Shown here: positions 1 to 64,000 of the stretch, in pieces | Position numbering within the stretch: position 1 is the first letter of the stretch | Layout: the number at the start of each line of letters is the position of its first letter | DNA from: an uncultured Candidatus Saccharibacteria bacterium | GTDB lineage: Bacteria; Patescibacteriota; Minisyncoccia; Phycocordibacterales; SBAW01 | DNA: 64,000 nt | Assembly (NCBI GenBank): GCA_964650645.1 | Contig: CAZYUH010000001.1 | Span: 411,032 to 475,031, forward strand | Reading direction: 5' to 3' | Program-made: the position numbers and the translations under genes | Notes under the pieces: model-generated | What the model saw: the letters and a program-made list of their open reading frames with translations, nothing else | What the model was told of the DNA's origin: nothing | The model's database searches: none

Positions 1-1
1 G

Positions 2-478
2 ATCGAGCGGGCGGCCAGAACGATCAATAAGGCGTTCAAGCGCAAGGGCAGGCTCTATGCCGCGGGCAATGGTGGCAGTGCCGCCGATGCCCAGCACTTT
101 GCCGCAGAATTGGTGGGACGGTACGGCAAGGGCGACCGGTCAAGGCCCGCCATAGCGCTCACCACCGACACGTCGTTCCTGACCGCATGGGGCAACGATG
201 ACACGTTCGATAATGTCTTCGCGCGGCAGATCCAGGCGCATGCGAGGGAGGGGGACGTGTTCCTCGCCATCTCGACGAGCGGCAGCTCGCCCAACATCCT
301 GCGCGGCCTCAAGGCCGCGCGGGAGCGGAAGGTGCGCTGCATCGGGCTGCTGGGCAAGGCGGGCGCCGCGGCCAAGCTCTGCGATACCGTGCTTGCGGCG
401 CCCGCAGAAGGCACTCCGCACGTGCAGGAGCTGCACACCGCGATCATGCACGCCCTGTGCGCGTGCATCGACCGGTGA
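2..478 (+). CDS. gmhA: SIS-domain sedoheptulose-7-phosphate isomerase (GmhA/DiaA family), 5' end outside window
   Basis: Frame continues from base 2 (IERAARTINKAFKRKGRLYAAGNGGSAADAQHFAAEL..); SIS motifs GNGGSAADAQHF and AISTSGSSPNI. Confidence 0.8.
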   Translation: MERAARTINKAFKRKGRLYAAGNGGSAADAQHFAAELVGRYGKGDRSRPAIALTTDTSFLTAWGNDDTFDNVFARQIQAHAREGDVFLAISTSGSSPNILRGLKAARERKVRCIGLLGKAGAAAKLCDTVLAAPAEGTPHVQELHTAIMHALCACIDR

Positions 479-595
479 AAAGCCAAGCCGTCCGCGCCGC
501 TCTGCGGCCCGGGCGGCTTTCTTTTTTTGCTGCCTTATCCGGTCCTGCCTGCCGCGATTGCCGCTTGGGGTATAGTATTGTAGTATCTTTTTCTT

Positions 596-1171
596 ATGAA
601 GAATATCCTTTCAAAGGTGTGGCGCTGGGTCCGCTGGCCGCTCCTCGTCCTCGTCCTGGGCTTCGCCATCCTGGTAGCCTGGCGGCTCAAACTGCTGTAC
701 GAGCTCGACGACACCAATGCGGCGGTCGCGAAAATACACGCCAACCGCCTGACATGGGATGACGTCTTCGGCCCCTTGCCCGTGGAGCCCGACAAGGCGG
801 CGAACGACGCCACTTTGGCCGGCATAGATATAAACGAGAACGGCATCCGCGACGACGTGGAGCGCGCCATCTACTTCAAGTATAAGCACTCGGCCCGCGA
901 GGCCGCTCCCGCGTACCAGTACGCCAAGGCTTTACAAATGGAATTTACTGATGTATACAATTCTGCGACGCTCGTGGCGGTCATACAAGAGGAAAGCAGG
1001 GCTTCAATCTGCATGTTGGATATAAAAAAGGCTGACGAGATAGAGGATCTTGTGGTCAATACCGAGATGCGTAGGCAGGCTCAGGAAGAGTTGTACGAGA
1101 AGTACATGACTACCTATTCTCTTCCTAATCAAGGCGGGTGCGATTTGGATCCGGATTCTTTGCCGAACTAA
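596..1171 (+). CDS. hypothetical protein with N-terminal TM helix
   Basis: 191-aa ORF; hydrophobic N-terminus WPLLVLVLGFAILVAW; abuts next gene; no recognisable family. Confidence 0.5.
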   Translation: MKNILSKVWRWVRWPLLVLVLGFAILVAWRLKLLYELDDTNAAVAKIHANRLTWDDVFGPLPVEPDKAANDATLAGIDINENGIRDDVERAIYFKYKHSAREAAPAYQYAKALQMEFTDVYNSATLVAVIQEESRASICMLDIKKADEIEDLVVNTEMRRQAQEELYEKYMTTYSLPNQGGCDLDPDSLPN

Positions 1172-1176
1172 ATAAG

Positions 1177-3147
1177 ATGAAATTTTTGGGAGCCATAGCT
1201 CTGACGGGCGTTTTCCTGTTGCCGAACATTGTTTCGGCTGCTTGCGTTGCTGATGGTGCGACAGTGGCATATATAAATGGCATTTTTACTACTGAAAAAC
1301 AAGCTAAAAGTGATTTAAATAATTTGAAATCTGAATATATACGGATTACAGGTGATCCTAAAATAATTTTCATCAACGCCTACAACCCCTCCCACCTCGC
1401 CGGCGCGGGCGACCTCATGCAGGCCGCGGCCCAGCTGAGGGGGAAGTCCATATCGGGCTTCGACCTCGATACCATGCTCCTGCAGATGCATCCGCAGGTA
1501 ACCACCCGCAAGCTCCTCCTGGTCGGCCACTCGCAGGGCTCGTTCTACGCCAACGACATGTACGACTACCTCCTCTCGAACGGCGAGCCCAAGGCGTCGG
1601 TCGGCGTCTACCAGGTGGGCTCGCCGGCCTCGCATGTGGCGGGCGGCGGCAAATATCTTAATTCCTCCGGCGACGCCATGCTCGGGACCCTGCGCGGCAT
1701 GGGCTTCACCTTCCTTCCCGACAACATCGACCTTGCGTCGTACGGAGACGACGCGCGGAAGGTGTTCTACGGCCACTCCTTCAGCGGCGCCTACCTGGCC
1801 GAAGCCCCCGACCGCGTGGTGGGCGACGTGCAGAAGGCGCTCAAGAATCTCAAGGCCGACTCGGCGAGCCCTGCGGGCGACTGCTTCACCGCGCCTCATG
1901 CGGGCCTGGGCTACGCGGCGGCCAAAGCGGGCTTCGCGGTCGCCGACACGGCCGCGCTCGGCATCAAATCGAGAGCGATCGCGACGGGCAGGGTGGTGGT
2001 GGCGGCGGGCAACGCGCTCGCCGCCGCGGCGCAGGCCGCCTACGGCGCGGCCTCCAAGGTCGCGGCCGACATCGGCGTCACGGTGGGCGGCGTCGTCGGC
2101 CTCTCGCGCGCGGCGGAGCCGGAGAAAACGCAGACCAATTTCGACATATTCTCCCGCCTCTACGGCTCCAGCCTTACCAAGGACGATTACCGCGAGCTCA
2201 TGGGCGGCGCGGTCGCCATGGCGCCGGTGCTCGCGGCCGCTCCCGCTCCGGCCCAATCGCATCAGGGCGCCGCTCCTGTCGCGGCACAGCCCGCTTCTGT
2301 CTCTGTTTACGATACGGACGAGAACGAGGACGGTGCCGCGTTCCTCCTCCCGCTTTTGTCCGGCTCCGGCGGCGCGCGGCATCACCGCGCTTCAAGCGGG
2401 GAGCCTGATGCGCCGCCCGCGGCCGATGCTCCTTCCGTTGAGCCGGCCGCTGATGCTGCGTCGTCCACGCAGGAGGCGATCGTCGCGCCGCCTGCCCAAG
2501 AAGCGACAACGACTCCGCCCGCCGAAACGGCGACTACGACGCCCGAGGCGCCCACGCTTGCGTTCGTGTCCGGAGGCTCTCCCGTTACGGATTCATTTGA
2601 CGGGTATACCGGATCCGGCTGGGAGACATACGGCGGATATCCTCCGTTCGGCTTCAGCCCGGGCGTATTGAAGTACTTTGCGACGACTACCGATTGCTAT
2701 AGCGGAGGCTGCATTTCCGGAAGGTTCGAGTTGGGTAACGGCGGGTACGGCAATCCGATACGCATGTACAAAACGGGCGTCCCGGTCACAGAAGGAAGCG
2801 TTTCTATATGGAGAAAGTACCACAGGGGCTATGCGTACCGCGGCAATATGGGCGTTATGGTCTGCGTCGGCGCGCCTGACCAGGGCAACAAGTGCGATGG
2901 CATAGGGGACATATTCATAGGAGACGCGGAGGATACGTGGAACCGGTACTATTTCGCCTGGCGCAACAACGGCGCGGTCAAGGAATTCTGCACGTCGCGA
3001 TACGAGTTCGATCCTCTGAATTGCACGTGGCGGCCTTCTCCAACCATTGCCGCGGATGACGTGCCTGACACGGTGCTTATTTCCGGAGACGGCGGCCGGC
3101 CCGATCTGGGCGACCGCATCTGGTTTGACGACCTCGGGACGCCGTAG
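1177..3147 (+). CDS. secreted alpha/beta-hydrolase (lipase/esterase-like, GHSQG nucleophile elbow) with Pro/Thr linker and C-terminal Cys-containing domain
   Basis: Signal peptide MKFLGAIALTGVFLLPNIVSAA; lipase-type motif LLLVGHSQGSFYAN; PPAQEATTTPPAETATTTPEAP linker; start chosen at internal ATG just after upstream stop. Confidence 0.6.
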   Translation: MKFLGAIALTGVFLLPNIVSAACVADGATVAYINGIFTTEKQAKSDLNNLKSEYIRITGDPKIIFINAYNPSHLAGAGDLMQAAAQLRGKSISGFDLDTMLLQMHPQVTTRKLLLVGHSQGSFYANDMYDYLLSNGEPKASVGVYQVGSPASHVAGGGKYLNSSGDAMLGTLRGMGFTFLPDNIDLASYGDDARKVFYGHSFSGAYLAEAPDRVVGDVQKALKNLKADSASPAGDCFTAPHAGLGYAAAKAGFAVADTAALGIKSRAIATGRVVVAAGNALAAAAQAAYGAASKVAADIGVTVGGVVGLSRAAEPEKTQTNFDIFSRLYGSSLTKDDYRELMGGAVAMAPVLAAAPAPAQSHQGAAPVAAQPASVSVYDTDENEDGAAFLLPLLSGSGGARHHRASSGEPDAPPAADAPSVEPAADAASSTQEAIVAPPAQEATTTPPAETATTTPEAPTLAFVSGGSPVTDSFDGYTGSGWETYGGYPPFGFSPGVLKYFATTTDCYSGGCISGRFELGNGGYGNPIRMYKTGVPVTEGSVSIWRKYHRGYAYRGNMGVMVCVGAPDQGNKCDGIGDIFIGDAEDTWNRYYFAWRNNGAVKEFCTSRYEFDPLNCTWRPSPTIAADDVPDTVLISGDGGRPDLGDRIWFDDLGTP

Positions 3148-3190
3148 CCGTTTTGCCCGCCGGGCGGGGGTGGGGTAGTATTACCTCATT

Positions 3191-5422
3191 ATGAATTACA
3201 CCACGTACCTGCGCTGGGGCGTCATTAGCGGCCTGTTCGCGACCCTTTTAATACCGTTCGTCGTCGCCGACGGCACGCTCATGTCCAACCTCTTCTTTCC
3301 GTACATAACGGGCAAGAACTTCGCGTTCCGCATCATCATAGAGATAGTTGCCGCGCTCTATATACTGCTCGCGCTGCGCGATCCAAAGTACCGGCCCCGC
3401 GCCAGCTGGGTCATGTGGGCCGCGCTCGGGCTTACCGCGTGGATGGCCGTGGCGACGCTCGCGTCCGTCGACCCCGTAAAGAGCTTCTGGAGCAACTTCG
3501 AGCGCATGGAAGGGTACGTGAGCCTCCTTCACCTGTTCGCGTACTTCGTCATCATGGGCGCGGTGCTGACCGCCGAGAACCTGTGGGAGCGGTTCTTCAA
3601 CACGTCCATAGGGCTCTCCATGGTCATGGGCGTCTACGCGCTCTTCCAGGGCCTCGAGCTCTTCGGCCTGCACCCGTCCTCGCAGTCCGGCGCCCGCGCC
3701 GACACGAGCTTCGGCAACGCGACGTACCTCGCGGTGTACATGCTCTTCAACATATTCCTGACCCTGTTCATGCTGGCGCGCCGCGCAAAGCTGAGCACGA
3801 CCATGCAGACGGTCTACGGGCTGGCGCTCGTGCTCCAGTGCGCCGGCTTGTACCTGACCCAGACCCGCGGCGCGCTCCTGGGCGCTATCGGCGGCCTCGT
3901 CGTCGCGATGATATGGGTTGCCTGGCGCGCCAAAGAGGGCAAGTGGGCGGGCTTGCGCAAGTGGTCCCTGGGAGGACTGGTCGGCGTGATGGTGCTTGCC
4001 GGCGCGTTCTTCGCCTTCCGCGATACGCTCAAGCAGCAGGGCGGCACGCTGGGCCGTCTCGCCTCCATATCGCTCACCGAAAAGACGACCATCTCCCGCC
4101 TCTTCTATATATGGCCTATGGCGGTCTCCGGCGCGGCCGAGCGCCCTCTGGCCGGGTGGGGGCAGGAGAACTTCAGCTACGTGTTCAACGAGCACTACAA
4201 CCCCGGCATGTGGGACCAGGAGCAGTGGTTCGACCGCGCGCACAACCAGTTCCTCGACTGGATGATAGCGGGCGGCTTCCCGGCGTTCATCGCGTACCTC
4301 GCGCTCTTTGTCCTCGCGGCATGGGCCGTCATCCGCTCGCGCGAGCTTAGCGTGCCCCAGCAGGCGGTACTGCTCGGCCTCCTGGCGGGCTACGCGTTCA
4401 ACAACCTCCTGGTGTTCGATAACCTCACGTCGTCGCTCTGCTTCCTGGCCGTCCTGGCTTTCGTGCACGGGCTGAGCTGGCGCGAGCTTCCGGGCCGCTC
4501 GTGGATGACGCGCCCTGCCGGCCACCACGCGGTAGCCATAGCGGCGCCGGCCGTCATTATCGCCGTTGCCGTCGGAGGGTGGGCGCTCAATGCGCCGGGC
4601 ATCGCGCGCGCGAACGCTCTCGTGCATACCATTTCGCAGACATCGGACCCCGCCGCGACGCTTGAGAACTTCAAGGGGGTGCTCGGCGCCGGCGCGTGGC
4701 CGGGAAGCCCGCTTGGCTACCAGGAAAGCGTCGAGCAGCTCGCGAGCTTCGCCGGCAGCTCCATCGCGCCCTCGCAGGCGCCCGCGGCCGTAAAGCAGGA
4801 GTACTTCGAGGAGTCGGTGTCCGCAATGGATACCCTCATGAATCAGCGCAAGGGCGACGCCCGACTCGAGCTCTTCGCGAGCGGGCTGTACGGCCAGTTC
4901 GGACAGCCGCTCAAGGCCATAGAGCACGCGCAGAAGGCGCTCGAGCTCTCGCCGGGCAAGCAGCAGATACTCTTCCAGCTCGGGCTCTCGTACCTGAGCG
5001 GCGGCGATATTCCCAAGGCGCTCGACGCGCTCAAGCAGGCGTACGACGAGGCTCCGGAGAACGACCAGGCGCTCATCTACTACGCGATGGGCCTCTATTA
5101 CGCCAAGGATACCGCCGCGGCTGACGCGCTCATTGCGGAGCGGTTCGGCTCGACTGCCGTCGACAGCGACCAGCTCCTGCAGGTGTACGGCAACCTCAAG
5201 ATGTACGACCGCGTGATAGCGATATGGAAGATGCGCGTCGAGAAGAATCCCAAGGACTTCAACGCGAACCTGAGCCTCGCGAGCGCCTACTACGCCGCAG
5301 GCGACAAGCCCGCCACTATCGCCCAGCTGAAAGCCATGCAGGTGCTCAATCCTGCGGCGGCGGGCCAGCTTGAGAGCCTTATTACGCAGGTGCAGAACGA
5401 CAATATCATCATCAAGCAATAG
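3191..5422 (+). CDS. O-antigen ligase/PglL-like (Wzy_C) polytopic membrane protein with C-terminal TPR repeats
   Basis: More than 10 predicted TM helices; Wzy_C-like signature LTQTRGALLGAIGGLVVAMIW; C-terminal TPR-like helices (AIEHAQKALELSPGKQQILFQLGLSYL..). Confidence 0.65.
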   Translation: MNYTTYLRWGVISGLFATLLIPFVVADGTLMSNLFFPYITGKNFAFRIIIEIVAALYILLALRDPKYRPRASWVMWAALGLTAWMAVATLASVDPVKSFWSNFERMEGYVSLLHLFAYFVIMGAVLTAENLWERFFNTSIGLSMVMGVYALFQGLELFGLHPSSQSGARADTSFGNATYLAVYMLFNIFLTLFMLARRAKLSTTMQTVYGLALVLQCAGLYLTQTRGALLGAIGGLVVAMIWVAWRAKEGKWAGLRKWSLGGLVGVMVLAGAFFAFRDTLKQQGGTLGRLASISLTEKTTISRLFYIWPMAVSGAAERPLAGWGQENFSYVFNEHYNPGMWDQEQWFDRAHNQFLDWMIAGGFPAFIAYLALFVLAAWAVIRSRELSVPQQAVLLGLLAGYAFNNLLVFDNLTSSLCFLAVLAFVHGLSWRELPGRSWMTRPAGHHAVAIAAPAVIIAVAVGGWALNAPGIARANALVHTISQTSDPAATLENFKGVLGAGAWPGSPLGYQESVEQLASFAGSSIAPSQAPAAVKQEYFEESVSAMDTLMNQRKGDARLELFASGLYGQFGQPLKAIEHAQKALELSPGKQQILFQLGLSYLSGGDIPKALDALKQAYDEAPENDQALIYYAMGLYYAKDTAAADALIAERFGSTAVDSDQLLQVYGNLKMYDRVIAIWKMRVEKNPKDFNANLSLASAYYAAGDKPATIAQLKAMQVLNPAAAGQLESLITQVQNDNIIIKQ

Positions 5423-5689
5423 GGTGTATACTGCGGGAGTGAGTGCGGCTAGGAGAGCTGTACCAAAACACAGTCCACGAAAGCGGCCCTCCTCGGGGGC
5501 CATTTTCGTTTGTGCGGAGCGGTTGCGCCGGCGCCTCGCTGTGTTGCCTGCGTTGCGAATCTCCGCGCCCCAGCTCGCTAGGTCTTGGAGATATCGCGCC
5601 TTGGCGCCTCGCGCCGCATCCGGCGCAACCGCTCTGCCGCTTGGAATCCGCGTTTTAATTTTTTAGGGATATACTGGTAATGTGCGCTT

Positions 5690-6023
5690 CGGGTGGGGAG
5701 CGGGGCACTCACATTAGGACAATGTTTTGGAGCTCGCCTTCCGCTTCCCACCGGGGGCGTAACACAAAAGAATGCAAACTGCTTTGCATTCTTTTGTTGT
5801 TTACGCCGGCCGGAGGCATGTTTTGCTAGCAGGCAAAACGGCCGAGGCGGGCTGAAGCCGAGAGCACGCAGGCTTCAGGGGCGGAGCGCGACGGCGCGAG
5901 CCAGGGTCGTGCGAATTTTTAGCAAAAAATTACGCCTGACCGCGACCCCGATTGCGCGACCGCGCAATCGGGAGTTGTGGGCAAAGCAAAGGAAAAGACG
6001 CAGGACATCCTGCGTCTTTTTTT
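5690..6023 (+). ncRNA. candidate structured non-coding RNA or regulatory region ending in an intrinsic terminator
   Basis: No credible ORF; a 15-bp perfect hairpin within 5756-5806 and a 12-bp perfect hairpin at 5947-5972, then terminator hairpin plus T7; no match to tmRNA, RNase P or SRP signatures that I can recognise. Confidence 0.2.
5997..6023 (+). terminator. rho-independent terminator
   Basis: gacgcagg-acat-cctgcgtc followed by ttttttt. Confidence 0.7.
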
Positions 6024-6498
6024 GTGCGGCGCGTTCGGCGCTTCAAATTATTTTTCTCATCGCTCAACGCGCAGCGCTATCATCTTCGATTTATTTTTTT
6101 AAAAAAATATTTCTTAAGATTGAATATGAATTTTTTCAAAGTTATCCACATTTAAAAAATAATTTTCATTGTATCTGCAGTTCATATGCTCGATACTTAT
6201 GTCAGTGCATCGAACAAGCGGTTACTGTCTCTCCTAGGGACTCAGATAAGCGCGGTCGAACGATGCGAAACCAAATTACGGCGAAAGCCGAAACTATCAT
6301 GGCAAAAAAGAAAAAGGCCGCAAAGAAGAAGGCCAAGAAGGCCAAGAAGGCTCGCCGCTAAGGCCTGCCACCCGCGCATGTTTTTAGCGCGGGCAATCCT
6401 CTCGAAAGAAAAGCCCCGAATCTTAGGATCGGGGTTTTTCTGTGCCTGCGCGAGGCGGGCGGCGGCCCGTTCCGCATGGCTAAAACGCTAAAAAGTGG

Positions 6499-6504
6499 TA
6501 GTAT
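6499..6504 (+). promoter_or_regulatory. -10-like box (GGTAGTAT) 6 nt upstream of secA ATG
   Basis: gtggtagtatcatgccATG; no SD; suggests leaderless or very short leader. Confidence 0.4.
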
Positions 6505-6510
6505 CATGCC

Positions 6511-9027
6511 ATGATTTCGATCAAAGGGCTGTTCGGTGATCCGGGGCAGAAAATAGTCAAAGGCAGCGCCCAAACGGTCGAGGCTATAAACGCGCTCGAG
6601 CCGCGGTTCCAGGGGCTCTCCGACGAGGAATTGCGCCAGACGACCCATGCGCTGCGCAACCGCATCGCGGGCGGGGATACGCTGGAGAGCCTCCTCCCTG
6701 AGGCGTTCGCGGCGGTGCGCGAGGCGGCGCGAAGGACGCTCGGCCTGCGCCACTTCGATGTCCAGCTCGTGGGCGGCATCGTGCTCAACTCGCGCGGCAT
6801 CGCCGAGATGAAGACCGGCGAAGGCAAGACGCTGGTCGCGACCACCGCCGTGTACCTCAACGCGCTCATGGCGAAGGGGGTGCACGTCGTCACGGTAAAC
6901 GACTACCTGGCGCGACGCGACGCGGTATGGATGGGGCAGATCTACGCGGCGCTCGGCATGTCGCTCGGCGTCATAGCCGGCGACGGCAGCTGGCGCTACG
7001 ACGCGAACCACAAGGAGCTCGACCAGGAGCGCGACGAGACGGGCAGCTTCCATATCGTGCACGAGTTCCTCCGGCCGTGCGTGCGGCGCGAGGCGTACGA
7101 GGCCGACATCACCTACGGCACCAACTCGGAGTTCGGATTCGACTACCTGCGCGACAACATCGCGTACGACCAGAAGGGCCTGCGCCAGCGCGGGCACTAC
7201 TTCGCGGTCGTCGACGAGATAGACTCCATCCTCATTGATGAGGCGCGCACGCCGCTCATCATCTCCGCGCCGGCGCAGGATTCGGAGGATATCTACCGCT
7301 CCATGTCCAAGGTGGCGGCGGCCCTGGAGAAAGAGCGCGACTATACCGTGGACGAGAAGCGCAAGGCGATATCGCTCACCGACGAGGGCATCACCCGCGC
7401 GGAGGGCCTGCTCGGCGTCGAGAACATATACACCGAGGGCGGCATCAAGTACGTCCACCACCTGGAGACCGCGGTGCGCGCCCAGGCGCTCTTCCGCAGG
7501 GACAAGGAATACGTGGTCAAGGACGGCGAGATAATCATCGTCGACGAGTTCACCGGCCGCATGCAGCCGGGCCGCCGCTGGTCGGAAGGCCTGCACCAGG
7601 CGATAGAGGCCAAGGAGGGCGTGGCCGTCCAGCGCGAAAGCCGCACGTACGCCTCCATTACGTACCAGAACTACTTCAGGCTCTACGAGAAGCTCGCGGG
7701 CATGACCGGTACCGCCAAGACCTCCGCCGAGGAGTTCTACACGGTCTACCAGCTCGACGTCGTCGAGATACCGACCAATAAGCCCGTCATCCGAAAGGAC
7801 CAGAACGACCTCATATACCAGACCGAGGCCGGCAAGTTCAAGGCGATAGCGCGCGCGATAAAGGAGGTGCACCAGAAGGGCCAGCCGGTCCTGGTGGGCA
7901 CCGTCTCCATAGAGAAGAACGAGCTTCTCTCCGCGTTCCTGCGCCAGGAGGGCGTGCCGCACGAGATACTCAACGCCAAGAACCACGAGCGCGAGGGCGA
8001 GATAGTCGCCGGCGCGGGGCGCAAGGGCGCGGTCACCATCGCCACCAACATGGCCGGCCGCGGCGTCGACATCAAGCTCGGCGGCGCGACGGCGACGCCC
8101 GAGGAGGCCGACGAGGTGCGCTCGCTCGGGGGCCTGTTCGTCCTGGGCACCGAGCGCCACGAGGCGCGCCGCATCGACAACCAGCTGCGCGGCCGCTCGG
8201 GCCGCCAGGGCGATCCGGGCGAGACCCGCTTCTTCGTGTCGCTCGAGGACACGCTCATGCGCGTGTTCGCTTCCGACACCATAAAGAGCCTCATGGGCCG
8301 CTTCGGCATCCCCGAGGACGAGGCCATAGAGAACAGGATGGTCACGCGCTCGCTTGAGAGCGCCCAGACCAAGATTGAGGGCTTCAACTTCGACGCGCGC
8401 AAGCATGTTTTGGAATATGACAACGTGCTCGACAAGCAGCGCCGCGCCATTTACGAGCGCCGCCGCCGCATACTGTCCGGGCGCGGCGAGGCTATCGCGC
8501 AGGTGCTGACCGAGCTCGCGGGCGGGAGCGAGGAGGCCCGCGCCGTCCTTGAAAGGAAGGAGCAGGAGCTCGGGCTTGATAATTTCCTGTCGGCGGCGCG
8601 CACTATAATGCTCCAGATGCTCGATACGCTCTGGGTCGACCATCTCGAGAGCATGGAGTACCTGCGCGGAAGCGTGAACCTGCGCGCGTACGGCCAGCGC
8701 GACCCGCTGGTCGAGTATCGCAAGGAGGGCACGAACATGTTCAAGTCCATGGAGGACGACTTCAAGGGCCGCGTGTTCGAGACGCTGGAGCGGCTCGAGC
8801 CTCTGCCTGCGGGCGCGCCCACGGGCCTCGCCGCCGAGCCGCCTATAACGCCGGTCATACCGGCATCGGCATCCGCCTCGCCGCAGGGCCAGGCGGCCGC
8901 GACGGATGAATCCGAGATGGGCCGCAACGACAAGGTGACGATAACCAACGGCACGGAAACGCGGGAGATGAAGTATAAGAAAGCCGAGCCGCTTATAAGG
9001 AGCGGGGAGTGGCGACTGGTCAGATAG
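6511..9027 (+). CDS. secA: preprotein translocase ATPase SecA
   Basis: 838 aa; N-terminal MISIKGLFGDPGQKIVK..; DEAD motor motifs MKTGEGKTLVATT and VTVNDYLARRD; C-terminal tail. Confidence 0.97.
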   Translation: MISIKGLFGDPGQKIVKGSAQTVEAINALEPRFQGLSDEELRQTTHALRNRIAGGDTLESLLPEAFAAVREAARRTLGLRHFDVQLVGGIVLNSRGIAEMKTGEGKTLVATTAVYLNALMAKGVHVVTVNDYLARRDAVWMGQIYAALGMSLGVIAGDGSWRYDANHKELDQERDETGSFHIVHEFLRPCVRREAYEADITYGTNSEFGFDYLRDNIAYDQKGLRQRGHYFAVVDEIDSILIDEARTPLIISAPAQDSEDIYRSMSKVAAALEKERDYTVDEKRKAISLTDEGITRAEGLLGVENIYTEGGIKYVHHLETAVRAQALFRRDKEYVVKDGEIIIVDEFTGRMQPGRRWSEGLHQAIEAKEGVAVQRESRTYASITYQNYFRLYEKLAGMTGTAKTSAEEFYTVYQLDVVEIPTNKPVIRKDQNDLIYQTEAGKFKAIARAIKEVHQKGQPVLVGTVSIEKNELLSAFLRQEGVPHEILNAKNHEREGEIVAGAGRKGAVTIATNMAGRGVDIKLGGATATPEEADEVRSLGGLFVLGTERHEARRIDNQLRGRSGRQGDPGETRFFVSLEDTLMRVFASDTIKSLMGRFGIPEDEAIENRMVTRSLESAQTKIEGFNFDARKHVLEYDNVLDKQRRAIYERRRRILSGRGEAIAQVLTELAGGSEEARAVLERKEQELGLDNFLSAARTIMLQMLDTLWVDHLESMEYLRGSVNLRAYGQRDPLVEYRKEGTNMFKSMEDDFKGRVFETLERLEPLPAGAPTGLAAEPPITPVIPASASASPQGQAAATDESEMGRNDKVTITNGTETREMKYKKAEPLIRSGEWRLVR

Positions 9028-9035
9028 CGCATTTC

Positions 9036-9069
9036 AAAATCCCGCGCGGCGCAGCAGCGCGGGATTTTG
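9036..9069 (+). terminator. intrinsic terminator after secA
   Basis: aaaatcccgcgc..gcgcgggatttt hairpin immediately after stop. Confidence 0.55.
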
Positions 9070-9087
9070 CTTTGCTACAATAAGCGC

Positions 9088-9825
9088 ATGGATATACCGC
9101 TATTTGTCGGGGCGTTCGTCGCCGGCTTCCTCATGTTCCTCGCTCCCTGCACCCTTCCCATCGTGCCGGGCTACCTCGCGTTCATCGCCGGAGTTCCCCA
9201 GGGCCAGGCGGGAAGCGCGCGCCGCCGCATATTCATAAACGCGCTCGCGTTCGTCCTGGGCTTCTCGGCCGTCTTCATCCTTCTCGGCTCGTTCGCGGCT
9301 GCCATAGGGGCCCTTCTGGGCCCGTGGCGCCCCCTCATCGCGCGCGCCGCGGGCCTCGTCATCATCCTCTTCGGGCTTACGATGCTCGGCGCATTCAATA
9401 TGCCGCTGTTGTCGGGCGAGCGCCGCATACGCCTCCCTAAGTGGCTCTCCCTCGGCCACCCGCACAGTTCTTTTCTAATAGGCGCGCTGTTTGCCCTGGG
9501 CTGGAGCCCCTGCATCGGCCCCATTCTCGGCACCATACTGTTTCTCGCCTCGGCGACCGCGACCGCGCTTGAAGGGGCGCTGCTGCTCGGCGTATTCTCG
9601 CTCGGCCTCGCTCTCCCGTTTCTCGCGTGCGCATGGCTCATAGGCCGGGCCGAGGGGGTGGTGGCGCGCGCGGGCCCGCTCTCGAAGGCGCTTTCGGCAG
9701 TTGGCGGCATCGTGCTGGTCCTCCTCGGGGCGCTCATGCTCACGGGCACCATGGGCACGCTCGTCGCGTGGGGCCTGGACCTCTTCGGTGGAGCCGGCTA
9801 CGACCGATTGCTCAACTACCTGTAA
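9088..9825 (+). CDS. ccdA: cytochrome c-type biogenesis/thiol-disulfide transporter CcdA (DsbD family)
   Basis: Polytopic membrane protein; motifs FLAPCTLPIVPGYL and GWSPCIGPILG (paired Cys in TM1 and TM4). Confidence 0.85.
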   Translation: MDIPLFVGAFVAGFLMFLAPCTLPIVPGYLAFIAGVPQGQAGSARRRIFINALAFVLGFSAVFILLGSFAAAIGALLGPWRPLIARAAGLVIILFGLTMLGAFNMPLLSGERRIRLPKWLSLGHPHSSFLIGALFALGWSPCIGPILGTILFLASATATALEGALLLGVFSLGLALPFLACAWLIGRAEGVVARAGPLSKALSAVGGIVLVLLGALMLTGTMGTLVAWGLDLFGGAGYDRLLNYL

Positions 9826-9842
9826 TAGGGCACTATAGGCCT

Positions 9843-10178
9843 ATGCTTAAGATAACAGTCCGCATACTGGCAACCGCAGGGGCGCTATTGCTCATGCCGA
9901 GCCTCATAGACGGCATTTCCGTGGCCAACTTCTACACGGCGGCCATCGCGGCGCTCATTTGGGGCGTCATGTCGATAACGATACGCCCCGTGCTCGGGCT
10001 CCTGACCCTGCCCATCAATATCATCACCTTCGGGCTCTTCTCGTTCGTGCTCAACGCGCTCCTCTTCTGGTTCGTGGCGTCCTTCGTGCAGGGCTTCGAG
10101 GTGTCGGGCTTCCTGGCCGCGCTTTTCGGCGCGGCGGTGCTCGCGCTCGTGTCGTGGGCGGTGGATGCCGCCCTGTAA
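9843..10178 (+). CDS. small 3-4 TM membrane protein, DUF360/YvlD-like (phage-holin-4_2-like family)
   Basis: 111 aa, MLKITVRILATAG..LPINIITFGLFSFVLNALLFWFVASF; start moved to the internal ATG because the upstream extension is Arg/Gly junk. Confidence 0.5.
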   Translation: MLKITVRILATAGALLLMPSLIDGISVANFYTAAIAALIWGVMSITIRPVLGLLTLPINIITFGLFSFVLNALLFWFVASFVQGFEVSGFLAALFGAAVLALVSWAVDAAL

Positions 10179-10184
10179 ACTCCT

Positions 10185-11159
10185 ATGGCCTTAGTCGATG
10201 AGCTTACGATAGCCGCAAAAGCGGGCAAGGGAGGGGACGGCGTCGTGCGCTGGCTCCACCTGAAGGGCAAGGAATACTCGGGACCGTCCGGCGGCAACGG
10301 CGGCGACGGGGGCGATGTCTACGCGCGCGGCGTACGCAACGTGTCGCTCCTGGCGCGCTATCGCGGCGAAAAGAGGTTCGCGGCGGGCGATGGCGCTGCG
10401 GGCGAAAACCGAAGCAGGCACGGCAAGAAGGGGGAGGACCTGGTTATCGACGTGCCGGTAGGCTCGCTTATCCGCAACAAGGAGACCGGCGAGGTCCACG
10501 AGGTCCTGGAAGAGGGCCGGCAGATTTTGATACTCAAGGGCGGGCGCGGCGGCGCGGGCAACGAGGTATTCAAATCCTCGGTCAACCGCGCCCCGGACGC
10601 GGCCATGCCCGGCGGGGAAGGAGAGTCGGCGGAGCTCGAGATAGAGCTCCAGCTTATCGCCCAGGCGGGACTTATCGGCTTGCCGAACGCGGGCAAGAGC
10701 TCGCTCCTCAACGCGCTCACGGGCGCCTCGGCGAAAATCGGGGCGTACGCCTTCACCACGCTCGATCCGAATCTCGGCGTTTTATACGGCTTCGTGCTTG
10801 CCGATATTCCCGGGCTCATAGAGGGAGCGTCCGAGGGCAGGGGACTCGGCTCGAAGTTCCTGCGCCACATCGCCCGTACCGAGCTGCTGGTCCACTGCGT
10901 ATCCCTGGAATCCGAGAATCCGGAGGACGACTACCGCATAGTGCGCAAGGAGGTCGCCAGGTACTCCCCGGTCGACCTGTCCGGCAAGCGGGAGGTCGTA
11001 GTGCTCACCAAGGCCGACACGCGCGACCCCGTTTTCATAGAAGAGGTGGCTGCCCGCATGCGGCTCCACGGCGCTCCGGTCTATACCGTCTCGGTGCTGG
11101 ATGACGCTGCGGTAAAGGCGCTCGGCGACCGGCTCGTAGCCCTGTTGAGAAAAGCATAG
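10185..11159 (+). CDS. obg: GTPase Obg/CgtA
   Basis: Glycine-rich Obg fold (GKGGDGVVRW, GGNGGDGGDVY); G-motifs GLPNAGKSSLL and DIPGLIEGA. Confidence 0.95.
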   Translation: MALVDELTIAAKAGKGGDGVVRWLHLKGKEYSGPSGGNGGDGGDVYARGVRNVSLLARYRGEKRFAAGDGAAGENRSRHGKKGEDLVIDVPVGSLIRNKETGEVHEVLEEGRQILILKGGRGGAGNEVFKSSVNRAPDAAMPGGEGESAELEIELQLIAQAGLIGLPNAGKSSLLNALTGASAKIGAYAFTTLDPNLGVLYGFVLADIPGLIEGASEGRGLGSKFLRHIARTELLVHCVSLESENPEDDYRIVRKEVARYSPVDLSGKREVVVLTKADTRDPVFIEEVAARMRLHGAPVYTVSVLDDAAVKALGDRLVALLRKA

Positions 11160-11167
11160 CCCCGAGG

Positions 11168-11173
11168 TAGTAT
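11168..11173 (+). promoter_or_regulatory. -10-like box (GGTAGTAT) upstream of gatB
   Basis: gaggtagtatcgtcatatagctATG. Confidence 0.35.
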
Positions 11174-11185
11174 CGTCATATAGCT

Positions 11186-12571
11186 ATGGCGACCTATAAA
11201 GCGACTATCGGCCTGGAGATACATGCCGAGCTCCGGACTGAAACCAAGATGTTCTGCGCGTGCCGCAACGACGCGGATGAGAAGCGCCCCAACCAGAACA
11301 TCTGTCCGGTGTGCATGGCGCATCCCGGCACGCTTCCGGTCATAAACCGCGAGGCGGTGCGCCACGTGCTCATGGTCGGCCGCGCCCTGGGCTCGAGGAT
11401 CGCGGACTACACGGAGTTCGACCGGAAGAATTATTTCTACCCGGACATCCCCAAGGGCTACCAGATAAGCCAGTACGCCTACCCGCTGGTGTCGGGAGGC
11501 TCCCTCAACGGCATCGCGATAACGCGCATACACCTTGAAGAAGACACCGCGCGCTCCCAGCATGAGCGCGGCAAGAGCCTCGTCGATTACAACCGCGCCG
11601 GCGTACCGCTCATGGAGCTGGTGACCGAGCCGGTCATACATGACGCGCAAGACGCTGGCGCGTTCGCGCGCGAGCTCCAGACGCTCCTGCGCTCGCTCGG
11701 GGCGGGCGAGGCGAACATGGAGAAAGGCGAGATGCGCGTCGAGGCGAATATTTCAATAAGCGCCGATGATACTCTCGGCACCAAGGTCGAGGTAAAGAAC
11801 CTCAACTCCTTCCGCTCCGTCGAGCGCGCCATCGCCTACGAGATAGCGCGCCAGTCGGCGTTGCTTGATTCCGGCGGCACGGTGGCGCAAGAGACGCTGG
11901 GCTGGGACGAGCGCGCGCAGAAAACCTACGTACAGCGCAAGAAGGAGAAAGCCCACGACTACCGCTACTTCCCGGACCCCGACCTGCCCAAGCTCAGGCT
12001 TTCTGAGATTCCCGAGCTTTCCGCGGAGGCGCTCGATGGCGCGATGCCAGAGCTCCCGTGGGCGAAGCGCGCGCGCTACGTCATAACGGGCGCAAAGCCA
12101 GAGTACGCGGAAATGTTCGTGCAGGACGCGCGCTACGGCGCCTTGTTCGACGCGGTAGTCGGCGACAAGGCGCTTGCTGCAAACTACATAGGCTCCGACA
12201 TCGCGGGCCTTGCGGCGAAGCACGGCGAGAAGGGCGTGTCGCGCATATCCCCCGAAGGCCTCAGCGCCATGCTTGCCGCCATAGGCGAGGGCAAGCTCTC
12301 GTCGCGCGGAGCGAAGGACGCGCTCGCGGAGGTGTTTGTGAACGGTGGCGACCTGGCGGACGCCATACGCAAGTACGAGCAGCAGAGCGACGAAGGGGCG
12401 CTTAAGGCCGTCGCGCAGAAAGTCATCGATGCCCATCCGTCCGTCGTTGCCGACTTCAAGGCAGGGAAGGCGGCGGCGCTCCAGTTCCTGCTCGGCCAAG
12501 GCATGAAGGAGTCCCGAGGCTCGGCGAATCCGGCTGCCCTTAAAGCCGCGCTTGAGTCGCTTCTTCTCTAA
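11186..12571 (+). CDS. gatB: Asp/Glu-tRNA amidotransferase subunit B
   Basis: MATYKATIGLEIHAELRTETKMFCAC..NQNICPVCMAHPGTLPV; YFYPDIPKGYQISQY. Confidence 0.95.
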   Translation: MATYKATIGLEIHAELRTETKMFCACRNDADEKRPNQNICPVCMAHPGTLPVINREAVRHVLMVGRALGSRIADYTEFDRKNYFYPDIPKGYQISQYAYPLVSGGSLNGIAITRIHLEEDTARSQHERGKSLVDYNRAGVPLMELVTEPVIHDAQDAGAFARELQTLLRSLGAGEANMEKGEMRVEANISISADDTLGTKVEVKNLNSFRSVERAIAYEIARQSALLDSGGTVAQETLGWDERAQKTYVQRKKEKAHDYRYFPDPDLPKLRLSEIPELSAEALDGAMPELPWAKRARYVITGAKPEYAEMFVQDARYGALFDAVVGDKALAANYIGSDIAGLAAKHGEKGVSRISPEGLSAMLAAIGEGKLSSRGAKDALAEVFVNGGDLADAIRKYEQQSDEGALKAVAQKVIDAHPSVVADFKAGKAAALQFLLGQGMKESRGSANPAALKAALESLLL

Positions 12572-12628
12572 GGGGAGTGCCTTCTACCCGATATATCGGC
12601 ACCCCGTTTTGCGTCTCGGCAAAGCGGG

Positions 12629-13501
12629 GTGTATCATTTATATATGGATGAGCTAGAAATATCGGGAAAGCGACACATCTCGACGCGCCGCGCCGCACGT
12701 GAGCATGGCTATCACAGCGACTACATGGGACAGCTTATCCGCTCCAAGAAAGTGGCCGGACAGAAAGTCGGGCGTTCCTGGTATATAGATGAGGAGTCGC
12801 TCAATGCGTACCTGGGCAAGGCGCCCATGCCTGCGCCTCCCCGCGTGGTAGTCCCGGTCCCGGCAGAAGAGCCGGCCCTAATCAATGATGCGCCCGCGGT
12901 CGCTGAACCGGCGCCGGCCTCCGTTCCCGTCGCTCAGCACGATGCTGTTCCCGCGCCTGAGCCTGTTCCTGTCCGCACAGCCGATGAAGAGGTACCGCAT
13001 CCTGCCGCCCCTTCTTTGGAGTCAGGCGCGGAAATTGAAATACCTGTCACGCGCCTGGTGCAGGTAAGCGGTGTCGAAAGCGCGAGCACCCAAGCGAATG
13101 AGGCAAAAGAGCAGCCGGTACCCGCGCCGCGCCATGCGCAAGAGCCGGTGCGCGCCATATACCACGCCCCTTATATGGAAGAGCAGGAGGCTGTTAGGTG
13201 GCGGGAGACGCGCATACCCGTGCGCGCTTTTGCGCCGGAAGAGCCGCAGAGGGGAGGCTTGCGCTATGCGGCGGATGACTACGTGCATAGCGATGCGATA
13301 TCCGCCAATTCCGAAGCCTTGCAGTCATCCCATCGTCCTGCTCCGGCGCCGCGCAAGCCCTCCTCATTCCCGTACAAGAGCCTCGCATTCGTAGCCTTGC
13401 TTGCGACGGTAGCGTCTGTGTTCGCCTCTAATTTCATATCGACCACCATCGTTTCAGAGCAGGGAAAGTCAGCCACCGTCATCCGCGCTATCCACTGGTA
13501 A
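12629..13501 (+). CDS. tail-anchored membrane protein with N-terminal excisionase-type (HTH_17-like) DNA-binding domain and Pro/Ala-rich linker
   Basis: N-terminal RRAAREHGYHSDYMGQLIRSKKVAGQKVGRSWYIDEESL is homologous to the N-terminus of the giant ORF; C-terminal TM SLAFVALLATVASVFASNFI. Confidence 0.6.
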   Translation: MYHLYMDELEISGKRHISTRRAAREHGYHSDYMGQLIRSKKVAGQKVGRSWYIDEESLNAYLGKAPMPAPPRVVVPVPAEEPALINDAPAVAEPAPASVPVAQHDAVPAPEPVPVRTADEEVPHPAAPSLESGAEIEIPVTRLVQVSGVESASTQANEAKEQPVPAPRHAQEPVRAIYHAPYMEEQEAVRWRETRIPVRAFAPEEPQRGGLRYAADDYVHSDAISANSEALQSSHRPAPAPRKPSSFPYKSLAFVALLATVASVFASNFISTTIVSEQGKSATVIRAIHW

Positions 13502-13559
13502 GCATTCGGGGTCACAATACTGTATTTGTCAAATTACGTTTAAATCAAACAAAAACATA

Positions 13560-13592
13560 CTCCCGTCAAATAATTGACGGGAGTTTTATTTT
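13560..13592 (+). terminator. rho-independent terminator
   Basis: ctcccgtcaa-ataa-ttgacgggag followed by ttttatttt. Confidence 0.7.
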
Positions 13593-13928
13593 GCTTAATG
13601 CGCAAAAAGCCTTATTTATAAACTCTTTTAGCCGAGATATCGGATAGGCTATACGAAAAATGCTTTTTAAATAAAGGAGTACTCGGTAATGCGATTTCAT
13701 GCTTTTTATCGGGTATGTCTTTTGAATGATTAGCGTCAATCGAAAGCGTGGCCGGTGCTAATTTTGGGCTTGATTGAGAGGGTGGCGCCGCGCTAACGCT
13801 GTTTTTATCCTTGCGCTTTTGCGGCTTATTTTCTTCACTTTTTTGACAGAAAAATAAAAAGCCCGGCTTAAAATTATTCATAACTCCGCACACGAACTTT
13901 CCGAGCAAACAAAAGATTTTTCGGCCCT

Positions 13929-16900
13929 ATGACCTCAAGCAAAAAGCTCTTTTCAAAGACCGGCGAGACACTGCTTAACGCCCGAAAGGCCGCCGTTCTT
14001 TTGGAGTGCGCTCCCGACTACGTGAGCCGCTTGTGCCGCGAGGGAAAGATCGAAGGCGTGCGGCACCAGGGCCAGTGGTACATCGACCCTAAGTCGCTTG
14101 AGAGCTTCCGGGCGGGCCGCGATGCGGCGCGCCTTGCGCGCTCAGAAATGCTTTCCGCTGAGCGCCGCAACGAATCGAAGGCGTTCGCCCGGGCTAACGG
14201 CAAAGCGGAGGGAAAGCCCGCGCAAGGCATCATGAGCCGCATTCCGGCAATCCCGCTTTCGCGTCATGCCGCCGCGGCCTTGCTTATAAGCATGCTCCTA
14301 GGCGGCGCGGCGTACGCGTCGAGCGCGGCGTTTTCCGCCGCCCGGGCGCAGCCGGAGGCCCTGTCCGCTTCCGCGGGCCGCATCGAGTCGCCGTTCTTCT
14401 CGACGGTATCGTTTTCCTTCGAGAGCGTATGGCGCGCTATCGCATCGCTGTTCGCTCCGAGCCGCGATGTTGCAGTAGCGCCTTCAATGCAGGCAGACCG
14501 CACGCTGGCTGCGCAGCCGGCGTCGCCCGCCGCACAGCCTGCCGTTGTTGCCGCGACAACCACGCAGACCTTCGTGACGAACACCTATCCCGTTGTGGAG
14601 CGCACGATAGAGCGCACCGTGGAGCGCGCGGTTCCCGCGCAGGCGGCCGACCTTGGCGGCTTCGTTACCTACGACTTCCTCAATGCGCAGATAGACGGCG
14701 TGTACCGTTCTCTGTCGCGGCGCGGCAGCGGAGGCATCGCCGACTTCTCAAGCCTCACCGCCGCCGACATCCCGGCGCTTAACTACCTGCCGCTTACGGG
14801 CGGGACGCTTACGGGCGCGCTTTCCGTGTCGGCCACCTCGACCCTGGCGGGCATCGCGCTTAATGCCGACTGCAGCGCGTACAACAACGGCGGCAAGCTT
14901 ACGACCGATTCCTCGGGCAATGTCGTGTGCGATAACGACACAGCGGGCTCCGGGAGCGGCACCCCGGGCGGTTCTACGGGCCAGGTGCAGTACAACGATG
15001 CGGGCGACTTCGGCGGCGAAGCGGGCTTCACCTACGACGAGGGCGCCAACCGGCTCACTGTGTCTTTCGCCTCGACGACCGGCATTACCGCCGACTACGC
15101 ATCTACGACCAACCTGGTCGTCTCGGGCGTATCAAACGCGCTCTTGAAGACCGTAAACGGGGTCGTGGTGCCCGCCGTCGCCGGCACCGACTACCAGGCG
15201 GCGGGGAACTACGCGACCTTCGCCTACCCGTTCCCCTCGAACGCCACCACCACCTCCATCGCCTTCAACGGCGGCCTCACCGGGGCGCTGACCGGCAACG
15301 CCTCCACCGCCACGGCACTGCAGACCGGCCGCACCATCAACGGCGTCACCTTCGACGGCACGCAGGACATCACCGTAACCGCAGCAAGCTCCACGCTCCT
15401 TGCAAACAACAACACCTTCTCCGGGAACAACACCTTCTCCAACACCATTACCGGCTCAATCACCGGCAACGCGGGCACCGTCACGAACGGCGTGTACACC
15501 ACCACCTTCGGCGGCCTCTTCGCCGGGCAACTCGCGGGCACGACGACCGACGCCTTGGCAGAGGGAAGCGTGAATAAGTACTACACCGACTCGCTGGTGC
15601 AGTCGTACCTCAACGGCGTCGATAAGGGGTTCTTTTTCTCGACAACTTCGGCCGCGTACCAGCTTTCCGTTCTGGATAAGGGCTACTTCTTCTCGACCAC
15701 TTCAGCGGCATACAATCTCTCGACCATAGACAAGGGTTATTTCTTCTCGACGACGTCTGCGGACTACCTGCTGTCCGGCAAGAATTACGCAACCTTCGCG
15801 TACCCGTTCCCCAGCAACGCCACCACCACCCAGCTGGCGCTCAACGGCGGGCTCACTGCGCCGAGCGCGACCATCGCGTACGCGTCGACGACCGCGATAA
15901 CCGCCACGACCGCGAGCACGACCAACCTTGTCATCTCCGGCATCGCTACCGGCTCCACGCAGTGCCTCCAGATAAACTCCTCCGGTACGGTCTCCGGCAC
16001 CGGCTCGGCGTGCGGCTCGGGCGGCGGCGGAAGCATCACGCAAATCGGCCCTGCCGGCCAGATGCAGTCGGGCACGTCCATTACGCTTGCAACCTCGACC
16101 TCGGGCAGCGACTTCACTATTACCGCGGCGGCGGACACCATTACATTCAATTTTCCTATCGCATCGGCTTCCAATACCGGCAAGCTCACTGCGGCCGACT
16201 GGTCGACTTTCAACGATAAGATCTCTTCGACTTCGCTCTCCGCAGGCGCGGGCATCGCGTACAACCCCGCGACCGGCGTCATTACCAACACTATTGGCTA
16301 CCCGTTCCCCAGCAACGCCACCACCACCTCCATCGCCTTCAATGGCGGCCTCACCGGCACGCTCACGGGCTCGCTCGTAGGCAACGCCTCCACCGCCACG
16401 GCCCTCCAGACCCCCCGCACCATCAACGGCGTCACCTTCGACGGCACCTCCAACATCACCGTAACCGCGGCCTCCTCCACGCTCTTGGCGAACAACAACA
16501 CGTTCAGCGGCACCAACACGTTCTCCAACACCATCACCGGCTCAATCACCGGCAACGCGGGCACGGTCACCAACGGCGTGTATACCACGACGTTCAACTC
16601 CCTGTTTGACCCGCGCTTCGCTTCAAGCTTCGCCGGCACCACCACCGACGCACTCGCGGAAGGCTCGACCAACCTCTACTACACCCAAGCCCGTGCCACC
16701 GCGAACTTCATCGCCAACCTCGCGGGCACGTCGAGCGTCGCCTCCATCACCACGCTCCCGAACCTCTCCCTGCCGTCCTCGCAGGTGACGGGCCTGTTCG
16801 CCTACCCGTTCCCATCCAACGCCACTACCACCCAGCTGGCGTTCAACGGAGGCGCCACCTTCGCGGGCGCCACTACGACCGCGCTCGCGGTCACCGGCTC

Positions 16901-19900
16901 CACGACCGTCAGCAGCACGCTCAACGTCGGCGGCGTCATCAACGCCAGCGGCGGGGTAATCGGCAACGTAACCGGCTCCCTGGTGGGCAACGCCTCGACC
17001 GCCACCGCCCTTGAGACCCCTCGCACCATCAACGGCGTCACCTTCGACGGCACGCAGGACATCACCGTCGCCGCCGCGTCCTCGACCCTGCTCACAGACA
17101 ACAATACGTTTAGCGGAAAGACGCTTCTTGCCAATGCCACCACCACGAACCTCGCCGTCACCGGCGTCACTTCGTCGCTCCTTAAAACCTTGAGCAATGG
17201 AGCGGTGGTAGCGGCGGTGGCGGGCACCGACTATGTCGCCAACACGTCCGGCGACTGGACCGGCACGTTCGACGGCCAGGAGGGCAGCTATTACCTCAAT
17301 GCCGCCAACCTCGCGAACTTCGGCGTGCCGTTCTACAATTTCTTCTCGGCGACGACGACGAGCGCGCTTGCGGAGGGGTCCAATCTTTATTACACCGACG
17401 AGCGCGTAGACGACCGCGTCGGCGCGCTCCTGCAGGCGGGCAGCGGCGTCAATCTCACGTATGACGATGGCTCGGATACGCTCACCATATCCGCGACCGG
17501 CGGAGGCGGAGGCGGCACCGACGTCAACTGGACGTACTTCAACGGCTCGACCATACGCCCGGCAACGAGCACCAACCAGGTGCTTGTCGGCGGGACGTCG
17601 ACTTCGACGCTCGTCTCGCCGTTCGCCAAGCTCGGCGTCTTGGGCGGCGCGTCCATAGACTACGCCTCGACGACCGGCATCACCGCTTCGTACGCGTCGA
17701 CGACGGACCTTGTTATATCGGGAATCCCGAACGGAATCCTTAAGACCGTAAACGGCGTCGTGACCGCCGCTACCGCGGGCGTCGACTACCTCACGAGCGG
17801 CAGCAGCTTCGCGTATCCGTTCCCATCCAACGCCACCACCACCCAGCTGGCGTTCAACGGAGGCGCCACCTTCGCGGGCGCCACTACGACCGCGCTCGCG
17901 GTCACCGGCTCCACGACCGTCAGCAGCACGCTCAACGTCGGCGGCGTCATCAACGCCAACGGCGGGGTAATCGGCAACGTAACCGGCTCGCTGACCGGCA
18001 ACGCCTCCACCGCCACGGCCCTCCAGACCCCCCGCACCATCAACGGCGTCACCTTCGACGGCACCTCCAACATCACCGTAACCGCGGCCTCCTCCACGCT
18101 CTTGGCGAACAACAACACGTTCAGCGGCACCAACACGTTCTCCAACACCATCACCGGCTCAATCACCGGCAACGCGGGCACGGTCACCAACGGCGTGTAC
18201 ACCACCACCTTCGGCGGCCTGTTCGCGGGGCAGCTCGCGGGTACCACGACCGACGCGCTGGCGGAAGGCTCGGCCAACCTCTACTACACCCAAGCCCGCG
18301 CCACCGCGAACTTCATCGCGAACCTCGCGGGCACGTCGAGCGTCGCCTCCATCACGACGCTCCCGAATCTCTCCCTGCCGTCCTCGCAGGTGACGGGCCT
18401 GTTCGCCTACCCGTTCCCCTCGAACGCCACCACCACCCAGCTGGCGTTCAACGGGGGATTGAGCGCGACGACCATCACGGCAGATGCGGCCACCTCCACC
18501 AGCCTCTTCGGCGGCCGCGTCACGGGCAGCACGGCGAGCTTCGGCGCGACCGCGACCTCGTCGTTCAGCTCCGCGGGCGCCCTCACGCTCGCCAATCTCT
18601 CGAACGCGGTGCTCGCGGTCAACGCCCAGGGCCAGGTCGTCGCCACGTCCTCGATCGGCATGAGCCAGCTCACGGGCACCCTCGGCGTCCCCAACGGCGG
18701 CACCGGTTCGACCACGCTCGGCGGCCTCCTCATCGGCAACGGCACCGGCGCTATCGCCTCGGCTGCGGTCACGGGCCCCCTCTCGTTCTCGGGCACCACG
18801 CTCTCCATCGCGCAGGCCACGGGCGCGCAGAGCGGCTATCTCTCGTCGGCTGACTGGTCGACATTCAACGGCAAGGTATCCTCTTCGTCGCTTTCTTCAG
18901 CGAACGGCTACCTCACGTACAACGGCTCGACCGGCGTCTTCACCGCCTCCACGTCGCCGACCTACGCGGCCGCGACTTCGACGGCCTTCAGGACGACGTC
19001 GCTCACTATCGGCACGCTCACCGGCCTTCTCAAGGCCAGCAGCGGGGCGGTGGCGGCGGCGGTGGCGGGCACCGACTACGAGAACCCGCTGACCTTCAGC
19101 TATCCGCTCCAGCGCACGGTTAATGCCGTCTCGCTCGCGTTCGGCACCACCACCTCCAACACGTGGGCCGGCACGCAGACCTTCACGAACGCGCCGCGCC
19201 TCGGTACCCTGACCGGCCTCGTCGGCGCCAACAACGGCACGCTCTACCAGATCTCCACCTCCACCAGCTTCGTGACGTCGCTCACTGCGGGCGCCGGCAT
19301 CTCGCTCTCGGGCGCCACGGGCGCGGTCACCGTCACCAACGCCATCGGCTATCCGTTCCCGTCCAACGCCACCACCACGCAGATCGCGTTCAACGGGGGA
19401 GCGACCTTCGCGGGCGCGACCACGACCGCGCTCGCGGTCACGGGCTCCACGACCGTCTCGGGCGTCCTCAACGCCGGCGGCGTGGTGAACGCCAACGGCG
19501 GCGTTACCGCGGCGGGAGCCTCGACCATCGCCTCCACTACGCTCACCGGCAGGACGCTGCTTTCGAATGCGACCTCTTCTTCTATATATACGCCGGTGCT
19601 CGGCGTGAACGGCGAGTACTTCACCAACCTCACCGGCGCGGGCCTGCAGAACGTCGGGGGCGCGCTCACGCTCGATACGGCGGGCGACTGGACCGGCACG
19701 TTCGACGGCCAGGAGGGGAGCTATTACCTCGCCAACTCCTTCTCGACCACGAGCGCCGCGTACTTCAGCTCGCTGGGCCTCGCGTTCTCCACTACGTCCA
19801 GCGACTACTGGCTTTCCCAGAAGACCACCGGCAATCTCGCCGAGGGTTCTAATCTGTACTTCACGAACGCGCGCGCCGACGCCCGCATCGCCGCCGCTAC

Positions 19901-22900
19901 CAGCACGGTACGCGGGATGGTCTCGGCCTCGGGCCCGCTCTCGTACAACTCCTCGACCGGCATCTTCTCCATCTTCCAGGCCGGCGCGGGCCAGGACGGC
20001 TACCTCTCGTCTGCCGACTGGTCCGCCTTCAACGGCAAGCTCTCCAGCTCATCCATCGACACCTCCACCGAGCTCGCGTCGCTCATCGGCGACGAGACCG
20101 GCACGGGCGCGCTCGTATTCGGCACGGGCGCGACGCTGGCTTCCACGACGCTGTCGGGCAGCACGCTGCTCTCGAATGCCACCACTACGAACCTCGCCAT
20201 CACCGGCGTTACGTCGTCCTTGCTGAAGACCCTGGCAAACGGAGCGGTCGTGCCCGCCGTCGCCGGCAGCGATTACCTGACCAGCGCCACTATCTACCAG
20301 TACCCGTTCCCGAACAACGCGACGTCGACCCTCATAGCGTTCAACGGCGGCATTACCGCCGCCGCCTCGACGCTGTCCTCCACGACGCTTTCCGGCAGCA
20401 CGCTCCTTTCCAACGCGACGACGACCTCGCTCGGCTTCTCGGGGCTCGCCTCGACCCTGCTTAAGACCAACGCGCAGGGGACGGTGGTCGCCGCGAACGC
20501 CGGCACCGACTACGAGAATCCGCTCACATTCTCGACGGGCCTCAGCCGCATCGGGGACGTGGTGTCCAACAGCGGCGTCACGTCGGCGACCGGCACCCTC
20601 AACCAGATCAGCGTCAGCGCGAATACCGGCAATATAACCTTCTCGCTCCCGTCGCTCGTCAATCTCACCAACCTCACGGTCGCTGCGGCCACCACGACGA
20701 ACTCGTTCACGTCCGGCGCGCTGAGCGCTTCGACGGCGCGCTTCGGCTCGACGGCCACCACGACTATCGACGCGGCGGGCAACCTCGCGGTCGCGGGCAC
20801 CTTCGACGGCGCGGGCCTCGCGTCCTGCAGCGGCACCGCCGACAAGCTCCTGTGGAACGCGGGCGTGTTCTCCTGCGGCGTCGATTCCGGTTCCGGCGGC
20901 GGCACCAGCGAGATAAACTGGACCTGGTTCAACGGCTCGGCGGTCCGCGTCTCGACCTCGACCAACCAGGTGCTCATCGGCACCAACGCCACCTCGACGC
21001 TCGCCAAGCTCGAGGTGGTGGGCGGCGTCTTTACCGACAATGCGACCTCCACCGCGAGCCTGTTCGGCGGCCGCATAACGGGCAACAGCGCGGCGTTCGG
21101 CACGACCGCGTCGACCACCATCGACGCGCTGGGCAACGTGGGCATCGGCTCGACGACGCCGTCGGCGCGCCTCGCGGTCGTGGGCGGAAACATACTGCAG
21201 ACCGCGTCCGGCGATCCCAAGCTGGTCGCTTCAAGCGCGCTCGGCCACCGTACCTATGCCACGGCCGTATCGGGCCGGTACGCCTATGTCGCCAACGAGA
21301 CCGGGGGCCTGCGCATCCTCGATATCTCGAACCCGGCGGCTCCGGTCGTGACCGGCTCGTTCGCGTACAACGGCGGGTCTTCGGCAGCTATATCCATAGC
21401 GGTCGCGGGCCAGTACGCGTACGTCGGCGACAACGCCATAGGCCTCGTTATCATCGATGTCTCCAACCCGGCCGCGCCCTCGGTCGTGAGCACGAGCGCT
21501 ATCGTCAACGATCCGTGGAACCTCGCGCTTTCCGGCAAGTACCTGTACGTGGCGGACGGCAATGCCAAGGCGCTCAAGATAATAGACGTCTCCAACCCGG
21601 CCGCGCCGGTGGTGGCCGGCTCTTTCGTCTCCGGCGGCTCGACCCAGCCGCAGGCCGTGGCGGTAGCGGGCAAGTACGCGTACATGAGCGACGCCTCGCT
21701 GGGCAACATATATATAGTAGACATCTCGAACCCCACGGCGCCCGCCCTGACCGCCACCTACGCATCGGGCGGCTCTCCGATGAGCCTGTACGCTTCGGGC
21801 AAGTACCTGTACGTGGCGGACCTCGTAAACGGCTTTTATTCGCTCAATGTCAGCAATCCCAATGCTACCCCGACGCTGGTCGGCAGCTATGCGGGCTCGC
21901 ACTACGGCGTAGCGGTCGCGGGCCAGTACGCCTACATCGCCAACGACGCGGGCCACGAGCTGACCGTGCTCGACCTTGCCAACCAGTCGAGCCCGGCGCT
22001 GGTGGGCGGCGTCGATGTCGGCGACGAGGCGCTCGGCATCACCATGGCGGGCAAGTACGCCTTCATCGCTGCCAACCTCAACGGCCTCGCGGTCGTCGAC
22101 GTGAACGGCGCGAGCTTCCCGGCCGCGAACATCGCGAGCCTCCAGAGCGGCATGGCGAACATCGCCGACGCGCTCACCGTGGGCGGCAATATATACGCCG
22201 GCGGCGGGCTCGATGTCGGCGTATCGGGCATCTACAGCCGCGGCACAATCGCCGCCTACGTCGCGAGCTCGACCGAGCTTAATCCCGTCGTGGCGACCTT
22301 CATGGGCGGCAACGTCGGGATAGGCACTACCTCGCCGTTCGCAAAGCTCTCGGTCGGCGGCAGCGGATTCTTCGGCGGCTCGCTCACCGCGAGCAGTATA
22401 ACCGCGAGCACGTCGGCCTCGCTCGCTTCGACGACGCTTGTAGGGAACACGCTCCTCTCTAACGCAACGACGACATCGTTTGCGATTTCCGGCATTTCGG
22501 GCGCGCTTCTTAAGACCCTCGCAAACGGCGCGGTCGTCCCGGCGGTGGCGGGCACCGACTACGCTTCGCCGTCGGATATCTTCGCCTACCCGTTCCCGTC
22601 AAACGCCACCACCACCCAGCTGGCGTTCAATGGGGGATTGAGCGCGACGACCATCACGGCGAACGCCGCGACCTCGACGTCGCTCTTTAGCGGCCGCGTC
22701 ACGGGCAACACGGCGAGCTTCGGCGCGACCGCGACCTCGTCGTTCTCGAGCAACGGCACGCTCAGCCTCGCGGGGCTCTCAAGCGCCCTGCTTTCCACAG
22801 ACGCCTCCGGCGCCGTCGTCGCTACCACTACGCTCTCCACTAACTACCTCTTCGGGCACCTCGGATTCATCAACGGCGTGGCGTTCAGCGCGGGCGGCAG

Positions 22901-25900
22901 CAGCATCATCACCGCCGCCTCCTCCACGCTCTTGGCGAACAACAATACCTTCAGCGGAACCAACACCTTCTCTAATATCATCACCGGCTCCGTGTCCGGC
23001 AATGCGGGGACCGCCACGGCCCTCCAGACCCCCCGCACCATCAACGGCGTCACCTTCGACGGCACCGGAAACATAGTGATTACTGCGGCATCCTCTACTT
23101 TGCTTGCAAACAACAACACGTTCAGCGGCACCAACATCTTCAGCAACACGATCAACGGCTCCATCACCGGCAACGCGGGCACGGTGACCAACGGCGTGTA
23201 CACCACCACCTTTGGCGGCCTGTTCGCGGGGCAGCTCGCGGGCACGACGACCGACGCGCTGGCGGAAGGCTCGGCCAACCTCTACTACACCCAAGCCCGC
23301 GCCACCGCGAACTTCATCGCGAACCTCGCGGGCACGTCGAGCGTCGCCTCCATCACGACGCTCCCGAACCTCTCCCTGCCGTCCTCGCAGGTGACGGGCC
23401 TGTTCGCGTATCCGTTCCCCAGCAACGCCACCACCACCTCCATCGCCTTCAACGGCGGCCTCACCGGCACGCTCACGGGCTCGCTCGTAGGCAACGCCTC
23501 CACCGCCACGGCCCTCCAGACCCCCCGCACCATCAACGGCGTCACCTTCGACGGCACCTCCAACATCACCGTAACCGCGGCCTCCTCCACGCTCTTGGCG
23601 AACAACAACACGTTCAGCGGCACCAACACGTTCTCAAATACCATCAACGGCTCCATCACCGGCAACGCGGGCACGGTGACCAACGGCGTGTACACCACGA
23701 CGTTCAACTCGCTCTTCGACCCGCGCTTCGTCACTCAGCTCGCGGCAACCTCCTCAATCGCGAGCATCACCACCTTGCCGAACCTCTCGCTCCCGTACTC
23801 CCAGCTCACGGGCACGCCCGCCATCGCGGGCTACCCGTTCGCAGGGGCAGGGAACTCGACCTCGACGCTGACCCAATTCAACGGCGGCCTGACCGCGTAC
23901 GCGAGCTCGACCATCGGCAACGGCACGGCAACCGGCGGCCTCACCGTCAGCGGTAATGCGACGACGACCGGCAATGCGTACATTGCCGGCAATCTAACCG
24001 CAGCCGGAACCGTGGCGGCAAACGGCGTATCCACGGCGATGATAAGGGACGCATCAAGCGTCAGCGCCTTGGATATAGCGAATAGGAGGCTGCTGGATTC
24101 CGGCACGGTCAATGCTCTGGATTTCAGCTCCGCTTCAAGCATCAAGCTCACTCAATACACTTCAAACGGCTTCCTCAAGACTTCAGGCGGCAATGGAACC
24201 TTGTCTGTCGATACGACGATATCGACATCTGGCGGCAATGTCGGCATCGGCACCACTAGCCCGTACGCAAAGCTTTCTGTCGCAGGCCAAGTCGTCGCGG
24301 CAAGCTTCGTGGGTACTACCACCGCTACCTCTACGCTTGGTGGTGGTATGAATATCGCCTCGGGCTGCTACGCCGTAAACGGCACGTGCCTCTCTGCGGC
24401 AAGCCTCGGCGCCTCCACCTTCGCCTACCCGTTCCCCTCGAACGCCACCACGACCCAGATCGCGTTCAACGGCGGCGCCACCTTTGCCGGCGCCACCACG
24501 ACCGCGCTCGCAGTGACCGGCTCGACCACCGTCTCCTCGGTCCTCAACGTCGGCGGCGTAATCAACGCCAACGGCGGCATCACCGCCGGTACGTACAACG
24601 CATCCGGCGCGTCATCGACCGTCCTGTCGCTTAGCGGCCAGGCGCTGCTCTCAGCCTCGAGTACCACCAGTTCCGTCTTCCTGGGGCTGAACTCGGGTGC
24701 GTTGAACCAGTCGACCGGCGTCTATAACAGCGGCCTCGGCGCCGGCGCGCTCGCTTCCAACACCACCGGTACCCGCAACAGCGCCTTCGGCTTCGCGACC
24801 CTCGTCTCCAACACCAGCGGCGCCGGCAACACCGCCGCGGGCTTCCAGTCCATGCAGTCAAACACTGTCGGCATTAATAACAGCGCCTTCGGCTACAATT
24901 CGCTCGCCACCAACAGCTACGGCGTCTACAACACCGCGGTCGGCTCCCATTCGCTTTTTGCAAATACTAGCGGCGTCTACAACACCGCCAGCGGCTACGC
25001 CTCCCTCGTCTTCAACAGCTACGGCACCTTCAATAGCGCCTTCGGCTCCCAGGCGCTCTACAACAACGGCAGCGGATCCTACAACAGCGCCTTCGGCTAC
25101 TTCGCGGGGAAGACCAACACTGTCGGCACTTCAACGACTCTGGTCGGCTCCTTCAGCGACGTCGCGGCGAACAATCTCTCCACTTCGACCGCCATCGGCG
25201 CCGGCGCCGTGGTTAGCGCGAGCAACTCCTTGGTTCTCGGCGGCCTGGGGCAGAGCAGCGTGCTCGCGGGCGTGGGCACGACGACGCCGTTCGCGCGCTT
25301 CAGCATCCAGGCGAACCCGACCGACTCCGTTCCCAATGCCATGCTCTTCGCCATCGGCTCATCGACCGCGAGCGCGACCACCACGCTCTTCTCGGTCTCC
25401 AACACCGGTTCCACTACCGCGCAGAACGGCATCAATATCGCCAACGGCTGCTACGCCGTAAACGGCGCCTGCCTCTCGGCGGCGACGTTCGGCGCGTCGA
25501 CCTTCGCCTACCCGTTCCCATCCAACGCCACCACCACCTCCATCGCCTTCAACGGCGGCCTCACCGGCACGCTCACGGGCTCGCTCGTAGGCAACGCCTC
25601 CACCGCCACGGCCCTCCAGACCCCCCGCACCATCAACGGCGTCACCTTCGACGGCACCGGAAACATAGTGATTACTGCGGCATCCTCTACTTTGCTTGCA
25701 AACAACAACACGTTCAGCGGCACCAACACGTTCTCCAACACCATCAGCGGCTCAATCACCGGCAACGCGGGCACGGTCACGAACGGCGTCTATACCACGA
25801 CCTTTGGCGGCCTGTTCGCGGGGCAGCTCGCGGGTACCACGACCGACGCGCTGGCGGAAGGCTCGGCCAACCTCTACTACACCCAAGCCCGCGCCACCGC

Positions 25901-28900
25901 GAACTTCATCGCCAACCTCGCGGGCACGTCGAGCGTCGCCTCCATCACGACGCTCCCGAACCTCTCCATACTCTCCTCGCAGGTCTCCGACCTGGCGACG
26001 ACGATCGGCGCCGCGTACCCGTTCGCGCTGGCGGGCAACGCGACCTCGACCCTGACGCAGTTCAATGGAGGCCTCACCGCGTACGCATCCTCGACCATCG
26101 GCAACGGCACCGCGGGCCTCACCGTCTCCGGCAACTCGACCACGACCGGCACCGCGTACTTCGTGGGCAACGTGGGCATCGGTACGACTTCGCCGTTTGC
26201 AGCGCTGTCGGTACAGGGCGCTTCATCGCAAGCCGCCGCGACAAATGCCCCTGTTGCCTTTTCGGTACTTGGCGGTACGGGCTCGACTACGGGCCTGGGA
26301 GGCGCAATTGCCCTTACTGGAGGCACTGGCGGCAATGGCGTTGGTGGTAGTGGCGGAGGCATTTCCCTGACAGGTGGAAATAGCGGAGGAGGCATAGCTT
26401 CTGCGGGAGGAACAGTCGCTCTTTCTGCAGGCAATGGAGGAGGCGCTACTCCCGGCGCCGGCGGCGCTTTGACGATCTCCGGAGGAATAGCTTCAGGAAA
26501 CGCCGGAGGCATCGTAATTAGTTCGGGAAGCGCCAATATTGCCGCATCAAACACCTCCGGCGGAAACATAACCATGATAGCGGGCAACGGCGGCGGTGCA
26601 GGTTCAGTAGGTGCTGGAGGAAGCTTCACTTTTAACAGCGGCAGCGGCAATGTGGGCTCTGCCTCGCAGGCGGCCGGCAGCTTTACCTTTAACGGCGGCA
26701 GCGCCGGAGCCTCTAAGCAGGGAGGCAGCTTTGCCTTTAACGGAGGCGCCGGCTCGACAACCGGCAACGGCGGTGATTTCTCGATTACCGGGGGTACGGG
26801 CGGCAACTCGGCAGGATCGCGCGGCGGCAACATCACTTTGAATCCTGGCGCAGCAGGGACGAGCGGCGCGGTTGGCAATGTGCTGCTGGCAACCTTAAAC
26901 GGCAATGTCGGCATAGGCACCACCAGCCCGTACGCCAAGCTTTCTGTCGCTGGCTCGGTCGTAGCCGCCAGCTTCGTGGGCACCACCACCGCAACCTCTA
27001 CGCTCGGCGGCGGCATGGACATCGCTACCGGCTGCTACGCCATCAACGGAACCTGCCTCTCGGCGGCAAGCCTCGGCGCCTCGACCTTCGCGTACCCGTT
27101 CCCCTCGAACGCGACCTCCACCTCAATCGCGTTCAGCGGCGGGCTGACCGGCACGCTCACGGGCTCCCTGGTGGGCAACGCCTCCACCGCCACGGCGCTG
27201 CAGACCGGCCGCGCGATCAACGGCGTCACCTTCGACGGCACTTCCAACATCACCGTCACCGCGGCGTCCTCGACGCTCCTCGCCAACGACAACACGTTCT
27301 CGGGCACCAACACGTTCAGCAACACCATCAGCGGCTCCATCACCGGCAACGCCGGCACCGTCACCAACGGCGTATACACGACCACGTTCAACGGCCTGTT
27401 CGACAATCGCCTCTCGGCCTCGTCGTCGATCGCGGGCATCACGACGCTGCCGAACCTCTCGCTGCCGGCTTCGCAGGTCACCGGGCTTGCGGCCTACCCG
27501 TTCCCGTCCAACGCCACCACCACGCAGATCGCGTTCAACGGCGGGCTGACGGCGTATGCCTCGACCACTATCGGCAATGGCACCGCGATCGGCGGCCTTA
27601 CCATCAGCGGCGGCGCGACGACGACGGGCACCGCGTACTTCGCGGGCAATGTGGGCATCGGCACCTCTTCTCCCTACCAGGCGCTCTCCGTGGTCGGCAG
27701 CACTACGCTCCAGGCCAATGCTGCGGCGGCTTATTCCTGGACCAACGCCTCGCAGCCGGAGGGCGTGACGCTCCGCATCGGAGCCGATGGCTCTAGCGTA
27801 GCCGGCCTCCTGATACAGGGCTCCAATAGCGGGGCAGGCATAACCGATTACCTGTCCGTATACAATCGCTTCGGCACGAGGCTCTTTGGCGTGACCGATA
27901 GCGGGGTCGGTATCGGAGGCAATACCAGGCTGACCGTCGGCCCGGGCTTTGCATCCGGCGCATCGCTAAACCCGACCGGCGTAAACGACTACAGCATATT
28001 CGGCTCTTCGGCGACAAGCACGCCTGCTCAGCTCATATGGGACGCGCGCCGAGGCACGTTCTACGAAGACAGGACCACCCCGATCCTGCGCTTTGCGGGC
28101 AATGTTGGAGGAGGCAATAGCCCGATTATCGGGGAATCCGTCGGAGGCATAAACATACTCAATGCCAGCACGACGCGCGGACTTTCCTTCGCCAGCTACG
28201 CGTCGAGCACCGGCCAGTTCATCGAGAACTTCCGCATACTCTCGACCGGCAACACCGGCTTCGGCACCTCCAGTCCTTTCGCCAAGCTCGCCGTGCAGGC
28301 CGGCGACGGCGATACGGCGACGACGCTCTTCGCTATCGGCTCTTCGACCGCGAGCGCGACCACCACGCTCTTCTCGGTCTCCAATACCGGCTCGACCACC
28401 ATCCAGAACGGCGTCAACATCGCCGGCGGCTGCTACGCCGTCAACGGCACCTGCCTTTCGGCGGCAACGTTCGGCGCCTCGACCTTCGCCTACCCGTTCC
28501 TCAGCAACGCCACATCGACGACGCTCACGTTCTCGGGAGGACTGCTCGCGACCGCGTCCTCGACCTTCTCGGGCCAGCTCAATCTGGGCGGCACTGCGGC
28601 GAATATCGCGCTCGGCTCCAACTACCTCTCCGGCGACGGCGGCGACGAGGGCGTATTCGTGAACTCCGGCGGCGACGTCGGCATCGGCACCAACGGCCTC
28701 ATTTCAAGCCACGTGCTGACAGTGGCGGGCAACCAGTACCTCTCCGGCGGGCTTGGCGTAGGCGGCGGCAATACGGTGCCGGGTTCGGCGCACATCTACG
28801 GCTCTGCCGGCGATGCGACGTCGCTCACGATTGATGCGCCCAACGCGTCCAGCGCGTCGGCGCTGAACATAAGCGGGCCGTCGAGCGGGAAGGCGTTCGC

Positions 28901-31900
28901 CATTACGGCGACGGGCGAGACCCTGGCGCGCGGCATGTTCTACGTCGACGGCTCGTACGGCATCGGCCCGGGCGGCAACTCGTACTCGCGCGACACGTTC
29001 ATATCGCGCAGCGCGACCAGCACGCTCTTGGTGTCATCGGACATGGCAAGCGGCGCCGCGAACCTCATCGTGACGGGCAACATCGGCGTCGGCACCACCT
29101 CGCCGTACGCGAAGCTCTCGGTGACCGGAGACGCGGTGCTCTCCGGATCGAGCCCGACGCTGACCCTGCACGACACCGGCGGCAACTCGTTCAATACCAT
29201 CCAGAACGCGGGCGGCGGACTGCAATTCAATACCGGGTCGGGCAACAGCATCGTCTTCCAGCAGGCGGGCGTCGAGGCTGCGCGCTTCGTGACGGGCTCG
29301 CGCAATTTCGGCATCGGCACTTCCTCGCCGTCCCAGGCGCTCTCGGTCGCGGGCAACGGCTACGTTTCCGGCGGCTTCGGCATCGGCATGCCTCCGGCAG
29401 CGGCGGGCGGGCTGTACTTCAACCGCGCGGGCAACGACCCGTTCTTCTCGTGGTACGAAAGCGGGGTAAACGTCGGCCAGATACGCGCCGATGCGACCCG
29501 CGGCGGCATCTACTTCGCGGATACGACCGGCGGGACGACGTATTTCCAGGTAAACACCAGCGGAGCCGGGGCGGGCAACGTCGGCGTCGGCACCACCACG
29601 CCGGGCTCCTTGCTCGCCATAGGCAACACCGGCGGCATCAACTTCACGACCGCCACCTCGACCTTCAATACGACCGGCGGCATCAACATCAACTCGGGCT
29701 GCTTTGCCATGAACGGCACCTGCATTACCGCGGGCGGCGGAGGAGGCGTCTCGCTGAGCGCCGCCAATACGTGGACCGCGCTGCAGACCTTCCAGTCCGG
29801 CCTCCTCTCCCAGGCGTCCTCCACCTTCACCGGCGCGCTCACCCTCAGCGGCGGCATCGTCAATTACGCGGCCAACTCGACCTCGACCGTCCCGAACAAC
29901 GCGGCCTACGCGTGGACCATCGCCACCTCCTCGACCGCCCAGCCGCTCTTTGCTATAGACACCACCTCCGGCTCCGAAAGCGTCTCTTTGGGCGCGGCCG
30001 GCGCGGATGTCTACATCGGCGACGCCGGCTCCTCGCCTGATCTCGTGTTCGAGAACAGCGGCACGATAAAGACCGCGAGCGGCGGCACGCTCACGATCGG
30101 CGACGGCTCCGACATCGTCAACTTCGGCGTCAACGTCGGCATCGGCTCGACGACGCCCGGCTCGCTGCTTTCCGTCGGCGACACGAACGGCATCAACTTC
30201 ACGACCGCCACCTCGACCTTCTCCTCCACCGGCGGCATCAACATCGCTTCCGGCTGCTTCGCGGTCAACGGTACGTGCATCACCGGTGGGGGCGGCGGCA
30301 GCTCGGCGTCCTCCACATTGCTCGCTGACTTCAACACCTTCACCAACCTGCAGAGGTTTAACGGCGGCCTGCTCTCGCTCGCGTCCTCGACCATCGGCAA
30401 CGGCAATGCGGGCCTCACCATTTCCGGCAACTCGACCACCACGGGCAACTCGCTGGTCAGCGGCGGGCTCAACGTGGGCACGGTCCCGGTCGCGCCGGTC
30501 ACGGGCGGCATCTACCTCCAGCGCACGACCAATCCGTTCATCTCGTTCTACTACGGCTCGACGCAGGCGGGCCAGCTGCGCGCCAACTCGACGAGCCAGC
30601 TCTCGCTGACCGATCCTACCGGCAACAGCCCGTACCTCTCCATCAACACGTCCGGCGCGGCGGCGGGCAACGTCGGCGTCGGCACCACATCGCCGTTCGC
30701 CAACTTCGCGGTGCAGAAGAACTACGGCTCCACGAACACCACGCTGTTCGCCGTCAGCTCCTCGACCAACAGCGGCGGCACCACGGCGACCACGCTCTTC
30801 AGTGTCGACAGCTCCGGCGTCGCCACGGTGGGCAACGAGTCGGGCGCGGGCGACGCGAACTTCCAGTTCGCCTCCGACGCCAATGCCTGGTCGGTCGGCT
30901 ACAAGTCCTCCGACAAGTCGTTCAACATAGCGTCGTCCACCAACTTCTCGGGCACCGCGGCGCTCTCCATAGCCAAGAACGGCAACGCCACCTTCACGGG
31001 CTCGGGCGGCACCTGCACCATAAACGGCTCGGGCGAGTGCACTTCCGACATCCGCCTCAAGACGGACGTCGCGACGACGACCGGCCAGGACGCGCTCGCG
31101 AAGCTCGCGAAGCTCGACGCCATCACCTACACCTGGTCCGATCCGAAGCTCGACCAGGCGCAGCGCCTCGGCGTCGTCGCCCAGCAGGTGCAGGAGGTGT
31201 TCCCGCAGCTGGTGGGCTCGACGACCGTCAGCTTCATGGGCGTGACCGGCACCTACCTTACTGTCGACTACGGCGGCCTCGCGGCGCCGCTCATCGCCGC
31301 CGTCAACGAGCTCAACCTGCGCACGGGCTTCCTCGCGACGACGACCGCGACCTCCACTCCGGATGAGTTGGCGGACGGCCCGTTCAAGGCCGCGTCCGAT
31401 TGGCTGAAGTCGGCGCTCGCTTCGGGCCTCGACGCCATCCAGGGCGTCGCGGACATCGGCGTGCGCAACGTGGGCGCGGCGATCTACGCGGCGGCGGGCG
31501 CGTTCAACGAGGTGTTCGCGCAGACTATTACCGCCGACACGGTCAAGGCCAAGCAGTTGTGCCTCGAGGATGTCTGCATCACCAAGACTGAGCTCCAGAA
31601 CCTGCTCAACCAGCAGCACTCATCGGGCGGCGGGAGCGGCGGCAACGGCGGCGGGGGAGGGTCGGTGCCGCCGCCGGCGCCCGAACCTGCGGGCCCCGAG
31701 CCGGAGCCGCAGGCGTCGTCCACGCCGGAAACGGCGCCCGAGCCCGAGGCGCCGTCGCCTGGCGAGGCGTCTCCCGGGCCTGAGGCGCCTGCCCCCGAAC
31801 CGGACGCTCCCGCGCCTGAAGCGACTCCGGAGCCCGAACCGGAACCCGAGGATCCTGCTCCGCAGGATGCGCCCGCTCCCGCTCCGGCAAGCGCTCCGGC

Positions 31901-31934
31901 CGCAGGAGGGGAGGGCGGCGCGGTGCAGCCGTAA
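13929..31934 (+). CDS. giant (6001 aa) membrane-anchored fibrous surface protein built from phage tail-fibre-like repeats; contains LVIVD beta-propeller, glycine-rich block and C-terminal intramolecular-chaperone (peptidase S74-like) domain
   Basis: Single uninterrupted ORF; N-terminal HTH-like domain then TM (AAALLISMLLGGAAYASSAAF); about 17 modules beginning AYPFPSNATTT..FNGG; Phage_fiber_2-like motif GNASTATALQTPRTINGVTFDGTSNITVTAASSTLLANNNTFSGTNTF; C-terminal SDIRLKTDV..ITYTW..GVVAQQVQEVFPQLV; Pro/Glu tail. Confidence 0.9.
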   Translation: MTSSKKLFSKTGETLLNARKAAVLLECAPDYVSRLCREGKIEGVRHQGQWYIDPKSLESFRAGRDAARLARSEMLSAERRNESKAFARANGKAEGKPAQGIMSRIPAIPLSRHAAAALLISMLLGGAAYASSAAFSAARAQPEALSASAGRIESPFFSTVSFSFESVWRAIASLFAPSRDVAVAPSMQADRTLAAQPASPAAQPAVVAATTTQTFVTNTYPVVERTIERTVERAVPAQAADLGGFVTYDFLNAQIDGVYRSLSRRGSGGIADFSSLTAADIPALNYLPLTGGTLTGALSVSATSTLAGIALNADCSAYNNGGKLTTDSSGNVVCDNDTAGSGSGTPGGSTGQVQYNDAGDFGGEAGFTYDEGANRLTVSFASTTGITADYASTTNLVVSGVSNALLKTVNGVVVPAVAGTDYQAAGNYATFAYPFPSNATTTSIAFNGGLTGALTGNASTATALQTGRTINGVTFDGTQDITVTAASSTLLANNNTFSGNNTFSNTITGSITGNAGTVTNGVYTTTFGGLFAGQLAGTTTDALAEGSVNKYYTDSLVQSYLNGVDKGFFFSTTSAAYQLSVLDKGYFFSTTSAAYNLSTIDKGYFFSTTSADYLLSGKNYATFAYPFPSNATTTQLALNGGLTAPSATIAYASTTAITATTASTTNLVISGIATGSTQCLQINSSGTVSGTGSACGSGGGGSITQIGPAGQMQSGTSITLATSTSGSDFTITAAADTITFNFPIASASNTGKLTAADWSTFNDKISSTSLSAGAGIAYNPATGVITNTIGYPFPSNATTTSIAFNGGLTGTLTGSLVGNASTATALQTPRTINGVTFDGTSNITVTAASSTLLANNNTFSGTNTFSNTITGSITGNAGTVTNGVYTTTFNSLFDPRFASSFAGTTTDALAEGSTNLYYTQARATANFIANLAGTSSVASITTLPNLSLPSSQVTGLFAYPFPSNATTTQLAFNGGATFAGATTTALAVTGSTTVSSTLNVGGVINASGGVIGNVTGSLVGNASTATALETPRTINGVTFDGTQDITVAAASSTLLTDNNTFSGKTLLANATTTNLAVTGVTSSLLKTLSNGAVVAAVAGTDYVANTSGDWTGTFDGQEGSYYLNAANLANFGVPFYNFFSATTTSALAEGSNLYYTDERVDDRVGALLQAGSGVNLTYDDGSDTLTISATGGGGGGTDVNWTYFNGSTIRPATSTNQVLVGGTSTSTLVSPFAKLGVLGGASIDYASTTGITASYASTTDLVISGIPNGILKTVNGVVTAATAGVDYLTSGSSFAYPFPSNATTTQLAFNGGATFAGATTTALAVTGSTTVSSTLNVGGVINANGGVIGNVTGSLTGNASTATALQTPRTINGVTFDGTSNITVTAASSTLLANNNTFSGTNTFSNTITGSITGNAGTVTNGVYTTTFGGLFAGQLAGTTTDALAEGSANLYYTQARATANFIANLAGTSSVASITTLPNLSLPSSQVTGLFAYPFPSNATTTQLAFNGGLSATTITADAATSTSLFGGRVTGSTASFGATATSSFSSAGALTLANLSNAVLAVNAQGQVVATSSIGMSQLTGTLGVPNGGTGSTTLGGLLIGNGTGAIASAAVTGPLSFSGTTLSIAQATGAQSGYLSSADWSTFNGKVSSSSLSSANGYLTYNGSTGVFTASTSPTYAAATSTAFRTTSLTIGTLTGLLKASSGAVAAAVAGTDYENPLTFSYPLQRTVNAVSLAFGTTTSNTWAGTQTFTNAPRLGTLTGLVGANNGTLYQISTSTSFVTSLTAGAGISLSGATGAVTVTNAIGYPFPSNATTTQIAFNGGATFAGATTTALAVTGSTTVSGVLNAGGVVNANGGVTAAGASTIASTTLTGRTLLSNATSSSIYTPVLGVNGEYFTNLTGAGLQNVGGALTLDTAGDWTGTFDGQEGSYYLANSFSTTSAAYFSSLGLAFSTTSSDYWLSQKTTGNLAEGSNLYFTNARADARIAAATSTVRGMVSASGPLSYNSSTGIFSIFQAGAGQDGYLSSADWSAFNGKLSSSSIDTSTELASLIGDETGTGALVFGTGATLASTTLSGSTLLSNATTTNLAITGVTSSLLKTLANGAVVPAVAGSDYLTSATIYQYPFPNNATSTLIAFNGGITAAASTLSSTTLSGSTLLSNATTTSLGFSGLASTLLKTNAQGTVVAANAGTDYENPLTFSTGLSRIGDVVSNSGVTSATGTLNQISVSANTGNITFSLPSLVNLTNLTVAAATTTNSFTSGALSASTARFGSTATTTIDAAGNLAVAGTFDGAGLASCSGTADKLLWNAGVFSCGVDSGSGGGTSEINWTWFNGSAVRVSTSTNQVLIGTNATSTLAKLEVVGGVFTDNATSTASLFGGRITGNSAAFGTTASTTIDALGNVGIGSTTPSARLAVVGGNILQTASGDPKLVASSALGHRTYATAVSGRYAYVANETGGLRILDISNPAAPVVTGSFAYNGGSSAAISIAVAGQYAYVGDNAIGLVIIDVSNPAAPSVVSTSAIVNDPWNLALSGKYLYVADGNAKALKIIDVSNPAAPVVAGSFVSGGSTQPQAVAVAGKYAYMSDASLGNIYIVDISNPTAPALTATYASGGSPMSLYASGKYLYVADLVNGFYSLNVSNPNATPTLVGSYAGSHYGVAVAGQYAYIANDAGHELTVLDLANQSSPALVGGVDVGDEALGITMAGKYAFIAANLNGLAVVDVNGASFPAANIASLQSGMANIADALTVGGNIYAGGGLDVGVSGIYSRGTIAAYVASSTELNPVVATFMGGNVGIGTTSPFAKLSVGGSGFFGGSLTASSITASTSASLASTTLVGNTLLSNATTTSFAISGISGALLKTLANGAVVPAVAGTDYASPSDIFAYPFPSNATTTQLAFNGGLSATTITANAATSTSLFSGRVTGNTASFGATATSSFSSNGTLSLAGLSSALLSTDASGAVVATTTLSTNYLFGHLGFINGVAFSAGGSSIITAASSTLLANNNTFSGTNTFSNIITGSVSGNAGTATALQTPRTINGVTFDGTGNIVITAASSTLLANNNTFSGTNIFSNTINGSITGNAGTVTNGVYTTTFGGLFAGQLAGTTTDALAEGSANLYYTQARATANFIANLAGTSSVASITTLPNLSLPSSQVTGLFAYPFPSNATTTSIAFNGGLTGTLTGSLVGNASTATALQTPRTINGVTFDGTSNITVTAASSTLLANNNTFSGTNTFSNTINGSITGNAGTVTNGVYTTTFNSLFDPRFVTQLAATSSIASITTLPNLSLPYSQLTGTPAIAGYPFAGAGNSTSTLTQFNGGLTAYASSTIGNGTATGGLTVSGNATTTGNAYIAGNLTAAGTVAANGVSTAMIRDASSVSALDIANRRLLDSGTVNALDFSSASSIKLTQYTSNGFLKTSGGNGTLSVDTTISTSGGNVGIGTTSPYAKLSVAGQVVAASFVGTTTATSTLGGGMNIASGCYAVNGTCLSAASLGASTFAYPFPSNATTTQIAFNGGATFAGATTTALAVTGSTTVSSVLNVGGVINANGGITAGTYNASGASSTVLSLSGQALLSASSTTSSVFLGLNSGALNQSTGVYNSGLGAGALASNTTGTRNSAFGFATLVSNTSGAGNTAAGFQSMQSNTVGINNSAFGYNSLATNSYGVYNTAVGSHSLFANTSGVYNTASGYASLVFNSYGTFNSAFGSQALYNNGSGSYNSAFGYFAGKTNTVGTSTTLVGSFSDVAANNLSTSTAIGAGAVVSASNSLVLGGLGQSSVLAGVGTTTPFARFSIQANPTDSVPNAMLFAIGSSTASATTTLFSVSNTGSTTAQNGINIANGCYAVNGACLSAATFGASTFAYPFPSNATTTSIAFNGGLTGTLTGSLVGNASTATALQTPRTINGVTFDGTGNIVITAASSTLLANNNTFSGTNTFSNTISGSITGNAGTVTNGVYTTTFGGLFAGQLAGTTTDALAEGSANLYYTQARATANFIANLAGTSSVASITTLPNLSILSSQVSDLATTIGAAYPFALAGNATSTLTQFNGGLTAYASSTIGNGTAGLTVSGNSTTTGTAYFVGNVGIGTTSPFAALSVQGASSQAAATNAPVAFSVLGGTGSTTGLGGAIALTGGTGGNGVGGSGGGISLTGGNSGGGIASAGGTVALSAGNGGGATPGAGGALTISGGIASGNAGGIVISSGSANIAASNTSGGNITMIAGNGGGAGSVGAGGSFTFNSGSGNVGSASQAAGSFTFNGGSAGASKQGGSFAFNGGAGSTTGNGGDFSITGGTGGNSAGSRGGNITLNPGAAGTSGAVGNVLLATLNGNVGIGTTSPYAKLSVAGSVVAASFVGTTTATSTLGGGMDIATGCYAINGTCLSAASLGASTFAYPFPSNATSTSIAFSGGLTGTLTGSLVGNASTATALQTGRAINGVTFDGTSNITVTAASSTLLANDNTFSGTNTFSNTISGSITGNAGTVTNGVYTTTFNGLFDNRLSASSSIAGITTLPNLSLPASQVTGLAAYPFPSNATTTQIAFNGGLTAYASTTIGNGTAIGGLTISGGATTTGTAYFAGNVGIGTSSPYQALSVVGSTTLQANAAAAYSWTNASQPEGVTLRIGADGSSVAGLLIQGSNSGAGITDYLSVYNRFGTRLFGVTDSGVGIGGNTRLTVGPGFASGASLNPTGVNDYSIFGSSATSTPAQLIWDARRGTFYEDRTTPILRFAGNVGGGNSPIIGESVGGINILNASTTRGLSFASYASSTGQFIENFRILSTGNTGFGTSSPFAKLAVQAGDGDTATTLFAIGSSTASATTTLFSVSNTGSTTIQNGVNIAGGCYAVNGTCLSAATFGASTFAYPFLSNATSTTLTFSGGLLATASSTFSGQLNLGGTAANIALGSNYLSGDGGDEGVFVNSGGDVGIGTNGLISSHVLTVAGNQYLSGGLGVGGGNTVPGSAHIYGSAGDATSLTIDAPNASSASALNISGPSSGKAFAITATGETLARGMFYVDGSYGIGPGGNSYSRDTFISRSATSTLLVSSDMASGAANLIVTGNIGVGTTSPYAKLSVTGDAVLSGSSPTLTLHDTGGNSFNTIQNAGGGLQFNTGSGNSIVFQQAGVEAARFVTGSRNFGIGTSSPSQALSVAGNGYVSGGFGIGMPPAAAGGLYFNRAGNDPFFSWYESGVNVGQIRADATRGGIYFADTTGGTTYFQVNTSGAGAGNVGVGTTTPGSLLAIGNTGGINFTTATSTFNTTGGININSGCFAMNGTCITAGGGGGVSLSAANTWTALQTFQSGLLSQASSTFTGALTLSGGIVNYAANSTSTVPNNAAYAWTIATSSTAQPLFAIDTTSGSESVSLGAAGADVYIGDAGSSPDLVFENSGTIKTASGGTLTIGDGSDIVNFGVNVGIGSTTPGSLLSVGDTNGINFTTATSTFSSTGGINIASGCFAVNGTCITGGGGGSSASSTLLADFNTFTNLQRFNGGLLSLASSTIGNGNAGLTISGNSTTTGNSLVSGGLNVGTVPVAPVTGGIYLQRTTNPFISFYYGSTQAGQLRANSTSQLSLTDPTGNSPYLSINTSGAAAGNVGVGTTSPFANFAVQKNYGSTNTTLFAVSSSTNSGGTTATTLFSVDSSGVATVGNESGAGDANFQFASDANAWSVGYKSSDKSFNIASSTNFSGTAALSIAKNGNATFTGSGGTCTINGSGECTSDIRLKTDVATTTGQDALAKLAKLDAITYTWSDPKLDQAQRLGVVAQQVQEVFPQLVGSTTVSFMGVTGTYLTVDYGGLAAPLIAAVNELNLRTGFLATTTATSTPDELADGPFKAASDWLKSALASGLDAIQGVADIGVRNVGAAIYAAAGAFNEVFAQTITADTVKAKQLCLEDVCITKTELQNLLNQQHSSGGGSGGNGGGGGSVPPPAPEPAGPEPEPQASSTPETAPEPEAPSPGEASPGPEAPAPEPDAPAPEATPEPEPEPEDPAPQDAPAPAPASAPAAGGEGGAVQP
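21220..22150 (+). other. LVIVD-repeat beta-propeller segment inside the giant ORF
   Basis: Six to eight repeats such as YAYVANETGGLRILDISNPAAPVV, YAYVGDNAIGLVIIDVSNPAAPSV, YLYVADGNAKALKIIDVSNPAAPVV, YAFIAANLNGLAVVDVNGAS. Confidence 0.7.
26220..26900 (+). other. glycine-rich block (GGxGG-type, not collagen Gly-X-Y) inside the giant ORF
   Basis: GGAIALTGGTGGNGVGGSGGGISLTGGNSGGGIASAGGTVALSAGNGGGATPGAGGALTISGG... Confidence 0.8.
31010..31330 (+). other. intramolecular chaperone autoproteolytic domain (peptidase S74 / tail-spike C-terminal chaperone-like)
   Basis: TCTINGSGECTSDIRLKTDVATTTGQDALAKLAKLDAITYTWSDPKLDQAQRLGVVAQQVQEVFPQLVG..TVDYGGLAAPLIAAVNELN (S-D-x-R-L-K and IAQEV-like motifs). Confidence 0.7.
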
Positions 31935-31960
31935 CACGATGTCATAAAAGAGCCCGATGG

Positions 31961-31966
31961 TATAAT
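31961..31966 (+). promoter_or_regulatory. TATAAT -10 box 8 nt upstream of ATG (leaderless-type); conserved element shared with the 34484 paralog
   Basis: cgatggTATAATcgggcgtaATGaagcgg vs cgatgaTATAATcggcgttaATGaggtgg at 34470-34475. Confidence 0.45.
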
Positions 31967-31974
31967 CGGGCGTA

Positions 31975-33861
31975 ATGAAGCGGCATTCTTGTTTCAATGC
32001 GGGTACGCGCCTGGGCACTCGGCACGGCATAAAAAGAATCCTCCCGCTGTTCGGTGTTGCGGCATTTTTTGCCGTGTTCCTTGTGGCGCCCCACTCGGCG
32101 CAAGCAGCGCTTTCCTATGTCGGCTCCGCAGAAGGGAGCGGCATAAATACTACGGTTAATGTGAGCCTCACAGGTCTTTCTTTGCAACAGGGCGATCTGG
32201 TAATCGTCTTGAACGGATGGGGGGAGACCTCGAACGGTGATCCTGGCGTGGGTACGTCTGGATATACCGAGGTGGCTGATCTGTATGCGAATGATTCTGT
32301 TGATGCCAACCTTTCCGTCAGCTGGAAGATCATGGGTGCGTCGCCCGATTCGTCCGTGTCCTGCAACTCAAACGGCACGACATTCGGCGCATCGGCGTGC
32401 CTGGTGCACGTATGGCGCGGGGCGGACGCGACAGTGCCCATGGATGTGACTCCCACTACGGCTACAGGTGTCGACTCGGCCGTCTTCGACAGCCCTTCCA
32501 TTACGCCGGTAACTGCGGGAGCGGTCGTGCTTACGCTCGGCTTGAGCACCGCCACGGGCGCCAGCGGGGACTCGTCGATAACCGCTCCGTCGGGGTATTC
32601 CAATCAGGCCGATATAAATGCAAACGGAAACACGAGGTCATCCCAATCCGGCATCGCATCCAAGGCGTGGAGCGGCTCAGGTGCCGAGAACCCGGGCGCG
32701 TGGAGCAATATAACCACTGACACATTCAATTCCTGGGCTGCTGTTACGCTCGCTATACGCCCCGCTGCCGGACCGGGAGGGGGCGGGACCATATTCCTCA
32801 CGTCGGGCACGACGTGGCAGGTGCCTTCCGATTGGGATTCTTCTAATAACACCATAGAGGTTATAGGCGGCGGGGGAGGCGGAGATACCCCGAGCGACAC
32901 GGTCTATTCCGCGGGCGGCGGCGGCGGCGCATACTCGAAAATCACGAACGCGACGCTTACGCCCGGCGCGACAGTCGCCATTGCTGTGGGTGCCGGCGGG
33001 TCGGGCGGTACTACTCCGACTGCCGGCGGCGACACGTACCTGTGCAACTCGCCCAGCAACTGCGCGACCATTGGCGGCAGCGCGGTCATCGTCGGCGCGA
33101 AAGGCGGCGGCGCGCCTACCGGGTCCGGGTTCCCGACCGGCGGTGCCGGGGGTGCTGCGGCCAGCGGAGTGGGGACGGTCAAGAACTCGGGCGGCGCAGG
33201 CGGCACGTCTTCGTTAGGCAACCCGGGCTCCGGCGGCGGCGGCGCAGGCGGGCCGCGGGGCGCGGGCGGCGCGGGTGCGGATGACGCCAATACCACGGGC
33301 TCCGGAGGCGGCGGCGGCGGCGGCGCGGGCGGCGGCGGGTCCGGAACGAATGGCGCGGCCGGTACGGCTGCCGCAAATAGCTTAGGCGGCGCAGGCGGCG
33401 CAGGCGGCAACAATGCCGCGGGAGCGGGCTCCGGCGGCGCCGGTACGGCTAGCGGAGGAACGGGATCTGCGGGTACGGCCGGAGGAGGCGGCGGAGGAGG
33501 CGGCGGAAAAAACGGAACGAATGCCGGAGCCGGAGGCGCCGGAGGCGCTGGTACGGACTGGGACGCGACGCATGGTGCGGGCGGCGGAGGCGGAGGAGGC
33601 GGAGGCAGCAACGACGCTACCGTCAATGGTTCGGCGACCGGCGGCGCCGGCGGCCTGTACGGCGGCGGAGGAGGCGGAGGCGGCGGAACGTCCGCAGGCA
33701 ACGGCACCAACGGCGCGGGCGGCAACGGCGCGCAGGGGATCATCGTCATCACCTACACGGCAGCAGGAGGCGGGTCCGGCACGCCCTCGCGCCGCATGCG
33801 GCTCTTCGAAGGATTCAAAATAAAGCTCATTAGCGGCAAGATAAAAGTGCTCCCGATATGA
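31975..33861 (+). CDS. secreted glycine-rich protein (TSGTxW..IEVIGGGGGG / GIIVITYT family)
   Basis: Signal peptide ..FFAVFLVAPHSAQA; module IFLTSGTTWQVPSDWDSSNNTIEVIGGGGGGD..GGDTYLCNSPSNCATIGGSAVIVGAKGGG..long GGxGG tracts..GIIVITYT. Confidence 0.8.
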   Translation: MKRHSCFNAGTRLGTRHGIKRILPLFGVAAFFAVFLVAPHSAQAALSYVGSAEGSGINTTVNVSLTGLSLQQGDLVIVLNGWGETSNGDPGVGTSGYTEVADLYANDSVDANLSVSWKIMGASPDSSVSCNSNGTTFGASACLVHVWRGADATVPMDVTPTTATGVDSAVFDSPSITPVTAGAVVLTLGLSTATGASGDSSITAPSGYSNQADINANGNTRSSQSGIASKAWSGSGAENPGAWSNITTDTFNSWAAVTLAIRPAAGPGGGGTIFLTSGTTWQVPSDWDSSNNTIEVIGGGGGGDTPSDTVYSAGGGGGAYSKITNATLTPGATVAIAVGAGGSGGTTPTAGGDTYLCNSPSNCATIGGSAVIVGAKGGGAPTGSGFPTGGAGGAAASGVGTVKNSGGAGGTSSLGNPGSGGGGAGGPRGAGGAGADDANTTGSGGGGGGGAGGGGSGTNGAAGTAAANSLGGAGGAGGNNAAGAGSGGAGTASGGTGSAGTAGGGGGGGGGKNGTNAGAGGAGGAGTDWDATHGAGGGGGGGGGSNDATVNGSATGGAGGLYGGGGGGGGGTSAGNGTNGAGGNGAQGIIVITYTAAGGGSGTPSRRMRLFEGFKIKLISGKIKVLPI

Positions 33862-34454
33862 GCAGGGGCGCATGGATAGCCGCTTCGTGCGTTGCCCTGT
33901 GTATCGCGGCGGCGGCATGGGCGTTCTTTGGCGCGCCGGGAGCGCCGCGCATTTTTTTACCGGGCGGCGCAGGCGGCGAACCGGCGCCCGGCTTTGCAAT
34001 GGCAAGCGGGACAGACGCAAGCGCCGGGCCGCTCAAGCCGCCGCGCACGCCGCCGGCGGGACAGAAGGAGCTGTACAATGAAAAATATCGGTTCTCGCTC
34101 TTTTATCCGGACACCCTTTCCTTAAAAGCCTACGACGAAGGGGGCGGGGCGTCGACTATCGCGCTCCAGAGCGTCGCGCGCGCGGAAGGATTCCAAATAT
34201 TCGTCGTGCCCTACCGGGGCGCGCAAGTGAGCATGGAGCGGTTCAGGCGCGACGTGCCGTCAGGGGTCATGCGGGAGCCTCTTGATACAACCATAGACGG
34301 CGCGACGGCGACGAGCTTCTACAGCGCCAACGCCGCGCTGGGCGACACGGCCGAGATATGGTTCATTCATGGCGGCTACCTGTTCGAGGTGACCGCGCCC
34401 AAATCGCAGGCGGCATGGCTCTCGGATATCATGAAAACCTGGCAGTTCATATAA
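33858..34454 (+). CDS. small membrane-anchored partner protein, type A (..WQFI C-terminus)
   Basis: ATGA start/stop overlap with upstream gene; N-terminal TM AWIAASCVALCIAAAAWAFF; paralog of 36548 (FYPDTLSLKAYDE.. / IAYPEQLKVTQYEE..; both end W(Q/K)FI). Confidence 0.65.
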   Translation: MSRGAWIAASCVALCIAAAAWAFFGAPGAPRIFLPGGAGGEPAPGFAMASGTDASAGPLKPPRTPPAGQKELYNEKYRFSLFYPDTLSLKAYDEGGGASTIALQSVARAEGFQIFVVPYRGAQVSMERFRRDVPSGVMREPLDTTIDGATATSFYSANAALGDTAEIWFIHGGYLFEVTAPKSQAAWLSDIMKTWQFI

Positions 34455-34469
34455 GGCGGGGCGCGATGA

Positions 34470-34475
34470 TATAAT
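34470..34475 (+). promoter_or_regulatory. TATAAT -10 box 8 nt upstream of ATG
   Basis: gatgaTATAATcggcgttaATG. Confidence 0.45.
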
Positions 34476-34483
34476 CGGCGTTA

Positions 34484-36547
34484 ATGAGGTGGGGCAATGG
34501 CTACATAGGCGCGTTCGTCGCCGCGTGCGCGTGCGCATTCCTCCTGCCTGCCTGTGCGCATGCGGCGACGGTGTTCCTCACGTCGGGCACGTCGTGGAGC
34601 GTGCCGTCCGATTGGGACTCGGCGAGCAACACCATTGAAGTCATAGGCGGCGGCGGGGCGGGAGAAGATATAAACGGCGGAGGCGGCGGAGGAGGCGGCT
34701 ATACCAAGGCAACGAACGTGACGCTGACTCCCGGCTCGACGGTCGCGTATGCTGTCGGCGCGGGCGGGCTCACCAGCAGCGCGAGCGGCGGCGATACGTA
34801 CCTATGCAACAGCACCTCAAACTGCGCCGATATTAACGGCACGGCGGTCGTTGCGGGCGCCCGGGGCGGCGCGGGGTCTGCCGGAACCGGCGGCGGCGCG
34901 GGTGGCGCGCTGGGCGTGCCTGTATCGGGCACGGTGCGCTACGCGGGCGGCGCCGGCGGCGACGGGAATACCGACGGCGAGACCGGCGGCGGAGGAGGCG
35001 GCGCGGGCGGCCCTTTCGGCGGCGGCGCTAATGGCGGCGGCGGCGCGGGCGGCACCGATGACGGAGGCGGAGGCGGAGGCGGCGCCGGCGGCGGCACGAA
35101 CGGCGCCGCCGGAACCGGCCATAGCGGCACGGGCGGCAACGGCGGCGACAACCACAACGGCGCCGGCGGCGGCACGGGCGGCAACAGCGCGTCCGGCGGC
35201 ACGGACGGAGGCGGCGGAGGCGGCAGTTGCCGGTTCGGCGCGGACGGCGGCGGCGGCACCGAGTGGGACGCGACGCACGGCTCGGGCGGCGGCGGAGGCG
35301 GCGGAGGCTACGTCACCGACTGCAGCGGCACCAACAGCTCGGGCGGCGCCGGCGGCCTGTACGGCGGAGGAGGCGGAGGCGGCGGCGAGAATACGGCGAC
35401 CGACAACGGCGGCGCGGGCGCGCAGGGCATTATCGTCATAACGTACACGCCGGCCAGCGCTCCCGTTGGCCGCATCGTGCGCCTGAAGGGCGGCGTGCGG
35501 TTGGTAGGCGGCGTGCGGTTCGGCGGCACCTCGCCCGTCACGACGTACGGCGGGGGCGGAAGTCCGTCGTGCGATGCGGCATTTACCGATATTGGCGGCG
35601 GGCAGTGCCGTCTGTTCGTGACGTCGCTCGCGGCGACCACCTTCAGCGTGCCTCCCAACTGGACCTCGACGAATACCATAGAAACTATCGGCGGCGGCGG
35701 CGGAGGCTCGAACTACCCGACGGGCGGCGGAGGCGGCGCGTATAGCGCGTCCACCAACGTTTCGTTGACGCCGGGCGCGACGGTCGGCCTCAAGGTCGGC
35801 GGAGGCGGCGCGGGCGGGCCTACCGGCGGCTCGTTTACCGCAGGGGGTGCTGGCGGCGACACGTACGTATGCAACTCGACCAGCAACTGCGCGAGCATTG
35901 CGGGCAGCGCGGTCATCGTAGGCGCCAAGGGCGGCGGGGGCGGCGCGACGACCGCCGTCCTGACAAGCGGCGGCGCGTCTGGGAGCGGCGTGGGCGCAAC
36001 CAAGGTAAGCGGCGGCAACTCCCCGGCGCCATCGACCAACGGCTCCGGCGGCGGCGGCGCAGGTGGGCCGCAGGGCGCTGGCGCTGCGGGCGGGCAAAGC
36101 ACTGGCAACGGCGGCGCGGGCGGAGGCGGCAACGGCGGCGGCAGCGCGGGCGCAGGCACGGGTTCTGATAATGGAGGCAACGGAGGCAATAATTTCGGCG
36201 GCACCGGCAGCGGCGCGGGCGGCGTCGCATCGGGCGCTGTGGGCAGTCCGGGCGCCGCAGGTACGAACGGCGGCGGAGGCGGCGGAGGAAGCCGACCTTT
36301 TTCAGACAATAACATCGTCGGCGGCGCCGGAGGCAATGGCACCGAGTGGGACGCGACGCACGGGTCGGGCGGCGGCGGAGGCGGCGCCGGCGGCACGAAC
36401 GCCGCTGGTGTTACGGGCATTTTCGGCGGCGCCGGGGGGCTCTACGGAGGCGGTGGCGGCGCCGGCGGCTACAACACATCCGACGGCATAGGCTTCAAGG
36501 GCGGCGACGGCGGGCAGGGGATTATCGTCATAACCTACACGCTCTAA
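34484..36547 (+). CDS. secreted glycine-rich protein carrying two tandem copies of the TSGTxW..GIIVITYT module
   Basis: Signal peptide ..LLPACAHA; VFLTSGTSWSVPSDWDSASNTIEVIGGGGAG..GAQGIIVITYTP then LFVTSLAATTFSVPPNWTSTNTIETIGGGGGGS..GGQGIIVITYTL. Confidence 0.8.
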   Translation: MRWGNGYIGAFVAACACAFLLPACAHAATVFLTSGTSWSVPSDWDSASNTIEVIGGGGAGEDINGGGGGGGGYTKATNVTLTPGSTVAYAVGAGGLTSSASGGDTYLCNSTSNCADINGTAVVAGARGGAGSAGTGGGAGGALGVPVSGTVRYAGGAGGDGNTDGETGGGGGGAGGPFGGGANGGGGAGGTDDGGGGGGGAGGGTNGAAGTGHSGTGGNGGDNHNGAGGGTGGNSASGGTDGGGGGGSCRFGADGGGGTEWDATHGSGGGGGGGGYVTDCSGTNSSGGAGGLYGGGGGGGGENTATDNGGAGAQGIIVITYTPASAPVGRIVRLKGGVRLVGGVRFGGTSPVTTYGGGGSPSCDAAFTDIGGGQCRLFVTSLAATTFSVPPNWTSTNTIETIGGGGGGSNYPTGGGGGAYSASTNVSLTPGATVGLKVGGGGAGGPTGGSFTAGGAGGDTYVCNSTSNCASIAGSAVIVGAKGGGGGATTAVLTSGGASGSGVGATKVSGGNSPAPSTNGSGGGGAGGPQGAGAAGGQSTGNGGAGGGGNGGGSAGAGTGSDNGGNGGNNFGGTGSGAGGVASGAVGSPGAAGTNGGGGGGGSRPFSDNNIVGGAGGNGTEWDATHGSGGGGGGAGGTNAAGVTGIFGGAGGLYGGGGGAGGYNTSDGIGFKGGDGGQGIIVITYTL

Positions 36548-37114
36548 ATGGCCGCCAAGATCACCGCTTCAATAGCCCTGCTTGCCGCTATCGCGCTCGG
36601 CGGGTACTTCCTTTGGCGCGGCGGCGGCCAGGACGCGGACGCTGCCGCCGCTTCGGCCCGCTTGGCCGTGCCGGACGCGCTTTCCGTAAGCACGCCCGAA
36701 ACCCGCGCTTTGCCCGGCGGCATGCGGCTGTACGAAAGCAAGGCGTTCAAATTTTCCATAGCGTATCCCGAACAGCTGAAGGTGACGCAGTACGAGGAGC
36801 GCGGCAGCGCCATGACGGTTACGTTCGAGAACCCGGACCGCACGCAGGAGTTCGAGGTGTACGTCACGCCCTACGCCAAGGCGCAGATAGACGACGCGCG
36901 CTTCAAGCTCGACCAGCCGTCGGGCCGGTTCCTCGATCCGCAGGACGTGATGGTGGACGGCGCGCGAGCGACGCTCTTTACCGGGTACAACACGATTATG
37001 GGCGACACGCGCGAGGTCTGGTTCATAAAAGACGGCTTTTTATACGAAGTGATGACCTACAAGCCGCTCGACGCGTGGCTGGGGCAGATGATGCAGGGCT
37101 GGAAGTTCATCTAG
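36548..37114 (+). CDS. small membrane-anchored partner protein, type A
   Basis: TAAATG junction with upstream gene; TM ITASIALLAAIALGGYFLW; paralog of 33858. Confidence 0.7.
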   Translation: MAAKITASIALLAAIALGGYFLWRGGGQDADAAAASARLAVPDALSVSTPETRALPGGMRLYESKAFKFSIAYPEQLKVTQYEERGSAMTVTFENPDRTQEFEVYVTPYAKAQIDDARFKLDQPSGRFLDPQDVMVDGARATLFTGYNTIMGDTREVWFIKDGFLYEVMTYKPLDAWLGQMMQGWKFI

Positions 37115-37128
37115 TATCTAGCCCACCC

Positions 37129-37150
37129 GAGCAAGGTTCAACCTTGCTCA
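37129..37150. repeat. REP palindrome copy 1 (centre base C on + strand)
   Basis: gagcaaggttCaaccttgctca; overlaps the RAYT stop codon (the TGA stop is formed by the palindrome centre on the - strand). Confidence 0.85.
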
Positions 37151-37872
37151 CTGCTTTGCGTTTGCATAGGCGGTACACCCTTGCTTTCCTTAAAATCGAG
37201 CCAGTCGTTTATGCTGTTTTCAAAACTCGAGCGCGCGTCGAAATAAGCAGGCAGGCTCTCCTTGTTTAGGATATTCTTTTCTATCCTGTCCCGGCCTGCG
37301 TAGTCAGGGTAGCTTGACGCATCATACGACTGCAGAAATAAGCGGGCGCGTTCCTTGTCGCGGATTCCGGATTCTTTCCATTTCGGCTCGATAAGCTTTA
37401 TGGGATTAAGATGCAGATAAGATACGAGGTATTTTAAATAGCGGTCCTCGTTAGCGTGCTGTGATTTGAACCTTCCTTGGAATAATGCTCCCGAGCGCGC
37501 ATAACGCTTGTTGAAATACATGGTGTACGCCGTAGTGAGCTTTTGCATGAAGCGGCTCGTTCCGCCGCCCTCCCTTTCTTTTAGCAGGAGATGGAAGTGG
37601 TTTGGCATGAGCACGTATGCGCATATGTCGACAAGAGGGGCGCCTCGTTCGCACGCGATAGCTTTTTCGAGCAAGGTTGAACCTTGCTCGCTCCGGCGCA
37701 AATTTTCCATATGAACCGGCGCGATTCCGTTGCAAATATAGAGCAGGGCAACGAATCGTTCGTAATCGGCCTTGCCTTTAAAGACAGTCCTTTTATCCGT
37801 ACCGCGATTGTAAAGATGGTAATATTCTCCCGGCGCAAAAATCATGTTCCGTGACATGGCAGGATAGTACAC
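37138..37872 (-). CDS. REP-associated tyrosine transposase (RAYT / TnpA_REP, HUH Y1 family)
   Basis: HUH motif YVLMPNHFHLLL; catalytic-Tyr motif YLVSYLHLNPIKL; 244 aa; flanking REP hairpins. Confidence 0.85.
   Translation of the reverse strand: MYYPAMSRNMIFAPGEYYHLYNRGTDKRTVFKGKADYERFVALLYICNGIAPVHMENLRRSEQGSTLLEKAIACERGAPLVDICAYVLMPNHFHLLLKEREGGGTSRFMQKLTTAYTMYFNKRYARSGALFQGRFKSQHANEDRYLKYLVSYLHLNPIKLIEPKWKESGIRDKERARLFLQSYDASSYPDYAGRDRIEKNILNKESLPAYFDARSSFENSINDWLDFKESKGVPPMQTQSSEQG
37669..37689. repeat. REP palindrome copy 2, inside the RAYT CDS (encodes EQGSTLL)
   Basis: gagcaaggttGaaccttgctc. Confidence 0.85.
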
Positions 37873-37885
37873 TTTTTGCCCACAT

Positions 37886-37906
37886 GAGCAAGGTTGAACC
37901 TTGCTC
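37886..37906. repeat. REP palindrome copy 3 (centre base G on + strand), between RAYT and gap
   Basis: gagcaaggttGaaccttgctc. Confidence 0.85.
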
Positions 37907-38002
37907 GCGGGGGGGGGTGGGGCGCGATGCGGTGAGGTGGTCGCTATGCGCTGCGGCGTATGGGCAAACGCATAGCCAAACGCATGGGCAAGCGCAGGGT
38001 AT

Positions 38003-38008
38003 ATACTG
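38003..38008 (+). promoter_or_regulatory. -10-like box (GGTATATACT) 7 nt upstream of gap ATG
   Basis: cagggtatatactgtgtacatATG. Confidence 0.4.
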
Positions 38009-38015
38009 TGTACAT

Positions 38016-39044
38016 ATGGCTATACGAGTCGCGATAAACGGGTTCGGACGCATCGGCCGCTGCTTCTTGCGCGCCGCGTGGAACGACCCGCAGGTAGAAG
38101 TGGTGGCGATTAACGATTTAGGCTCATTGGACACGCTTGCGTACCTTTTAACGTACGACAGCGTCTACCGGCGCTTCCCGGGCCAGGTGTCTGTCCAGAA
38201 CGGCGAACTGGTCGTGGGCGCCAAGCATATAAAGGTGGTAAGCGAAAAAGATCCGGCGAAATTGCCGTGGAAGGACCTTAATATCGACGTTGTGGTGGAG
38301 TCCACCGGCTTCTTCACCGATTTTGCAAAGGCAAAGGCGCACCTGACCGCGGGGGCCAAGCGCGTCGTCATATCGGCGCCCGCAAAGGACGGCGCCGACG
38401 AGGCTGGGGTGCCGGTCACGGGCGTCACCGTGCTCATGGGGCTCAACCAGGACAAGCTTGCGAACGTGCAGCTTTCTTCCAATGCTTCATGCACGACCAA
38501 TGCCGCCTCGCCGCTCATCGCGATACTCGACGCGGCGCTCGGCATAGACAAGGCGCTTCTTAATACCACGCACGGCTATACCGCCAGCCAGTCGCTCGTC
38601 GACGGGCCCTCGAAGAAGGATTTAAAAGAGGGGCGCGCCGCCGCGCAGAACATCGTGCCGACCTCGACGGGCGCGGCCATAGCGGTGACGCAGGCGTACC
38701 CGCAGCTGGCAGGGAAATTCGACGGCATTTCCCTGCGCGTGCCGGTGCCGGCGGGCTCTATCGCCGACGTCACGTTCATCGCCAAGCGCGACACGACCGC
38801 CGAGGAGGTCAACAAGCTCCTTATGGATGCGGCATGCTCGCCGCAGTGGCACGGGATATTCGGCGTCACGAAGGACCCGATAGTATCGAGCGACGTCATC
38901 GGCTCGACCTACGGCTCCATAGCAGACCTCAACATGACGCGCGTGATAGGCAACCTGGTAAAGGTGCTCGCGTGGTACGACAACGAGATGGGGTACACCC
39001 ATACGCTGCTGCGGCATGTGAAGCTGGCGGGCGGGCATATATAA
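38016..39044 (+). CDS. gap: glyceraldehyde-3-phosphate dehydrogenase
   Basis: MAIRVAINGFGRIGRCFLRAAW..; catalytic SNASCTTN; the GTG-extended ORF from 37851 runs through the REP and is rejected. Confidence 0.95.
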   Translation: MAIRVAINGFGRIGRCFLRAAWNDPQVEVVAINDLGSLDTLAYLLTYDSVYRRFPGQVSVQNGELVVGAKHIKVVSEKDPAKLPWKDLNIDVVVESTGFFTDFAKAKAHLTAGAKRVVISAPAKDGADEAGVPVTGVTVLMGLNQDKLANVQLSSNASCTTNAASPLIAILDAALGIDKALLNTTHGYTASQSLVDGPSKKDLKEGRAAAQNIVPTSTGAAIAVTQAYPQLAGKFDGISLRVPVPAGSIADVTFIAKRDTTAEEVNKLLMDAACSPQWHGIFGVTKDPIVSSDVIGSTYGSIADLNMTRVIGNLVKVLAWYDNEMGYTHTLLRHVKLAGGHI

Positions 39045-39296
39045 TAAAAGAGGCGGCATCATACGATGCCGCCTTCCATCACTTGTTCCACGGCGTTTTG
39101 TAGCCGTAGCGCCACACTGTTGTAAGTGCGAGAGCGTAGATAAATGCGCAAAGAATTAAGACAACCGGATGCATGGGATCCTCCTTATGCGTGCGAGGGC
39201 ATATCCGCAACCTAAGTTTAATTATACACCCAAAAGTTAGTTTTGTAAAGCTCTTGAAATGGGGGCTGAAAAGCGTGATACGGTAGTATATATAGT

Positions 39297-39743
39297 ATGA
39301 GGTTGTTTCTCGCGTCAGACCATGCCGGCTTCGAGCTCAAGCAGAAGCTCATCGACCACCTGCACGCCGCGGGCCACGAGGTCGAGGACATGGGCCCGGC
39401 ACGGCTCAACCCGGCGGACGATTACCCTGACTATATAGGGCCGTGCGCCAAGGCGGTCGCGGAGACGGAGGGCGCGATGGGTATTATTGCCGGCATGTCG
39501 GGCCAGGGCGAGGCTATGGCCGCCAACCGGGTGCGCGGGGTGCGCGCCGCGGTGTACTACGGCGGGCCGGCGGACATACTAAAGCTGTCGCGCCGGCACA
39601 ACGACGCGAACGTGCTCTCGCTCGGCGCGCGCTTCGTGTCGTTCGAAGAGGCGGCGAAGGCCGCCGACCTGTGGCTTTCGACGCGGTTCGAGCACGACGA
39701 GCGGCACCAGCGCCGCATACTGAAGATGGACTATGACGGTTGA
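39297..39743 (+). CDS. rpiB: ribose-5-phosphate isomerase B (RpiB/LacAB family)
   Basis: MRLFLASDHAGFELKQKLIDHL..GIIAGMSGQGEAMAANRV. Confidence 0.9.
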   Translation: MRLFLASDHAGFELKQKLIDHLHAAGHEVEDMGPARLNPADDYPDYIGPCAKAVAETEGAMGIIAGMSGQGEAMAANRVRGVRAAVYYGGPADILKLSRRHNDANVLSLGARFVSFEEAAKAADLWLSTRFEHDERHQRRILKMDYDG

Positions 39744-40374
39744 GATACTACCCGCGCTCCTTGTGCGCTCGAAAAGGGATTTGCAAGAGGGGCTTGAGCG
39801 CGTGCGCGGCGCGGCGGCATGGGTGCAGGTGGACCTGGTGGGCCGCAATTATATGGAGAATGAGGAGAGCTTCCCGTACTGGGAGGAATTCAGCTTCGAG
39901 GCGGACCTCATGGTGGAGGAACAGGCGCGCGCCGCGCTGGCAATGATCGAGCTGGGCGCCGCGCGCGTCGTCGTGCACGCGGCCTACCCGCAGGCGCGCG
40001 AGGCGCTCGACGCCCTCCAGGCGTACCGAACCGGCGACTTCGCTGTGGAAGCGGGCATTGCCCTGCGCTCAAGCGACGCGCCCGACGCGCTCAGGGAATT
40101 CGAGGGCTTGTACGACTACGCGCAGGTCATGGGCATCGCGCACGAAGGAAGGCAGGGACAGCCCGCGGACCCGCGCGCCGAGGAACTCGTGCGGGCCCTG
40201 CGCGAAGCGCACCCGAACCTGCCGCTACAGGTGGATGGCGCCGTGAGCGCCGAGCGCATCCCCGCGCTCGTTGCCGCAGGCGCCACGCGCCTGGTGGCGG
40301 GCTCGGCCGTCTTCGGGGTGGATAATCCGGCCGCGGCGCTCAGGGAGCTTGGTACACTAGCTAATACGGTATAA
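39733..40374 (+). CDS. rpe: ribulose-phosphate 3-epimerase (divergent)
   Basis: ILPALLV..VQVDLV..ADLMVEE..LQVDGAVSAERIPALVAAGATRLVAGSAVF matches the Rpe TIM-barrel pattern; overlaps rpiB stop by 11 nt. Confidence 0.65.
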   Translation: MTVEILPALLVRSKRDLQEGLERVRGAAAWVQVDLVGRNYMENEESFPYWEEFSFEADLMVEEQARAALAMIELGAARVVVHAAYPQAREALDALQAYRTGDFAVEAGIALRSSDAPDALREFEGLYDYAQVMGIAHEGRQGQPADPRAEELVRALREAHPNLPLQVDGAVSAERIPALVAAGATRLVAGSAVFGVDNPAAALRELGTLANTV

Positions 40375-40375
40375 T
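40370..40375 (+). promoter_or_regulatory. TATAAT -10 box 5 nt upstream of pilin ATG
   Basis: ggTATAATtttttATGaaa. Confidence 0.45.
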
Positions 40376-40380
40376 TTTTT

Positions 40381-40959
40381 ATGAAAGCCCCCAAAGGATT
40401 CACCCTCATTGAACTGCTCGTTGTCATCGCCATTATCGGCATCCTGGCCTCCATCGTGCTCGTGTCGCTTAGCAGCGCGCGCGCCAAGTCCCGCGACGGC
40501 CAGCGCATTTCAGAGCTCAAGGAGATGCAGAAGGCGCTCGAGCTGTATTACAGCGACCATGGCCGCTACCCGATAAGCACTTGCGCGGCGCCCAACAACT
40601 ACTGGACCAGCTTCGACAGTCCCACGTTCTCCCCGCGCCTCTTGTGCGCGCAGGCTTGGACCGCGGGCACAGAGACGCTCGCGCAGGAGATGGCGCAGTA
40701 TATAAGCCCCATCATGGACCCTAAGAACGTGGCGAGCGATGCGGGCTTCCTCTACGTGTCCGCCTCAAACGGGCAGAGCTACTGCTTCATGTCGCACAGG
40801 AACCCGGAGAACCTCACGAACTTCCCCTCGAACTTCATAAACCCGTACCGCTGCGGCTCGGGCAATACGACGGCGCAGTGCTCTTCGAACGGCACGGGAG
40901 GAAGCTCCGCTAACGCGATATACATAGGCACGGGCTCGTTCGCCTCCGCGGGGTGCTAA
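40381..40959 (+). CDS. type IV pilin-like protein (prepilin-type N-terminal cleavage/methylation domain)
   Basis: [39 protein letters not shown]. Confidence 0.85.
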   Translation: MKAPKGFTLIELLVVIAIIGILASIVLVSLSSARAKSRDGQRISELKEMQKALELYYSDHGRYPISTCAAPNNYWTSFDSPTFSPRLLCAQAWTAGTETLAQEMAQYISPIMDPKNVASDAGFLYVSASNGQSYCFMSHRNPENLTNFPSNFINPYRCGSGNTTAQCSSNGTGGSSANAIYIGTGSFASAGC

Positions 40960-41019
40960 CCGCGCATTATCCGCATGCGCGATGCGCGATGCGCGCAAAC
41001 GCGGGGTATACTGGAATGA

Positions 41020-41904
41020 ATGGCGCTCACCGATAGGCAGGTAAAGGAGCTGGAGCTCAAGGCATCGGCTATCCGCGAAACCATCATAGAGATGCTCGAG
41101 GCCGCCGGTTCCGGCCACACCGCGGGGCCGCTCGGCATGGCCGACATCTTCGCCGCGCTCTACTTCAACGTATTAGAGCACAATCCGGAGCATCCGGAGT
41201 GGGAGGACCGCGACAGGCTCATACTCTCAAACGGCCATATCGTTCCTGTGCGCTACGCGGCGATGGCGCACGCGGGCTACTTCCCGGTGCCTGAGGCGCT
41301 GACCCTGCGCAAGTTCGGCTCGCGCCTGCAGGGGCACCCGGAGCGCGAGCGCCTGCCGGGGCTCGAAACGACCTCCGGTCCCCTGGGTTCGGGGCTCGGG
41401 CAGGCGGCGGGCATGGCCTACGGCGCGCGCATGGACGGCAGGAAGTTCCGCGTGTACTGCGCCATGTCCGACGGCGAGCACGACTCGGGCAACATCTGGG
41501 AGTCGGCCATGTTCGCGGGCGCCAACCGGCTCTCCAACCTCACGGGCATCATCGACCGCAACAACATCCAGATAAACGGCATGACCGAGGACGTGATGCC
41601 GCTGGAGGACTTCCGCGCCAAGTACGAGGCCTTCGGCTGGCACGCGATAGAGATAGACGGCCATAACATGCGCGAGTTCATCGACGCCGTGGGCCAGGCC
41701 AAGGCGGTGTACGAGAAGCCGACCGTCATTATCGCCCACACGATACCGGGCAAGGGCATAAAGGAGATAGAGTTCGATTACCGCTGGCACGGCGTGCCGC
41801 CGGGCAAGGGGCCGACCGACGTCGTGCCGGCCGAAAAGCAGGCCCAGGCGTTCCTTGCCGAATTGCGCACGCTCAAGGGCAAGATACAGAGCGAGCACGA
41901 ATAA
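41020..41904 (+). CDS. transketolase, N-terminal subunit (split enzyme)
   Basis: GSGHTAGPLGMADIFAALYF ThDP-binding; 294 aa. Confidence 0.9.
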   Translation: MALTDRQVKELELKASAIRETIIEMLEAAGSGHTAGPLGMADIFAALYFNVLEHNPEHPEWEDRDRLILSNGHIVPVRYAAMAHAGYFPVPEALTLRKFGSRLQGHPERERLPGLETTSGPLGSGLGQAAGMAYGARMDGRKFRVYCAMSDGEHDSGNIWESAMFAGANRLSNLTGIIDRNNIQINGMTEDVMPLEDFRAKYEAFGWHAIEIDGHNMREFIDAVGQAKAVYEKPTVIIAHTIPGKGIKEIEFDYRWHGVPPGKGPTDVVPAEKQAQAFLAELRTLKGKIQSEHE

Positions 41905-41910
41905 TACGCC

Positions 41911-42903
41911 ATGCTTAATCCCGACCTGCATCTCAAAGACGACATCTTCAGCAAGCCCGCCATGGCCGCGACGCGCGACGGCTTCGGCAAGGCGCTCCTG
42001 GAGTTGGGCGAGAAGGACCCGCGCGTGGTGGTGCTGTGCGCCGACCTCGCCGAGAGCACCCGCACGCTCGCGTTCAAGGAGAAGTACCCGGAGCGCTACA
42101 TAGAGCTGGGCGTCGCCGAGCAGAACCTGGCCACCGTCGCCTCGGGCCTCGCCGCCTACGGCAAGGTGCCGTTCATCACCTCGTACGCGGCGTTCTCCCC
42201 GGGCCGCAACAACGAGCAGATACGCTCGACGATCTCGCTCAACAACGTGCCGGTAAAGATCGCGGGCGCGCACGCCGGCATCTCGGTCGGCCCCGACGGG
42301 GCGACGCACCAGGCGCTCGAGGACATGGCGCTCATGCGCGTCCAGCCGCGCATGACGGTGCTCTCGCCGTGCGACAGCGAGGAGGCGCGCAAGGCCACGC
42401 TCGCCGCCGCGGCCCATAACGGGCCGGTATACATCCGCCTGGCCCGCGAGAAGTCGCCTATAGTGACGTCGGAAGGAACGCCGTTTGAAATAGGGAAGGC
42501 GCTCGCGGTCTGGGAGAGCGAGCACAAGCCCGAGGTGGCGGTGTTCGCCACCGGGCCGCTTTTGCTGGAGGCTTTGCGCGCCGCGAAAGAGCTCGAGCAT
42601 ACGCTTCCCGTGGCGGTTATAAACGTCGCGTCGGTCAAGCCGCTCGACCGCGAGGCTGTGCTGCGCTACGCCAGGGAAGCCGGTACGGTCGTAACGGTCG
42701 AGGAGCACCAGGTGGCCGGGGGCCTCGGGGGCGCCGTAGCGGAACTTTTAGCCGAGAACGCCCCGGCGCCGGTCGAGATGGTCGGCGTGCGCGACAGCTT
42801 CGGGCAGTCCGGCGAGATAGGGGAGCTGTACGATTTTTACAGGCTCAGCGCGCCGCACATACAGGCGGCGATACTCAAGGCGCATGCGCGGAAGGGTCAA
42901 TAG
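41911..42903 (+). CDS. transketolase, C-terminal subunit
   Basis: ELGVAEQNLATVASGLAAYGKVPF..GPDGATHQALEDMALMR. Confidence 0.9.
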   Translation: MLNPDLHLKDDIFSKPAMAATRDGFGKALLELGEKDPRVVVLCADLAESTRTLAFKEKYPERYIELGVAEQNLATVASGLAAYGKVPFITSYAAFSPGRNNEQIRSTISLNNVPVKIAGAHAGISVGPDGATHQALEDMALMRVQPRMTVLSPCDSEEARKATLAAAAHNGPVYIRLAREKSPIVTSEGTPFEIGKALAVWESEHKPEVAVFATGPLLLEALRAAKELEHTLPVAVINVASVKPLDREAVLRYAREAGTVVTVEEHQVAGGLGGAVAELLAENAPAPVEMVGVRDSFGQSGEIGELYDFYRLSAPHIQAAILKAHARKGQ

Positions 42904-43058
42904 CTACATCGGGTTCGCGTTCGTGGGGGCCTTTTCCTGCCTCATAGGAATGGTGGTAGTCCGCGCCATAAACGCGCTCCCGCAGGGCATCCCGCCGGGG
43001 AGCTTTTAAGCCCCTGGCGCAATACTGGCAGGTAAAGAGGCGTCGTCGCCCATAAATA

Positions 43059-43075
43059 TCAAGGTTCAACCTTGA
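43059..43075. repeat. degenerate REP-like palindrome (C form)
   Basis: tcaaggttCaaccttga. Confidence 0.6.
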
Positions 43076-43155
43076 TGACGAGATAGTTGACTTTTTATAT
43101 ATTAGGGTGTATAATAGGATACAGGAAGTAAGAATTGTATAGAGAGGAGACTGGC

Positions 43156-43728
43156 ATGAGAATGCTGCTTTTGTGCGCCGCCCTGTGGGCGCTCATCGCT
43201 CCGGCGCACGCCATGGACAAGCGACTGGTCGGCTGCCTCGCGCACGCGATTTACGGCGAGGCGCGTAGCGAGCCTATCAAAGAACAGCTTGCCGTCGGGT
43301 GGTCTATCAGGTTCCGCGCGGCAGCCGACCTGCCCGGGTATGGGGGCAGCGACCTGTGCGATGTGGTCTATAAAGTGACGCACTCAAGGCGTACTTACAA
43401 GACTACGTGGCAGTACGACGGCGCCCATGTCAGGCTTTCCGAAAGGATTGCCTTGCAACGCTCGCTGCGCGTGGCCAAAATGGTCCTTTCGGGACAGGGT
43501 CGGCCACCGCTGCCGGTCGTGAGCTTTTGCGACCCGCGCAGCCATTGGAAGGATGGCAGGGATGCGTGCTGGGGGCATGACCATAGTGGGGATCTCCGTC
43601 AGGTACACATAGGCACGGGGGGTCACCATAAGCATTACGTCAACAGGCAGTTCATGACCATACGCGAGCTCGCGGCCTGGTCGGCAGCCAAGGCGGCAGC
43701 CCGGTCCAGGTTGGCATCTAGCCGGTAA
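43156..43728 (+). CDS. secreted SleB-family cell-wall hydrolase (Hydrolase_2-like)
   Basis: Signal peptide MRMLLLCAALWALIAPAHA; LAHAIYGEARSEPIKEQLAVGWSIRFRAAA resembles the SleB/CwlJ domain; RBS-like gagaggag upstream; TTG-extended ORF from 43135 rejected. Confidence 0.7.
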   Translation: MRMLLLCAALWALIAPAHAMDKRLVGCLAHAIYGEARSEPIKEQLAVGWSIRFRAAADLPGYGGSDLCDVVYKVTHSRRTYKTTWQYDGAHVRLSERIALQRSLRVAKMVLSGQGRPPLPVVSFCDPRSHWKDGRDACWGHDHSGDLRQVHIGTGGHHKHYVNRQFMTIRELAAWSAAKAAARSRLASSR

Positions 43729-43752
43729 CGGACGGGTGCGAGTACAAAAAAA

Positions 43753-43788
43753 GCGCCCGCGGATTAATATCCGCGGGCGTATTCTTTT
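43753..43788 (+). terminator. rho-independent terminator
   Basis: gcgcccgcgga-ttaata-tccgcgggcg followed by tattctttt. Confidence 0.65.
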
Positions 43789-43812
43789 GGACATATTGAG
43801 CAAGGTTGTATT

Positions 43813-43833
43813 GAGCAAGGTTGAACCTCGCTC
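43813..43833. repeat. REP palindrome copy (G form, one mismatch) preceded by a half copy at 43798-43808
   Basis: gagcaaggttGaacctcgctc; upstream ttgagcaaggttg. Confidence 0.75.
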
Positions 43834-43862
43834 ATTCTTGCGCGGGAGGACTGATTATTCTT

Positions 43863-44852
43863 TTAAAATGCCTCAAGCGCGAACTGCGCGGGCGGGTTCG
43901 CGAGCATCGCTTCCAGCTGGGCGCGCGTCGGCAGGCCTTCCTGCGCGCCTATTTTCTGCAAGACCACCGAGGCGTTTGCGGCGCCCCACAAGAGCGCTTC
44001 TTTAAGCGGCACGCCGAGCGCCAGCGCGGACACGGTGCCCGAGGCGTGCGCGTCGCCCGCGCCGGTTATCTCGTACGGCTCCCGCGGGTCCGGGTAGCGC
44101 GGCACGTGCCAGTACCCGCCTGAAGAGTCGGCGCAGTACGCGCCGCGCGTGTCGTCGGTTATAACGGCGGCCTTCGAGCCGAGCGCCCGCATCCCGTCCA
44201 GCAGTTCGCGCATGTCCGCGCCCTCGGGCTTCTCCAGTATCTTCTCGGCCTCCTGCTTGTTGCAGTAGGTGATGTCGGCGCGCGCGTAAATGTCCTTGAG
44301 CGCCTCGGCGCCGAACCTCATCTGGTAGGTACCGGGCTGGAAGGCGAGCTTGGTCGAAGGCCAGCGCTTCAATTGCTCGCTCCATAGGCGGTGGTACGGC
44401 AGGGAATTCTCGCCGAGCGAGGACAGGTAGAGCCACTTGGGGCCCTCGGGCATGGCGGGCAGGGCGTAGTCGAAGGCCTCGTGCTTGACCAGTATCGTGC
44501 GCTGGCTTTCAAACCACAGCACGTAGTGGTAGTTGGTCTTCTTTCCCTTCTGCTTCTCGACGAACGACGTGTCCACCTTCTCGCGCATGAGCTGGGCCAG
44601 GCACTCCTGGCCGTGGCCGTCGTCGCCCACGTAGGCGCGCAGGCCGGCCTTCAATCCCAGCCGCGCGGCCGCCACCGCGGCATTGGCCGAGTTGCCGACC
44701 GCCGGCACCACCTTCGCGAACTCGAAGGGTATCTTGTCGCCCCAGCGCATGCACAGCTCGCAGGCCTCATTGTCGACGCGGCAGGTCACGTGCGCATCCT
44801 TCAGTCGGATAAAGTCGTCTATAACGATGTCGCCCACGGCAAGGAAATCCAT
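43863..44852 (-). CDS. PfkB-family carbohydrate/sugar kinase (ribokinase-like)
   Basis: MDFLAVGDIVIDDF..; C-terminal EITGAGDAHASGTV (DTxGAGD-type motif); start set at MDFLAVGD rather than the upstream extension. Confidence 0.8.
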   Translation of the reverse strand: MDFLAVGDIVIDDFIRLKDAHVTCRVDNEACELCMRWGDKIPFEFAKVVPAVGNSANAAVAAARLGLKAGLRAYVGDDGHGQECLAQLMREKVDTSFVEKQKGKKTNYHYVLWFESQRTILVKHEAFDYALPAMPEGPKWLYLSSLGENSLPYHRLWSEQLKRWPSTKLAFQPGTYQMRFGAEALKDIYARADITYCNKQEAEKILEKPEGADMRELLDGMRALGSKAAVITDDTRGAYCADSSGGYWHVPRYPDPREPYEITGAGDAHASGTVSALALGVPLKEALLWGAANASVVLQKIGAQEGLPTRAQLEAMLANPPAQFALEAF

Positions 44853-44902
44853 ATGCACGTAGTATATAATGGATATCGGCAATAGCGCCGCATTTCTACA
44901 TT

Positions 44903-45754
44903 ATGAAAACACTCAGAGAAACAATCAGCGAATACAAATCGGCGGGCAAGGCGATAGGGCATTTTAATTTCTCGGACTCCAACCAGCTCAAGGCCATTAT
45001 CGACGCTTCGCGCGAGACGGGCCTGCCGGTCATCGCGGGGCTTTCCGAAGGCGAGCGCGAATACTTCCCGCTCATGCAGGCGCGCGCGTTCGTGGAGCTG
45101 TACCAGAACCAGGGTGTCGAGGTGTACCTCAACGCCGACCACACCTACACGACCGAGAAGGTCCAGCGCGCCCTATCGGCGGGCGTTGATTCGGTGGTGG
45201 TGGACGGCGCGCATCTTCCGACCGAGGAGAACATCCGCCTGCTCGCTTCGTGCGTGAAGTACGCGCGCGCCGCCGGACGCGATGTTGTCGTCGAGGGCGA
45301 ATTGGGCTACATCGGCCAGTCCTCCAAGGTCATGGACGCTCTGCCCGAGGGCGTTACGGAGGCCAACCTGACCACTCCCGAGGACGCGAAGGCGTTCGTC
45401 GAGGCGACGGGCGTCGATTGCTTCGCCCCCGCGGTCGGCAACGTGCACGGCATGCTCAAGTCCGCGGCCCAGCCCAGGCTCCATCCCGACCACGTAAAAG
45501 CCATAGCCGACGCCACCGGCGTGCCGCTTGTCTTGCACGGCGCGTCCGGCAATACCGAGGAGGACATATTGGCCTGCATCAAGCAAGGCGTCGCCATTGT
45601 GCATATAAACACCGAGTTGAGGCTCCTGTACCGCGACAGCCTGCGCGCCTCGCTTTCGGGCGACGAGACCACGCCGTACAAGTTCCTGACGCCGGCCGTG
45701 GACGCCATGAAGGCCTACCTTGCGGGAAAGATGCGCGCGTTCGCCGGGCAGTAG
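44903..45754 (+). CDS. fba: class II fructose/tagatose-bisphosphate aldolase
   Basis: AIGHFNF..LNADHTYT..GNVHGMLK..LVLHGASG. Confidence 0.85.
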   Translation: MKTLRETISEYKSAGKAIGHFNFSDSNQLKAIIDASRETGLPVIAGLSEGEREYFPLMQARAFVELYQNQGVEVYLNADHTYTTEKVQRALSAGVDSVVVDGAHLPTEENIRLLASCVKYARAAGRDVVVEGELGYIGQSSKVMDALPEGVTEANLTTPEDAKAFVEATGVDCFAPAVGNVHGMLKSAAQPRLHPDHVKAIADATGVPLVLHGASGNTEEDILACIKQGVAIVHINTELRLLYRDSLRASLSGDETTPYKFLTPAVDAMKAYLAGKMRAFAGQ

Positions 45755-45786
45755 TGGATAATAGCCCGCGCGCACTCAGCGCCCGT

Positions 45787-45824
45787 GCCATACTTGAATG
45801 GCGCGGGCGCTTTTGCCGCATGCG
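45787..45824 (+). terminator. probable intrinsic terminator after fba
   Basis: agcgcccg..cgggcgct stem followed by tttg. Confidence 0.45.
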
Positions 45825-45872
45825 TCAGCCGTGTTGCGCGGCAGTAGCACATAATCCCAACGATATTTCCAT

Positions 45873-48485
45873 ATGAAGCATTTCCTGCGACGCGTGCGGA
45901 AGGCGGCGCGCCCGCATATTAAGAAATTCGCCGCCCTTCCCATGAAGAGCAAGGCGCTTGTTGCCGCCGCCGCGCTCGTGGTGGCCATAGGCCTTCCGTC
46001 CGCCGTCCTGCACGCGTGGACCATTTACCCTACGATGTCGTATACGACGGTCTATACCGGCGGCTACACGACCATTTCCTGGTCCGCCCCGACCTCGGAC
46101 TGGTGCCAGATTTACTACACGCAGGGGTCGGCGGCGCATATGTCGGGCGAGTCGTGCTACACGAGCAAGCTCGGGAACGTATGCGCCGTCGTGGTAAACG
46201 GCCCCAACGGAAGCGTCTCTGCCGGCCCCATAAACAGCGCGAATACGTACAACCTGTACTGCTACAACGCGTCGGGCGGCATCGGCTCGTCCGAAGGGAC
46301 CGGCTCGAGCTATATAACGGTGTACCCGACTACGCGCACCGCCACCACGCTTAACTACTTCTACGCGTCGCCGTCGTCCATTCCCTTGGGCGGCAACACG
46401 ACGCTCTACTACAGCGCCAACGCGGGCACGAGCGGCACGGGCGTGTACCTAAGCGGCTACGGGTACTTAAGCGGCTGGTCCGGGAGCCTTGCGCGCGGGC
46501 CGCTCAGCAGCAACACCACTTACTACCTGTACCTTGAAGACAGCTACTACGGCGAGACGGGGCCGTGGAATACGACCGTGACGGTGAACTCGCCCGTTAC
46601 GGCGGGCGCGTCCGCCCCGGCGAGCGTCCCGGTCGGACAGAGCGCCACGATTTCCTTCTATGCCGACAGCGCGACGCCGCCGACGCAATGCCAGATAAAC
46701 AACTACAACGATACCGTCGCGCTCCTGAACGTCCCAGGCTGCTCGTCGGCCCAGGCGCGCACGTACAACACGGGCCCGCTCAATACGCCCGGCTCGTACG
46801 CGTACAAGTTCTACTACTACCAGGGCGCGTGGGTGTACGCCAAAACGGTAACGGTCAACGTGGCGCCCAGCTGCAGCTTCGCGCCAGCCTCCGCTACTGT
46901 CCAATCGGCCGGGGATACGGCGACCCTTTCCTATTCGAGCCAGGGCGCGACGAGCGGCAGCATCGATAACGGCTTCGCGGCGCTTCCCACGGCGCCGGGC
47001 GCACCTAAGAGCGTGTATCTTACTTCGGGCACCAGCTGGACCGTGCCCGGCGACTGGAACAACGCCAACCCTTTCTCTGTCGAAGTCATCGGCGGGGGCG
47101 CGGGCGGCGGCAACGGCGCCACGGGCAATACGGGCTACACGGGTAACACCGGCTCCGGCGCGTACAGCGGGCGCGGCGGCACGGGCGGCACGGGCGGCAC
47201 CGGCGGCTACGGCGGTTCGGGCGGCGGCGGCGGCGCGTACACCAAGATTACGAACACGAGCGGCCTGACGCTGACGCCGGGCGCCTCGATTGCCGTGCGA
47301 GTCGGCGCGGGCGGCGGCGCGGGAGCGTCCGGCGGGGACACGTATTTCAACGGCGCGTCGTGCGCGGCGTCGTCCGTCTGCGCCAAGGGCGGCCTGGCCG
47401 GCGGCACGGGCGGGGCCGCGGCATCGGGCGTGCCCGCAACCAACAGCACCCGCTACTCGGGCGGCAACGGCTACCCGGGCAGCGCGGGTTCGGGCGGGTA
47501 CGGCGGCAGTGCGGGGGCGTACGGGGCAGATGGTTATTATTCGTATCCGAACGGCACCAAGGGTGCTCCGGTTTGGAATCCGCCGGTGAGCGGCGCCGGA
47601 GGCGCGGGCGGCTCCGGCGGCGCTGGCGGCGCGGGCAGGGGCGGCGGCGGCGCGGCCGGGCCGTACGGCAACGGCGGCAACGCCTCCGGTTCGACCGGCG
47701 GCTACGGCGACGCGAACCACACCTCGCCGGGCTATAACGGAACCGAGTACGGCTCGTACGGCGCGGGCGGCGGTGCGTACGGCCCGTCGGGCGCGTCCGG
47801 CAATTACGGCGCCGGGGGTGCCGGCGGCAACGGCGGCACCGGCGGCCAGGGAGGCTACGGCGGCGGCTCGGGCGGATACGGAGGCTACGGAGGCTACGGC
47901 GGGGGAGGCGGCGGCGCGGGGAGCGCCGGAAAAGGCGGGCTCATCGTCATTACCTATACGCCTGAAGTGTTCGCTTCCAGCGCTTCAGTGGCGACGCCGC
48001 CCATCAACACCAGCCCGACCACGTTCACCATGACGGTCAGCGACGCCGCATCGGGCCTCTCGGGCACCTGCTCCATTCCGGTCACCATAGACGACGCGTG
48101 CAGCGACATCTCCGGGTTCCAGCCCAACAGCTGGAACGCCTCGCCGCCCAGCGGCTGCCAGGCGGGGCCTACCTGCGTGCCGGCCGGCTACACGTACAAC
48201 GGCAGCATATGCGTCTCGTCCATACCGGTCCTCGACGCGTTCAGCGGCCCGTCGCGCGTGCGCCGCGGCAATACCGCCACGCTCACCTACACCGTTTCCA
48301 ATCCGCCGGCATCGTGCGTCATAAACGGCACGGACGGGTTCAATGCCGTGATAAGCCCGCAGGACGGCGTGCAGGGCTCGGTGACGACGAACCCCATCGT
48401 GGGCCAGACGTCCTTCAAGCTCTGGTGCAACGGCGTGTCGCAGACCGTAACAGTCAACGTCGCGCCCGAGTACCAGGAGATATAG
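45873..48485 (+). CDS. mosaic secreted protein: shared N-terminal module + glycine-rich TSGTSW..IVITYT module + shared C-terminal Cys/Ig-like module
   Basis: Basic-n-region signal MKHFLRRVRKAARPHIKKFAALPMKSKALVAAAALVVAIGLPSAVLHA; WTIYPTMSYTTVYTGGYTTISWSAPTSDWC; SVYLTSGTSWTVPGDWNNANPFSVEVIGGGAGGG..GGLIVITYTPE; C-terminal ..VNVAPEYQEI. Confidence 0.8.
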   Translation: MKHFLRRVRKAARPHIKKFAALPMKSKALVAAAALVVAIGLPSAVLHAWTIYPTMSYTTVYTGGYTTISWSAPTSDWCQIYYTQGSAAHMSGESCYTSKLGNVCAVVVNGPNGSVSAGPINSANTYNLYCYNASGGIGSSEGTGSSYITVYPTTRTATTLNYFYASPSSIPLGGNTTLYYSANAGTSGTGVYLSGYGYLSGWSGSLARGPLSSNTTYYLYLEDSYYGETGPWNTTVTVNSPVTAGASAPASVPVGQSATISFYADSATPPTQCQINNYNDTVALLNVPGCSSAQARTYNTGPLNTPGSYAYKFYYYQGAWVYAKTVTVNVAPSCSFAPASATVQSAGDTATLSYSSQGATSGSIDNGFAALPTAPGAPKSVYLTSGTSWTVPGDWNNANPFSVEVIGGGAGGGNGATGNTGYTGNTGSGAYSGRGGTGGTGGTGGYGGSGGGGGAYTKITNTSGLTLTPGASIAVRVGAGGGAGASGGDTYFNGASCAASSVCAKGGLAGGTGGAAASGVPATNSTRYSGGNGYPGSAGSGGYGGSAGAYGADGYYSYPNGTKGAPVWNPPVSGAGGAGGSGGAGGAGRGGGGAAGPYGNGGNASGSTGGYGDANHTSPGYNGTEYGSYGAGGGAYGPSGASGNYGAGGAGGNGGTGGQGGYGGGSGGYGGYGGYGGGGGGAGSAGKGGLIVITYTPEVFASSASVATPPINTSPTTFTMTVSDAASGLSGTCSIPVTIDDACSDISGFQPNSWNASPPSGCQAGPTCVPAGYTYNGSICVSSIPVLDAFSGPSRVRRGNTATLTYTVSNPPASCVINGTDGFNAVISPQDGVQGSVTTNPIVGQTSFKLWCNGVSQTVTVNVAPEYQEI

Positions 48486-48534
48486 TCCGGTGGGGATAGG
48501 GGTGCCGCCGCGCGCCCGATAGGGGCTATAGTTA

Positions 48535-48924
48535 ATGCATATGATAAAGAAAGCGCTCATCTGGGTTACCGTGCTGCTCGCGCTCATCGCGCTTTCCGGC
48601 GCGGGATATTACTACCTCGGCACGGGCGCCCCGAGCCCCGAGCCCCTGCCGCCCGCGGCGATGCCCGACAACAACGTCATAGCCGGCCCGGTCGTGAGCG
48701 CGAGCGCGCAGGGCGTCACGATAGCCAAGCAGGACGGAACGCAGGCGACGCTCAGCCTATCGGCGCAGACGCAGGTAATCGAGGCGGGGACTAACGGCCA
48801 GCCCGGCATCCAAAAGAGCGCGAGCGATATCGAGCCGGGAATGATGGTGCTGGTCACCCCGAGCGAGAGCGACGCGTCGCTCGCCGCGTTCATCGTCATC
48901 CTTCCGCCGCCGCCCATGCAGTAG
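48535..48924 (+). CDS. small membrane-anchored partner protein, type B
   Basis: TM ALIWVTVLLALIALSGAGYYY; one beta-rich domain QDGTQATLSLSAQTQVIEAGTNGQ..; related to 50419, 51131, 54470. Confidence 0.6.
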   Translation: MHMIKKALIWVTVLLALIALSGAGYYYLGTGAPSPEPLPPAAMPDNNVIAGPVVSASAQGVTIAKQDGTQATLSLSAQTQVIEAGTNGQPGIQKSASDIEPGMMVLVTPSESDASLAAFIVILPPPPMQ

Positions 48925-48941
48925 GCGCGTTCCAAGCTTGC

Positions 48942-50366
48942 ATGAAATTCCTTAAAAAACTCAAGAAGCGGGCGAACAGGCTCAAGCGAAACCAGCTAAG
49001 CGAGCTCGTTCTCATGACCGGCGCCATGGCGCTCCTGCTTGTCGTCGCCGTGTTCATGCGCCTGGGCGCGCCCCAGGTCGCCCGGGCGTTCTACATTCCG
49101 GTAACGCCGTCCTATACCCCCGTTACGACCGGCGGCTACACCACCATTTCCTGGACCGCCTACGACGCCGATTATTGCTCCATAGGCTATTACGCATCGC
49201 CGGCGGCGGGGCATCTTTCGGGCGAGACTTGCTACGGCGGGTCGATTGCCAGCTATGGAACAAAAGGGGGAGGGGGAGGAGGGACTCCGTACTGCAGCGT
49301 TATGGTCCCAGGCAGGGCCGGCCGCAGCTACAACGTAGCCGGCAGCGCGACGGCCGGCCCGATGAACGCCGCAACCACGTACAACATCGCGTGCATGAAC
49401 AGCGGCAGATGGAACTCCGGCTCCGGCAGCGCCAGCGTCACGGTCTACCCGACGCCGCGCACTCCCACTACGCTCAACTATTTCTACGCATCGCCCTCCA
49501 CCATCCCGTATAACGCCAGCGCCACGCTCTACTACAGCGGCAACAGGGGCACTGACGGCGTCGGCTTGTATCTTGCCAATTACGGCTACCTTAGCGGGTG
49601 GTCGGGCAGCATCGCGCGCGGTCCGCTTACGGGCAATGCGACCTACGGCATCTACACCGTAGACAATTACTACGGCTGGGTGGGGCCGTGGAATACGACC
49701 GTTACCGTGTCGGCCCCGGTCGCGCCCAAGGGCCCGTGCAACGACATTCCTGCCGCGACTACGCTCCCCAACGGCTGCGTTGCGCCCGCGGTGGTGCCGG
49801 GAACCTGCATCCCATCGGGCGGCAGCTATTCCGCTGGGTCCAATACCTGCTCGTGCCCGGTCGGAAAGCATTTGGAGGGTACTGCCTGCGTCGCGAACCC
49901 GCTGTGCGCCAACGGCCTCAACGATTCCTACGCGCCGTCGTGCGCGTGCCCGGCGGGCCAGTACCAGCCCGGGGGCGTCTCGTACTGCGTGGTCCTGCCG
50001 GTGTGCACCAATGGGCTGAGCGAAGCGTACTCGCCCAGCTGCACGTGCCCCGCAGGCCAGGTGCAGGTGTCCGGAGGCTCCACGTGCGTACCGAAGGGTG
50101 AAATACACAGCATGACCGCACAGCCCTCGCGCGTGCGCAAGGGCAACACCGGCACGGTGTCATGGAACACGAGCGCGATGGTCTCGTGCACGCTTAAGGG
50201 TCCCGTGAACGGCGCGATGCAGACGCTCTCGACCGAGCTGTCGGGGACGAGGACCGTCACCATAACCAACCAGTCCGTGTACACGCTCTCGTGCGCCGAC
50301 CAGTCGGGCGCGTCGTACAGCTCGACCGCCACTATAAACCTCATCCCCGAAGTCGAGGAGCTATAG
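48942..50366 (+). CDS. secreted protein sharing the N-terminal module, with Cys-rich tandem repeats and shared C-terminal module
   Basis: MKFLKKLKKRANRLKRNQL.. signal; FYIPVTPSYTPVTTGGYTTISWTAYDADYC; repeats CANGLNDSYAPSCACPAGQYQ / CTNGLSEAYSPSCTCPAGQVQ; C-terminal ..INLIPEVEEL. Confidence 0.75.
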   Translation: MKFLKKLKKRANRLKRNQLSELVLMTGAMALLLVVAVFMRLGAPQVARAFYIPVTPSYTPVTTGGYTTISWTAYDADYCSIGYYASPAAGHLSGETCYGGSIASYGTKGGGGGGTPYCSVMVPGRAGRSYNVAGSATAGPMNAATTYNIACMNSGRWNSGSGSASVTVYPTPRTPTTLNYFYASPSTIPYNASATLYYSGNRGTDGVGLYLANYGYLSGWSGSIARGPLTGNATYGIYTVDNYYGWVGPWNTTVTVSAPVAPKGPCNDIPAATTLPNGCVAPAVVPGTCIPSGGSYSAGSNTCSCPVGKHLEGTACVANPLCANGLNDSYAPSCACPAGQYQPGGVSYCVVLPVCTNGLSEAYSPSCTCPAGQVQVSGGSTCVPKGEIHSMTAQPSRVRKGNTGTVSWNTSAMVSCTLKGPVNGAMQTLSTELSGTRTVTITNQSVYTLSCADQSGASYSSTATINLIPEVEEL

Positions 50367-50418
50367 GGGTAAGGGCCGGGCGGAAGACGGGGCGGGATAT
50401 CATAACGAATAACACAGT

Positions 50419-51084
50419 ATGAACATGAACAAGAAAACGATTATAGAGGCGGCGGTCGCGGTCGCTGTTATCGCGGCGGGCGCGTTCGCGTATATGCACT
50501 ACAAGCAGGGCGCCGAGCCCGCCGCATTCGACCCCAACCTCGTAGCGCCGGCCGGCACCGTCACCGCCATCTCGCCTTCAAGCATCTCCATACGCCAGCA
50601 GGACGGCGCGCAGAAGACGTTCGCCATAGGCCCCGATACGCTCGTCATAAGCCAGGTCGCTGCTGGCGAAACAGGCAAGGGAATCAGCGACATCGCCGCG
50701 GGTACGCTGGTGATACTCAGGCCGAGCCCCGCCAATCCCGGCGCCCTCGCCTCGATTCAGATTTCGGGCGCCGGCGCGCCTCCCGCGCCCGGAACCGCGG
50801 CCGCCGCGCCGAGCGGCCCGCCCGTATCGTTCATGGGGGTGGTCGTAACGGTGAGCCCGTCCGTGCTCGTCATCAAGCCTCAGGAGCCGAATGCTGAGGA
50901 CGTCGAGGTGGCCATAACCGCCGGCACGGCCGTGCGCTCCAACGTGCTGGCGGGGCAGAAGGGTAAGACGTTTGAAGACATTGCGGCCGGAACCCCCGTG
51001 TTCGTCGCGGGCACGACGGGCGACGCGGGCGTTACCGCGAACATCGTGCAGGTGCTGGTGCCAATAGAAGAATTGGCGCAGTAG
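50419..51084 (+). CDS. small membrane-anchored partner protein, type B (two tandem beta-rich domains)
   Basis: TM IIEAAVAVAVIAAGAFAY; QDGAQKTFAIGPDTLVISQVAAGETGK is identical to a segment in 51131. Confidence 0.65.
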   Translation: MNMNKKTIIEAAVAVAVIAAGAFAYMHYKQGAEPAAFDPNLVAPAGTVTAISPSSISIRQQDGAQKTFAIGPDTLVISQVAAGETGKGISDIAAGTLVILRPSPANPGALASIQISGAGAPPAPGTAAAAPSGPPVSFMGVVVTVSPSVLVIKPQEPNAEDVEVAITAGTAVRSNVLAGQKGKTFEDIAAGTPVFVAGTTGDAGVTANIVQVLVPIEELAQ

Positions 51085-51130
51085 CGCCGTTCCCGATCCG
51101 GCGGGTCCTGGTTCGTAGGCGCTCATCCAT

Positions 51131-51784
51131 ATGAAATTGAAAGCCGTTATCATCGCCGCAGCGCTCGCCGTCCTGGCGGCCGCTGCCGGAGCCCTGTATT
51201 ACAGCGGCACGCTTAATCCATTCATGGAAATCCTCGCCGGTTTCCCGGAGCGGGATGAGCAAAAGGCGGTGGGTGCGCTGGCCGCCGTTACGCCGACCAG
51301 CGTTACTATTGCCGGACAGGACGGCGCGCAAAAGACGTTCGCCATAGGCCCCGACACGCTCGTCATAAGCCAGGTCGCTGCCGGCGAGACGGGCAAGGCT
51401 CTCGGGCAGATTCCGCTCAAGAGCCCGGTTATGATCGTTCCCGGCGCGTCCCGCACCGTTGCCGCATCCGTCAGCCTCCTTCCTCCTCTGCCGCCCGCGC
51501 CCCCTCCGGGGGCGGAAATAGTAACCACGGAGGGGGCGATGGCCTCCAAGACGGCCGACAGCATTACCTTGCGCACGGATGACGGGACGTCCGTGCGATT
51601 CCTGGTTACCGCCTCGACCTCGGTGGTGTCGAAGGTCGAGGCGGGCGGCGTGGGCGCCGGATTCGACTCGCTCGAATTCCGCGACCGCGTCAGCGCCTTC
51701 GGCGCGCGCAACGAGGACGGGAGCGTCGAAGCGCTGCAGCTGCTTATCCTGCCGCCGTCCGCCGCGGATGGCGCAAACCGATAA
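51131..51784 (+). CDS. small membrane-anchored partner protein, type B
   Basis: TM AVIIAAALAVLAAAAGALYY; GQDGAQKTFAIGPDTLVISQVAAGETGKALGQIP. Confidence 0.65.
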   Translation: MKLKAVIIAAALAVLAAAAGALYYSGTLNPFMEILAGFPERDEQKAVGALAAVTPTSVTIAGQDGAQKTFAIGPDTLVISQVAAGETGKALGQIPLKSPVMIVPGASRTVAASVSLLPPLPPAPPPGAEIVTTEGAMASKTADSITLRTDDGTSVRFLVTASTSVVSKVEAGGVGAGFDSLEFRDRVSAFGARNEDGSVEALQLLILPPSAADGANR

Positions 51785-51793
51785 TATATTTTT

Positions 51794-54451
51794 ATGAACA
51801 TCCTCAAGAAAATAAAGAAGGCGTGGCGCGGCCCTACGCGCACCCTCGCGCTCGTGCTGGGCGCCGTAGCGCTCGCGCTGTTTGTGCGCGTCGGCGTTCC
51901 CGCGATAGTGCACGCCTGGACCATTTACCCCGTTCTGTCCTACACGCCGTTCTACGCGGGGCAGTACACCACCGTTTCGTGGTCCGCGCCCACCTCCGAC
52001 TATTGCTATCTCATCGGATTCGCGCCCGGCGGCGGCACGGTCCTCTATTACGTAAACGGCTATTATTACTACAGCCCCCAGATCCTGTACGCGAACGGCA
52101 GTTATACCGTCGGGCCTGTCAGCAGCCCGTTTACGTACTACGCGTACTGCTACAACCAGTCGGGCGGCATAGGCTCTTCAGAAGGGTTCGGCACCGGCTA
52201 CGTGACGGCGTATCCGACGACCCCGACCCGCTCGACGCCCTACATAAGCGCCTCTCCGACCGGCGTTACGCGCGGCAACAGCAGCACCATATACTGGTCC
52301 ACCTCCGCCGGCAATAACTACTCCACCGGCTACCTGTTCGGCGGCGGCCTCGACGGGTACGTATCGTCGTCGGGCTCGCGCTCGACGGGCGCCCTCAACG
52401 CGAGCACGCAGTACGGCTACCAAGTGTACGATTCGTATTTCGGCTGGGAGACCCCTGCCTACGTCACGGTCGGCGCGTACAACCAGCCCGCCATGACGGC
52501 GAGCGTTACGTCGTCCGCCGGCAATGCGTCGTCGGGCGGGTCGCTCACTGTGCCGTTCGGGACCCAGCTCAACGCGAGCGCCACCTACGCCGCGGGCTCA
52601 GGCGACACGCTCACGTACTCGGTGCTCAACGTCCTGCCGCCGAGCCCCGGCGCGGAATACAACGCCAATTACACCACGCCGTACAACCAGGCCAGCCGCG
52701 CGTACTCCTTCACGCCCGCGACGCCCGGCACGTACGTCATCAAGCCGTACATCCAGACCACCTACGGCAGCGGATGGCTCAATATGCCCGGCGTCAATAT
52801 CACCGTAACGGTGCAGCCGCCCCCGCCGACGCCGGCCATTTCCGCAGCGCCCGCGACGGTCGACATGAACGGCACCTCGACGCTCGCCTGGTCCGCGACG
52901 AACCTCGCGGCAGGGCAGTGCACGCTTGCCGCGCCCTCAAGCGGCGCGGGCACGACGAACTTCGGCGCTGTCACGACCGGTTCCCGCATAGTCAACTACT
53001 ACTCGGTCAACGCCGTGGTAGACGGCTGGGCCTACAGCATGGGCGGGTACAACGGCTCCTCGTACGTGCCGACGGCCTACAAGGCGCCGGCGTCGAGCGA
53101 CCTCTCCAATAACGCGAACTGGAGCACTGCAGGCGCGATACCGACCTCCGTCGCGCTCTTCGACGAGCCGCTCTACATTAACGGCAACCTCTGGAGCTTC
53201 GGCGGCGTGGCGTTCAATACGCAGAACTGGACGAGCACCATCTGCTACGTGCCGGTAAGCGGCGGCACCTTGGGCGCCTGGAGCTGCCCGGCCTCGCTTC
53301 CGACCGGCATGGCGCAGGGCTACTCCAACCCGGTCATTATCGGCGACTACATCTACCGCTTCGGCGGCTACAACTACACCACGTACGCGGGCGGCGTCGC
53401 ATCCGTCGCGCGCGCGCCGCTGTCTTCGCCGACTAGCTGGACGAGGTACCCCAACGTGCTGCCGCAAGCGAGCGGCATGTACGCCCACGGGGTCGCCGTC
53501 ATCGGCGATTACGTCTACCTCTTCGGCGGCTATAACGGCTCCTCGTACCTCAACACCATCTACCGCGCGCCGCTAAGCTCCGACCTCACGTCGCCCTCGA
53601 GCTGGACTTCCGGCGGCGTCATTCCGTACCCGCTCATCAGCATGGGCATCGTCGTTGACGGCGATTATCTCTACCTCATCGGCGGGCACAACGGCACCGG
53701 AGCGGTCAACAGCGTCTACAACATCCCGCTTTCGACCCTGGCCGCGGGCGGTGTCACCCAGGGCTCGTGGGGCAGTTACCTCAGCCTGCCCGCCGCGCGC
53801 AACCTGCCCAAGCCGCTCATTGCGGGCGACAAGCTCTACCTCATGGGCGGCTGGCAGAACGGCGTGTACGCCAACGCCGCCTACGCGCTCCCGTTCAATA
53901 CCGGCCTGCCGTACACCACGCCCGCCAACATGCCGTGGCGCGTTACGGGCGCTCCCAACAAGGCCGTCACCTGGCCGCTGAGCGCCAACACCACGTACGC
54001 GCTCCAGTGCACCAACTCTACCGGCAGCAACTCGGCGTCCGCGGCGGTCAACATACGCGACATGTGCACCGACATCCCCGGATTCCAGAACGCACTGCCG
54101 CCGGGCTGCACCGGCCCCGTGCCGAGCCCCTCGGGCCTCTGCATCCCCGCCGGGTACATGTACGACGGCAGCGCGTGCGTCGTGGCGCCGCCGGTCATAG
54201 GAAGCTTCTTCGGCCCGTCGCGCGTGCGCCGCGGGAGCACGGCCACGCTCACGTACCTTGTCTCCAACCCGCCGGCCTCGTGCTCCATTACCGGCACCAA
54301 CGGCTTCAGCGCGTCGGTGAGCCCGGTAGACGGCGTGCAGGGAACCGTCACGACGGATCCCATCACGGCAAACACCGTGTTCACGCTCGATTGCGACGGA
54401 GTGAAGAGCGCGGCGACGGTCGGCATCACGCCGGAGTACCAGGAACTGTAA
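51794..54451 (+). CDS. secreted mosaic protein with Kelch-type beta-propeller and shared N- and C-terminal modules
   Basis: MNILKKIKKAWRGPTRTLALVLGAVALALFVRVGVPAIVHA; WTIYPVLSYTPFYAGQYTTVSWSAPTSDYC; Kelch-like blades GDYIYRFGGYN.., GDYVYLFGGYNGSS.., GDYLYLIGGHNGTG.., GDKLYLMGGW; C-terminal DMCTDIPGFQ..GITPEYQEL. Confidence 0.8.
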   Translation: MNILKKIKKAWRGPTRTLALVLGAVALALFVRVGVPAIVHAWTIYPVLSYTPFYAGQYTTVSWSAPTSDYCYLIGFAPGGGTVLYYVNGYYYYSPQILYANGSYTVGPVSSPFTYYAYCYNQSGGIGSSEGFGTGYVTAYPTTPTRSTPYISASPTGVTRGNSSTIYWSTSAGNNYSTGYLFGGGLDGYVSSSGSRSTGALNASTQYGYQVYDSYFGWETPAYVTVGAYNQPAMTASVTSSAGNASSGGSLTVPFGTQLNASATYAAGSGDTLTYSVLNVLPPSPGAEYNANYTTPYNQASRAYSFTPATPGTYVIKPYIQTTYGSGWLNMPGVNITVTVQPPPPTPAISAAPATVDMNGTSTLAWSATNLAAGQCTLAAPSSGAGTTNFGAVTTGSRIVNYYSVNAVVDGWAYSMGGYNGSSYVPTAYKAPASSDLSNNANWSTAGAIPTSVALFDEPLYINGNLWSFGGVAFNTQNWTSTICYVPVSGGTLGAWSCPASLPTGMAQGYSNPVIIGDYIYRFGGYNYTTYAGGVASVARAPLSSPTSWTRYPNVLPQASGMYAHGVAVIGDYVYLFGGYNGSSYLNTIYRAPLSSDLTSPSSWTSGGVIPYPLISMGIVVDGDYLYLIGGHNGTGAVNSVYNIPLSTLAAGGVTQGSWGSYLSLPAARNLPKPLIAGDKLYLMGGWQNGVYANAAYALPFNTGLPYTTPANMPWRVTGAPNKAVTWPLSANTTYALQCTNSTGSNSASAAVNIRDMCTDIPGFQNALPPGCTGPVPSPSGLCIPAGYMYDGSACVVAPPVIGSFFGPSRVRRGSTATLTYLVSNPPASCSITGTNGFSASVSPVDGVQGTVTTDPITANTVFTLDCDGVKSAATVGITPEYQEL

Positions 54452-54469
54452 CCGCATAGGAATACGCAT

Positions 54470-55126
54470 ATGAAACTGAACATGAAATCGAAGCCCGTCA
54501 TCGCCGCGCTCGCGCTTGCCGCAGTGGCGCTCGTCCTCGCCGCGCTGTACTTCAGCGGCGCCTTCAAGCCCCGCCAAGCAACGGTCCAAGGATTGCCGCA
54601 CGTGTTCGGTACGCTGGTCGCGGCGACTCCTTCGAGCGTCACGATTGCTGACGAGCACGGCAAGCCCGTTACCCTGAGCGTGAACGCCGGAACCCAGGTC
54701 ATTACCCAGGTTGGGGCGGGCGAGAAAGGCAGGACGCTGGAGCAGATTCCCCTGCAAAGCCGGGTGGTGGTTGTCCAGGATGCGGCGGATAAGACCGTCG
54801 CTGCGAGCATCAGCCCGCTTCCGGCGCCTCCCATGCCCACCCAGGGAATCATGCTTACCAGCGCGGAAGGCACGGTGCTCTCCAAGGCCGCCGACAGCTT
54901 CATGCTCCAGAAGGACGACGGGACTCCCATAAAAATAACGGTCAGCGCCTCGACAAAGGTGCTCTCTAATGTTGCGGCAGGGGAGGAGGGTAAGGGGTTT
55001 GATTCAATCAAGGCCGGCGACCGCGTGGGCGTCGTGGGCACGCTCGATGCGGGCGTCAGCATCGACGCCGTGCAGCTGCTCGTGCTGCGCCCCGTTATCG
55101 CCGCTTCTTCAAGCCCGGCGCTCTAA
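54470..55126 (+). CDS. small membrane-anchored partner protein, type B
   Basis: TM VIAALALAAVALVLAALYF; two beta-rich domains (..ADEHGKPVTLSVNAGTQVITQVGAGEKGR..; ..KDDGTPIKITVSASTKVLSNVAAGEEGKG..). Confidence 0.65.
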   Translation: MKLNMKSKPVIAALALAAVALVLAALYFSGAFKPRQATVQGLPHVFGTLVAATPSSVTIADEHGKPVTLSVNAGTQVITQVGAGEKGRTLEQIPLQSRVVVVQDAADKTVAASISPLPAPPMPTQGIMLTSAEGTVLSKAADSFMLQKDDGTPIKITVSASTKVLSNVAAGEEGKGFDSIKAGDRVGVVGTLDAGVSIDAVQLLVLRPVIAASSSPAL

Positions 55127-55192
55127 GGCGCGCAGCGCTCCTGCGTGAAAGGCGAATGGGGATAGCGGCGGCGCTCACGCCCGCTCCGGCCG

Positions 55193-55198
55193 TACAAT
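55193..55198 (+). promoter_or_regulatory. TACAAT -10-like box 6 nt upstream of ATG
   Basis: ccgTACAATagccgtATGaagcg (similar to the element at 31961). Confidence 0.35.
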
Positions 55199-55204
55199 AG
55201 CCGT

Positions 55205-56623
55205 ATGAAGCGCTTTTTAAGGAAGGTCAGGAAAGTGAAATTGAGCCGGGTCCAGGAAATCGCTCTTTTGTGCGGCGCAATGGCCCTGCTTATCATGGCG
55301 GCGGTATTCGTAAGCGGCGGCGGCATGGAGCGCGTCGCGCGCGCGGTCGCGACGGGCGGCATTTCGCCCTGGTCGCAGACGGCGAGCATCTTCCCGTGCT
55401 CCTGGACCGGCAACTGCAGCCCGACCTCTGCCAGCAATGTGTACGGTTTTTCCGCGAGCCCGACTTCGGTTGCAGCAGGCCAAGCCGTTACCTTGGCGTG
55501 GACTTCTGCGAGGGAAGTCGGGGGGAGCTTCATCCCCGCATGCCAGGGCCCTTATGCGACCGGCAAGACGTACAATATGCACTGCTACATTTACCCGGGC
55601 GGCGCTGAGGTATACACCGGAGACATTTCCGGCGGCGTGACGGTGTATCCTGCGGCGGGCACTAACACGTATACCTTCTGCTCCCAATTCATGCAGGATC
55701 AGGGATACCCCTGCCTCAATGCGACCGTTGTTGCTGCCGCGCCGCCGCCCGTCATTCCGACGACCCTCGCCTTCGCAGCGGTCCCGACTTCGGTCCAGAG
55801 CGGAAGCCCGGCCTCGCTCTCGTGGACGGGCGTTAAGGGCACGAGGTTCTCCGCCTGCCGGCTGGTCGGCGGGCAGTGGGGCGCGAGCGGCGCGTGGTTT
55901 ACCGCGCATCCGGGGAGCATCAGCACCTCGCCGCTCACCACTACGACCACCTACAATATGGCCTGCTACGACACTGACGGAGCTTCCACTCCGTGGAGGA
56001 GCGCGACCGTGACCGTCACCGCTCCCGCAGGTCCTGACATCTGCACCGACGTCCCTGGCGTGCAGAACAGCGTGCCCCCCGGGTGCGCGGGCCCGGTGCC
56101 GAGCCCTGTGGGCACCTGCGTTCCGAGCGGCTCGACCTACGACGGCAGCGCGTGCGTGCCCTTGCCCGTGTGCACGGGCGCGCACCAGGTAGGTACGCCG
56201 CCCAACTGCGCGTGCGACGTCGGCTACCAGATGCAGGGCGGCTCCTGCGTGCAGATGCAGTGCCCGGGCGCGCACGAGGTCAATTGGCCCGCATGCTCGT
56301 GCGAAGCGGGATATGTGCGCGACGCGGGCACGAATGCCTGCGTCCGCGAGCCCAAGCTGGATATCACCGTTAACGGGCAGGAGGCCGTACGCGTGCGCCG
56401 CGGCAGCGATGTAACCGTCGCCTGGAGCGCCACGGGCGTGACCGCCGGCTCCTGCCGCGTTACCACTAATACCGGTGCCACTCTGGCATCCGCTGACTCG
56501 GGCTCCCAGGCAGCGACCGTAGACCACCAGACTACCTACACGCTTTCGTGCACTAACGATGCCGGGTCTGGGGTTTCAAAAGAAGCGAACGCCACCCTCA
56601 TTCCCGAGGTTATCGAGCAGTAG
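55205..56623 (+). CDS. secreted protein with shared C-terminal Cys/Ig-like module
   Basis: MKRFLRKVRKVKLSRVQEIALLCGAMALLIMAAVFVSG signal; DICTDVPGVQNSVPPGCAGPVPSPVGTCVPSGSTYDGSACV; ..RVRRGSDVTVAW..; C-terminal ..TLIPEVIEQ. Confidence 0.75.
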   Translation: MKRFLRKVRKVKLSRVQEIALLCGAMALLIMAAVFVSGGGMERVARAVATGGISPWSQTASIFPCSWTGNCSPTSASNVYGFSASPTSVAAGQAVTLAWTSAREVGGSFIPACQGPYATGKTYNMHCYIYPGGAEVYTGDISGGVTVYPAAGTNTYTFCSQFMQDQGYPCLNATVVAAAPPPVIPTTLAFAAVPTSVQSGSPASLSWTGVKGTRFSACRLVGGQWGASGAWFTAHPGSISTSPLTTTTTYNMACYDTDGASTPWRSATVTVTAPAGPDICTDVPGVQNSVPPGCAGPVPSPVGTCVPSGSTYDGSACVPLPVCTGAHQVGTPPNCACDVGYQMQGGSCVQMQCPGAHEVNWPACSCEAGYVRDAGTNACVREPKLDITVNGQEAVRVRRGSDVTVAWSATGVTAGSCRVTTNTGATLASADSGSQAATVDHQTTYTLSCTNDAGSGVSKEANATLIPEVIEQ

Positions 56624-56805
56624 GGGAGCGCAACGGCAAAGATTGAAGGAGGGGCCGGCGCCAGCCGGCCCCCTTCGGTTGCGGATACGGGACAAATCGG
56701 CTATACGAGCCTCGACGCCCATATACCCGTCGCTCGCTCGGAAACAAGCCCCTGGGGCTTGTTTCTCCCGCTTCGCTAGGGTATAGTGGGCGCACACTTA
56801 TATAT

Positions 56806-57450
56806 ATGGAACTTACCGTAGAAAAGCGCGGCCAGGAGGCGAAGCCGAAGGCGCTCCGCGACAAGGGCGTCATGCCGGCCGTCGTGTACGGCCGCTCGGA
56901 GGAGCCGGCCTCTGTCGCCGTGGACCTCAAGGCCTTTTCCAAGCTCTACAGGCAGGCGGGCGAGTCCTCGGTCATCACCCTCAAGGGCCTCGGCGCCGAC
57001 AAGCAGGTGCTTATTCACGACGTGGCATTCGACGCCGTGTCCGGCGCGCCCATCCATGCCGACTTTTACGCCATCCAGAAGGGCCAGAAGGTGACCGTAT
57101 CCGTTCCCTTCGAGTTCGAGGGCGTCTCGCCGGCCGTGAAGGACCTCGGCGGCATCCTCACTAAGGTTATGCACGAGCTCGAGATTACCTGCGAGCCTGC
57201 CGACCTCCCGCACGCCATAAAGGTGGACATCTCCAAGCTCGCTACGCTCGATGACCAGATAAAGGTGGGCGACCTGGCGCTTCCCAAGGGTGCCGAGGTG
57301 TCCGTAGACGCCGACGAGGTCGTGGCCATGGTATCGGTAGCGCAGGAGGAGACCGAAGAGGCCGCTCCCATGGACATCTCCCAGATAGGCGCCTCGGTAG
57401 AGCGCGGCAAGAAGGAGGAAGACGCCGCCGAAGGCGACTCGAAAGAGTAA
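56806..57450 (+). CDS. rplY: 50S ribosomal protein L25 / general stress protein Ctc
   Basis: MELTVEKRGQEAKPKALRDKGVMPAVVYGRSEEPASVAVD..; acidic C-terminal tail. Confidence 0.9.
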   Translation: MELTVEKRGQEAKPKALRDKGVMPAVVYGRSEEPASVAVDLKAFSKLYRQAGESSVITLKGLGADKQVLIHDVAFDAVSGAPIHADFYAIQKGQKVTVSVPFEFEGVSPAVKDLGGILTKVMHELEITCEPADLPHAIKVDISKLATLDDQIKVGDLALPKGAEVSVDADEVVAMVSVAQEETEEAAPMDISQIGASVERGKKEEDAAEGDSKE

Positions 57451-57465
57451 TTCTGAACGCATCAC

Positions 57466-57495
57466 GAACGGCCCCGGTAACTCCCGGGGCCGTTC
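57466..57495 (+). terminator. intrinsic terminator-like hairpin after rplY
   Basis: gaacggccccgg-taactc-ccggggccgttc (12-bp perfect stem), then GGTATACT -10-like box for the next gene. Confidence 0.5.
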
Positions 57496-57520
57496 TGCGT
57501 CTGGTATACTGACAAGAACC

Positions 57521-58891
57521 ATGACGATAGGGCGGTATATTGCTGTTGCGCTGATGGGGACGCTGCTCGGGGCCGGGGCGCTCTTTGCCGCGGCGCCGCA
57601 GTCGCGCGTGGCGGCCCAGGAAATGAGCCCCGAGCAGCGCGCTCAGCTCCAGGCCCAGTACGACCAGCTGCAAAAGGAGATCGAGCAGTACCAGAAGATA
57701 ATCGATGAGACAAAGGCGAAAGCGAACACTATACAGGGCGACGTCACCATACTCGATGCCCAGATAAGGAAGGCGCAGGCCGAGATAAACCAGCGCACGT
57801 CGGCCATAAGCTCGCTCTCCGCGACCATCAACCAGAAATCGAAGGCCATCGCCACGCTCGAGACCAGGCTTGAGGACGGCCGGGCCTCCATGGCAAAGCT
57901 CCTGCGCGAGAAGAGCTTCAGCGACAACACCTCGCTCGTCGTACTGGCGCTCTCGGGCGGGACGCTCACCGAGTTCTTCCAGAACGCCGACCATATCGAC
58001 TCGATAGACGAGAAGCTCCAGGAGAAGTTCGACGAGCTGCGCGGGGTAAAGACCCTGACCGAGGCGCAGAAGGAGGAGCTGGCGCTCCAGCAGAGCAGGC
58101 AGCTCGACGCGAAGAAGGATGTCGAGGCGAAGAAGACGGTCATCGACCAATCGAAGACCGAAAAGAAGAACCTGCTTGCCGCCACCAAGAGCGACGAGGC
58201 CGCGTACAACCAGGTGCTCGCCGACCGCCAGGCCAAGGCGGCGGCCATCAGGGCGGCGCTGTTCCCGCTGCGCGATGCCGCGGCCATCAATTTCGGCGAA
58301 GCGCTGAAGTACGCGCAGGCGGCGGAAAAGGCGACCGGCGTCTCCGCCGCGCTCTCGATGGCGATACTCACCCAGGAGTCCAACCTGGGCCAGAACGTCG
58401 GCCAGTGCTACATGACCAACGACGCCACCGGCGACGGCAAGGGCAAGAACACGGGCACGCCGTTCAAGGGCGTCATGCATCCGACCCGCGACGTGCCGCC
58501 GTTCCTCGCGCTCTCGGCCAAGCTCGGCTTCGACCCGCATACGCAGGTGGTATCGTGCCCTATCGCCTCCGTCGGCGGATGGGGCGGCGCCATGGGCCCG
58601 GCGCAGTTCATCCCCTCGACGTGGGCCATATACGCCGCGCGCATCGCGTCCGCGCGCGGCAAGGCGGTCGCCAACCCGTGGGACCCGCAGGACGCCATCA
58701 TGGCCATGTCGTTCCTCTTGTCCGACAACGGCGCTTCCGCAGGCGGCTACACGGCCAACTTCAATGCCGCGGCCCGCTACTACGCCGGCTGGAACGGCCC
58801 CAACACCACGGCGGGGAAGAATTACGCCGCGCAGGTCATGTCCAAGGTTGCGGGCATCCAGAAGAACATAGACTACCTGGCCGGCATCTAA
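57521..58891 (+). CDS. secreted coiled-coil protein with C-terminal MltB-like lytic transglycosylase (SLT_2-type) domain
   Basis: Signal ..LFAAAPQSRVAAQE; ~200 aa heptad-rich region; ..MAILTQESNLGQN..GAMGPAQFIPSTW (E-S catalytic motif and G-x-x-Q-F-x-P-S-T-W). Confidence 0.65.
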   Translation: MTIGRYIAVALMGTLLGAGALFAAAPQSRVAAQEMSPEQRAQLQAQYDQLQKEIEQYQKIIDETKAKANTIQGDVTILDAQIRKAQAEINQRTSAISSLSATINQKSKAIATLETRLEDGRASMAKLLREKSFSDNTSLVVLALSGGTLTEFFQNADHIDSIDEKLQEKFDELRGVKTLTEAQKEELALQQSRQLDAKKDVEAKKTVIDQSKTEKKNLLAATKSDEAAYNQVLADRQAKAAAIRAALFPLRDAAAINFGEALKYAQAAEKATGVSAALSMAILTQESNLGQNVGQCYMTNDATGDGKGKNTGTPFKGVMHPTRDVPPFLALSAKLGFDPHTQVVSCPIASVGGWGGAMGPAQFIPSTWAIYAARIASARGKAVANPWDPQDAIMAMSFLLSDNGASAGGYTANFNAAARYYAGWNGPNTTAGKNYAAQVMSKVAGIQKNIDYLAGI

Positions 58892-58947
58892 GCGCTCCGG
58901 CACGCAGTCGGCCCTGCCGGCTTTTTTGATGATAAAATGAAGGGCAA

Positions 58948-59778
58948 ATGAAAAAGATGCGCGGCTTCACGCTCATTGAGCTCCTGGTGGTTATAGCCAT
59001 TATCGGCATACTGGCCTCCATCGTAATCGTGTCGCTTGTCAGCGCGCGGCAGAAGGCGCGCGTTTCGGCGGGCAAAGCGCAGGATGCGAGCATGCGCAGT
59101 GGAATGAGCGACAGGCTTTCCGGAGAGTGGGCCTTCAACGAATGCGCGGGCACGACAGGCGCCGATACCTCCGAGTCGGGCAACACCGCCACGCTCGGCA
59201 GCCCTGTCTGGTCGACCGATACGCCGTACGGCACCGGATGCTCGATAGAGTTCGGCCCGTCTACCTACATGTACACGGCCGCTCTTATCGACAATCCGCA
59301 GGTATTCACCATAAGCATCTGGTTCAAGACCTCTGTCGCATCGGGCGCGCGGCTTATGGGCTTCGCGTCGCTTGGCGCCTGGAGCTATGACCGCCAGCTT
59401 CATATGGGTACGAACGGATTGGTGTACTTCGGATGGTATGACAGCGGCAACGTCAGGTACGTGGCCTCAAGGGGCGCCCTCAACGATGGCCAGTGGCACC
59501 TGGCCGTCGCCACGTTCAGTAACGGTACCGGATCGCTCTACATAGACGGAGCTCTGCAGGGAACGCTTTCGGCAGGATTGGCTGAGAACTATAGCGGGTA
59601 CTGGCGGGTCGGCTACGGGCCGATGTCCGGGTGGCCTGGGGGAGCCGACGGCTCCTTCCTGGGCCTCTTGGACGACGCGCGCCTGTATACAAGCGCCATT
59701 TCTGCCGCTGAAGCACAAAAGCTGTACGCCGCAGGGCCGGGCGCCGAGGCGCCCCTGGGCCCGGTCGCCGCGCGCTGA
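58948..59778 (+). CDS. type IV pilin-like protein with C-terminal LamG/concanavalin-A-like lectin domain
   Basis: [38 protein letters not shown]; ..[33 protein letters not shown].. typical LamG strands. Confidence 0.8.
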
Positions 59779-59818
59779 CGCCCTTGCTCCGGCATCGTTT
59801 CGATGCTATATTCAGGGC

Positions 59819-60037
59819 ATGAAAACGGAGACCCACCCGACATACTTCCCCCAGGCCCAGGCCGTCTGCGCGTGCGGGCGCTCCTTTACCGTAGGCTCCA
59901 CCCGCGAGAAGCTCGAGGTGGAAATCTGCTCCGAGTGCCATCCGTTCTACACCGGCAACGAGAAGATCCTCGACACCGCCGGCCGCGTAGAGAAGTTCAA
60001 GGCCCGCCGTACCGCCGCCGCCAAGAAGTCCAAGTAA
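59819..60037 (+). CDS. rpmE: 50S ribosomal protein L31
   Basis: [60 protein letters not shown]. Confidence 0.9.
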
Positions 60038-60086
60038 CTCCCGAGAGGGCCCTCTGGTATCATTGCTGGAGGGCTTTTTCATTTGC

Positions 60087-61061
60087 ATGAGCGACCTATC
60101 CCACTACAAGGAAAATCCGAAAACCGCGTACCTGTACGCGGAGCTTGAGCGCCTGCAGAAAGAGGAGGCGGACACCCGCGCGCTCGAGGGCGAGCTGGGC
60201 GACCTTGCCGCCGAGGACCTCAAGCGCATCGGGGAGCAGAAGGCCGCGACGCTTGCCGAAATGGAGCGCATCGTGGCGCTCGAGAAGAAGGAAGAGGAGT
60301 TCCCGAACGAGGCCGTGCTTGAAGTGCGCGCGGGCGTGGGCGGGGAAGAGGCGGCGCTTTTTGCCGAGCAATTGGCGCGCATGTACCAGGGCTACGCCGA
60401 AGAGGCGGGCTGGTCCGTCAAGACCTTGAGCGAAGCGAAGACCGACCTCGGGGGCTACAAGGAAGCGGTCTTCGAGATACGGGGCCTCGGCGTGTACGAG
60501 CGCCTGCGCTTCGAGACGGGCGTGCACCGCGTCCAGCGCATCCCGGCTACCGAGAAGCAGGGGCGCATCCACACCTCCACCGCGTCGGTGGCCGTCCTGC
60601 CCATACGCAAGAAGCACAAAGTGGTCATCAACCCGGCCGACATCGAGTACGAGTTCTCGCGCGCGGGCGGCGCCGGCGGCCAGAACGTCAACAAGGTCGA
60701 GACTGCCGTGCGCATCATCCACAAGCCCACCGGCATAGACGCGCGCAGCCAGGCCGAGCGCTCGCAGAACGCGAACAAGGAGCGCGCCATGGCCGTGCTC
60801 ATGGCCAAGCTCGAGCAGGCGCAGGAGGAAAAGGAGCGCGCCAGCTACGCGGCGACCCGCGCCGAGCAGATAGGCACCGCTGACCGTTCCGAGAAAATCC
60901 GCACCTACAACGAGCCGCAGGACCGCATCACCGACCACCGCATCCGCACATCCTGGTCCAACATCCCCAAGGTCATGGGCGGCGACATCGGCCGCATGCT
61001 CGACGAGCTGCAGGAGGCGCAGGGACGCATGGCCGGGGGAGGGGACGCCTCCGAGGACTGA
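60087..61061 (+). CDS. prfA: peptide chain release factor 1
   Basis: GGQ motif [14 protein letters not shown]; PAT tripeptide ([14 protein letters not shown]) indicates RF1 not RF2; ATG at 60087 preferred over the TTG at 60063. Confidence 0.88.
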
Positions 61062-61062
61062 T

Positions 61063-62049
61063 ATGCGCCGCGTATACATAGCCAGGGGGGCCGTTGCCGT
61101 TTTGGCGCTCGCAGTCCTCGTATTCTGGCAGAGCGCGCGGGCGCCGTTCGCTTCCATTCTCCAGCCCGCGCCGGCACCCGAGGCGGACCCGAGCATCCTT
61201 TTCATGGGCGACATCATGCTCGACCGCAGCGTGGCGCGCCATGCGGCCGCTTCTTCGGCCGGCGCGCTGTTTGCGGGGGTCCTGCCGCTCATGGGCACCG
61301 CCGACGCCCGCGTCGCAAATATCGAGGGCGCCATTACCACCAACCCGTCCATTGCCCAGGTGGACCACACCATCCTTCATTTCACCTTCGACCCGGCGCT
61401 GGCGCAGGCCGCGCTCGCGCCGCTCCGCCTTGACGCCGCGAGCCTCGCCAACAACCATGCGTACGACTTCGGGCGCGACGGCTACGACGCGACGCGCGGC
61501 TACCTGGAAGCGTGGGGCATCAGGCCTTTCGGACATCCGTACAACGCGCGCGGGCTCTCGGCCGCGCTGGACGTGCGCGGCAAGCGCTTCTGCTTGGTGG
61601 GCTACCACAGCCTCTACGACCCTTCGACTGCCGAGGCGGCGGGGGAGATAGCTCGCCTGCGGCCAGAGTGCTACAAAATAATCGCGTTCGCGCACTGGGG
61701 CGAGGAGTACGTGCCGGTCGCCAATGCCGCCCAGGCCGCCCAGGCGCACGCGCTTATAGACGCCGGGGCCGACCTCGTCATCGGCGCGCACCCGCATGTC
61801 GTGCAAAACGTGGAAGAGTACAAGGGCCGCGCCATATTCTACTCATTGGGCAACTTCATGTTCGACCAGAATTTCTCGTGGGCCACCACCCACGGCCTGG
61901 CGGTCAAGGCGACCTTCGGGCCAACCTCGACCGCGTTCGTTTTGACCCCGATAACCATAAAAGGTCAAGAGGCGACGCTGGCAGGCGGGGACGACGCCCG
62001 CCGGGTCCTCGAAGCGGCCGGCCGCCTTGCAGAGTTCTCCTTGCCGTGA
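61063..62049 (+). CDS. capA: CapA/PgsA-family metallophosphoesterase (poly-gamma-glutamate capsule synthesis-like)
   Basis: ILFMGDIMLDR..; LANNHAYDFGRDG; IGAHPHVVQ; YSLGNFMFDQ. Confidence 0.8.
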   Translation: MRRVYIARGAVAVLALAVLVFWQSARAPFASILQPAPAPEADPSILFMGDIMLDRSVARHAAASSAGALFAGVLPLMGTADARVANIEGAITTNPSIAQVDHTILHFTFDPALAQAALAPLRLDAASLANNHAYDFGRDGYDATRGYLEAWGIRPFGHPYNARGLSAALDVRGKRFCLVGYHSLYDPSTAEAAGEIARLRPECYKIIAFAHWGEEYVPVANAAQAAQAHALIDAGADLVIGAHPHVVQNVEEYKGRAIFYSLGNFMFDQNFSWATTHGLAVKATFGPTSTAFVLTPITIKGQEATLAGGDDARRVLEAAGRLAEFSLP

Positions 62050-62132
62050 TATTCTTGCCTGGTATTTAAGGCCACGGGCCGTTTTTATGTGCCCTGTCAG
62101 GGCGCATTAGATACATCAGAATCAAGACCTAC

Positions 62133-62870
62133 ATGGCAGACAAAAACCCCGTCATAGACAAGCTTTTCTCCGTCGGAGCGCACTTCGGCTACTCGCCCTC
62201 GCGCCGCCACCCGAGCGTTTCCAAATACATCTTCGGCGCAAAGGGCGGCGTCGAGCTGTTCGATCTCGAGCAGGTCGCCTCGCTCCTTTCCGAGGCCGTT
62301 GAGTTCGTCTCCAAGCTCGGAAGCGAGCGCAAGACCCTGCTGTTTGTGGGCGGCAAGGCCGAGGCCCGCGAGGCGCTCAAGCGCGCCGCGGAGCGCGTGG
62401 GCCAGCCGTACTCGGCCGGCCGCTGGATAGGCGGCAGCCTCACCAACTTCGGCGAGATAAAGCGCCGCCTCAACCGCCTCGACGAGCTTACCGACATGCG
62501 CGAGAAGGGCGAGCTCGCCAAGTTCACCAAGAAGGAGCGCCTTCTGAAGGATCGCGAGATAGCCGACCTCGAGAGCATGTTCGGCGGCCTCAAGGGCATG
62601 AGCAAGAACCCCGACGCGCTCTTCGTCGTCGACCCTAAGGCCGAGGCCGGGGCCGTCGCCGAGGCGCGCCAGCTCGGCATCCCGGTCATCGCCCTCATGA
62701 ACTCCGACTGCGACCGCAGCAAGGTGACCTACCCGATACCGGCCAATGACGCCGCGCGCGATGTAATACAATACGTGGTGGGCGAGGTTGCCGACGCCTA
62801 CGAGAAGGCGCTCGCGACGGCCGCTCCCGCAGCCGCTGTCCCCGCAGCGCCCGCCGCTTCTACCAACTAA
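62133..62870 (+). CDS. rpsB: 30S ribosomal protein S2
   Basis: LFSVGAHFGYSPSRRHPSVSKYIFG..; VVDPKAEAGAVAEARQLGIPVIALMNSDCD. Confidence 0.95.
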   Translation: MADKNPVIDKLFSVGAHFGYSPSRRHPSVSKYIFGAKGGVELFDLEQVASLLSEAVEFVSKLGSERKTLLFVGGKAEAREALKRAAERVGQPYSAGRWIGGSLTNFGEIKRRLNRLDELTDMREKGELAKFTKKERLLKDREIADLESMFGGLKGMSKNPDALFVVDPKAEAGAVAEARQLGIPVIALMNSDCDRSKVTYPIPANDAARDVIQYVVGEVADAYEKALATAAPAAAVPAAPAASTN

Positions 62871-62883
62871 GCTGTTTTCACAT

Positions 62884-63342
62884 ATGTCCACCATCACCCC
62901 CGAGCAGGTCAAGGAACTGCGCGAGAAGACCGGCGTTTCCGTCATGGAGTGCAAGAAGGCGCTTGAGCAGTCAGGGGGCGATATGGATGCGGCGCTCAAG
63001 GTTCTCAGTGAGCGCGCGGCCGCGACGGCAGGAAAGAAGGCCGACCGCGAGCTCGGGGCCGGCACCATAGCCGCCTATATCCACGCCAACAAGCAGGTGG
63101 GCGCCATGGTGTCCCTTGCCTGCGAGACCGATTTCGTATCGAAGAACGAGGAGTTCGCGGCGCTCGCGTACGACATCGCCATGCACGTCTCGGCGATGCG
63201 CCCGGCCTCCAAGGAGGAGCTCCTGGCCCAGCCCTACATCAAGGACGGCGAGAAGACCATCGCCGACCTCGTCTCCCAGGCGACCCAGAAGTTCGGCGAG
63301 CGCACCGAAGTGGCCGACTTCAGTTGTTTTGCGGTCGCGTAA
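62884..63342 (+). CDS. tsf: elongation factor Ts (short, 152-aa form)
   Basis: MSTITPEQVKELREKTGVSVMECKKALEQSGGDMDAALKVL (UBA-like N-terminus) ..ACETDFVSKNEEF. Confidence 0.85.
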   Translation: MSTITPEQVKELREKTGVSVMECKKALEQSGGDMDAALKVLSERAAATAGKKADRELGAGTIAAYIHANKQVGAMVSLACETDFVSKNEEFAALAYDIAMHVSAMRPASKEELLAQPYIKDGEKTIADLVSQATQKFGERTEVADFSCFAVA

Positions 63343-63358
63343 GGGGTACACTTAGCGG

Positions 63359-63769
63359 GTGGCCATCTTCCTTACGGTAACGCTCGCTATCTCGATAGCG
63401 GGAATGATTTCCCTCATCGCGCTCAAGCGCTACGAGCTTTCCTCGGGCCGCGTCCTTCTGGGCTCGGCCCGCCCGGCAGTGGGCAACTTCTTCCACCGCG
63501 GGCTCTCCTGGATTGAGTACGTCCTGCCGGGCCTCGTGCGGGTCGGTATTCGCTCGTTCTATACCGCTTCGCGCAACGTCGCGCGCGCATGGTCCTCGCG
63601 CCTCGCGGCGCGCGCTGAGAGCGGCCTTGAGCGCGCGCTCAGCCGCGTGCGCCGCAGCGCGGCCGCCCCGCGCAAGGGCCAGAGCTCGGCATTTTTGCGG
63701 CAGGTCGCCGAGCACAAGAAAAGCCTCCAGGAGAGCGCCTCCGGCCGCGCCACCCGCGCGGAGGAGTAG
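63359..63769 (+). CDS. hypothetical protein with N-terminal TM helix (GTG start)
   Basis: MAIFLTVTLAISIAGMISLIAL then Arg/Ala-rich; positional and strand context only. Confidence 0.35.
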   Translation: MAIFLTVTLAISIAGMISLIALKRYELSSGRVLLGSARPAVGNFFHRGLSWIEYVLPGLVRVGIRSFYTASRNVARAWSSRLAARAESGLERALSRVRRSAAAPRKGQSSAFLRQVAEHKKSLQESASGRATRAEE

Positions 63770-63774
63770 AAGAC

Positions 63775-63850
63775 GCCGCCTTAGCTCAGTTGGTAGAGCA
63801 ACTCTTTTGTAAAGAGAAGGTCCCCAGTTCAAGCCTGGGAGGCGGCTCCA
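63775..63850 (+). tRNA. tRNA-Thr (anticodon UGU)
   Basis: 76-nt cloverleaf: acceptor gccgcct/aggcggc, D-arm gctc..gagc, anticodon loop tTTGTaa, T-arm cccag-ttcaagc-ctggg, encoded CCA. Confidence 0.8.
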
Positions 63851-63853
63851 TAT

Positions 63854-63884
63854 AAAAAAACCGCCGGATGCATTCCGGCGGCTT
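63854..63884 (-). terminator. intrinsic terminator for the convergent minus-strand gene (possibly bidirectional)
   Basis: aaaaaaa-ccgccgga-tgcat-tccggcgg; T-run on minus strand. Confidence 0.6.
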
Positions 63885-63901
63885 GAAGTCGAACAGTCCG
63901 T

Positions 63902-64000
63902 TTACTTTTCGAAGTCAAAGTACCTGGCTTCGGCAAGCCCGATAATTTCCACTTCCTTCGAATCGATAGCATCTCCCGGTTTGTAGACCTTGTCGCCCGT
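63902..64000 (-). CDS. 3' end of an unidentified minus-strand gene running off the window
   Basis: In-frame to window edge: ..TGDKVYKPGDAIDSKEVEIIGLAEARYFDFEK stop; followed by terminator. Confidence 0.3.
   Translation of the reverse strand, partial: TGDKVYKPGDAIDSKEVEIIGLAEARYFDFEK

Follow-up and report, generated by a model that had tools for sequence, protein, structure and literature searches.

Homologous winged-helix domains at the N-termini of a predicted tail-anchored protein and an adjacent giant surface protein in Patescibacteria

What would a DNA-binding type of fold be doing at the cytoplasmic foot of a giant surface protein? How Patescibacteria (CPR), episymbionts of ultra-small size that have mostly not been cultivated, attach to their hosts and organise their nucleoid is poorly understood. 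The window analyzed here is 64,000 nt of contig CAZYUH010000001.1 (GCA_964650645.1; positions 411,032–475,031, forward strand) from an uncultured Candidatus Saccharibacteria bacterium. A first-pass annotation, made from the letters of this stretch, had quoted similar N-terminal sequences from two adjacent proteins, and both are present in the window as it described. The literature that we searched does not describe this module in CPR.

The gene pair and its shared domain

The two genes and the parts of their products are as follows.

12644..13501, + strand: gene of the small tail-anchored protein, 285 aa (ORF-finder start, GTG 12629)
12644..12814, + strand: small winged helix (wHTH), residues 1–57; beta-hairpin, alpha1 14–21, alpha2 25–33, wing 39–49, alpha3 50–57
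12815..13372, + strand: small-protein linker, residues 58–243, about 185 aa; A/P/V/E-rich, predicted disordered and cytoplasmic
13373..13498, + strand: C-terminal transmembrane (TM) helix 244–264 and external tail of about 20 aa; tail conserved, predicted beta-hairpin
13929..31934, + strand: gene of the giant surface protein, 6,001 aa, T/G/A/S/N-rich
13971..14117, + strand: giant wHTH, residues 15–63; alpha1 18–25, alpha2 29–38, wing 43–52
14088..14195, + strand: long Arg/Glu-rich helix, residues 54–89, continuing alpha3; R64, R71, and R79 conserved
14262..14342, + strand: giant TM, residues 112–138, its only TM segment; signal anchor, predicted N-in, G125 invariant
14385..14399, + strand: ESPFF motif, residues 153–157, about 15 residues outside the TM
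21264..21362, + strand: best-scoring of seven LVIVD repeats in the giant ectodomain (Pfam LVIVD, E 5.5e-58)
31044..31214, + strand: Peptidase_S74 intramolecular chaperone domain, residues 5706–5762 (Pfam, E 2.7e-13)

The small protein had been read as 290 aa from 12629. Because all orthologues start MDELE, the ATG at 12644 is probably the true start, and because a −10-like TATCAT lies immediately upstream of it, the mRNA is probably leaderless.

The proposed homology of the two N-termini is borne out. Compared with giant residues 1–200, the small protein gives a BLASTP E of 2e-5; an HMM of giant-type N-termini matches it at E 1.7e-11 (reciprocal search, E 4.5e-5), and hhalign joins the two families with 98.2% probability (E 3.8e-14, 51 columns). 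The shared region is not low-complexity, and these are the sole two copies that HMM searches find in the 64 kb. Pfam HTH_17 (PF12728) matches giant residues 1–200 at 29.8 bits (E 7e-7), above its gathering cut-off of 27 bits, although the match is borderline, falling to 25.0 bits when scanned in a 3,000-aa piece; two relatives (P0001 and P0002) carry a precomputed PF12728. The small protein reaches 18.8 bits (E 2e-3), below the cut-off, and is tied to the HTH_17 family only through its fold and its homology to the giant domain.

AlphaFold predicts the HTH_17/Xis-like fold that had been suspected. Both models (pLDDT 81–94, small; 96–98, giant) have the alpha1-turn-alpha2, beta-hairpin wing, and alpha3 of the MerR/Xis/BldC topology and superpose on solved members: TM scores against the BldC/Xis fold are 0.74–0.84 (0.74–0.75 for Xis), with rmsd 1.2–1.6 Å over 47–52 residues. 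The giant domain aligns with BldC 6amk_B at TM 0.84 and rmsd 1.3 Å. For the small domain, the best Foldseek matches are Pukovnik Xis 4j2n (TM 0.74, rmsd 1.2 Å), BldC, TraN, RacA, and RdfS, RacA appearing among the Foldseek matches at TM 0.52–0.62. As these are the best structural matches, we place the domain among MerR/Xis-type winged helices; judged by sequence comparison and structural models, the two N-termini are homologous winged helices of the MerR/Xis/BldC type. Searches of PDB sequences with single sequences or with profiles A1, A3, and A9 (A9 to E ≤ 10) gave no sequence link to solved structures, nor did the profiles retrieve RacA (5i44), even at E ≤ 10 for A9; hhalign of the family against BldC reaches only 49% probability. 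The Pfam model for MerR gave no match at E ≤ 1, and neither protein matches Trans_reg_C (OmpR/PhoB-type) or HTH_25/XRE.

The earlier label “excisionase-type” holds for the fold and fails for identity: the TIGR01764 scores are 15.4 and 12.3 bits against a cut-off of 28.8, PHROG excisionase matches are weak (E 3e-4 to 1e-3), and the genes lie in a conserved housekeeping neighbourhood with no mobile element. We also rejected a defence-system or phage origin, as PADLOC gives only a weak mad1 HTH match, PHROGs only the weak excisionase matches, and the synteny is chromosomal. A metal or redox site at the near-invariant Cys27 and Cys36 of the giant HTH was dismissed because both align with the buried core of HTH_17 and BldC (V23, A32).

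As had been noted, a single hydrophobic segment is present in each protein: residues 242–270 in the small protein (AlphaFold helix 244–264) and 117–135 in the giant. With a flank charge of +3 on the N side of its TM (positive-inside), the small protein is, in these models, tail-anchored with a cytoplasmic wHTH, just as first described. Its linker has a pLDDT of 42–58 and no predicted secondary structure, and contains a conserved GLRYxxDDxPxxP motif (about 13256–13294; L206 invariant, Y208 nearly so). In the giant, the N-side flank of the TM is basic, pointing to an N-in topology. Its TM had been placed directly after the HTH; the AlphaFold layout instead runs from the wHTH through a charged helix of about 35 residues and a linker of about 20 to the TM. 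Since this helix has few hydrophobic positions, we consider a coiled coil less likely than a single charged helix. Beyond the membrane, S154, P155, F156, and F157 of ESPFF are invariant in six aligned orthologues, the motif also occurs in further sequences, and the 5,860-aa ectodomain is predicted to be trimeric-fibre-like; the Peptidase_S74 domain near the C-terminus, whose region includes SDIRLKTD, implies a trimer like that of a phage tail fibre.

The pair is present in essentially every related locus examined (Parcubacteria-type genomes). About 80 Paceibacteria loci have the order gatB-small-giant, in every case with both domains, within a chromosomal housekeeping neighbourhood (secA...obg-gatB-small-giant) whose synteny is kept; the gene tables inspected around these loci contain no integrase. 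All homologues of the small protein (n = 221) come from Patescibacteria, and giant orthologues at the matching position have 4,300–8,000 aa. Median identity of the small wHTH among orthologues is 70%, versus 65% for GatB from the same loci, and nearly all of its residues are conserved, the N-terminal MDELEISGK hairpin included. Conservation on a par with GatB, together with the near-constant presence of the pair, fits a core cellular role. A search of related genomes for the domain on giant proteins, as the first-pass annotation had proposed, found that the same module heads many of them, before ectodomains of about 150 aa to >7,800 aa, and that in some giants the wHTH-helix module occurs twice in tandem. 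Please note that a word-indexed protein search with the giant N-terminus is insensitive (2 and 34 matches), while exhaustive phmmer returns 1,098 matches.

Contact residues and non-coding motifs

Are these domains equipped to bind DNA? As reference we used the DNA contacts of BldC, including the base-reading R30 (PMC5859096), and residues were compared in the hhalign register to BldC, a match of 49% probability. In that register, giant K/R34, basic in 23/23 sequences, aligns with R30, and the BldC residues K33 and K36 correspond to invariant R37 and to K40, respectively; the surface residues R37, K40, D30, and Y31 are invariant. The small protein retains R33, K36, and a basic wing, with K41, G43, and R44 invariant. 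Net charge is positive in both (median +4 for small alpha2 plus wing, +3 for the giant HTH). These retained basic residues and charges favour DNA binding, whereas three features count against it: the position of the base-contacting K26 of BldC is an invariant Asp in both families, that of R30 is an invariant Gln in the small protein, and the giant wing tip is not basic.

Around the genes lie several conserved non-coding elements.

12588..12599, no strand: 12-bp perfect palindrome CCGATATATCGG, 45 nt upstream of the small ATG; candidate protein-binding site
13502..13534, no strand: bipartite motif GGGGTCAC-N11-TGTCAAAT, conserved, just past the small stop codon
13559..13592, + strand: intrinsic-terminator-like hairpin and T-run, ending the small transcript; equivalent hairpins in other loci
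13623..13643, no strand: conserved block CTCTTTTAGCCGAGATATCGG with near-palindrome CCGAGATATCGG, from spacer alignments; candidate operator
13839..13928, + strand: giant promoter and 5'UTR elements (TTGACAG, TTAAAAT, CGAACT, AAACAAAAGATTTTTCGG), conserved across distant loci

Only two CCGAKAT/ATMTCGG 12-mers occur in the 64 kb, at 12588–12599 and 13632–13643, and they flank the small gene. The former position is occupied only in the window's own clade (the window, L003, and L010). Across 60 spacers there are 130 CCGAKAT sites, versus 5.4 ± 2.5 in dinucleotide shuffles. In two loci (L001 and L057) the site is flipped, which fits a DNA site and would break any RNA pairing. The half-sites of the palindrome are about 6 bp apart, probably awkward for two HTH units on one DNA face, and this counts against DNA binding by the pair. 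The post-stop motif, [GA]TCA[TCA]-N11-12-[GA]TCAA, is found in 35/60 loci versus 2% of control windows.

A further motif, TATCCACA, is present in 53/60 spacers; it precedes giant genes, and likewise paralogous HTH-TM genes, at a constant distance, and it also heads the secA leader. It is a DnaA-box sequence, and DnaA may simply bind it. This, and its loss from the window's own spacer while the wHTH there is unchanged, count against DNA binding by the wHTHs. With just one or two boxes per spacer, we rejected a replication origin. The upstream elements of the giant gene include no Shine-Dalgarno sequence. An RNA element in the 430-nt spacer was rejected, with preference for DNA-level sites (Rfam noise below threshold; from 21 aligned blocks, RNAalifold predicted a trivial 3-bp stem, with no covariation), as was a small ORF, the sole “conserved peptide” being an in-frame translation of the giant 5'UTR with no start codon.

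Possible roles at the membrane

The first-pass annotation had raised two ideas on function, a docking module and a membrane-tethered regulator. The evidence on wHTH function leans to DNA binding, short of proof. We infer DNA binding, and with it any regulatory or anchoring consequence, from several lines. The close structural neighbours (BldC, Xis, TraN, RacA, and RdfS) all bind DNA; basic residues are kept at BldC contact positions; and conserved DNA motifs adjoin the genes, with no ORF or supported RNA fold in their place. The tandem wHTHs of some giants also fit, as TraN has two such domains. BldC itself binds DNA as head-to-tail multimers, with protein contacts between successive units (PMC5859096). 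Finally, there is precedent in RocS (S. pneumoniae), RicO (S. aureus), and RacA (B. subtilis), in which an N-terminal MerR-type wHTH and membrane targeting serve to anchor origins; RicO has one of its sites upstream of its own gene (10.64898/2026.03.06.710092). Besides the residue differences above, the missing sequence-level link to solved DNA binders and the low hhalign probability for BldC count against this reading.

Our preferred explanation, which we hold tentatively and at somewhat less than even odds, is that the two proteins form a membrane-tethered pair whose cytoplasmic winged helices bind DNA and so bridge nucleoid and membrane. The small protein, with its N-terminal wHTH, long flexible cytoplasmic linker, and C-terminal membrane anchor, would have the layout of a chromosome-membrane anchor. 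The giant would share the topology of ToxR/TcpP, its wHTH leading through a rigid charged helix and a TM to the ectodomain. Candidate binding sites would be the conserved motifs that surround the small gene and precede the giant gene.

The main rival, a serious contender that we nevertheless consider unlikely, is that the wHTHs no longer bind DNA and instead dock the small protein to the foot of the giant, or both to a conserved cytoplasmic partner, thereby clustering or stabilising the fibre base. Near-total conservation of the small domain, hairpin included, suggests several interaction surfaces, and the invariant Asp and Gln at base-reading positions and the non-basic giant wing tip also favour docking. 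The genes for the two homologous domains are always neighbours, BldC-type domains contact one another head-to-tail, and conserved juxtamembrane external elements (the small tail hairpin and giant ESPFF) could pair. However, docking does not account for basic residues at the K33, K36, and R30 positions or the positive net charge, for structural neighbours that all bind DNA, or for the conserved motifs by the genes.

Rather less probable is a pair of sequence-specific, membrane-tethered transcription factors, either ToxR/TcpP-like or substrates of regulated intramembrane proteolysis. Whether the wHTHs act at the small and giant promoters, in place or once freed by a site-2 protease, would then depend on fibre state (contact, shearing, or cleavage near ESPFF). 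Palindromic and repeated motifs do lie close to both promoters, and the fixed distance of TATCCACA from giant and paralogous HTH-TM genes is in keeping with such control. In three divergent loci (L070–L072), paralogous HTH-TM genes (P0280, P0286, and the L072 gene) sit directly downstream of a Peptidase_M50 gene; the giant TM has an invariant Gly, and a site-1 cut at ESPFF would leave a short stub. ToxR and TcpP, which cooperate at one promoter and are both subject to site-2 proteolysis, are a precedent for two cooperating bitopic wHTH proteins. Set against this, the 64-kb window has no Peptidase_M50 (site-2 protease) gene, about 240 nt separate the spacer palindrome from the putative giant promoter downstream of it, motifs vary or, like TATCCACA in the window, vanish while the small wHTH stays constant, and the wHTH type differs from the OmpR type of ToxR.

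More speculative again, and to our minds doubtful, is that a single polypeptide wires surface to chromosome: the giant, as host-contact fibre, and the tail-anchored small protein would hold DNA through their winged helices at a conserved motif array within and around their locus, and fibre contact, tension, or loss would pass directly to anchoring or to expression of fibre and export genes. Possible sites would be CCGAGATATCGG, GTCAT-N11-GTCAAA, and perhaps TATCCACA, and the signal might act in place or after site-2-protease release, at which the M50-linked paralogues hint. This would be a Patescibacteria-specific device for outside-in signalling and anchoring, with no two-component system.

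Least probable is a ligand-free topogenic or retention plug, a fast-folding domain and stiff charged helix that fix the N-in orientation and stop the fibre TM being pulled out; one module before ectodomains of such different lengths, and positive charges on the N side of the TM, are what a generic anchor would show, but the most conserved copy belongs to another, tail-anchored protein that has hardly any ectodomain, and the invariance of R37, K40, D30, and Y31 is left unexplained.

What is defined here is a gene pair with a DNA-binding type of fold on both predicted cytoplasmic ends, one partner being a surface fibre of about 4,000–8,000 aa. The pair may form a physical connection between chromosome and cell surface. 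Should the domains bind DNA, chromosome-membrane anchoring of the RocS/RicO/RacA kind would reach beyond Firmicutes and be tied to a surface appendage; otherwise, this would be a further instance, and a new one, of an HTH taken over for docking close to the membrane. In both cases, short constructs (60–95 aa) and specific DNA motifs can be used for direct tests.

Comparison with known systems

In fold, the closest relatives are BldC, Pukovnik Xis, and RdfS, which share the same order of secondary structure; the giant's HTH_17 score above cut-off agrees with this, as do the tandem copies in some giants, given that this fold tends to work in tandem or head to tail. Those are small soluble proteins, whereas the domains described here are fused to membrane anchors, and, unlike excisionase genes, these miss the TIGR01764 cut-off and have no integrase or mobile element beside them. 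Classical MerR proteins continue into an antiparallel coiled-coil helix and a C-terminal effector part, in contrast to the long helix and TM of the giant and the predicted disordered linker of the small protein.

In ToxR, TcpP, and CadC, a cytoplasmic winged helix at the N-terminus is followed by one TM and a C-terminal part outside the cytoplasm. The giant has the same topology by prediction, with its one hydrophobic segment (117–135), basic N side, and fibre-like C side. Their winged helix is, however, of the OmpR/PhoB type (Trans_reg_C), and their outer domains are small sensors rather than a 5,860-aa fibre. Association with M50, a feature of site-2-protease substrates, is confined to the paralogous HTH-TM family in L070–L072 and not seen in the window. 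RodZ is likewise a bitopic protein with a cytoplasmic N-terminal HTH, there a membrane-tethered interaction module that binds MreB; its HTH is of the XRE type, unmatched in either protein here, and it has a linker and an extra domain outside the membrane.

RocS, RicO, and RacA, which connect DNA with the membrane, resemble the small protein in their N-terminal MerR-type wHTH, cytoplasmic spacer, and C-terminal membrane-targeting element, a similarity that for the domain itself is at fold level, with no detectable sequence homology. The small protein has a TM helix where they use an amphipathic helix or DivIVA binding, and its Pro/Ala/Glu-rich linker, predicted to be disordered where RocS and RicO have a coiled coil, counts against the preferred explanation. 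It also differs from all three in being paired with a giant surface protein that bears the same domain, and in belonging to Patescibacteria rather than Firmicutes.

Two adjacent membrane proteins with a common N-terminal domain

The window (GC content 64%) derives from a patescibacterial genome (CPR, Parcubacteria/Paceibacteria-type), and secA, a dsbD-like gene, obg, and gatB lie upstream of the gene pair considered here. ORF finder output placed the pair at 12629-13501 (+, GTG, 290 aa) and 13929-31934 (+, ATG, 6,001 aa), and the two N-terminal sequences quoted in the first-pass annotation occur there as stated. The first of these should be shortened: homologues of the small protein (221/221 from Patescibacteria) all begin MDELEISGK, so that the true start is the ATG at 12644 (285 aa). 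A -10-like box sits 7-10 nt 5' of this ATG, a proximity that suggests a leaderless mRNA. No Shine-Dalgarno sequence precedes the giant gene.

Features of the two proteins
Small protein, 12644-13501, +, 285 aa
Residues 1-57: winged helix-turn-helix (wHTH) domain; predicted order hairpin, alpha1 14-21, alpha2 25-33, hairpin 39-49, alpha3 50-57 (AlphaFold)
Residues 58-243: A/P/V/E-rich, disordered linker with conserved short motifs, including GLRYxxDDxPxxP
Residues 244-264: transmembrane (TM) helix
Last ~20 residues: conserved C-terminal tail, beta-hairpin predicted
Giant surface fibre, 13929-31934, +, 6,001 aa
Residues 15-63: wHTH domain; predicted order short strand, alpha1 18-25, alpha2 29-38, beta-hairpin 43-52, long helix 54-89 (AlphaFold)
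Up to residue 89: Arg/Glu-rich helix; R64, R71, and R79 invariant
About 20 residues: linker between the charged helix and the TM helix
Residues 112-138: TM helix with an invariant Gly
Residues 153-157: ESPFF motif just outside the membrane, unchanged in all six aligned orthologues
Ectodomain: T/G/A/S/N-rich, with seven LVIVD repeats
Residues 5706-5762: Peptidase_S74 intramolecular-chaperone domain, of the sort commonly seen in phage tail fibres that are trimers

Both proteins contain just one hydrophobic segment. Both wHTH domains would be cytoplasmic, because signal peptides are absent and the N-side flanks are positive. The TM helix of the giant had been placed directly after the HTH; a long helix and a linker in fact separate them. 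In the small protein, the linker carries a pair of short linear motifs that are conserved, [ED]x[RK]IP[IV][HR] and GLRYxxDDxPxxP (13256-13294; alignment A1), presumably docking sites for cytoplasmic partners. At the far end of the giant (31044-31934), the Peptidase_S74 chaperone has the sequence SDIRLKTD and is followed by LCLEDVCITKTELQNLL, a motif that also occurs in P0200 and P0274, two short paralogues, and then by Gly-rich and Pro/Glu-rich tails. Ectodomain cysteines fall mostly in close pairs, chiefly i, i+7.

The N-terminal similarity between the two proteins is real (BLASTP E 2e-5). An HMM of each family recovers the other protein (E 1.7e-11 and 4.5e-5) with no further match in 64 kb, and profile-profile comparison of the families gives 98.2% probability and E 3.8e-14 over 51 ungapped columns. 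The HTH-type fold proposed for both N-termini was borne out by structure prediction (AlphaFold and Foldseek), which returned a winged helix in each; from shallow input alignments of 24-25 sequences, pLDDT reached 91-98 for giant residues 10-90 (family alignment) and 81-94 for small protein residues 1-57. The best Foldseek matches in the PDB, for both domains, were BldC (TM 0.84, rmsd 1.3 A), mycobacteriophage Pukovnik Xis, the tandem-wHTH protein TraN, RacA, and the RdfS excisionase, with probabilities of 0.9-1.0 and E-values that are weak because the domain spans only ~50 residues.

By sequence, Pfam HTH_17 scores the giant at 29.8 bits, barely over its cut-off of 27, and the small protein at 18.8, under it; no link to any solved structure emerged even with profiles at E <= 10, and hhalign against the BldC sequence gave E 1.8e-4 and 49% probability. 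On the predicted structures, the shared domain belongs to the MerR/Xis/BldC winged-helix class, as a divergent representative. An excisionase proper is rejected: the scores with TIGR01764, 15 and 12 bits, fall well short of its cut-off (28.8), and the neighbourhood is one of housekeeping genes.

Distribution of the module and its variants

The search for this module at the N-termini of giant proteins in related genomes found it in many. Searching exhaustively by phmmer for giant residues 1-150 returned 1,098 cluster representatives, many of them 1,000-5,800 aa long with the module N-terminal. The order gatB, small gene, spacer of 430-540 nt, giant gene was kept in all the loci inspected, which comprised six from metagenomes or genomes found by exact protein look-up (giants of 4,319-7,968 aa), 62 species-representative genomes (labelled Adlerbacteria, Nomurabacteria, Paceibacterota, or Minisyncoccia) insofar as their downstream DNA was available, and ~20 more metagenome contigs. 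The small wHTH is as conserved as GatB, with median identities to the window of 70% and 65%, respectively; the corresponding figures are 50% for the giant wHTH and 27% for the small protein C-terminus.

Some giants (P0125, P0129, P0131, P0139, P0205, and those at L017, L043, L049, L053, L057, L077, L087, L089) have the wHTH-plus-charged-helix unit twice in tandem ahead of the TM helix; tandem giants still have the small gene beside them. Separate ~310-aa proteins, P0216 and P0220, each contain two tandem small-type units. In two Nomurabacteria, the giant's position is taken by a protein of 291-335 aa whose N-terminus has the same arrangement, wHTH-helix-TM-SPFF (L060 3992-4867, L064 3945-4949); since these short stand-ins keep the N-terminus, the module anchors ectodomains that differ greatly in size. 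At L060, separate secreted proteins follow the stand-in.

HTH-helix-TM paralogues of 250-380 aa occupy a different conserved position, directly 3' of a ~205-aa Peptidase_M50 (site-2 protease) gene and 5' of rpsL, at three divergent loci:
L070, 7257-8750
L071, 5140-6826
L072, 3286-5071

This adjacency to an M50 gene in three divergent contigs hints at regulated intramembrane proteolysis for the domain family. The window holds no Peptidase_M50 gene.

Conserved DNA around the small gene

The spacer is conserved far above what protein divergence would lead one to expect.

Sites at the locus
12588-12599: perfect palindrome CCGATATATCGG
13502-13534: bipartite motif GTCAT-N11-GTCAAA, directly after the small gene stop
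13623-13643: conserved block CTCTTTTAGCCGAGATATCGG containing the near-palindrome CCGAGATATCGG, the second palindrome-type 12-mer (13632-13643)
13891-13928: CGAACT...AAACAAAAGATTTTTCGG before the giant ATG, kept across distant lineages
Recurrent across spacers: giant 5'UTR elements CGAACT and AAACAAAAGnnTTTCGG

The two 12-mers flank the small gene and are the only such sites in 64 kb; elsewhere, the site is a perfect palindrome in some loci and flipped in others. CCGAKAT sites number 130 against 5.4 +/- 2.5 expected. Candidate motifs across these loci are CCGAKATMTCGG, GTCAT-N11-GTCAAA, and TATCCACA. In its general form, [GA]TCA[TCA]-N11-12-[GA]TCAA, the bipartite motif follows the stop at 35/60 loci and in 2% of control windows; a frequent form, GGCGTCA, may resemble the B. 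subtilis RacA ram half-site. A terminator after the small gene and a -10-like box also recur in spacers.

The third motif, TATCCACA, stands in one orientation ~95 nt 5' of the giant ATG in 53/60 spacers (L001-L069, L076-L097), at 1.65 per kb in spacers versus 0.05 per kb elsewhere, and is absent from the window spacer (13502-13928). It also lies 60 nt 5' of the paralogous HTH-TM genes (L070 7941, L072 3941) and heads a conserved leader 5' of secA. Since its sequence equals the DnaA-box core, DnaA is an obvious alternative binder. A replication origin in the spacer was considered and rejected, each spacer having only one or two copies.

The secA leader (window 6141-6361; also L003 about 3378-3600, L005 about 629-960, L007 about 3602-3800) is conserved over ~150 nt, headed by the perfect DnaA-box 9-mer GTTATCCACA (6141-6150); next come a Lys-rich micro-ORF of 20 aa, MAKKKKAAKKKAKKAKKARR (6299-6361), a hairpin, and secA (6511). 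The 222-aa ORF at 5693-6361 is probably an over-extension; the micro-ORF might, speculatively, encode a leader peptide regulating secA, like SecM.

No conserved ORF, Rfam family, or supported RNA structure in the spacer accounts for its blocks; the best interpretation is that they are promoter DNA or DNA bound by proteins. CGAA and TTCG in the giant 5'UTR might pair, but never vary.

DNA binding, its alternatives, and known systems

We tentatively favour the view that the small protein and the giant would form a membrane-tethered DNA-binding pair, acting in nucleoid anchoring or transcription regulation. This preference draws on fold, basic residues, charge, tandem copies, and layout. The nearest folds to the predicted models are all DNA binders. 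When the hhalign register to BldC is read against the contacts published for the BldC-DNA complex (PMC5859096), the giant has a basic K/R34 opposite the base-reading R30 of BldC in 23/23 sequences, and its R37 and K40, both invariant, align with K33 and K36 of BldC. In the small protein, R33 and K36 are retained along with a basic wing (K41, G43, R44). Net charges are positive for both domains, and the tandem duplication in giants echoes TraN and head-to-tail BldC multimers.

Several features, however, speak against DNA binding: both families have an invariant Asp where BldC has K26, the small protein has Gln at its R30-equivalent, the wing tip of the giant is non-basic, the palindrome half-sites are only ~6 bp apart, and nothing at the sequence level connects the domain to a characterised DNA binder. 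A RodZ-like docking module acting independently of DNA is only somewhat less likely in our estimation. We give still less credence to a specific regulator of the ToxR or intramembrane-proteolysis type, for which the M50-linked paralogues speak. A passive retention plug is improbable.

Annotation of these proteins is sparse: NCBI names one fragment "helix-turn-helix domain-containing protein," named members of the small protein cluster are all "hypothetical protein," and the module is absent from the literature searched. In layout, the small protein matches a recently reported class of chromosome-membrane anchors, RacA/RocS/RicO, which combine a MerR-type wHTH at the N-terminus with a spacer in the cytoplasm and a membrane anchor at the C-terminus (10.64898/2026.03.06.710092), and the giant has the topology of ToxR/TcpP. 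HTH proteins anchored in membranes are already known, as are chromosome anchors of the MerR type; what is new is that this type of fold sits on a true TM anchor, that two such proteins are obligatorily paired, that the domain is fused to giant surface fibres, and that the pair is kept in all the related CPR genomes examined.

What the first reader, a model, noticed from the sequence alone, without database searches (positions are those of the whole stretch)
13929..31934. 6001-aa membrane-anchored fibre made of phage tail-fibre modules
A single uninterrupted 18-kb ORF encodes a protein of about 600 kDa. Almost all of its length is repeats. Each repeat starts AYPFPSNATTT..FNGG and contains the motif ..GNASTATALQTPRTINGVTFDGTSNITV... 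I recognise this motif as the 'phage tail fibre repeat' of lambdoid side tail fibres. The protein has no cleavable signal peptide. Instead it has a cytoplasmic HTH-like domain and one TM helix, so it should be a type-II (N-in) anchored, extremely long extracellular fibre. It sits among housekeeping genes and no phage structural genes are present, so it looks like a domesticated tail fibre used as a cell-surface adhesin or attachment organelle. Such an organelle could mediate contact with a host cell if the organism is an episymbiont.
Basis: partly seen in the sequence, partly recalled or inferred. Interest (0 to 1): 0.9.

Follow-up and report, generated by a model that had tools for sequence, protein, structure and literature searches.

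The report
Giant tail-fibre-like surface protein, CPR bacterium
An ultra-small (CPR/Patescibacteria) bacterium encodes a 6001-residue protein that appears to be membrane-anchored and is built from the same short modules as phage tail fibres; it has a cytoplasmic DNA-binding-type domain at one end and a self-cleaving trimerisation chaperone at the other, so it is most likely a very long cell-surface fibre, and I found no published description of this kind.

Summary
Window 13929-31934 (+) is one uninterrupted 6001-codon ORF, and 81% of the protein has an internal paralogous stretch.

Phage_fiber_2 was not hit. The 26-residue motif does match T4-type gp37, P1 and lambdoid tail fibres (65-78% identity) and PHROG 1833. 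Whole modules recur at 51-58% identity on phage contigs that carry terminase, portal or tail genes.

The N-terminus is a confidently modelled MerR/excisionase-type winged HTH, then a long helix, then one weakly hydrophobic helix.

Named relatives are all Patescibacteria (Minisyncoccota). The gene sits in a conserved housekeeping locus (SecA-DsbD-Obg-GatB-small HTH/TM gene-GIANT-...-GAPDH). Members of the same HTH...fibre...S74 family range from 2605 to more than 4335 residues in other metagenomes.

Most likely it is an exported, trimeric, N-terminally anchored fibre whose folding is nucleated by the C-terminal S74 domain.

Adhesion to a host, retention of the anchor, and the exact number of modules remain untested. 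Exact 200-249-nt repeats exist, and short-read assemblies break inside the gene.

The parts
13929..31934 (+). Giant ORF of 6001 aa, rich in Thr/Gly/Ala/Ser/Asn (62% of residues)
13971..14117 (+). Cytoplasmic winged helix-turn-helix domain (aa 15-63), MerR/excisionase (HTH_17) type
   Evidence: Pfam PF12728 scores 28.2 bits against a gathering score of 27. AF2 pLDDT exceeds 90. Foldseek top hits are BldC, Pukovnik Xis, TraN, RacA and RdfS, with target-normalised TM-score 0.7-0.83. Conserved in all orthologues.
14088..14234 (+). Long charged helix (aa 54-102) linking the HTH to the membrane segment
   Evidence: AF2 helix H54-102; pLDDT is high to about residue 90. The R/E/K-rich linker is conserved.
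14262..14327 (+). Single hydrophobic helix (aa ~112-133), either a signal anchor or an internal signal peptide. Followed by AYA|SS.
   Evidence: Kyte-Doolittle maximum of 1.62 at aa 117-135, the highest in the protein. AF2 helix 112-128 at low pLDDT. Positive residues lie on the N-terminal side. Small residues follow the h-region in orthologues.
15225..28541 (+). Mosaic module zone with 14 strict 'YPFPSNATTT..FNGG' junction motifs. They start at nt 15225, 16299, 16803, 17814, 18408, 19350, 20301, 22587, 23409, 24426, 25509, 27093, 27495 and 28491.
15294..27251 (+). Eight copies of the tail-fibre motif GNASTATALQTPRTINGVTFDG..NI, at nt 15294-15371, 16380-16457, 16986-17063, 17997-18074, 22998-23075, 23490-23567, 25590-25667 and 27174-27251. 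Seven copies of GSITGNAGTVTNG lie within this span (BppL_N-like in homologues), plus one overlapping variant, GSVSGNAGTATAL, at nt 22986-23024.
   Evidence: tblastn against phage tail fibres; phrog_1833; BppL_N in homologues that carry the same motif
21186..22298 (+). LVIVD-repeat beta-propeller (about aa 2420-2790, 7 repeats)
   Evidence: Pfam PF08309, E 1.1e-62, 7 stretches. The region is 51-56% identical in L092-L096.
24606..25208 (+). Run of roughly 14-residue NSAFGY-type repeats (about aa 3560-3760). They look like adhesin-head repeats, but no family was matched.
   Evidence: Sequence read directly. No Pfam hit at E<=10. One relative in P0021.
26196..26918 (+). Glycine-rich segment (about aa 4090-4330)
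   Evidence: no family hit
31044..31214 (+). Peptidase_S74 intramolecular chaperone / autoprotease domain (aa 5706-5762). The predicted cleavage Ser5706 and Lys5711 lie in SDIRLK at nt 31044-31061.
   Evidence: Pfam PF13884, E 3.9e-14, 53.1 bits against a gathering score of 22. The motif aligns to SSDRRIK of PDB 6F45. Foldseek top hits are the MYRF ICA domain 7DC3 and the endosialidase chaperone 3GW6, despite a low-confidence model.
31215..31931 (+). Extension after the S74 domain. It contains a conserved LCLEDVCITK motif (nt 31557-31586) and an acidic Pro-rich tail (nt 31641-31931).
   Evidence: 83% identical in P0058. The same motif and a similar tail occur in L093, and a similar tail in L097.
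12644..13501 (+). Upstream partner gene of 285 aa: the same type of N-terminal HTH, a Pro-rich linker and a C-terminal TM helix
   Evidence: Sequence. It is the only other HTH copy in the window. PHROG excisionase hit, E 2.7e-4. Conserved in the same position in L007, L008 and L094.
13559..13584 (+). Terminator-like hairpin after the 285-aa gene
   Evidence: The stem is kept by different sequence in L007 and L008.
13630..13646 (.). Conserved element AGCCGAGATATCGGATA in the 428-nt AT-rich spacer. A related perfect palindrome, CCGATATATCGG, lies at 12588-12599 upstream of the 285-aa gene.
13892..13924 (+). Conserved leader block ACGAACTTTCCGAGCAAACAAAAGATTTTTCGG directly before the ATG, with no Shine-Dalgarno sequence
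   Evidence: No significant RNA fold (z-score 0.81).
31975..37114 (+). Downstream syntenic genes: two pairs, each a secreted glycine-rich protein (628 and 687 aa) followed by a 198- or 188-aa partner
   Evidence: Homologues follow the orthologous giant gene in L010.

Best explanation
This is a genuine chromosomal gene of a Patescibacteria (CPR) bacterium. It encodes a very long, probably trimeric, cell-envelope fibre.

Shown here:
- The N-terminal ~100 residues form a MerR/excisionase-type winged HTH followed by a long helix.
- One hydrophobic helix follows.
- About 5570 residues of shuffled short modules come next. Some of these modules are shared with phage tail fibres and receptor-binding proteins. 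A 7-repeat LVIVD propeller lies in the middle.
- The protein ends in a Peptidase_S74 intramolecular-chaperone domain with an intact SDxRxK Ser/Lys motif.

Inferred:
- The chain is exported through Sec with its N-terminus inside the cell.
- The S74 domain emerges last and trimerises. It nucleates folding of the fibre from the C-terminus towards the membrane, as it does in phage tailspikes and fibres. It then cuts itself off at Ser5706 and exposes the distal tip.
- The mature fibre stays attached through its three N-terminal helices.
- Scaling from the T4 long tail fibre (own knowledge: about 0.06 nm per residue) puts its length at roughly 0.2-0.35 micrometre, about one CPR cell diameter.
- It captures or holds another surface, such as a host cell, a particle or a sister cell.
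For: - ORF and domains.
- S74 motif, alignment and fold.
- HTH fold.
- Single hydrophobic segment with positive residues on its N-terminal side.
- Tail-fibre motif in T4-like, P1 and lambdoid fibres.
- Whole modules at 51-58% identity on phage contigs with terminase and portal (L013) or tail genes (L014).
- Family members with the same ends and different lengths:
  - P0105 is complete at 2605 aa, running from HTH to S74, and is followed by GAPDH-RpiB.
  - The L007 ORF is at least 3732 aa.
  - The L094 ORF is at least 4335 aa, with the HTH, an LVIVD region and the full upstream synteny.
  - P0058 is the C-terminal 1811 aa of a close orthologue with the same downstream synteny.
- Exactly one HTH/TM region lies at the start and one S74 domain at the end of the ORF. 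This argues for a single gene rather than a concatenation of genes.
- No phage structural genes in the window.
- All named relatives are Patescibacteria.
Against: - There is no expression, localisation or oligomer data.
- The hydrophobic helix is weak (Kyte-Doolittle 1.62) and has low pLDDT. It is followed by an AxA-like site, so the fibre may be released rather than anchored.
- No other wall-anchoring motif was seen.
- The C-terminal model has mean pLDDT 46, so the structural support for S74 is weak taken alone.
- Module number and order rest on one assembly that contains 200-249-nt exact repeats. Short-read assemblies of the same population break there.
- A monomeric beta-propeller in the middle of a trimeric fibre is unusual.
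- The role of a cytoplasmic HTH in a purely structural fibre is unexplained.
Confidence: 0.7

Rival explanations
1. The fibre is secreted, not anchored. Signal peptidase cuts after the hydrophobic segment (AYA|SS, about residue 130). The HTH-helix-TM stub stays in the membrane, and the fibre is released into the envelope, an S-layer-like coat or the medium.
For: The hydrophobic segment is short and weak (Kyte-Doolittle 1.62). In all aligned orthologues it is followed by small residues: AYA-SS, VCA-SS, ALA-SS, VFA-SS, AFA-GG. The upstream 285-aa paralogue is essentially such a stub: HTH, linker and TM.
Against: The segment lies 110 residues from the N-terminus behind a folded domain, which is atypical for a cleavable signal peptide. 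No signal-peptide predictor could be run. No alternative anchor is present.
Confidence: 0.2
2. The protein is a contact or tension sensor. The extracellular fibre is an antenna. The cytoplasmic MerR/Xis-type HTH is a membrane-tethered DNA-binding output. It would regulate transcription in the manner of ToxR, or tether DNA to the fibre base in the manner of RacA.
For: The HTH fold is confidently predicted and matches DNA-bound BldC, Xis, TraN and RacA. It is the most conserved part of a family that is otherwise fast-diverging. A second HTH-TM gene is always adjacent. A conserved near-palindrome, CCGAGATATCGG, lies upstream of the giant gene in four lineages. A perfect palindrome, CCGATATATCGG, lies upstream of the small gene in the window.
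Against: No DNA binding has been shown. The element matches at the tested stringency are not more numerous in the window than in shuffles (3 matches against a mean of 2.1). The upstream palindrome is only partly conserved in L007 and L008 and absent in L094. A membrane-tethered HTH could reach only DNA that lies at the membrane.
Confidence: 0.15
3. The gene is real and giant, but its 6001-aa length and module order are partly an assembly artefact: a mis-join, or an expansion or collapse among near-identical modules.
For: Exact repeats of 200-249 nt exist in the ORF, and 87 repeated 150-mers. Five short-read contigs of the same or a sister population end inside the first repeats. No independent contig covering the interior at near identity was found.
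Against: The reading frame is unbroken over 18 kb. Most repeat copies are diverged, at 63-96% identity. Orthologues show comparable size and colinear ends.
Confidence: 0.15
4. It is a tail-fibre gene of a prophage or prophage remnant, not a cellular surface structure.
For: Tail-fibre motifs, the PHROG hit and the S74 domain. The same modules occur on phage contigs.
Against: No capsid, portal, terminase, tail or integrase gene was found in 64 kb. The gene holds the same position between GatB and GAPDH in several divergent lineages. An N-terminal HTH and membrane segment are not virion features.
Confidence: 0.03

Closest known systems
Phage long and side tail fibres (T4-type gp37, P1 S, lambdoid Stf; PHROG 1833)
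   Same: They share the 26-30-residue motif GNA.TA..L.T.R.I.G..FDG at 65-78% identity. The PHROG profile matches in 8 stretches. Both are Thr/Ser/Gly/Asn-rich modular fibres with the attachment end at the N-terminus and the distal tip at the C-terminus.
   Different: This protein is encoded in a housekeeping locus of a cell. It is five to six times longer. It has an N-terminal HTH and membrane segment. It must fold outside the membrane rather than in the cytoplasm. Pfam Phage_fiber_2 is not matched.
C-terminal intramolecular chaperone / Peptidase_S74 of endosialidases, tailspikes and tail fibres (PDB 3GW6, 6F45)
   Same: Pfam match of 53 bits. The SDxRxK Ser/Lys motif is in register. The domain sits at the C-terminal end of a fibre.
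   Different: Here it is followed by a further ~240 residues, with a conserved LCLEDVCITK motif and an acidic Pro-rich tail. It is presumably extracellular.
MYRF (myelin regulatory factor; ICA domain PDB 7DC3)
   Same: To my knowledge it is the only well-studied cellular protein that combines a DNA-binding domain, a membrane helix and an S74-type self-cleaving trimerisation domain. It is the best Foldseek hit for the C-terminal model.
   Different: The domain order differs: DBD-ICA-TM in MYRF against HTH-TM-fibre-S74 here. In MYRF, cleavage frees the DNA-binding domain. Here it cannot, because the membrane and 5500 residues lie between the two domains. The DNA-binding fold is also different.
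Very large surface proteins of Absconditicoccaceae (CPR) episymbionts
   Same: They are CPR bacteria. Their very large proteins preferentially carry TM or signal segments, and these are proposed to mediate host recognition (PMC13059738).
   Different: Those proteins carry fibronectin III, integrin, concanavalin A and adhesin-repeat domains. They have no tail-fibre modules, S74 domain or HTH.
Trimeric autotransporter adhesins (YadA/BadA type)
   Same: They are giant, modular, trimeric fibres made of shuffled repeat modules and used for adhesion (own knowledge). The NSAFGY-type 14-residue repeats at aa 3560-3760 look similar.
   Different: No Hep_Hag or YadA-anchor hit at E<=10. The anchor here is N-terminal and helical rather than a C-terminal outer-membrane barrel. 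No outer-membrane component of any kind was detected for this protein.
BldC / Xis / RacA small MerR-like winged HTH proteins; ToxR-type membrane-tethered regulators
   Same: The HTH domain superposes on BldC (rmsd 1.3 A over 49 residues) and on Xis, TraN, RacA and RdfS. As in RacA, a long helix follows the HTH. As in ToxR, the domain order is DNA-binding domain, one TM helix, then an external part.
   Different: None of these carries a multi-thousand-residue external fibre. DNA binding was not tested here.

Membership tests
Peptidase_S74 / intramolecular chaperone auto-processing domain (PF13884) | Profile match above the curated cut-off | tested here: met
   53.1 bits against a cut-off of 22, E 3.9e-14, aa 5706-5762
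Peptidase_S74 / intramolecular chaperone auto-processing domain (PF13884) | Catalytic Ser and Lys five residues apart (S-D-x-R-x-K) at the start of the domain | tested here: met
   S5706-D-I-R-L-K5711. It aligns with SSDRRIK of the tail-fibre chain 6F45 and with SDARLK / SDERLK / SDQRLK in S74-bearing relatives.
Peptidase_S74 / intramolecular chaperone auto-processing domain (PF13884) | Fold like the solved ICA/CIMCD domains | tested here: inconclusive
   The model has mean pLDDT 46, with the S74 core at about 53-76. The nine best Foldseek PDB hits are still 7DC3 (MYRF ICA, E 3e-4) and 3GW6 (endosialidase chaperone), but rmsd exceeds 10 A.
Peptidase_S74 / intramolecular chaperone auto-processing domain (PF13884) | Trimerisation-dependent self-cleavage | not testable with these tools
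   Requires biochemistry
Phage tail fibre (PHROG 1833; gp37 / S / Stf motif) | Sequence similarity to annotated tail-fibre proteins | tested here: met
   phrog_1833 at E 2.4e-29 and 3.3e-22, 8 stretches. tblastn finds 124 phage records at 60-80% identity over 27-31 residues. Whole modules are 51-58% identical on IMG/VR phage contigs.
Phage tail fibre (PHROG 1833; gp37 / S / Stf motif) | Encoded within a phage or prophage structural module, as part of a virion | tested here: not met
   No phage structural gene in the window. Housekeeping synteny is conserved.
   No hit on the whole protein at E<=0.01 or on a single module at E<=10
LVIVD repeat beta-propeller (PF08309) | Repeated profile matches above the cut-off | tested here: met
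   207.5 bits against a cut-off of 20.2, 7 stretches, about aa 2420-2790
HTH_17 (PF12728), excisionase/MerR-like winged helix | Profile match above the cut-off | tested here: met
   28.2 bits against a cut-off of 27 on the 430-aa fragment. This is marginal: 25.0 bits when scored inside the 3000-aa piece.
HTH_17 (PF12728), excisionase/MerR-like winged helix | Winged-helix fold of the BldC/Xis type | tested here: met
   pLDDT exceeds 90 for residues ~11-90. BldC gives target-normalised TM-score 0.83 and rmsd 1.3 A; Pukovnik Xis gives 0.75.
HTH_17 (PF12728), excisionase/MerR-like winged helix | DNA binding | not testable with these tools
   Only an operator-like conserved element was found
Trimeric autotransporter adhesin | Hep_Hag / HIM head repeats and a C-terminal YadA-type membrane anchor | tested here: not met
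   No such Pfam hit at E<=10 on the relevant segments. The C-terminus is an S74 domain instead.
BppL_N (PF18338) receptor-binding-protein N-terminal repeat | Profile match | tested here: not met
   Not hit in the giant protein. Short homologues with the same GNAGTVTNGVYT motif do match.

The most novel reading that the evidence does not exclude
The protein is a combined organelle: a fibre of about 0.3 micrometre that is physically continuous, through a single membrane helix, with a cytoplasmic DNA-binding domain. Binding, pulling or breakage at the distal end would be reported directly to DNA. This could be autoregulation through the conserved CCGAGATATCGG element, or tethering of the nucleoid or incoming DNA at the fibre base. 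The adjacent HTH-TM protein would act as partner or competitor. That would be a new type of one-component contact sensor in episymbiotic bacteria.
Probability: 0.12. Interest if true: 0.85.

Novelty: new variant of a known kind. Interest (0 to 1): 0.62.

Why it matters
Most Parcubacteria-type CPR bacteria are uncultured, and how they find and hold a partner cell is unknown. This family gives a concrete, conserved candidate for that contact structure. Its architecture is testable: an N-terminal anchor and a C-terminal self-cleaving tip chaperone.

It also shows that the phage tail-fibre toolkit of short fibre modules plus the S74 chaperone is used by cells for a protein that appears to cross the membrane before it folds. 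This extends the known range of the S74 folding mechanism.

The distal tip and the LVIVD propeller could be expressed as probes to fish for the unknown host or ligand. The fused HTH raises the possibility of direct outside-to-DNA coupling.

Tried and rejected
- **PDB sequence search.** Both halves of the protein gave nothing useful: only a low-complexity match of the Pro-rich tail.
- **NCBIfam.** No hit for the giant protein's segments or for its neighbours.
- **Pfam on single segments at E<=10.** No Phage_fiber_2, BppL_N or Hep_Hag hit.
- **Exact look-up of the downstream 628-aa protein.** Not on record. The giant protein itself exceeds the 5000-residue limit of that tool.
- **Word-indexed homologue searches.** The module and the C-terminus returned only a few short proteins. 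The exhaustive representative search was far more informative.
- **AF2 model of the tip plus S74 region.** Poor, with mean pLDDT 46. It was used only for a cautious fold search. The region before the S74 domain could not be interpreted.
- **Metagenome scan with the LVIVD region.** It found orthologous-level loci at 51-56% identity. It found no near-identical contig that could verify the interior of the assembly.
- **RNA structure in the conserved leader.** Not supported (z-score 0.81). No Rfam family other than one tRNA in the window.
- **Prophage explanation.** Rejected on gene context and synteny.
- **Literature searches.** I searched for S74 or tail-fibre giants in CPR and found no description. 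The library does not hold most subscription journals, so absence is not proof.
Full report
**1. The observation**

Window 13929-31934 on the + strand is a single ATG-initiated ORF of 6001 codons with no internal stop. The protein is 62% Thr, Gly, Ala, Ser and Asn, and has 24 cysteines that mostly come in closely spaced pairs.

Cutting the protein into 80-residue windows and comparing each with the whole shows how repetitive it is. 81% of residues have a second copy elsewhere at >=40% identity, 46% at >=60% and 26% at >=80%. At the 40% threshold the unique parts are aa 1-362, part of the LVIVD region (aa 2676-2768), four short stretches of 50-105 aa between aa 4639 and 5373, and aa 5641-6001.

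The junction motif YPFPSNATTT..FNGG occurs 14 times by a strict pattern and 16 times by a relaxed one. The motif GNASTATALQTPRTINGVTFDG..NI occurs 8 times. The protein is therefore a mosaic of several module types joined at a common junction motif. It is not an array of one repeat.

**2. Is the ORF an assembly artefact?**

The DNA copies are dispersed at irregular spacing and are 63-96% identical. That is not what a duplicated or collapsed assembly looks like. The ORF has exactly one HTH/TM start and one S74 end.

Against this, exact repeats of 200-249 nt exist. Six independent short-read contigs carry the same locus. Five of them end inside the gene, at window 14858-16416, in the first modules; the sixth (L006) ends upstream at 12651. 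One Logan contig is 100% identical to window 8170-14858. A metagenome scan found no near-identical contig covering the interior.

I conclude that the gene is real and giant. The exact number and order of its modules still need long-read confirmation.

**3. Domains**

Pfam finds three families:
- HTH_17 at aa 15-63. It scores 28.2 bits against a gathering score of 27 on the N-terminal 430 aa, and 25.0 bits inside a 3000-aa piece.
- Seven LVIVD repeats at about aa 2420-2790 (E 1e-62).
- Peptidase_S74 at aa 5706-5762 (E 3.9e-14).

PHROGs matches family 1833, 'tail fiber protein', in eight stretches (E 2e-29 and 3e-22). A tblastn search with one 173-residue module against 50,697 phage records finds 124 records. 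The matched part is the 27-31-residue motif, at 65-78% identity, in the following:
- the long tail fibre distal subunit (gp37) of T4-like Acinetobacter phages;
- the tail fibre of P1;
- lambdoid side tail fibres.

A second short motif, GSITGNAGTVTNGVYT, is shared with short proteins that Pfam assigns to BppL_N, a phage receptor-binding-protein N-terminal repeat.

**4. The C-terminus**

The S74 domain starts with S5706-D-I-R-L-K5711. This is the Ser/Lys spacing of the self-cleaving intramolecular chaperone. It aligns with SSDRRIK of a solved tail-fibre chain, 6F45, and with the same motif in S74-bearing relatives.

The AF2 model of aa 5590-5830 is poor, with mean pLDDT 46. Its nine best PDB matches are nevertheless the MYRF ICA domain and the endosialidase chaperone.

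After the domain come about 240 more residues, with a conserved LCLEDVCITK motif and an acidic Pro-rich tail. The motif and a similar tail recur in L093, and a similar tail in L097.

**5. The N-terminus**

With a nine-sequence alignment, AF2 models residues ~11-90 at pLDDT above 90. The model shows a small winged helix-turn-helix, then a helix spanning aa 54-102, then a lower-confidence helix at 112-128.

Foldseek places the HTH next to BldC (rmsd 1.3 A over 49 residues, target-normalised TM-score 0.83), mycobacteriophage Pukovnik Xis, TraN, RacA and RdfS. All of these are DNA-binding MerR/excisionase-type domains.

The only strongly hydrophobic stretch in 6001 residues is aa 117-135. Its Kyte-Doolittle score is 1.62, and basic residues lie on its N-terminal side. 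In all aligned orthologues it is followed by small residues such as AYA-SS, VCA-SS and AFA-GG. This resembles a signal-peptidase site. The N-in topology is therefore likely, but whether the anchor is retained is open.

**6. Organism and locus**

The window carries the following genes:
- an O-antigen-ligase/TPR protein, SecA, DsbD, a holin_4_2-family membrane protein, Obg and GatB;
- the giant gene;
- GAPDH, RpiB, Rpe, a pilin, a split transketolase and class II aldolase;
- a Kelch protein, an SLT-like protein, a lectin-domain pilin, a release factor and tRNA-Thr.

Neither Pfam nor PHROGs finds any phage structural gene.

Relatives of the N-terminal 430 residues are rare: 8 were found in the word-indexed search of 5.8 billion proteins. 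Every one that carries a name comes from Patescibacteria, Paceibacterota or Parcubacteria MAGs. NCBI treats 'Candidatus Paceibacterota' as the phylum Minisyncoccota.

Synteny is conserved across several lineages:
- L008 has Obg, GatB, a 267-aa gene, then the giant.
- L094 has SecA, DsbD, the holin-family gene, Obg, GatB, a 242-aa HTH/TM gene, then a giant ORF of at least 4335 aa with the same HTH start and an LVIVD region.
- L010, a 480-kb contig that ends inside the gene, has the giant's C-terminus, two small genes, then GAPDH, RpiB, Rpe, pilin, transketolase and aldolase.
- L011 has a complete 2605-aa HTH...S74 protein followed by GAPDH and RpiB.

The gene is thus a vertically inherited resident of a housekeeping locus. 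Its two ends are conserved. Its interior changes quickly, with only 25-42% identity between orthologues and different module content.

**7. How widely the modules occur**

An exhaustive HMMER search with one module finds 2761 representative clusters at E<=0.001, 615 at E<=1e-10 and 57 at E<=1e-30. Many are multi-thousand-residue proteins. By BLAST against the proteins fetched up to that point, at least five of the listed best hits begin with the same HTH/TM region, and 15 carry an S74 domain at or near the C-terminus. NCBI labels such proteins 'helix-turn-helix domain-containing protein, partial' or 'tail fiber domain-containing protein'.

In IMG/VR, 262 stretches encode relatives of the module. 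In L013 an ORF of more than 1433 aa lies next to terminase and portal genes. It carries YPFPSNAT junctions, GNAGTVTNGVYT and GNAGTATALQTGRTI. L014 has a 1207-aa ORF beside tail proteins.

The building blocks, including the junction motif, are therefore shared between phages and these cellular giants. The direction of transfer is not resolved.

**8. Mechanism**

The domain order and the family relationships are shown. The rest is inferred:
- The chain is exported with its N-terminus inside the cell.
- The S74 domain leaves the membrane last, trimerises, templates folding of the fibre back towards the membrane, and cuts itself off.
- A trimeric fibre with three mid-fibre propellers is left standing on three N-terminal helices.
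- Scaling from the T4 long tail fibre (own knowledge) gives a length of about 0.2-0.35 micrometre.
- The likely role is capture of, or adhesion to, another surface.

Large surface proteins have been proposed for this role in other CPR lineages, but with quite different domains (PMC13059738).

The rivals are:
- release by signal peptidase;
- a sensing role for the HTH;
- partial mis-assembly;
- a prophage remnant, which the evidence argues strongly against.

**9. Novelty**

I found no paper describing S74 or tail-fibre giants in CPR bacteria, or an HTH-TM-fibre architecture. The library is incomplete, and homologues do sit in databases under automatic names.

I rate this a new variant of a known kind: giant modular bacterial surface fibres built with phage fibre parts. 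Interest is moderate to high. The fused cytoplasmic HTH is the element that could make it more than that.

Noticed in passing
window 12644-13501 (+): A 285-aa gene directly upstream encodes the same kind of N-terminal HTH, a long Pro-rich linker and a C-terminal TM helix ending in ...SNFISTTIVSEQGKSATVIRAIHW. It is effectively the giant protein's N-terminal module as a stand-alone protein. It keeps this position in L007, L008 and L094.
   Followed up: partly
window 13502-13928; also 12588-12599: The 428-nt AT-rich spacer before the giant gene keeps its length (433-434 nt) in L007 and L008. It has invariant blocks although the flanking proteins are only about 50% identical. AGCCGAGATATCGGATA is also found upstream of the L094 giant, where it forms part of a 12-nt perfect inverted repeat. 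There is a possible -35 region, TT(T/C)GACAG, and a 33-nt block abutting the ATG with no Shine-Dalgarno sequence. A perfect palindrome, CCGATATATCGG, lies upstream of the 285-aa gene. This may be an operator for the two HTH proteins. No RNA fold signal was found.
   Followed up: partly
window 31975-37114 and 45873-48485 (+): Two consecutive gene pairs each consist of a secreted protein with long poly-Gly 'Gly_rich_2'-like regions (628 and 687 aa) followed by a 198- or 188-aa paralogous partner. A third glycine-rich secreted protein of 870 aa lies further on. The first pair is syntenic with genes after the orthologous giant in L010, where the first protein lacks the Gly-rich insert (290 aa).
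   Followed up: partly
L012, L013, L014 (IMG/VR contigs): The large fibre-like ORFs on these viral contigs carry the same modules and begin with signal-peptide-like N-termini, for example MKWLLPTIFLLLASTASAQG. This is odd for virion proteins, which assemble in the cytoplasm. L013 also has terminase and portal genes. At 50-58% GC these contigs could be phages of related CPR bacteria.
   Followed up: partly
window 3191-5422 (+): A 743-aa protein has a Wzy_C (O-antigen ligase family) domain plus TPR repeats. This family includes protein O-oligosaccharyltransferases (own knowledge), and the giant protein is 27% Ser+Thr, so glycosylation of the fibre is conceivable.
   Followed up: no
window 14000-32000: GC skew is strongly negative across the giant ORF (-0.06 to -0.20), against about 0 upstream and about +0.1 downstream. 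It probably reflects the codon content of the Thr/Ala/Ser-rich repeats rather than replication.
   Followed up: no
window 58948-59778 and 40381-40959 (+): Two type IV pilin-like genes carry an N_methyl motif. One has a concanavalin-A-like lectin domain (Laminin_G_3). An 885-aa Kelch-repeat protein lies at 51794-54451. These are further candidate surface or contact proteins in the same 64 kb.
   Followed up: no
window 41020-42903 (+): Transketolase is split into separate N-terminal and C-terminal genes. The same arrangement is seen in L010.
   Followed up: no
L009 (same MAG as L007): A second, more divergent HTH-TM-fibre paralogue (35% identity at the N-terminus) exists in the same Paceibacterota MAG. 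A genome can therefore carry more than one such fibre gene.
   Followed up: no

Follow-up and report, generated by a model that had tools for sequence, protein, structure and literature searches.

The 64-kb window, i.e., the whole stretch of DNA that was analysed, harbours a giant open reading frame (ORF), the product of which consists to 54% of Thr, Gly, Ala and Ser. The giant gene is flanked by gatB and a gene for GAPDH, and its wider neighbourhood comprises genes for SecA, Obg, Rpe, a split transketolase, an aldolase and a pilin. It is a cellular, chromosomal gene of an ultra-small CPR/Patescibacteria-type bacterium, and not a phage gene. Close to its C-terminus the protein carries a self-cleaving trimerisation (S74/ICA) domain of the kind found in phage tail fibres (Table 1).

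Table 1. Features of the giant gene (nucleotide positions in the window)
Feature	Position	Strand	Residues and remarks
Giant ORF	13929..31934	+	6001 aa and stop codon; S74 domain near C-terminus
N-terminal helix-turn-helix (HTH)	13971..14117	+	15-63; predicted cytoplasmic
Sole hydrophobic TM-like segment	14268..14333	+	about 114-135
Cys5696...Cys5704 pair (GGTCTINGSGEC)	31014..31040	+	directly upstream of predicted scissile bond
TSDIRLK motif	31041..31061	+	5705-5711; predicted scissile bond Thr5705-Ser5706
Predicted nucleophile Ser5706	31044-31046	+	aligned to 3gud residue 1 and MyRF S587
Pfam PF13884 Peptidase_S74 match	31044..31214	+	5706-5762
Complete ICA domain	31044..31343	+	5706 to about 5805; beta core, then long C-terminal helix
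Predicted general base Lys5711	31059-31061	+	aligned to MyRF K592
GVVAQQV motif	31170..31190	+	5748-5754; counterpart of MyRF GVIAQEV (I637, Q639)
Thr-rich linker and predicted helices	31344..31553	+	5806-5875; pLDDT 42-61
QLCLEDVCITKTELQNLLNQ	31554..31613	+	Cys5878-x4-Cys5883 beta-hairpin, then helix; pLDDT about 81-84
Gly run, then acidic Pro/Ala/Glu low-complexity tail	31614..31931	+	5896-6001
Stop codon	31932-31934	+	end of giant ORF

At the N-terminus, the HTH_17 family matches with E=1.5e-5 and 25.6 bits, slightly under the Pfam cut-off of 27; the homologous N-terminus of a relative (P0007) scores 48.9 bits for HTH. A Kyte-Doolittle scan of the whole protein yields one peak above 1.6, and this TM-like segment reads as a signal-anchor, since a Lys/Arg-rich stretch precedes it. 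The protein is probably anchored in the cytoplasmic membrane by one N-terminal signal-anchor, with the HTH inside the cell and the fibre outside, a topology drawn solely from hydropathy and cysteine pairing. Beyond the anchor, repeats that resemble phage tail fibres make up about 5,570 residues. PHROG tail-fibre families match these internal repeats, as well as the region starting about 100 aa upstream of the predicted cut, and head-repeat-like NSA(F/L)G motifs at about residues 3590-3740 match a PHROG tail-spike family. The 24 cysteines of the protein fall into 12 pairs with a spacing of 5-19 aa, and these probably form short-range disulfides that stabilise the external fibre modules.

The S74-like domain call of the preliminary description, which was made from the letters of the DNA, is borne out by a Pfam match above the curated cut-off, by predicted-fold matches to ICA domains only and by conservation among homologues. 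In the Pfam search, PF13884 (Peptidase_S74) scored 53.6 bits (E=2.8e-14), where the cut-off is 22, and the alignment spans all but the last of the 58 profile positions (1-57). The quoted peptides indeed lie at the C-terminus of the 6001-aa ORF on the plus strand. The start of the segment had been given as 31010, whereas the codon begins one base later, at 31011. Its placement as “C-terminal” holds for a position near, but not at, the extreme end, since 196 residues (5806-6001) come after the domain. The giant protein contains the domain once, and translation of the window in six frames adds no other; neither a search with the family HMM with filters off nor a six-frame scan revealed extra or degenerate S74 copies in either, and the dispersed internal DNA repeats of the giant ORF leave out the S74 region. 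A library-wide phmmer search identified 6434 relatives at E<=1e-3; compared to exhaustive HMMER searching, a word-index search retrieved only 3 hits. NCBIfam gave no match at either end of the protein, nor in the hypothetical genes next to it.

A single-sequence search of the PDB produced mainly low-complexity noise from the Pro/Glu tail, with MyRF appearing only at E=0.9, and therefore a profile was needed. Built from 28 homologous domains, this profile retrieved a tail fibre (8jov, 8.5e-16), the MyRF ICA (7dc3, 4e-15) and S16 gp37 (6f45, 6e-13), followed by weaker matches to the GA-1 neck appendage (3gud, 1e-7), the T5 L-shaped fibre (8hqz, 2.4e-7) and endoNF (3gw6), for which sequence similarity is weak (0.25). 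The SDxRxK and GxIAQxV motifs stay in register across these alignments, which run along the 8jov, 7dc3 and 6f45 chains up to the end of the helix. In an AlphaFold model, which is a monomer (pTM 0.53; model residues 148-179 below pLDDT 50), the domain reaches a pLDDT of 81-95, with strands at model residues 42-90 and the helix at 93-116. Using Foldseek, the MyRF ICA was the only PDB match at E<=0.001 (7dc3, E=2.6e-6, target TM 0.68), and 3gw6 and 3gud were listed next (E=8e-3 to 4e-2). Among viral structures there were 288 matches at E<=1e-3, and the named ones within the best 50 are tail fibre, baseplate, neck-appendage or S74/ICA-annotated proteins. Given that profile, structure and conservation evidence agree and that the matched part is not of low complexity, there is a negligible chance that the match is an accident or low-complexity artefact of a T/G/A/S-rich giant ORF, as the noisy single-sequence search might have suggested.

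The hallmark motifs announced in the preliminary description are found as TSDIRLK at residues 5705-5711 and as GVVAQQV at residues 5748-5754, and the serine and lysine fall on the catalytic positions. Ser5706 aligns with the serine at which the GA-1 chaperone chain begins after its release (3gud, residue 1) and Lys5711 with a lysine of the same chain; in 7dc3, an S587A variant, both residues align with the A-D-L-R-A-K motif, which contains K592 of MyRF. Among 150 homologous domains, a top-hit list skewed by a query that included the post-domain extension, S5706 is kept in 100%, D5707 in 99%, R5709 in 94% and K5711 in 99%, while G5748, A5751 and P5759 of the second signature (G-x-[IV]-A-Q-x-V...P), which lines the “cutter” ring in this family, reach 100% and Q5752 99%. 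In the same 150 domains, the cysteines next to the predicted cut are less constant (Cys5696 53%, Cys5704 69%). MyRF is cut between P586 and S587, a reaction that requires S587 and K592, the equivalents of S911 and K916 in endoNF, and mutations of the R and Q counterparts disturb cleavage (PMC8326128). Based on the analogy to this site and to the released GA-1 chain, which starts at the aligned serine, the cut is predicted N-terminal to the serine, between Thr5705 and Ser5706. Cleavage at this bond would release 296 residues, in agreement with the earlier estimate of about 300.

The region downstream of the domain is a composite. The conservation of the helical linker is limited to the CPR subfamily, and the linker is modelled at low confidence. 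It leads to a Cys-x4-Cys module that turns up in 61 proteins out of 152 scanned but has no counterpart in Pfam, NCBIfam or the PDB; a few matches lack an S74 domain (e.g., P0002), and some of these may be fragments. The acidic Pro/Glu-rich tail noticed earlier is present within the last 106 residues, which contain 29% P, 19% A, 16% G and 14% E, no Lys or Arg, and have a net charge of -18. The DNA encoding the tail contains short repeats with periods of 3, 9 and 12. Past the third residue of the near-identical relative P0001, the two proteins are the same apart from three indels and some substitutions in the tail. A function of the tail as a C-terminal membrane anchor was rejected, as the 19-residue hydropathy past residue 5700 peaks at 1.13, and so was a role as wall anchor, as the C-terminal sequence has no LPXTG-type signal. 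The post-domain part also varies among relatives, some of which carry whole Ig-like domains (PF16403) or further fibre units after S74. Such units, like the conserved residues after the domain, are odd for a disposable chaperone and run counter to the mechanism outlined below.

Taking endoNF, phage fibres and MyRF as models, we infer that the giant protein would trimerise and cleave itself. Three chains would join via their C-terminal ICA domains, with each cleavage strand passing through the ring of a neighbouring chain as is characteristic of the family, and the resulting ICA trimer would nucleate the folding of the upstream trimeric fibre and set its register. Ser5706, activated by Lys5711, would then cut the Thr5705-Ser5706 bond in the trimer only, just as MyRF cleavage happens in the trimer form only (PMC8326128). 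The detached fragment would comprise the ICA core, the helical linker, the disulfide hairpin/helix, the Gly run and the acidic tail, and the cut would expose the mature fibre end that is farthest from the membrane anchor. As a whole, this explanation, a membrane-anchored cellular fibre that ends in an S74/ICA domain and undergoes a trimer-dependent self-cut, appears likely.

Among the alternatives, the one that fares best, possible though rather unlikely, retains the cleavage and regards the 296-residue fragment as a product and not as a discarded chaperone. The product could be a cap that stays bound non-covalently or a trimeric factor that is set free; by analogy, relatives with multiple S74 domains would be polyproteins cut into fibre units. 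None of 30 aligned relatives deviates at Cys5878 or Cys5883, which favours a product, and the C-terminal fragment of MyRF stays in the membrane. Moreover, the 152 S74 domains from the top matches are followed by a median of about 144 residues (more than 300 in 25 cases), 13 proteins among these matches contain two or more S74 domains, and P0006, which occupies the orthologous slot, carries at least four; yet the list is biased, since the query contained the post-domain extension. Against a product stand the low-complexity tail, whose indels between near-identical strains are what one would expect of a spacer, and the linker, which shows little conservation and low model confidence; nor can a function be assigned to a Cys module without family or structure match.

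It is considerably less probable that the domain merely trimerises and registers the chains and remains covalently attached, such that the extension and tail stay at the mature fibre tip. The Ig-like domains or additional fibre found downstream in relatives suggest that this part is not waste, the extension is conserved, and the literature searched gives no cleavage data for any bacterial (non-phage) S74 protein. On the other hand, the residues needed in MyRF and endoNF are near-invariant among the homologues, and a dyad without any use is unlikely to be kept by purifying selection. In addition, every member characterised so far cleaves if its dyad is intact (PMC8326128), and the GA-1 chain is released at the very serine with which Ser5706 aligns.

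Poorly compatible with the locus is the reading as a tail-fibre gene of a phage or prophage, or as a recent phage insertion, in which the domain would act as in virions. In its favour, matches to many PHROG tail-fibre families occur in the C-terminal region and in the internal repeats, and phage fibres are structural neighbours of the domain; however, the reading is highly improbable, and a phage or prophage origin is rejected because of gene context and synteny. The ORFs scanned across the window include no capsid, portal, terminase or tail-tube families, and the flanks encode housekeeping functions, including the pentose-phosphate pathway. A homologous giant gene occupies the same chromosomal slot in three other Patescibacteria-type contigs (L007, L014 and L015), where the order gatB, small HTH gene, giant S74 gene recurs; in L014 and L015 GAPDH lies downstream of it as well. 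The housekeeping proteins of these contigs are mostly 50-74% identical (Rpe 31%). Furthermore, the protein possesses an N-terminal HTH and a membrane anchor, and IMG/VR contains only two weak relatives with 35-41% identity in the S74 core only.

Several known systems come close to the giant protein. Like the giant protein, endoNF (3GW6) and the GA-1 neck appendage (3GUD) feature PF13884, the S-D-x-R-x-K and G-x-x-A-Q-x-V motifs in register and, according to Foldseek, a common fold. Unlike the giant protein, which is cellular, membrane-anchored, 6001 aa long and extends past the domain, they belong to virions, have at most about 1,000 residues, fold in the cytoplasm and bear the domain at the very C-terminus. 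The long or L-shaped fibres, represented by T5 (8HQZ), S16 gp37 (6F45) and the putative tail fibre 8JOV, include two of the best profile matches (8JOV and 6F45), and it is their PHROG families that match the internal repeats and the approximately 100 residues before the cut. Yet, the giant protein is several-fold longer, lacks a phage context and contains in addition an LVIVD propeller, paired cysteines, the post-domain Cys hairpin and the Pro/Glu tail.

The ICA of MYRF/MrfA (7DC3) is the best structural and second-best profile match, and MYRF is also a cellular membrane protein with a DNA-binding-type domain, a TM segment and a non-terminal ICA. In MYRF the order is DBD-ICA-TM, and therefore cleavage frees the DBD. 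The giant protein is arranged as HTH, TM, fibre and ICA; thus, the cut lies across the membrane from the HTH, which cleavage cannot release, and a MYRF-like liberation of the HTH is ruled out. A coiled coil of 36 residues is said to drive trimerisation of MyRF (PMC8326128), whereas the post-core helix of the giant protein is short, about 24 residues, a point against the proposed mechanism. Finally, trimeric autotransporter adhesins of the YadA/Hia type offer a functional analogy that implies no homology: they are long, repetitive, trimeric surface fibres with a C-terminal domain driving trimer assembly, and the NSA(F/L)G motifs of the giant protein resemble head repeats. This domain is a translocator in the adhesins and an S74 protease in the giant protein, which has an N-terminal anchor and no beta-barrel anchor, and implies no outer membrane.

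With the giant protein, the S74 family gains a member whose cellular setting is unusual and uncharacterised. So far, knowledge of S74/ICA domains comes from phage fibres and spikes and from eukaryotic MYRF, and the literature searched yielded neither a study on an S74/ICA protein of the bacterial cell surface nor one that links S74/PF13884 to CPR bacteria. The trimer-dependent cut between Thr5705 and Ser5706 is a testable prediction for the assembly of a giant, phage-fibre-like CPR surface filament. CPR bacteria rely on physical contact with other cells, and to our knowledge hardly any of their giant “hypothetical” proteins has been explained; all ten relatives for which source names were compiled are “hypothetical” or unnamed. 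The combination of a conserved genomic slot with a hypervariable gene suggests a determinant of host interaction, and the fibre may attach to other cells. A broader and rather doubtful proposal is that a core chromosomal locus of a Patescibacteria lineage co-opted the phage ICA/S74 module for a hypervariable, N-terminally membrane-anchored giant fibre, 2,600-6,000 residues long, which might be the organelle that lets an episymbiont reach and hold its host. Here, S74 would be a maturation switch, the C-terminal product, i.e., the disulfide hairpin module together with a Pro/Glu tail or Ig-like domains, would have a function of its own, and the conserved cytoplasmic HTH may couple the fibre to gene regulation. 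The relatives with multiple S74 domains hint at polyprotein processing which, if true, would represent a new use of the domain.

The giant protein carries a canonical Peptidase_S74 domain (PF13884, 'chaperone of endosialidase'), the intramolecular chaperone autoprocessing (ICA) module that the preliminary description had recognised from its motifs. The Pfam match scores 53.6 bits against a cut-off of 22 (E=2.8e-14), and in each membership test that could be run the domain behaved as a regular family member. With residues 5694-5901 as query, exhaustive searching by HMMER retrieved 6434 relatives at E<=1e-3. Among 150 homologous domains from the best matches, Ser5706, Gly5748, Ala5751 and Pro5759 are conserved in 100%, Asp5707, Lys5711 and Gln5752 in 99% and Arg5709 in 94%. 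A profile built from 28 homologous domains (A1) and searched against solved structures matched a putative tail fibre (8jov, 8.5e-16), MyRF ICA (7dc3, 4e-15), phage S16 gp37 (6f45, 6e-13), the GA-1 neck appendage chaperone (3gud, 1e-7), the T5 L-shaped fibre (8hqz, 2e-7) and endoNF (3gw6, 0.25). In the A1 alignments, Ser5706 pairs with the first residue of the released chain of the GA-1 chaperone and with the site mutated in MyRF (S587A), and Lys5711 pairs with MyRF K592; the proposed Ser/Lys dyad thus coincides with catalytic positions.

An AlphaFold2 monomer model of residues 5690-5905, based on a 28-row alignment, comprises the S74 core (pLDDT 81-95; strands at model residues 42-90, helix at 93-116), about 65 residues of low confidence after the core helix, and a beta-hairpin and helix at model residues 187-208 (pLDDT about 81-84). 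In the PDB, MyRF ICA chains are the only matches at E<=0.001 (E=2.6e-6, target TM 0.68), followed in rank by endoNF 3gw6 and GA-1 3gud, all others being noise. Predicted viral structures yielded 288 matches at E<=1e-3; the named entries among the best 50 are proteins of tail fibre, baseplate or neck-appendage type or with S74/ICA annotation, and most alignments span about 100-120 columns, i.e., the core without the extension.

MyRF is cleaved between P586 and S587, exclusively in the trimer, and S587/K592, equivalent to endoNF S911/K916, are indispensable (PMC8326128). Since Ser5706 and Lys5711 align with this dyad and Ser5706 with the GA-1 chain start, the cut in the giant protein is predicted at Thr5705|Ser5706. 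Modelled on endoNF, phage fibres and MyRF, three chains would associate through ICA domains near their C-termini and template a trimeric fibre upstream. After assembly, the Ser/Lys dyad would cleave the predicted bond and free a C-terminal fragment of 296 residues, close to the ~300 estimated earlier; with the N-terminus as anchor, the newly exposed end would form the distal tip of a fibre that might act in attachment. A serious variant of this model holds that the fragment is functional instead of disposable: among the query-biased top matches, the stretch after the S74 domain has a median length of about 144 residues, and 13 proteins contain at least two such domains. Trimerisation without cleavage is possible but disfavoured, because the catalytic dyad is near-invariant, and a chance match is rejected as an account of the domain.

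The preliminary description, correct as to the family, had called the domain C-terminal and noted the tail; the domain is not terminal, as a linker, a QLCLEDVCITKTELQNLLNQ module and the tail come after it. Phage S74 proteins end with the domain, whereas here residues 5806-6001 follow; the domain order of MYRF is not matched either. All 30 relatives aligned keep both Cys of the QLCLEDVCITKTELQNLLNQ module. The module was matched in 61 of 152 proteins scanned, and a few proteins that contain it show no S74 (e.g., P0002), some of which may be fragments. The anticipated acidic Pro/Glu-rich tail is present: the last 106 residues (P 29%, A 19%, G 16%, E 14%; net charge -18, no basic residue) form a Gly run and then a Pro/Ala/Glu tail, the tail DNA containing short repeats with periods 3, 9 and 12. 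In the near-identical homologue P0001 (93% over 232 aa), the folded part differs by a single substitution, at the third residue of P0001, and the remaining differences, a few substitutions besides three indels, lie entirely within the tail. In other relatives, Pro/Asp/Glu tails of similar composition or Ig-like PF16403 domains take its place. The giant protein's tail behaves like an acidic spacer that is disordered and evolves fast.

Several relatives contain multiple S74 domains per polypeptide: at least four in P0006 (contig L015, 8001-24422), and several in P0005, P0022, P0010 and P0012. After each domain come a 'TLCLGGDCRSSWP' Cys hairpin and a segment similar to the fibre start at the N-terminus of the same protein (Y/F-D-L-G-S-P-x-N), which suggests a polyprotein of fibre units separated by S74 cleavage.

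The peptides quoted in the preliminary description lie in the + strand frame from 31011, one base after the start it gave, and form the C-terminus of a single ORF. Assembly may have given this repeat-rich gene a wrong length, the single-copy C-terminus being unaffected. Its dispersed direct repeats, with the tail-fibre-like product 'TINGVTFDG...NNNTFSG...GNAGTVTNGVYTTTF', are a possible recombination substrate and assembly-error risk for gene length. The N-terminal HTH_17-like segment, whose counterpart in the homologue P0007 scores 48.9 bits, precedes a Lys/Arg-rich stretch and the sole TM-like peak; the rest is T/G/A/S-rich, with repeats matching phage tail-fibre PHROGs, one block of spike-like repeats and another rich in Gly. 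All 24 cysteines form 12 pairs, spaced by 5-19 residues. We infer an exported, signal-anchored fibre with N-in topology and local disulfides. The LVIVD repeats, which also match phrog_22523 (function unknown), are a beta-propeller inserted midway in this fibre-like protein.

The HTH at the start of the giant protein, there followed by a TM, is homologous to that of the small upstream gene. This gene pairing is kept in relatives (contigs L014, 5269-6261, and L007, 1983-2153), and P0007 and P0021 bear two N-terminal HTH copies. The terminator-like hairpin in the spacer before the giant gene makes a separate promoter for this gene probable.

Features of the giant gene and its surroundings
Feature	Window (nt)	Residues	Details
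Conserved synteny	6511-42903		SecA-(DsbD-like)-Obg-GatB-small HTH gene-[giant S74 gene]-GAPDH-Rpe-split transketolase, vs L007, L014, L015
Small HTH gene	12629-13501		same HTH kind, Pro-rich linker, C-terminal TM
AT-rich spacer	13502-13928		427 nt
Terminator-like hairpin, T run	13560-13592		
Giant ORF	13929-31934 (+)	1-6001	6001 codons
HTH_17-like	13971-14117	15-63	25.6 bits, just below cut-off
Hydrophobic segment		about 114-135	
Direct DNA repeats	15279-27544		180-300 nt, 7-8 copies, 78-96% identity
Seven LVIVD repeats	about 21240-22140	about 2435-2720	Pfam E=2.3e-59
GC(Y/F)A(V/I/M)NG(T/A)C		3480, 3841, 4369, 4835, 5258, 5443	6 copies
Cys pair		C5696/C5704	just N-terminal to predicted cut
TSDIRLK		5705-5711	
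Peptidase_S74		5706-5762	profile positions 1-57 of 58
GVVAQQV		5748-5754	
Thr-rich linker		5806-5875	with weakly conserved helices
QLCLEDVCITKTELQNLLNQ module		C5878/C5883	Cys pair in extension, after linker
Two secreted Gly-rich proteins	31975-33861, 34484-36547		weak Gly_rich_2 matches
Type IV pilin-like gene	40381-40959		N_methyl motif
Split transketolase	41020-42903		two genes
Two Cys-rich paralogues, Kelch-repeat protein	45873-48485, 48942-50366, 51794-54451		Kelch-repeat protein 885 aa
tRNA	63775-63847		one in window

Other genes of the window encode an O-antigen-ligase-like protein, SecA, Obg, GatB, GAPDH, ribulose-phosphate epimerase, a type IV pilin, the split transketolase and a class II aldolase. 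In the GTDB species set, the C-terminal region has its closest relatives in MAGs that their submitters labelled Candidatus Saccharibacteria (52% identity) and Minisyncoccia. The gene order Obg-GatB-small HTH protein-giant S74 protein is repeated in L007, from a Minisyncoccia MAG, and in L014 and L015, where GAPDH, epimerase and transketolase follow. Housekeeping proteins of these loci are mostly 50-74% identical (epimerase 31%), and the giant genes encode 2797 (L007), 2621 (L014) and 5473 (L015) residues, a range of 2621-6001 including the window. As synteny recurs while giant gene length varies, the locus is a conserved chromosomal core-genome slot with a hypervariable gene. P0007, a fourth relative, adjoins rpsP. 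The giant gene is cellular; a phage origin is rejected in view of the housekeeping neighbours, the chromosomal synteny and an IMG/VR yield of two weak relatives only, matching just the S74 core. The family is known and the domain canonical. Its setting in the giant protein is uncharacterised: literature searches found no link between S74 and CPR bacteria, and ten relatives are 'hypothetical' or nameless in their source records.

Both Gly-rich proteins encoded directly downstream contain GAQGIIVITYT near or at the C-terminus, and the GC skew, about -0.1/-0.2 over the giant gene, turns positive at their genes, to about +0.12. The Cys-rich paralogues, which are secreted or anchored, lack a Pfam match and have N-terminal 'YTTISW...' modules in common, are candidates for further surface proteins, as is the Kelch-repeat protein. 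Nearly all genes of the window lie on the + strand.
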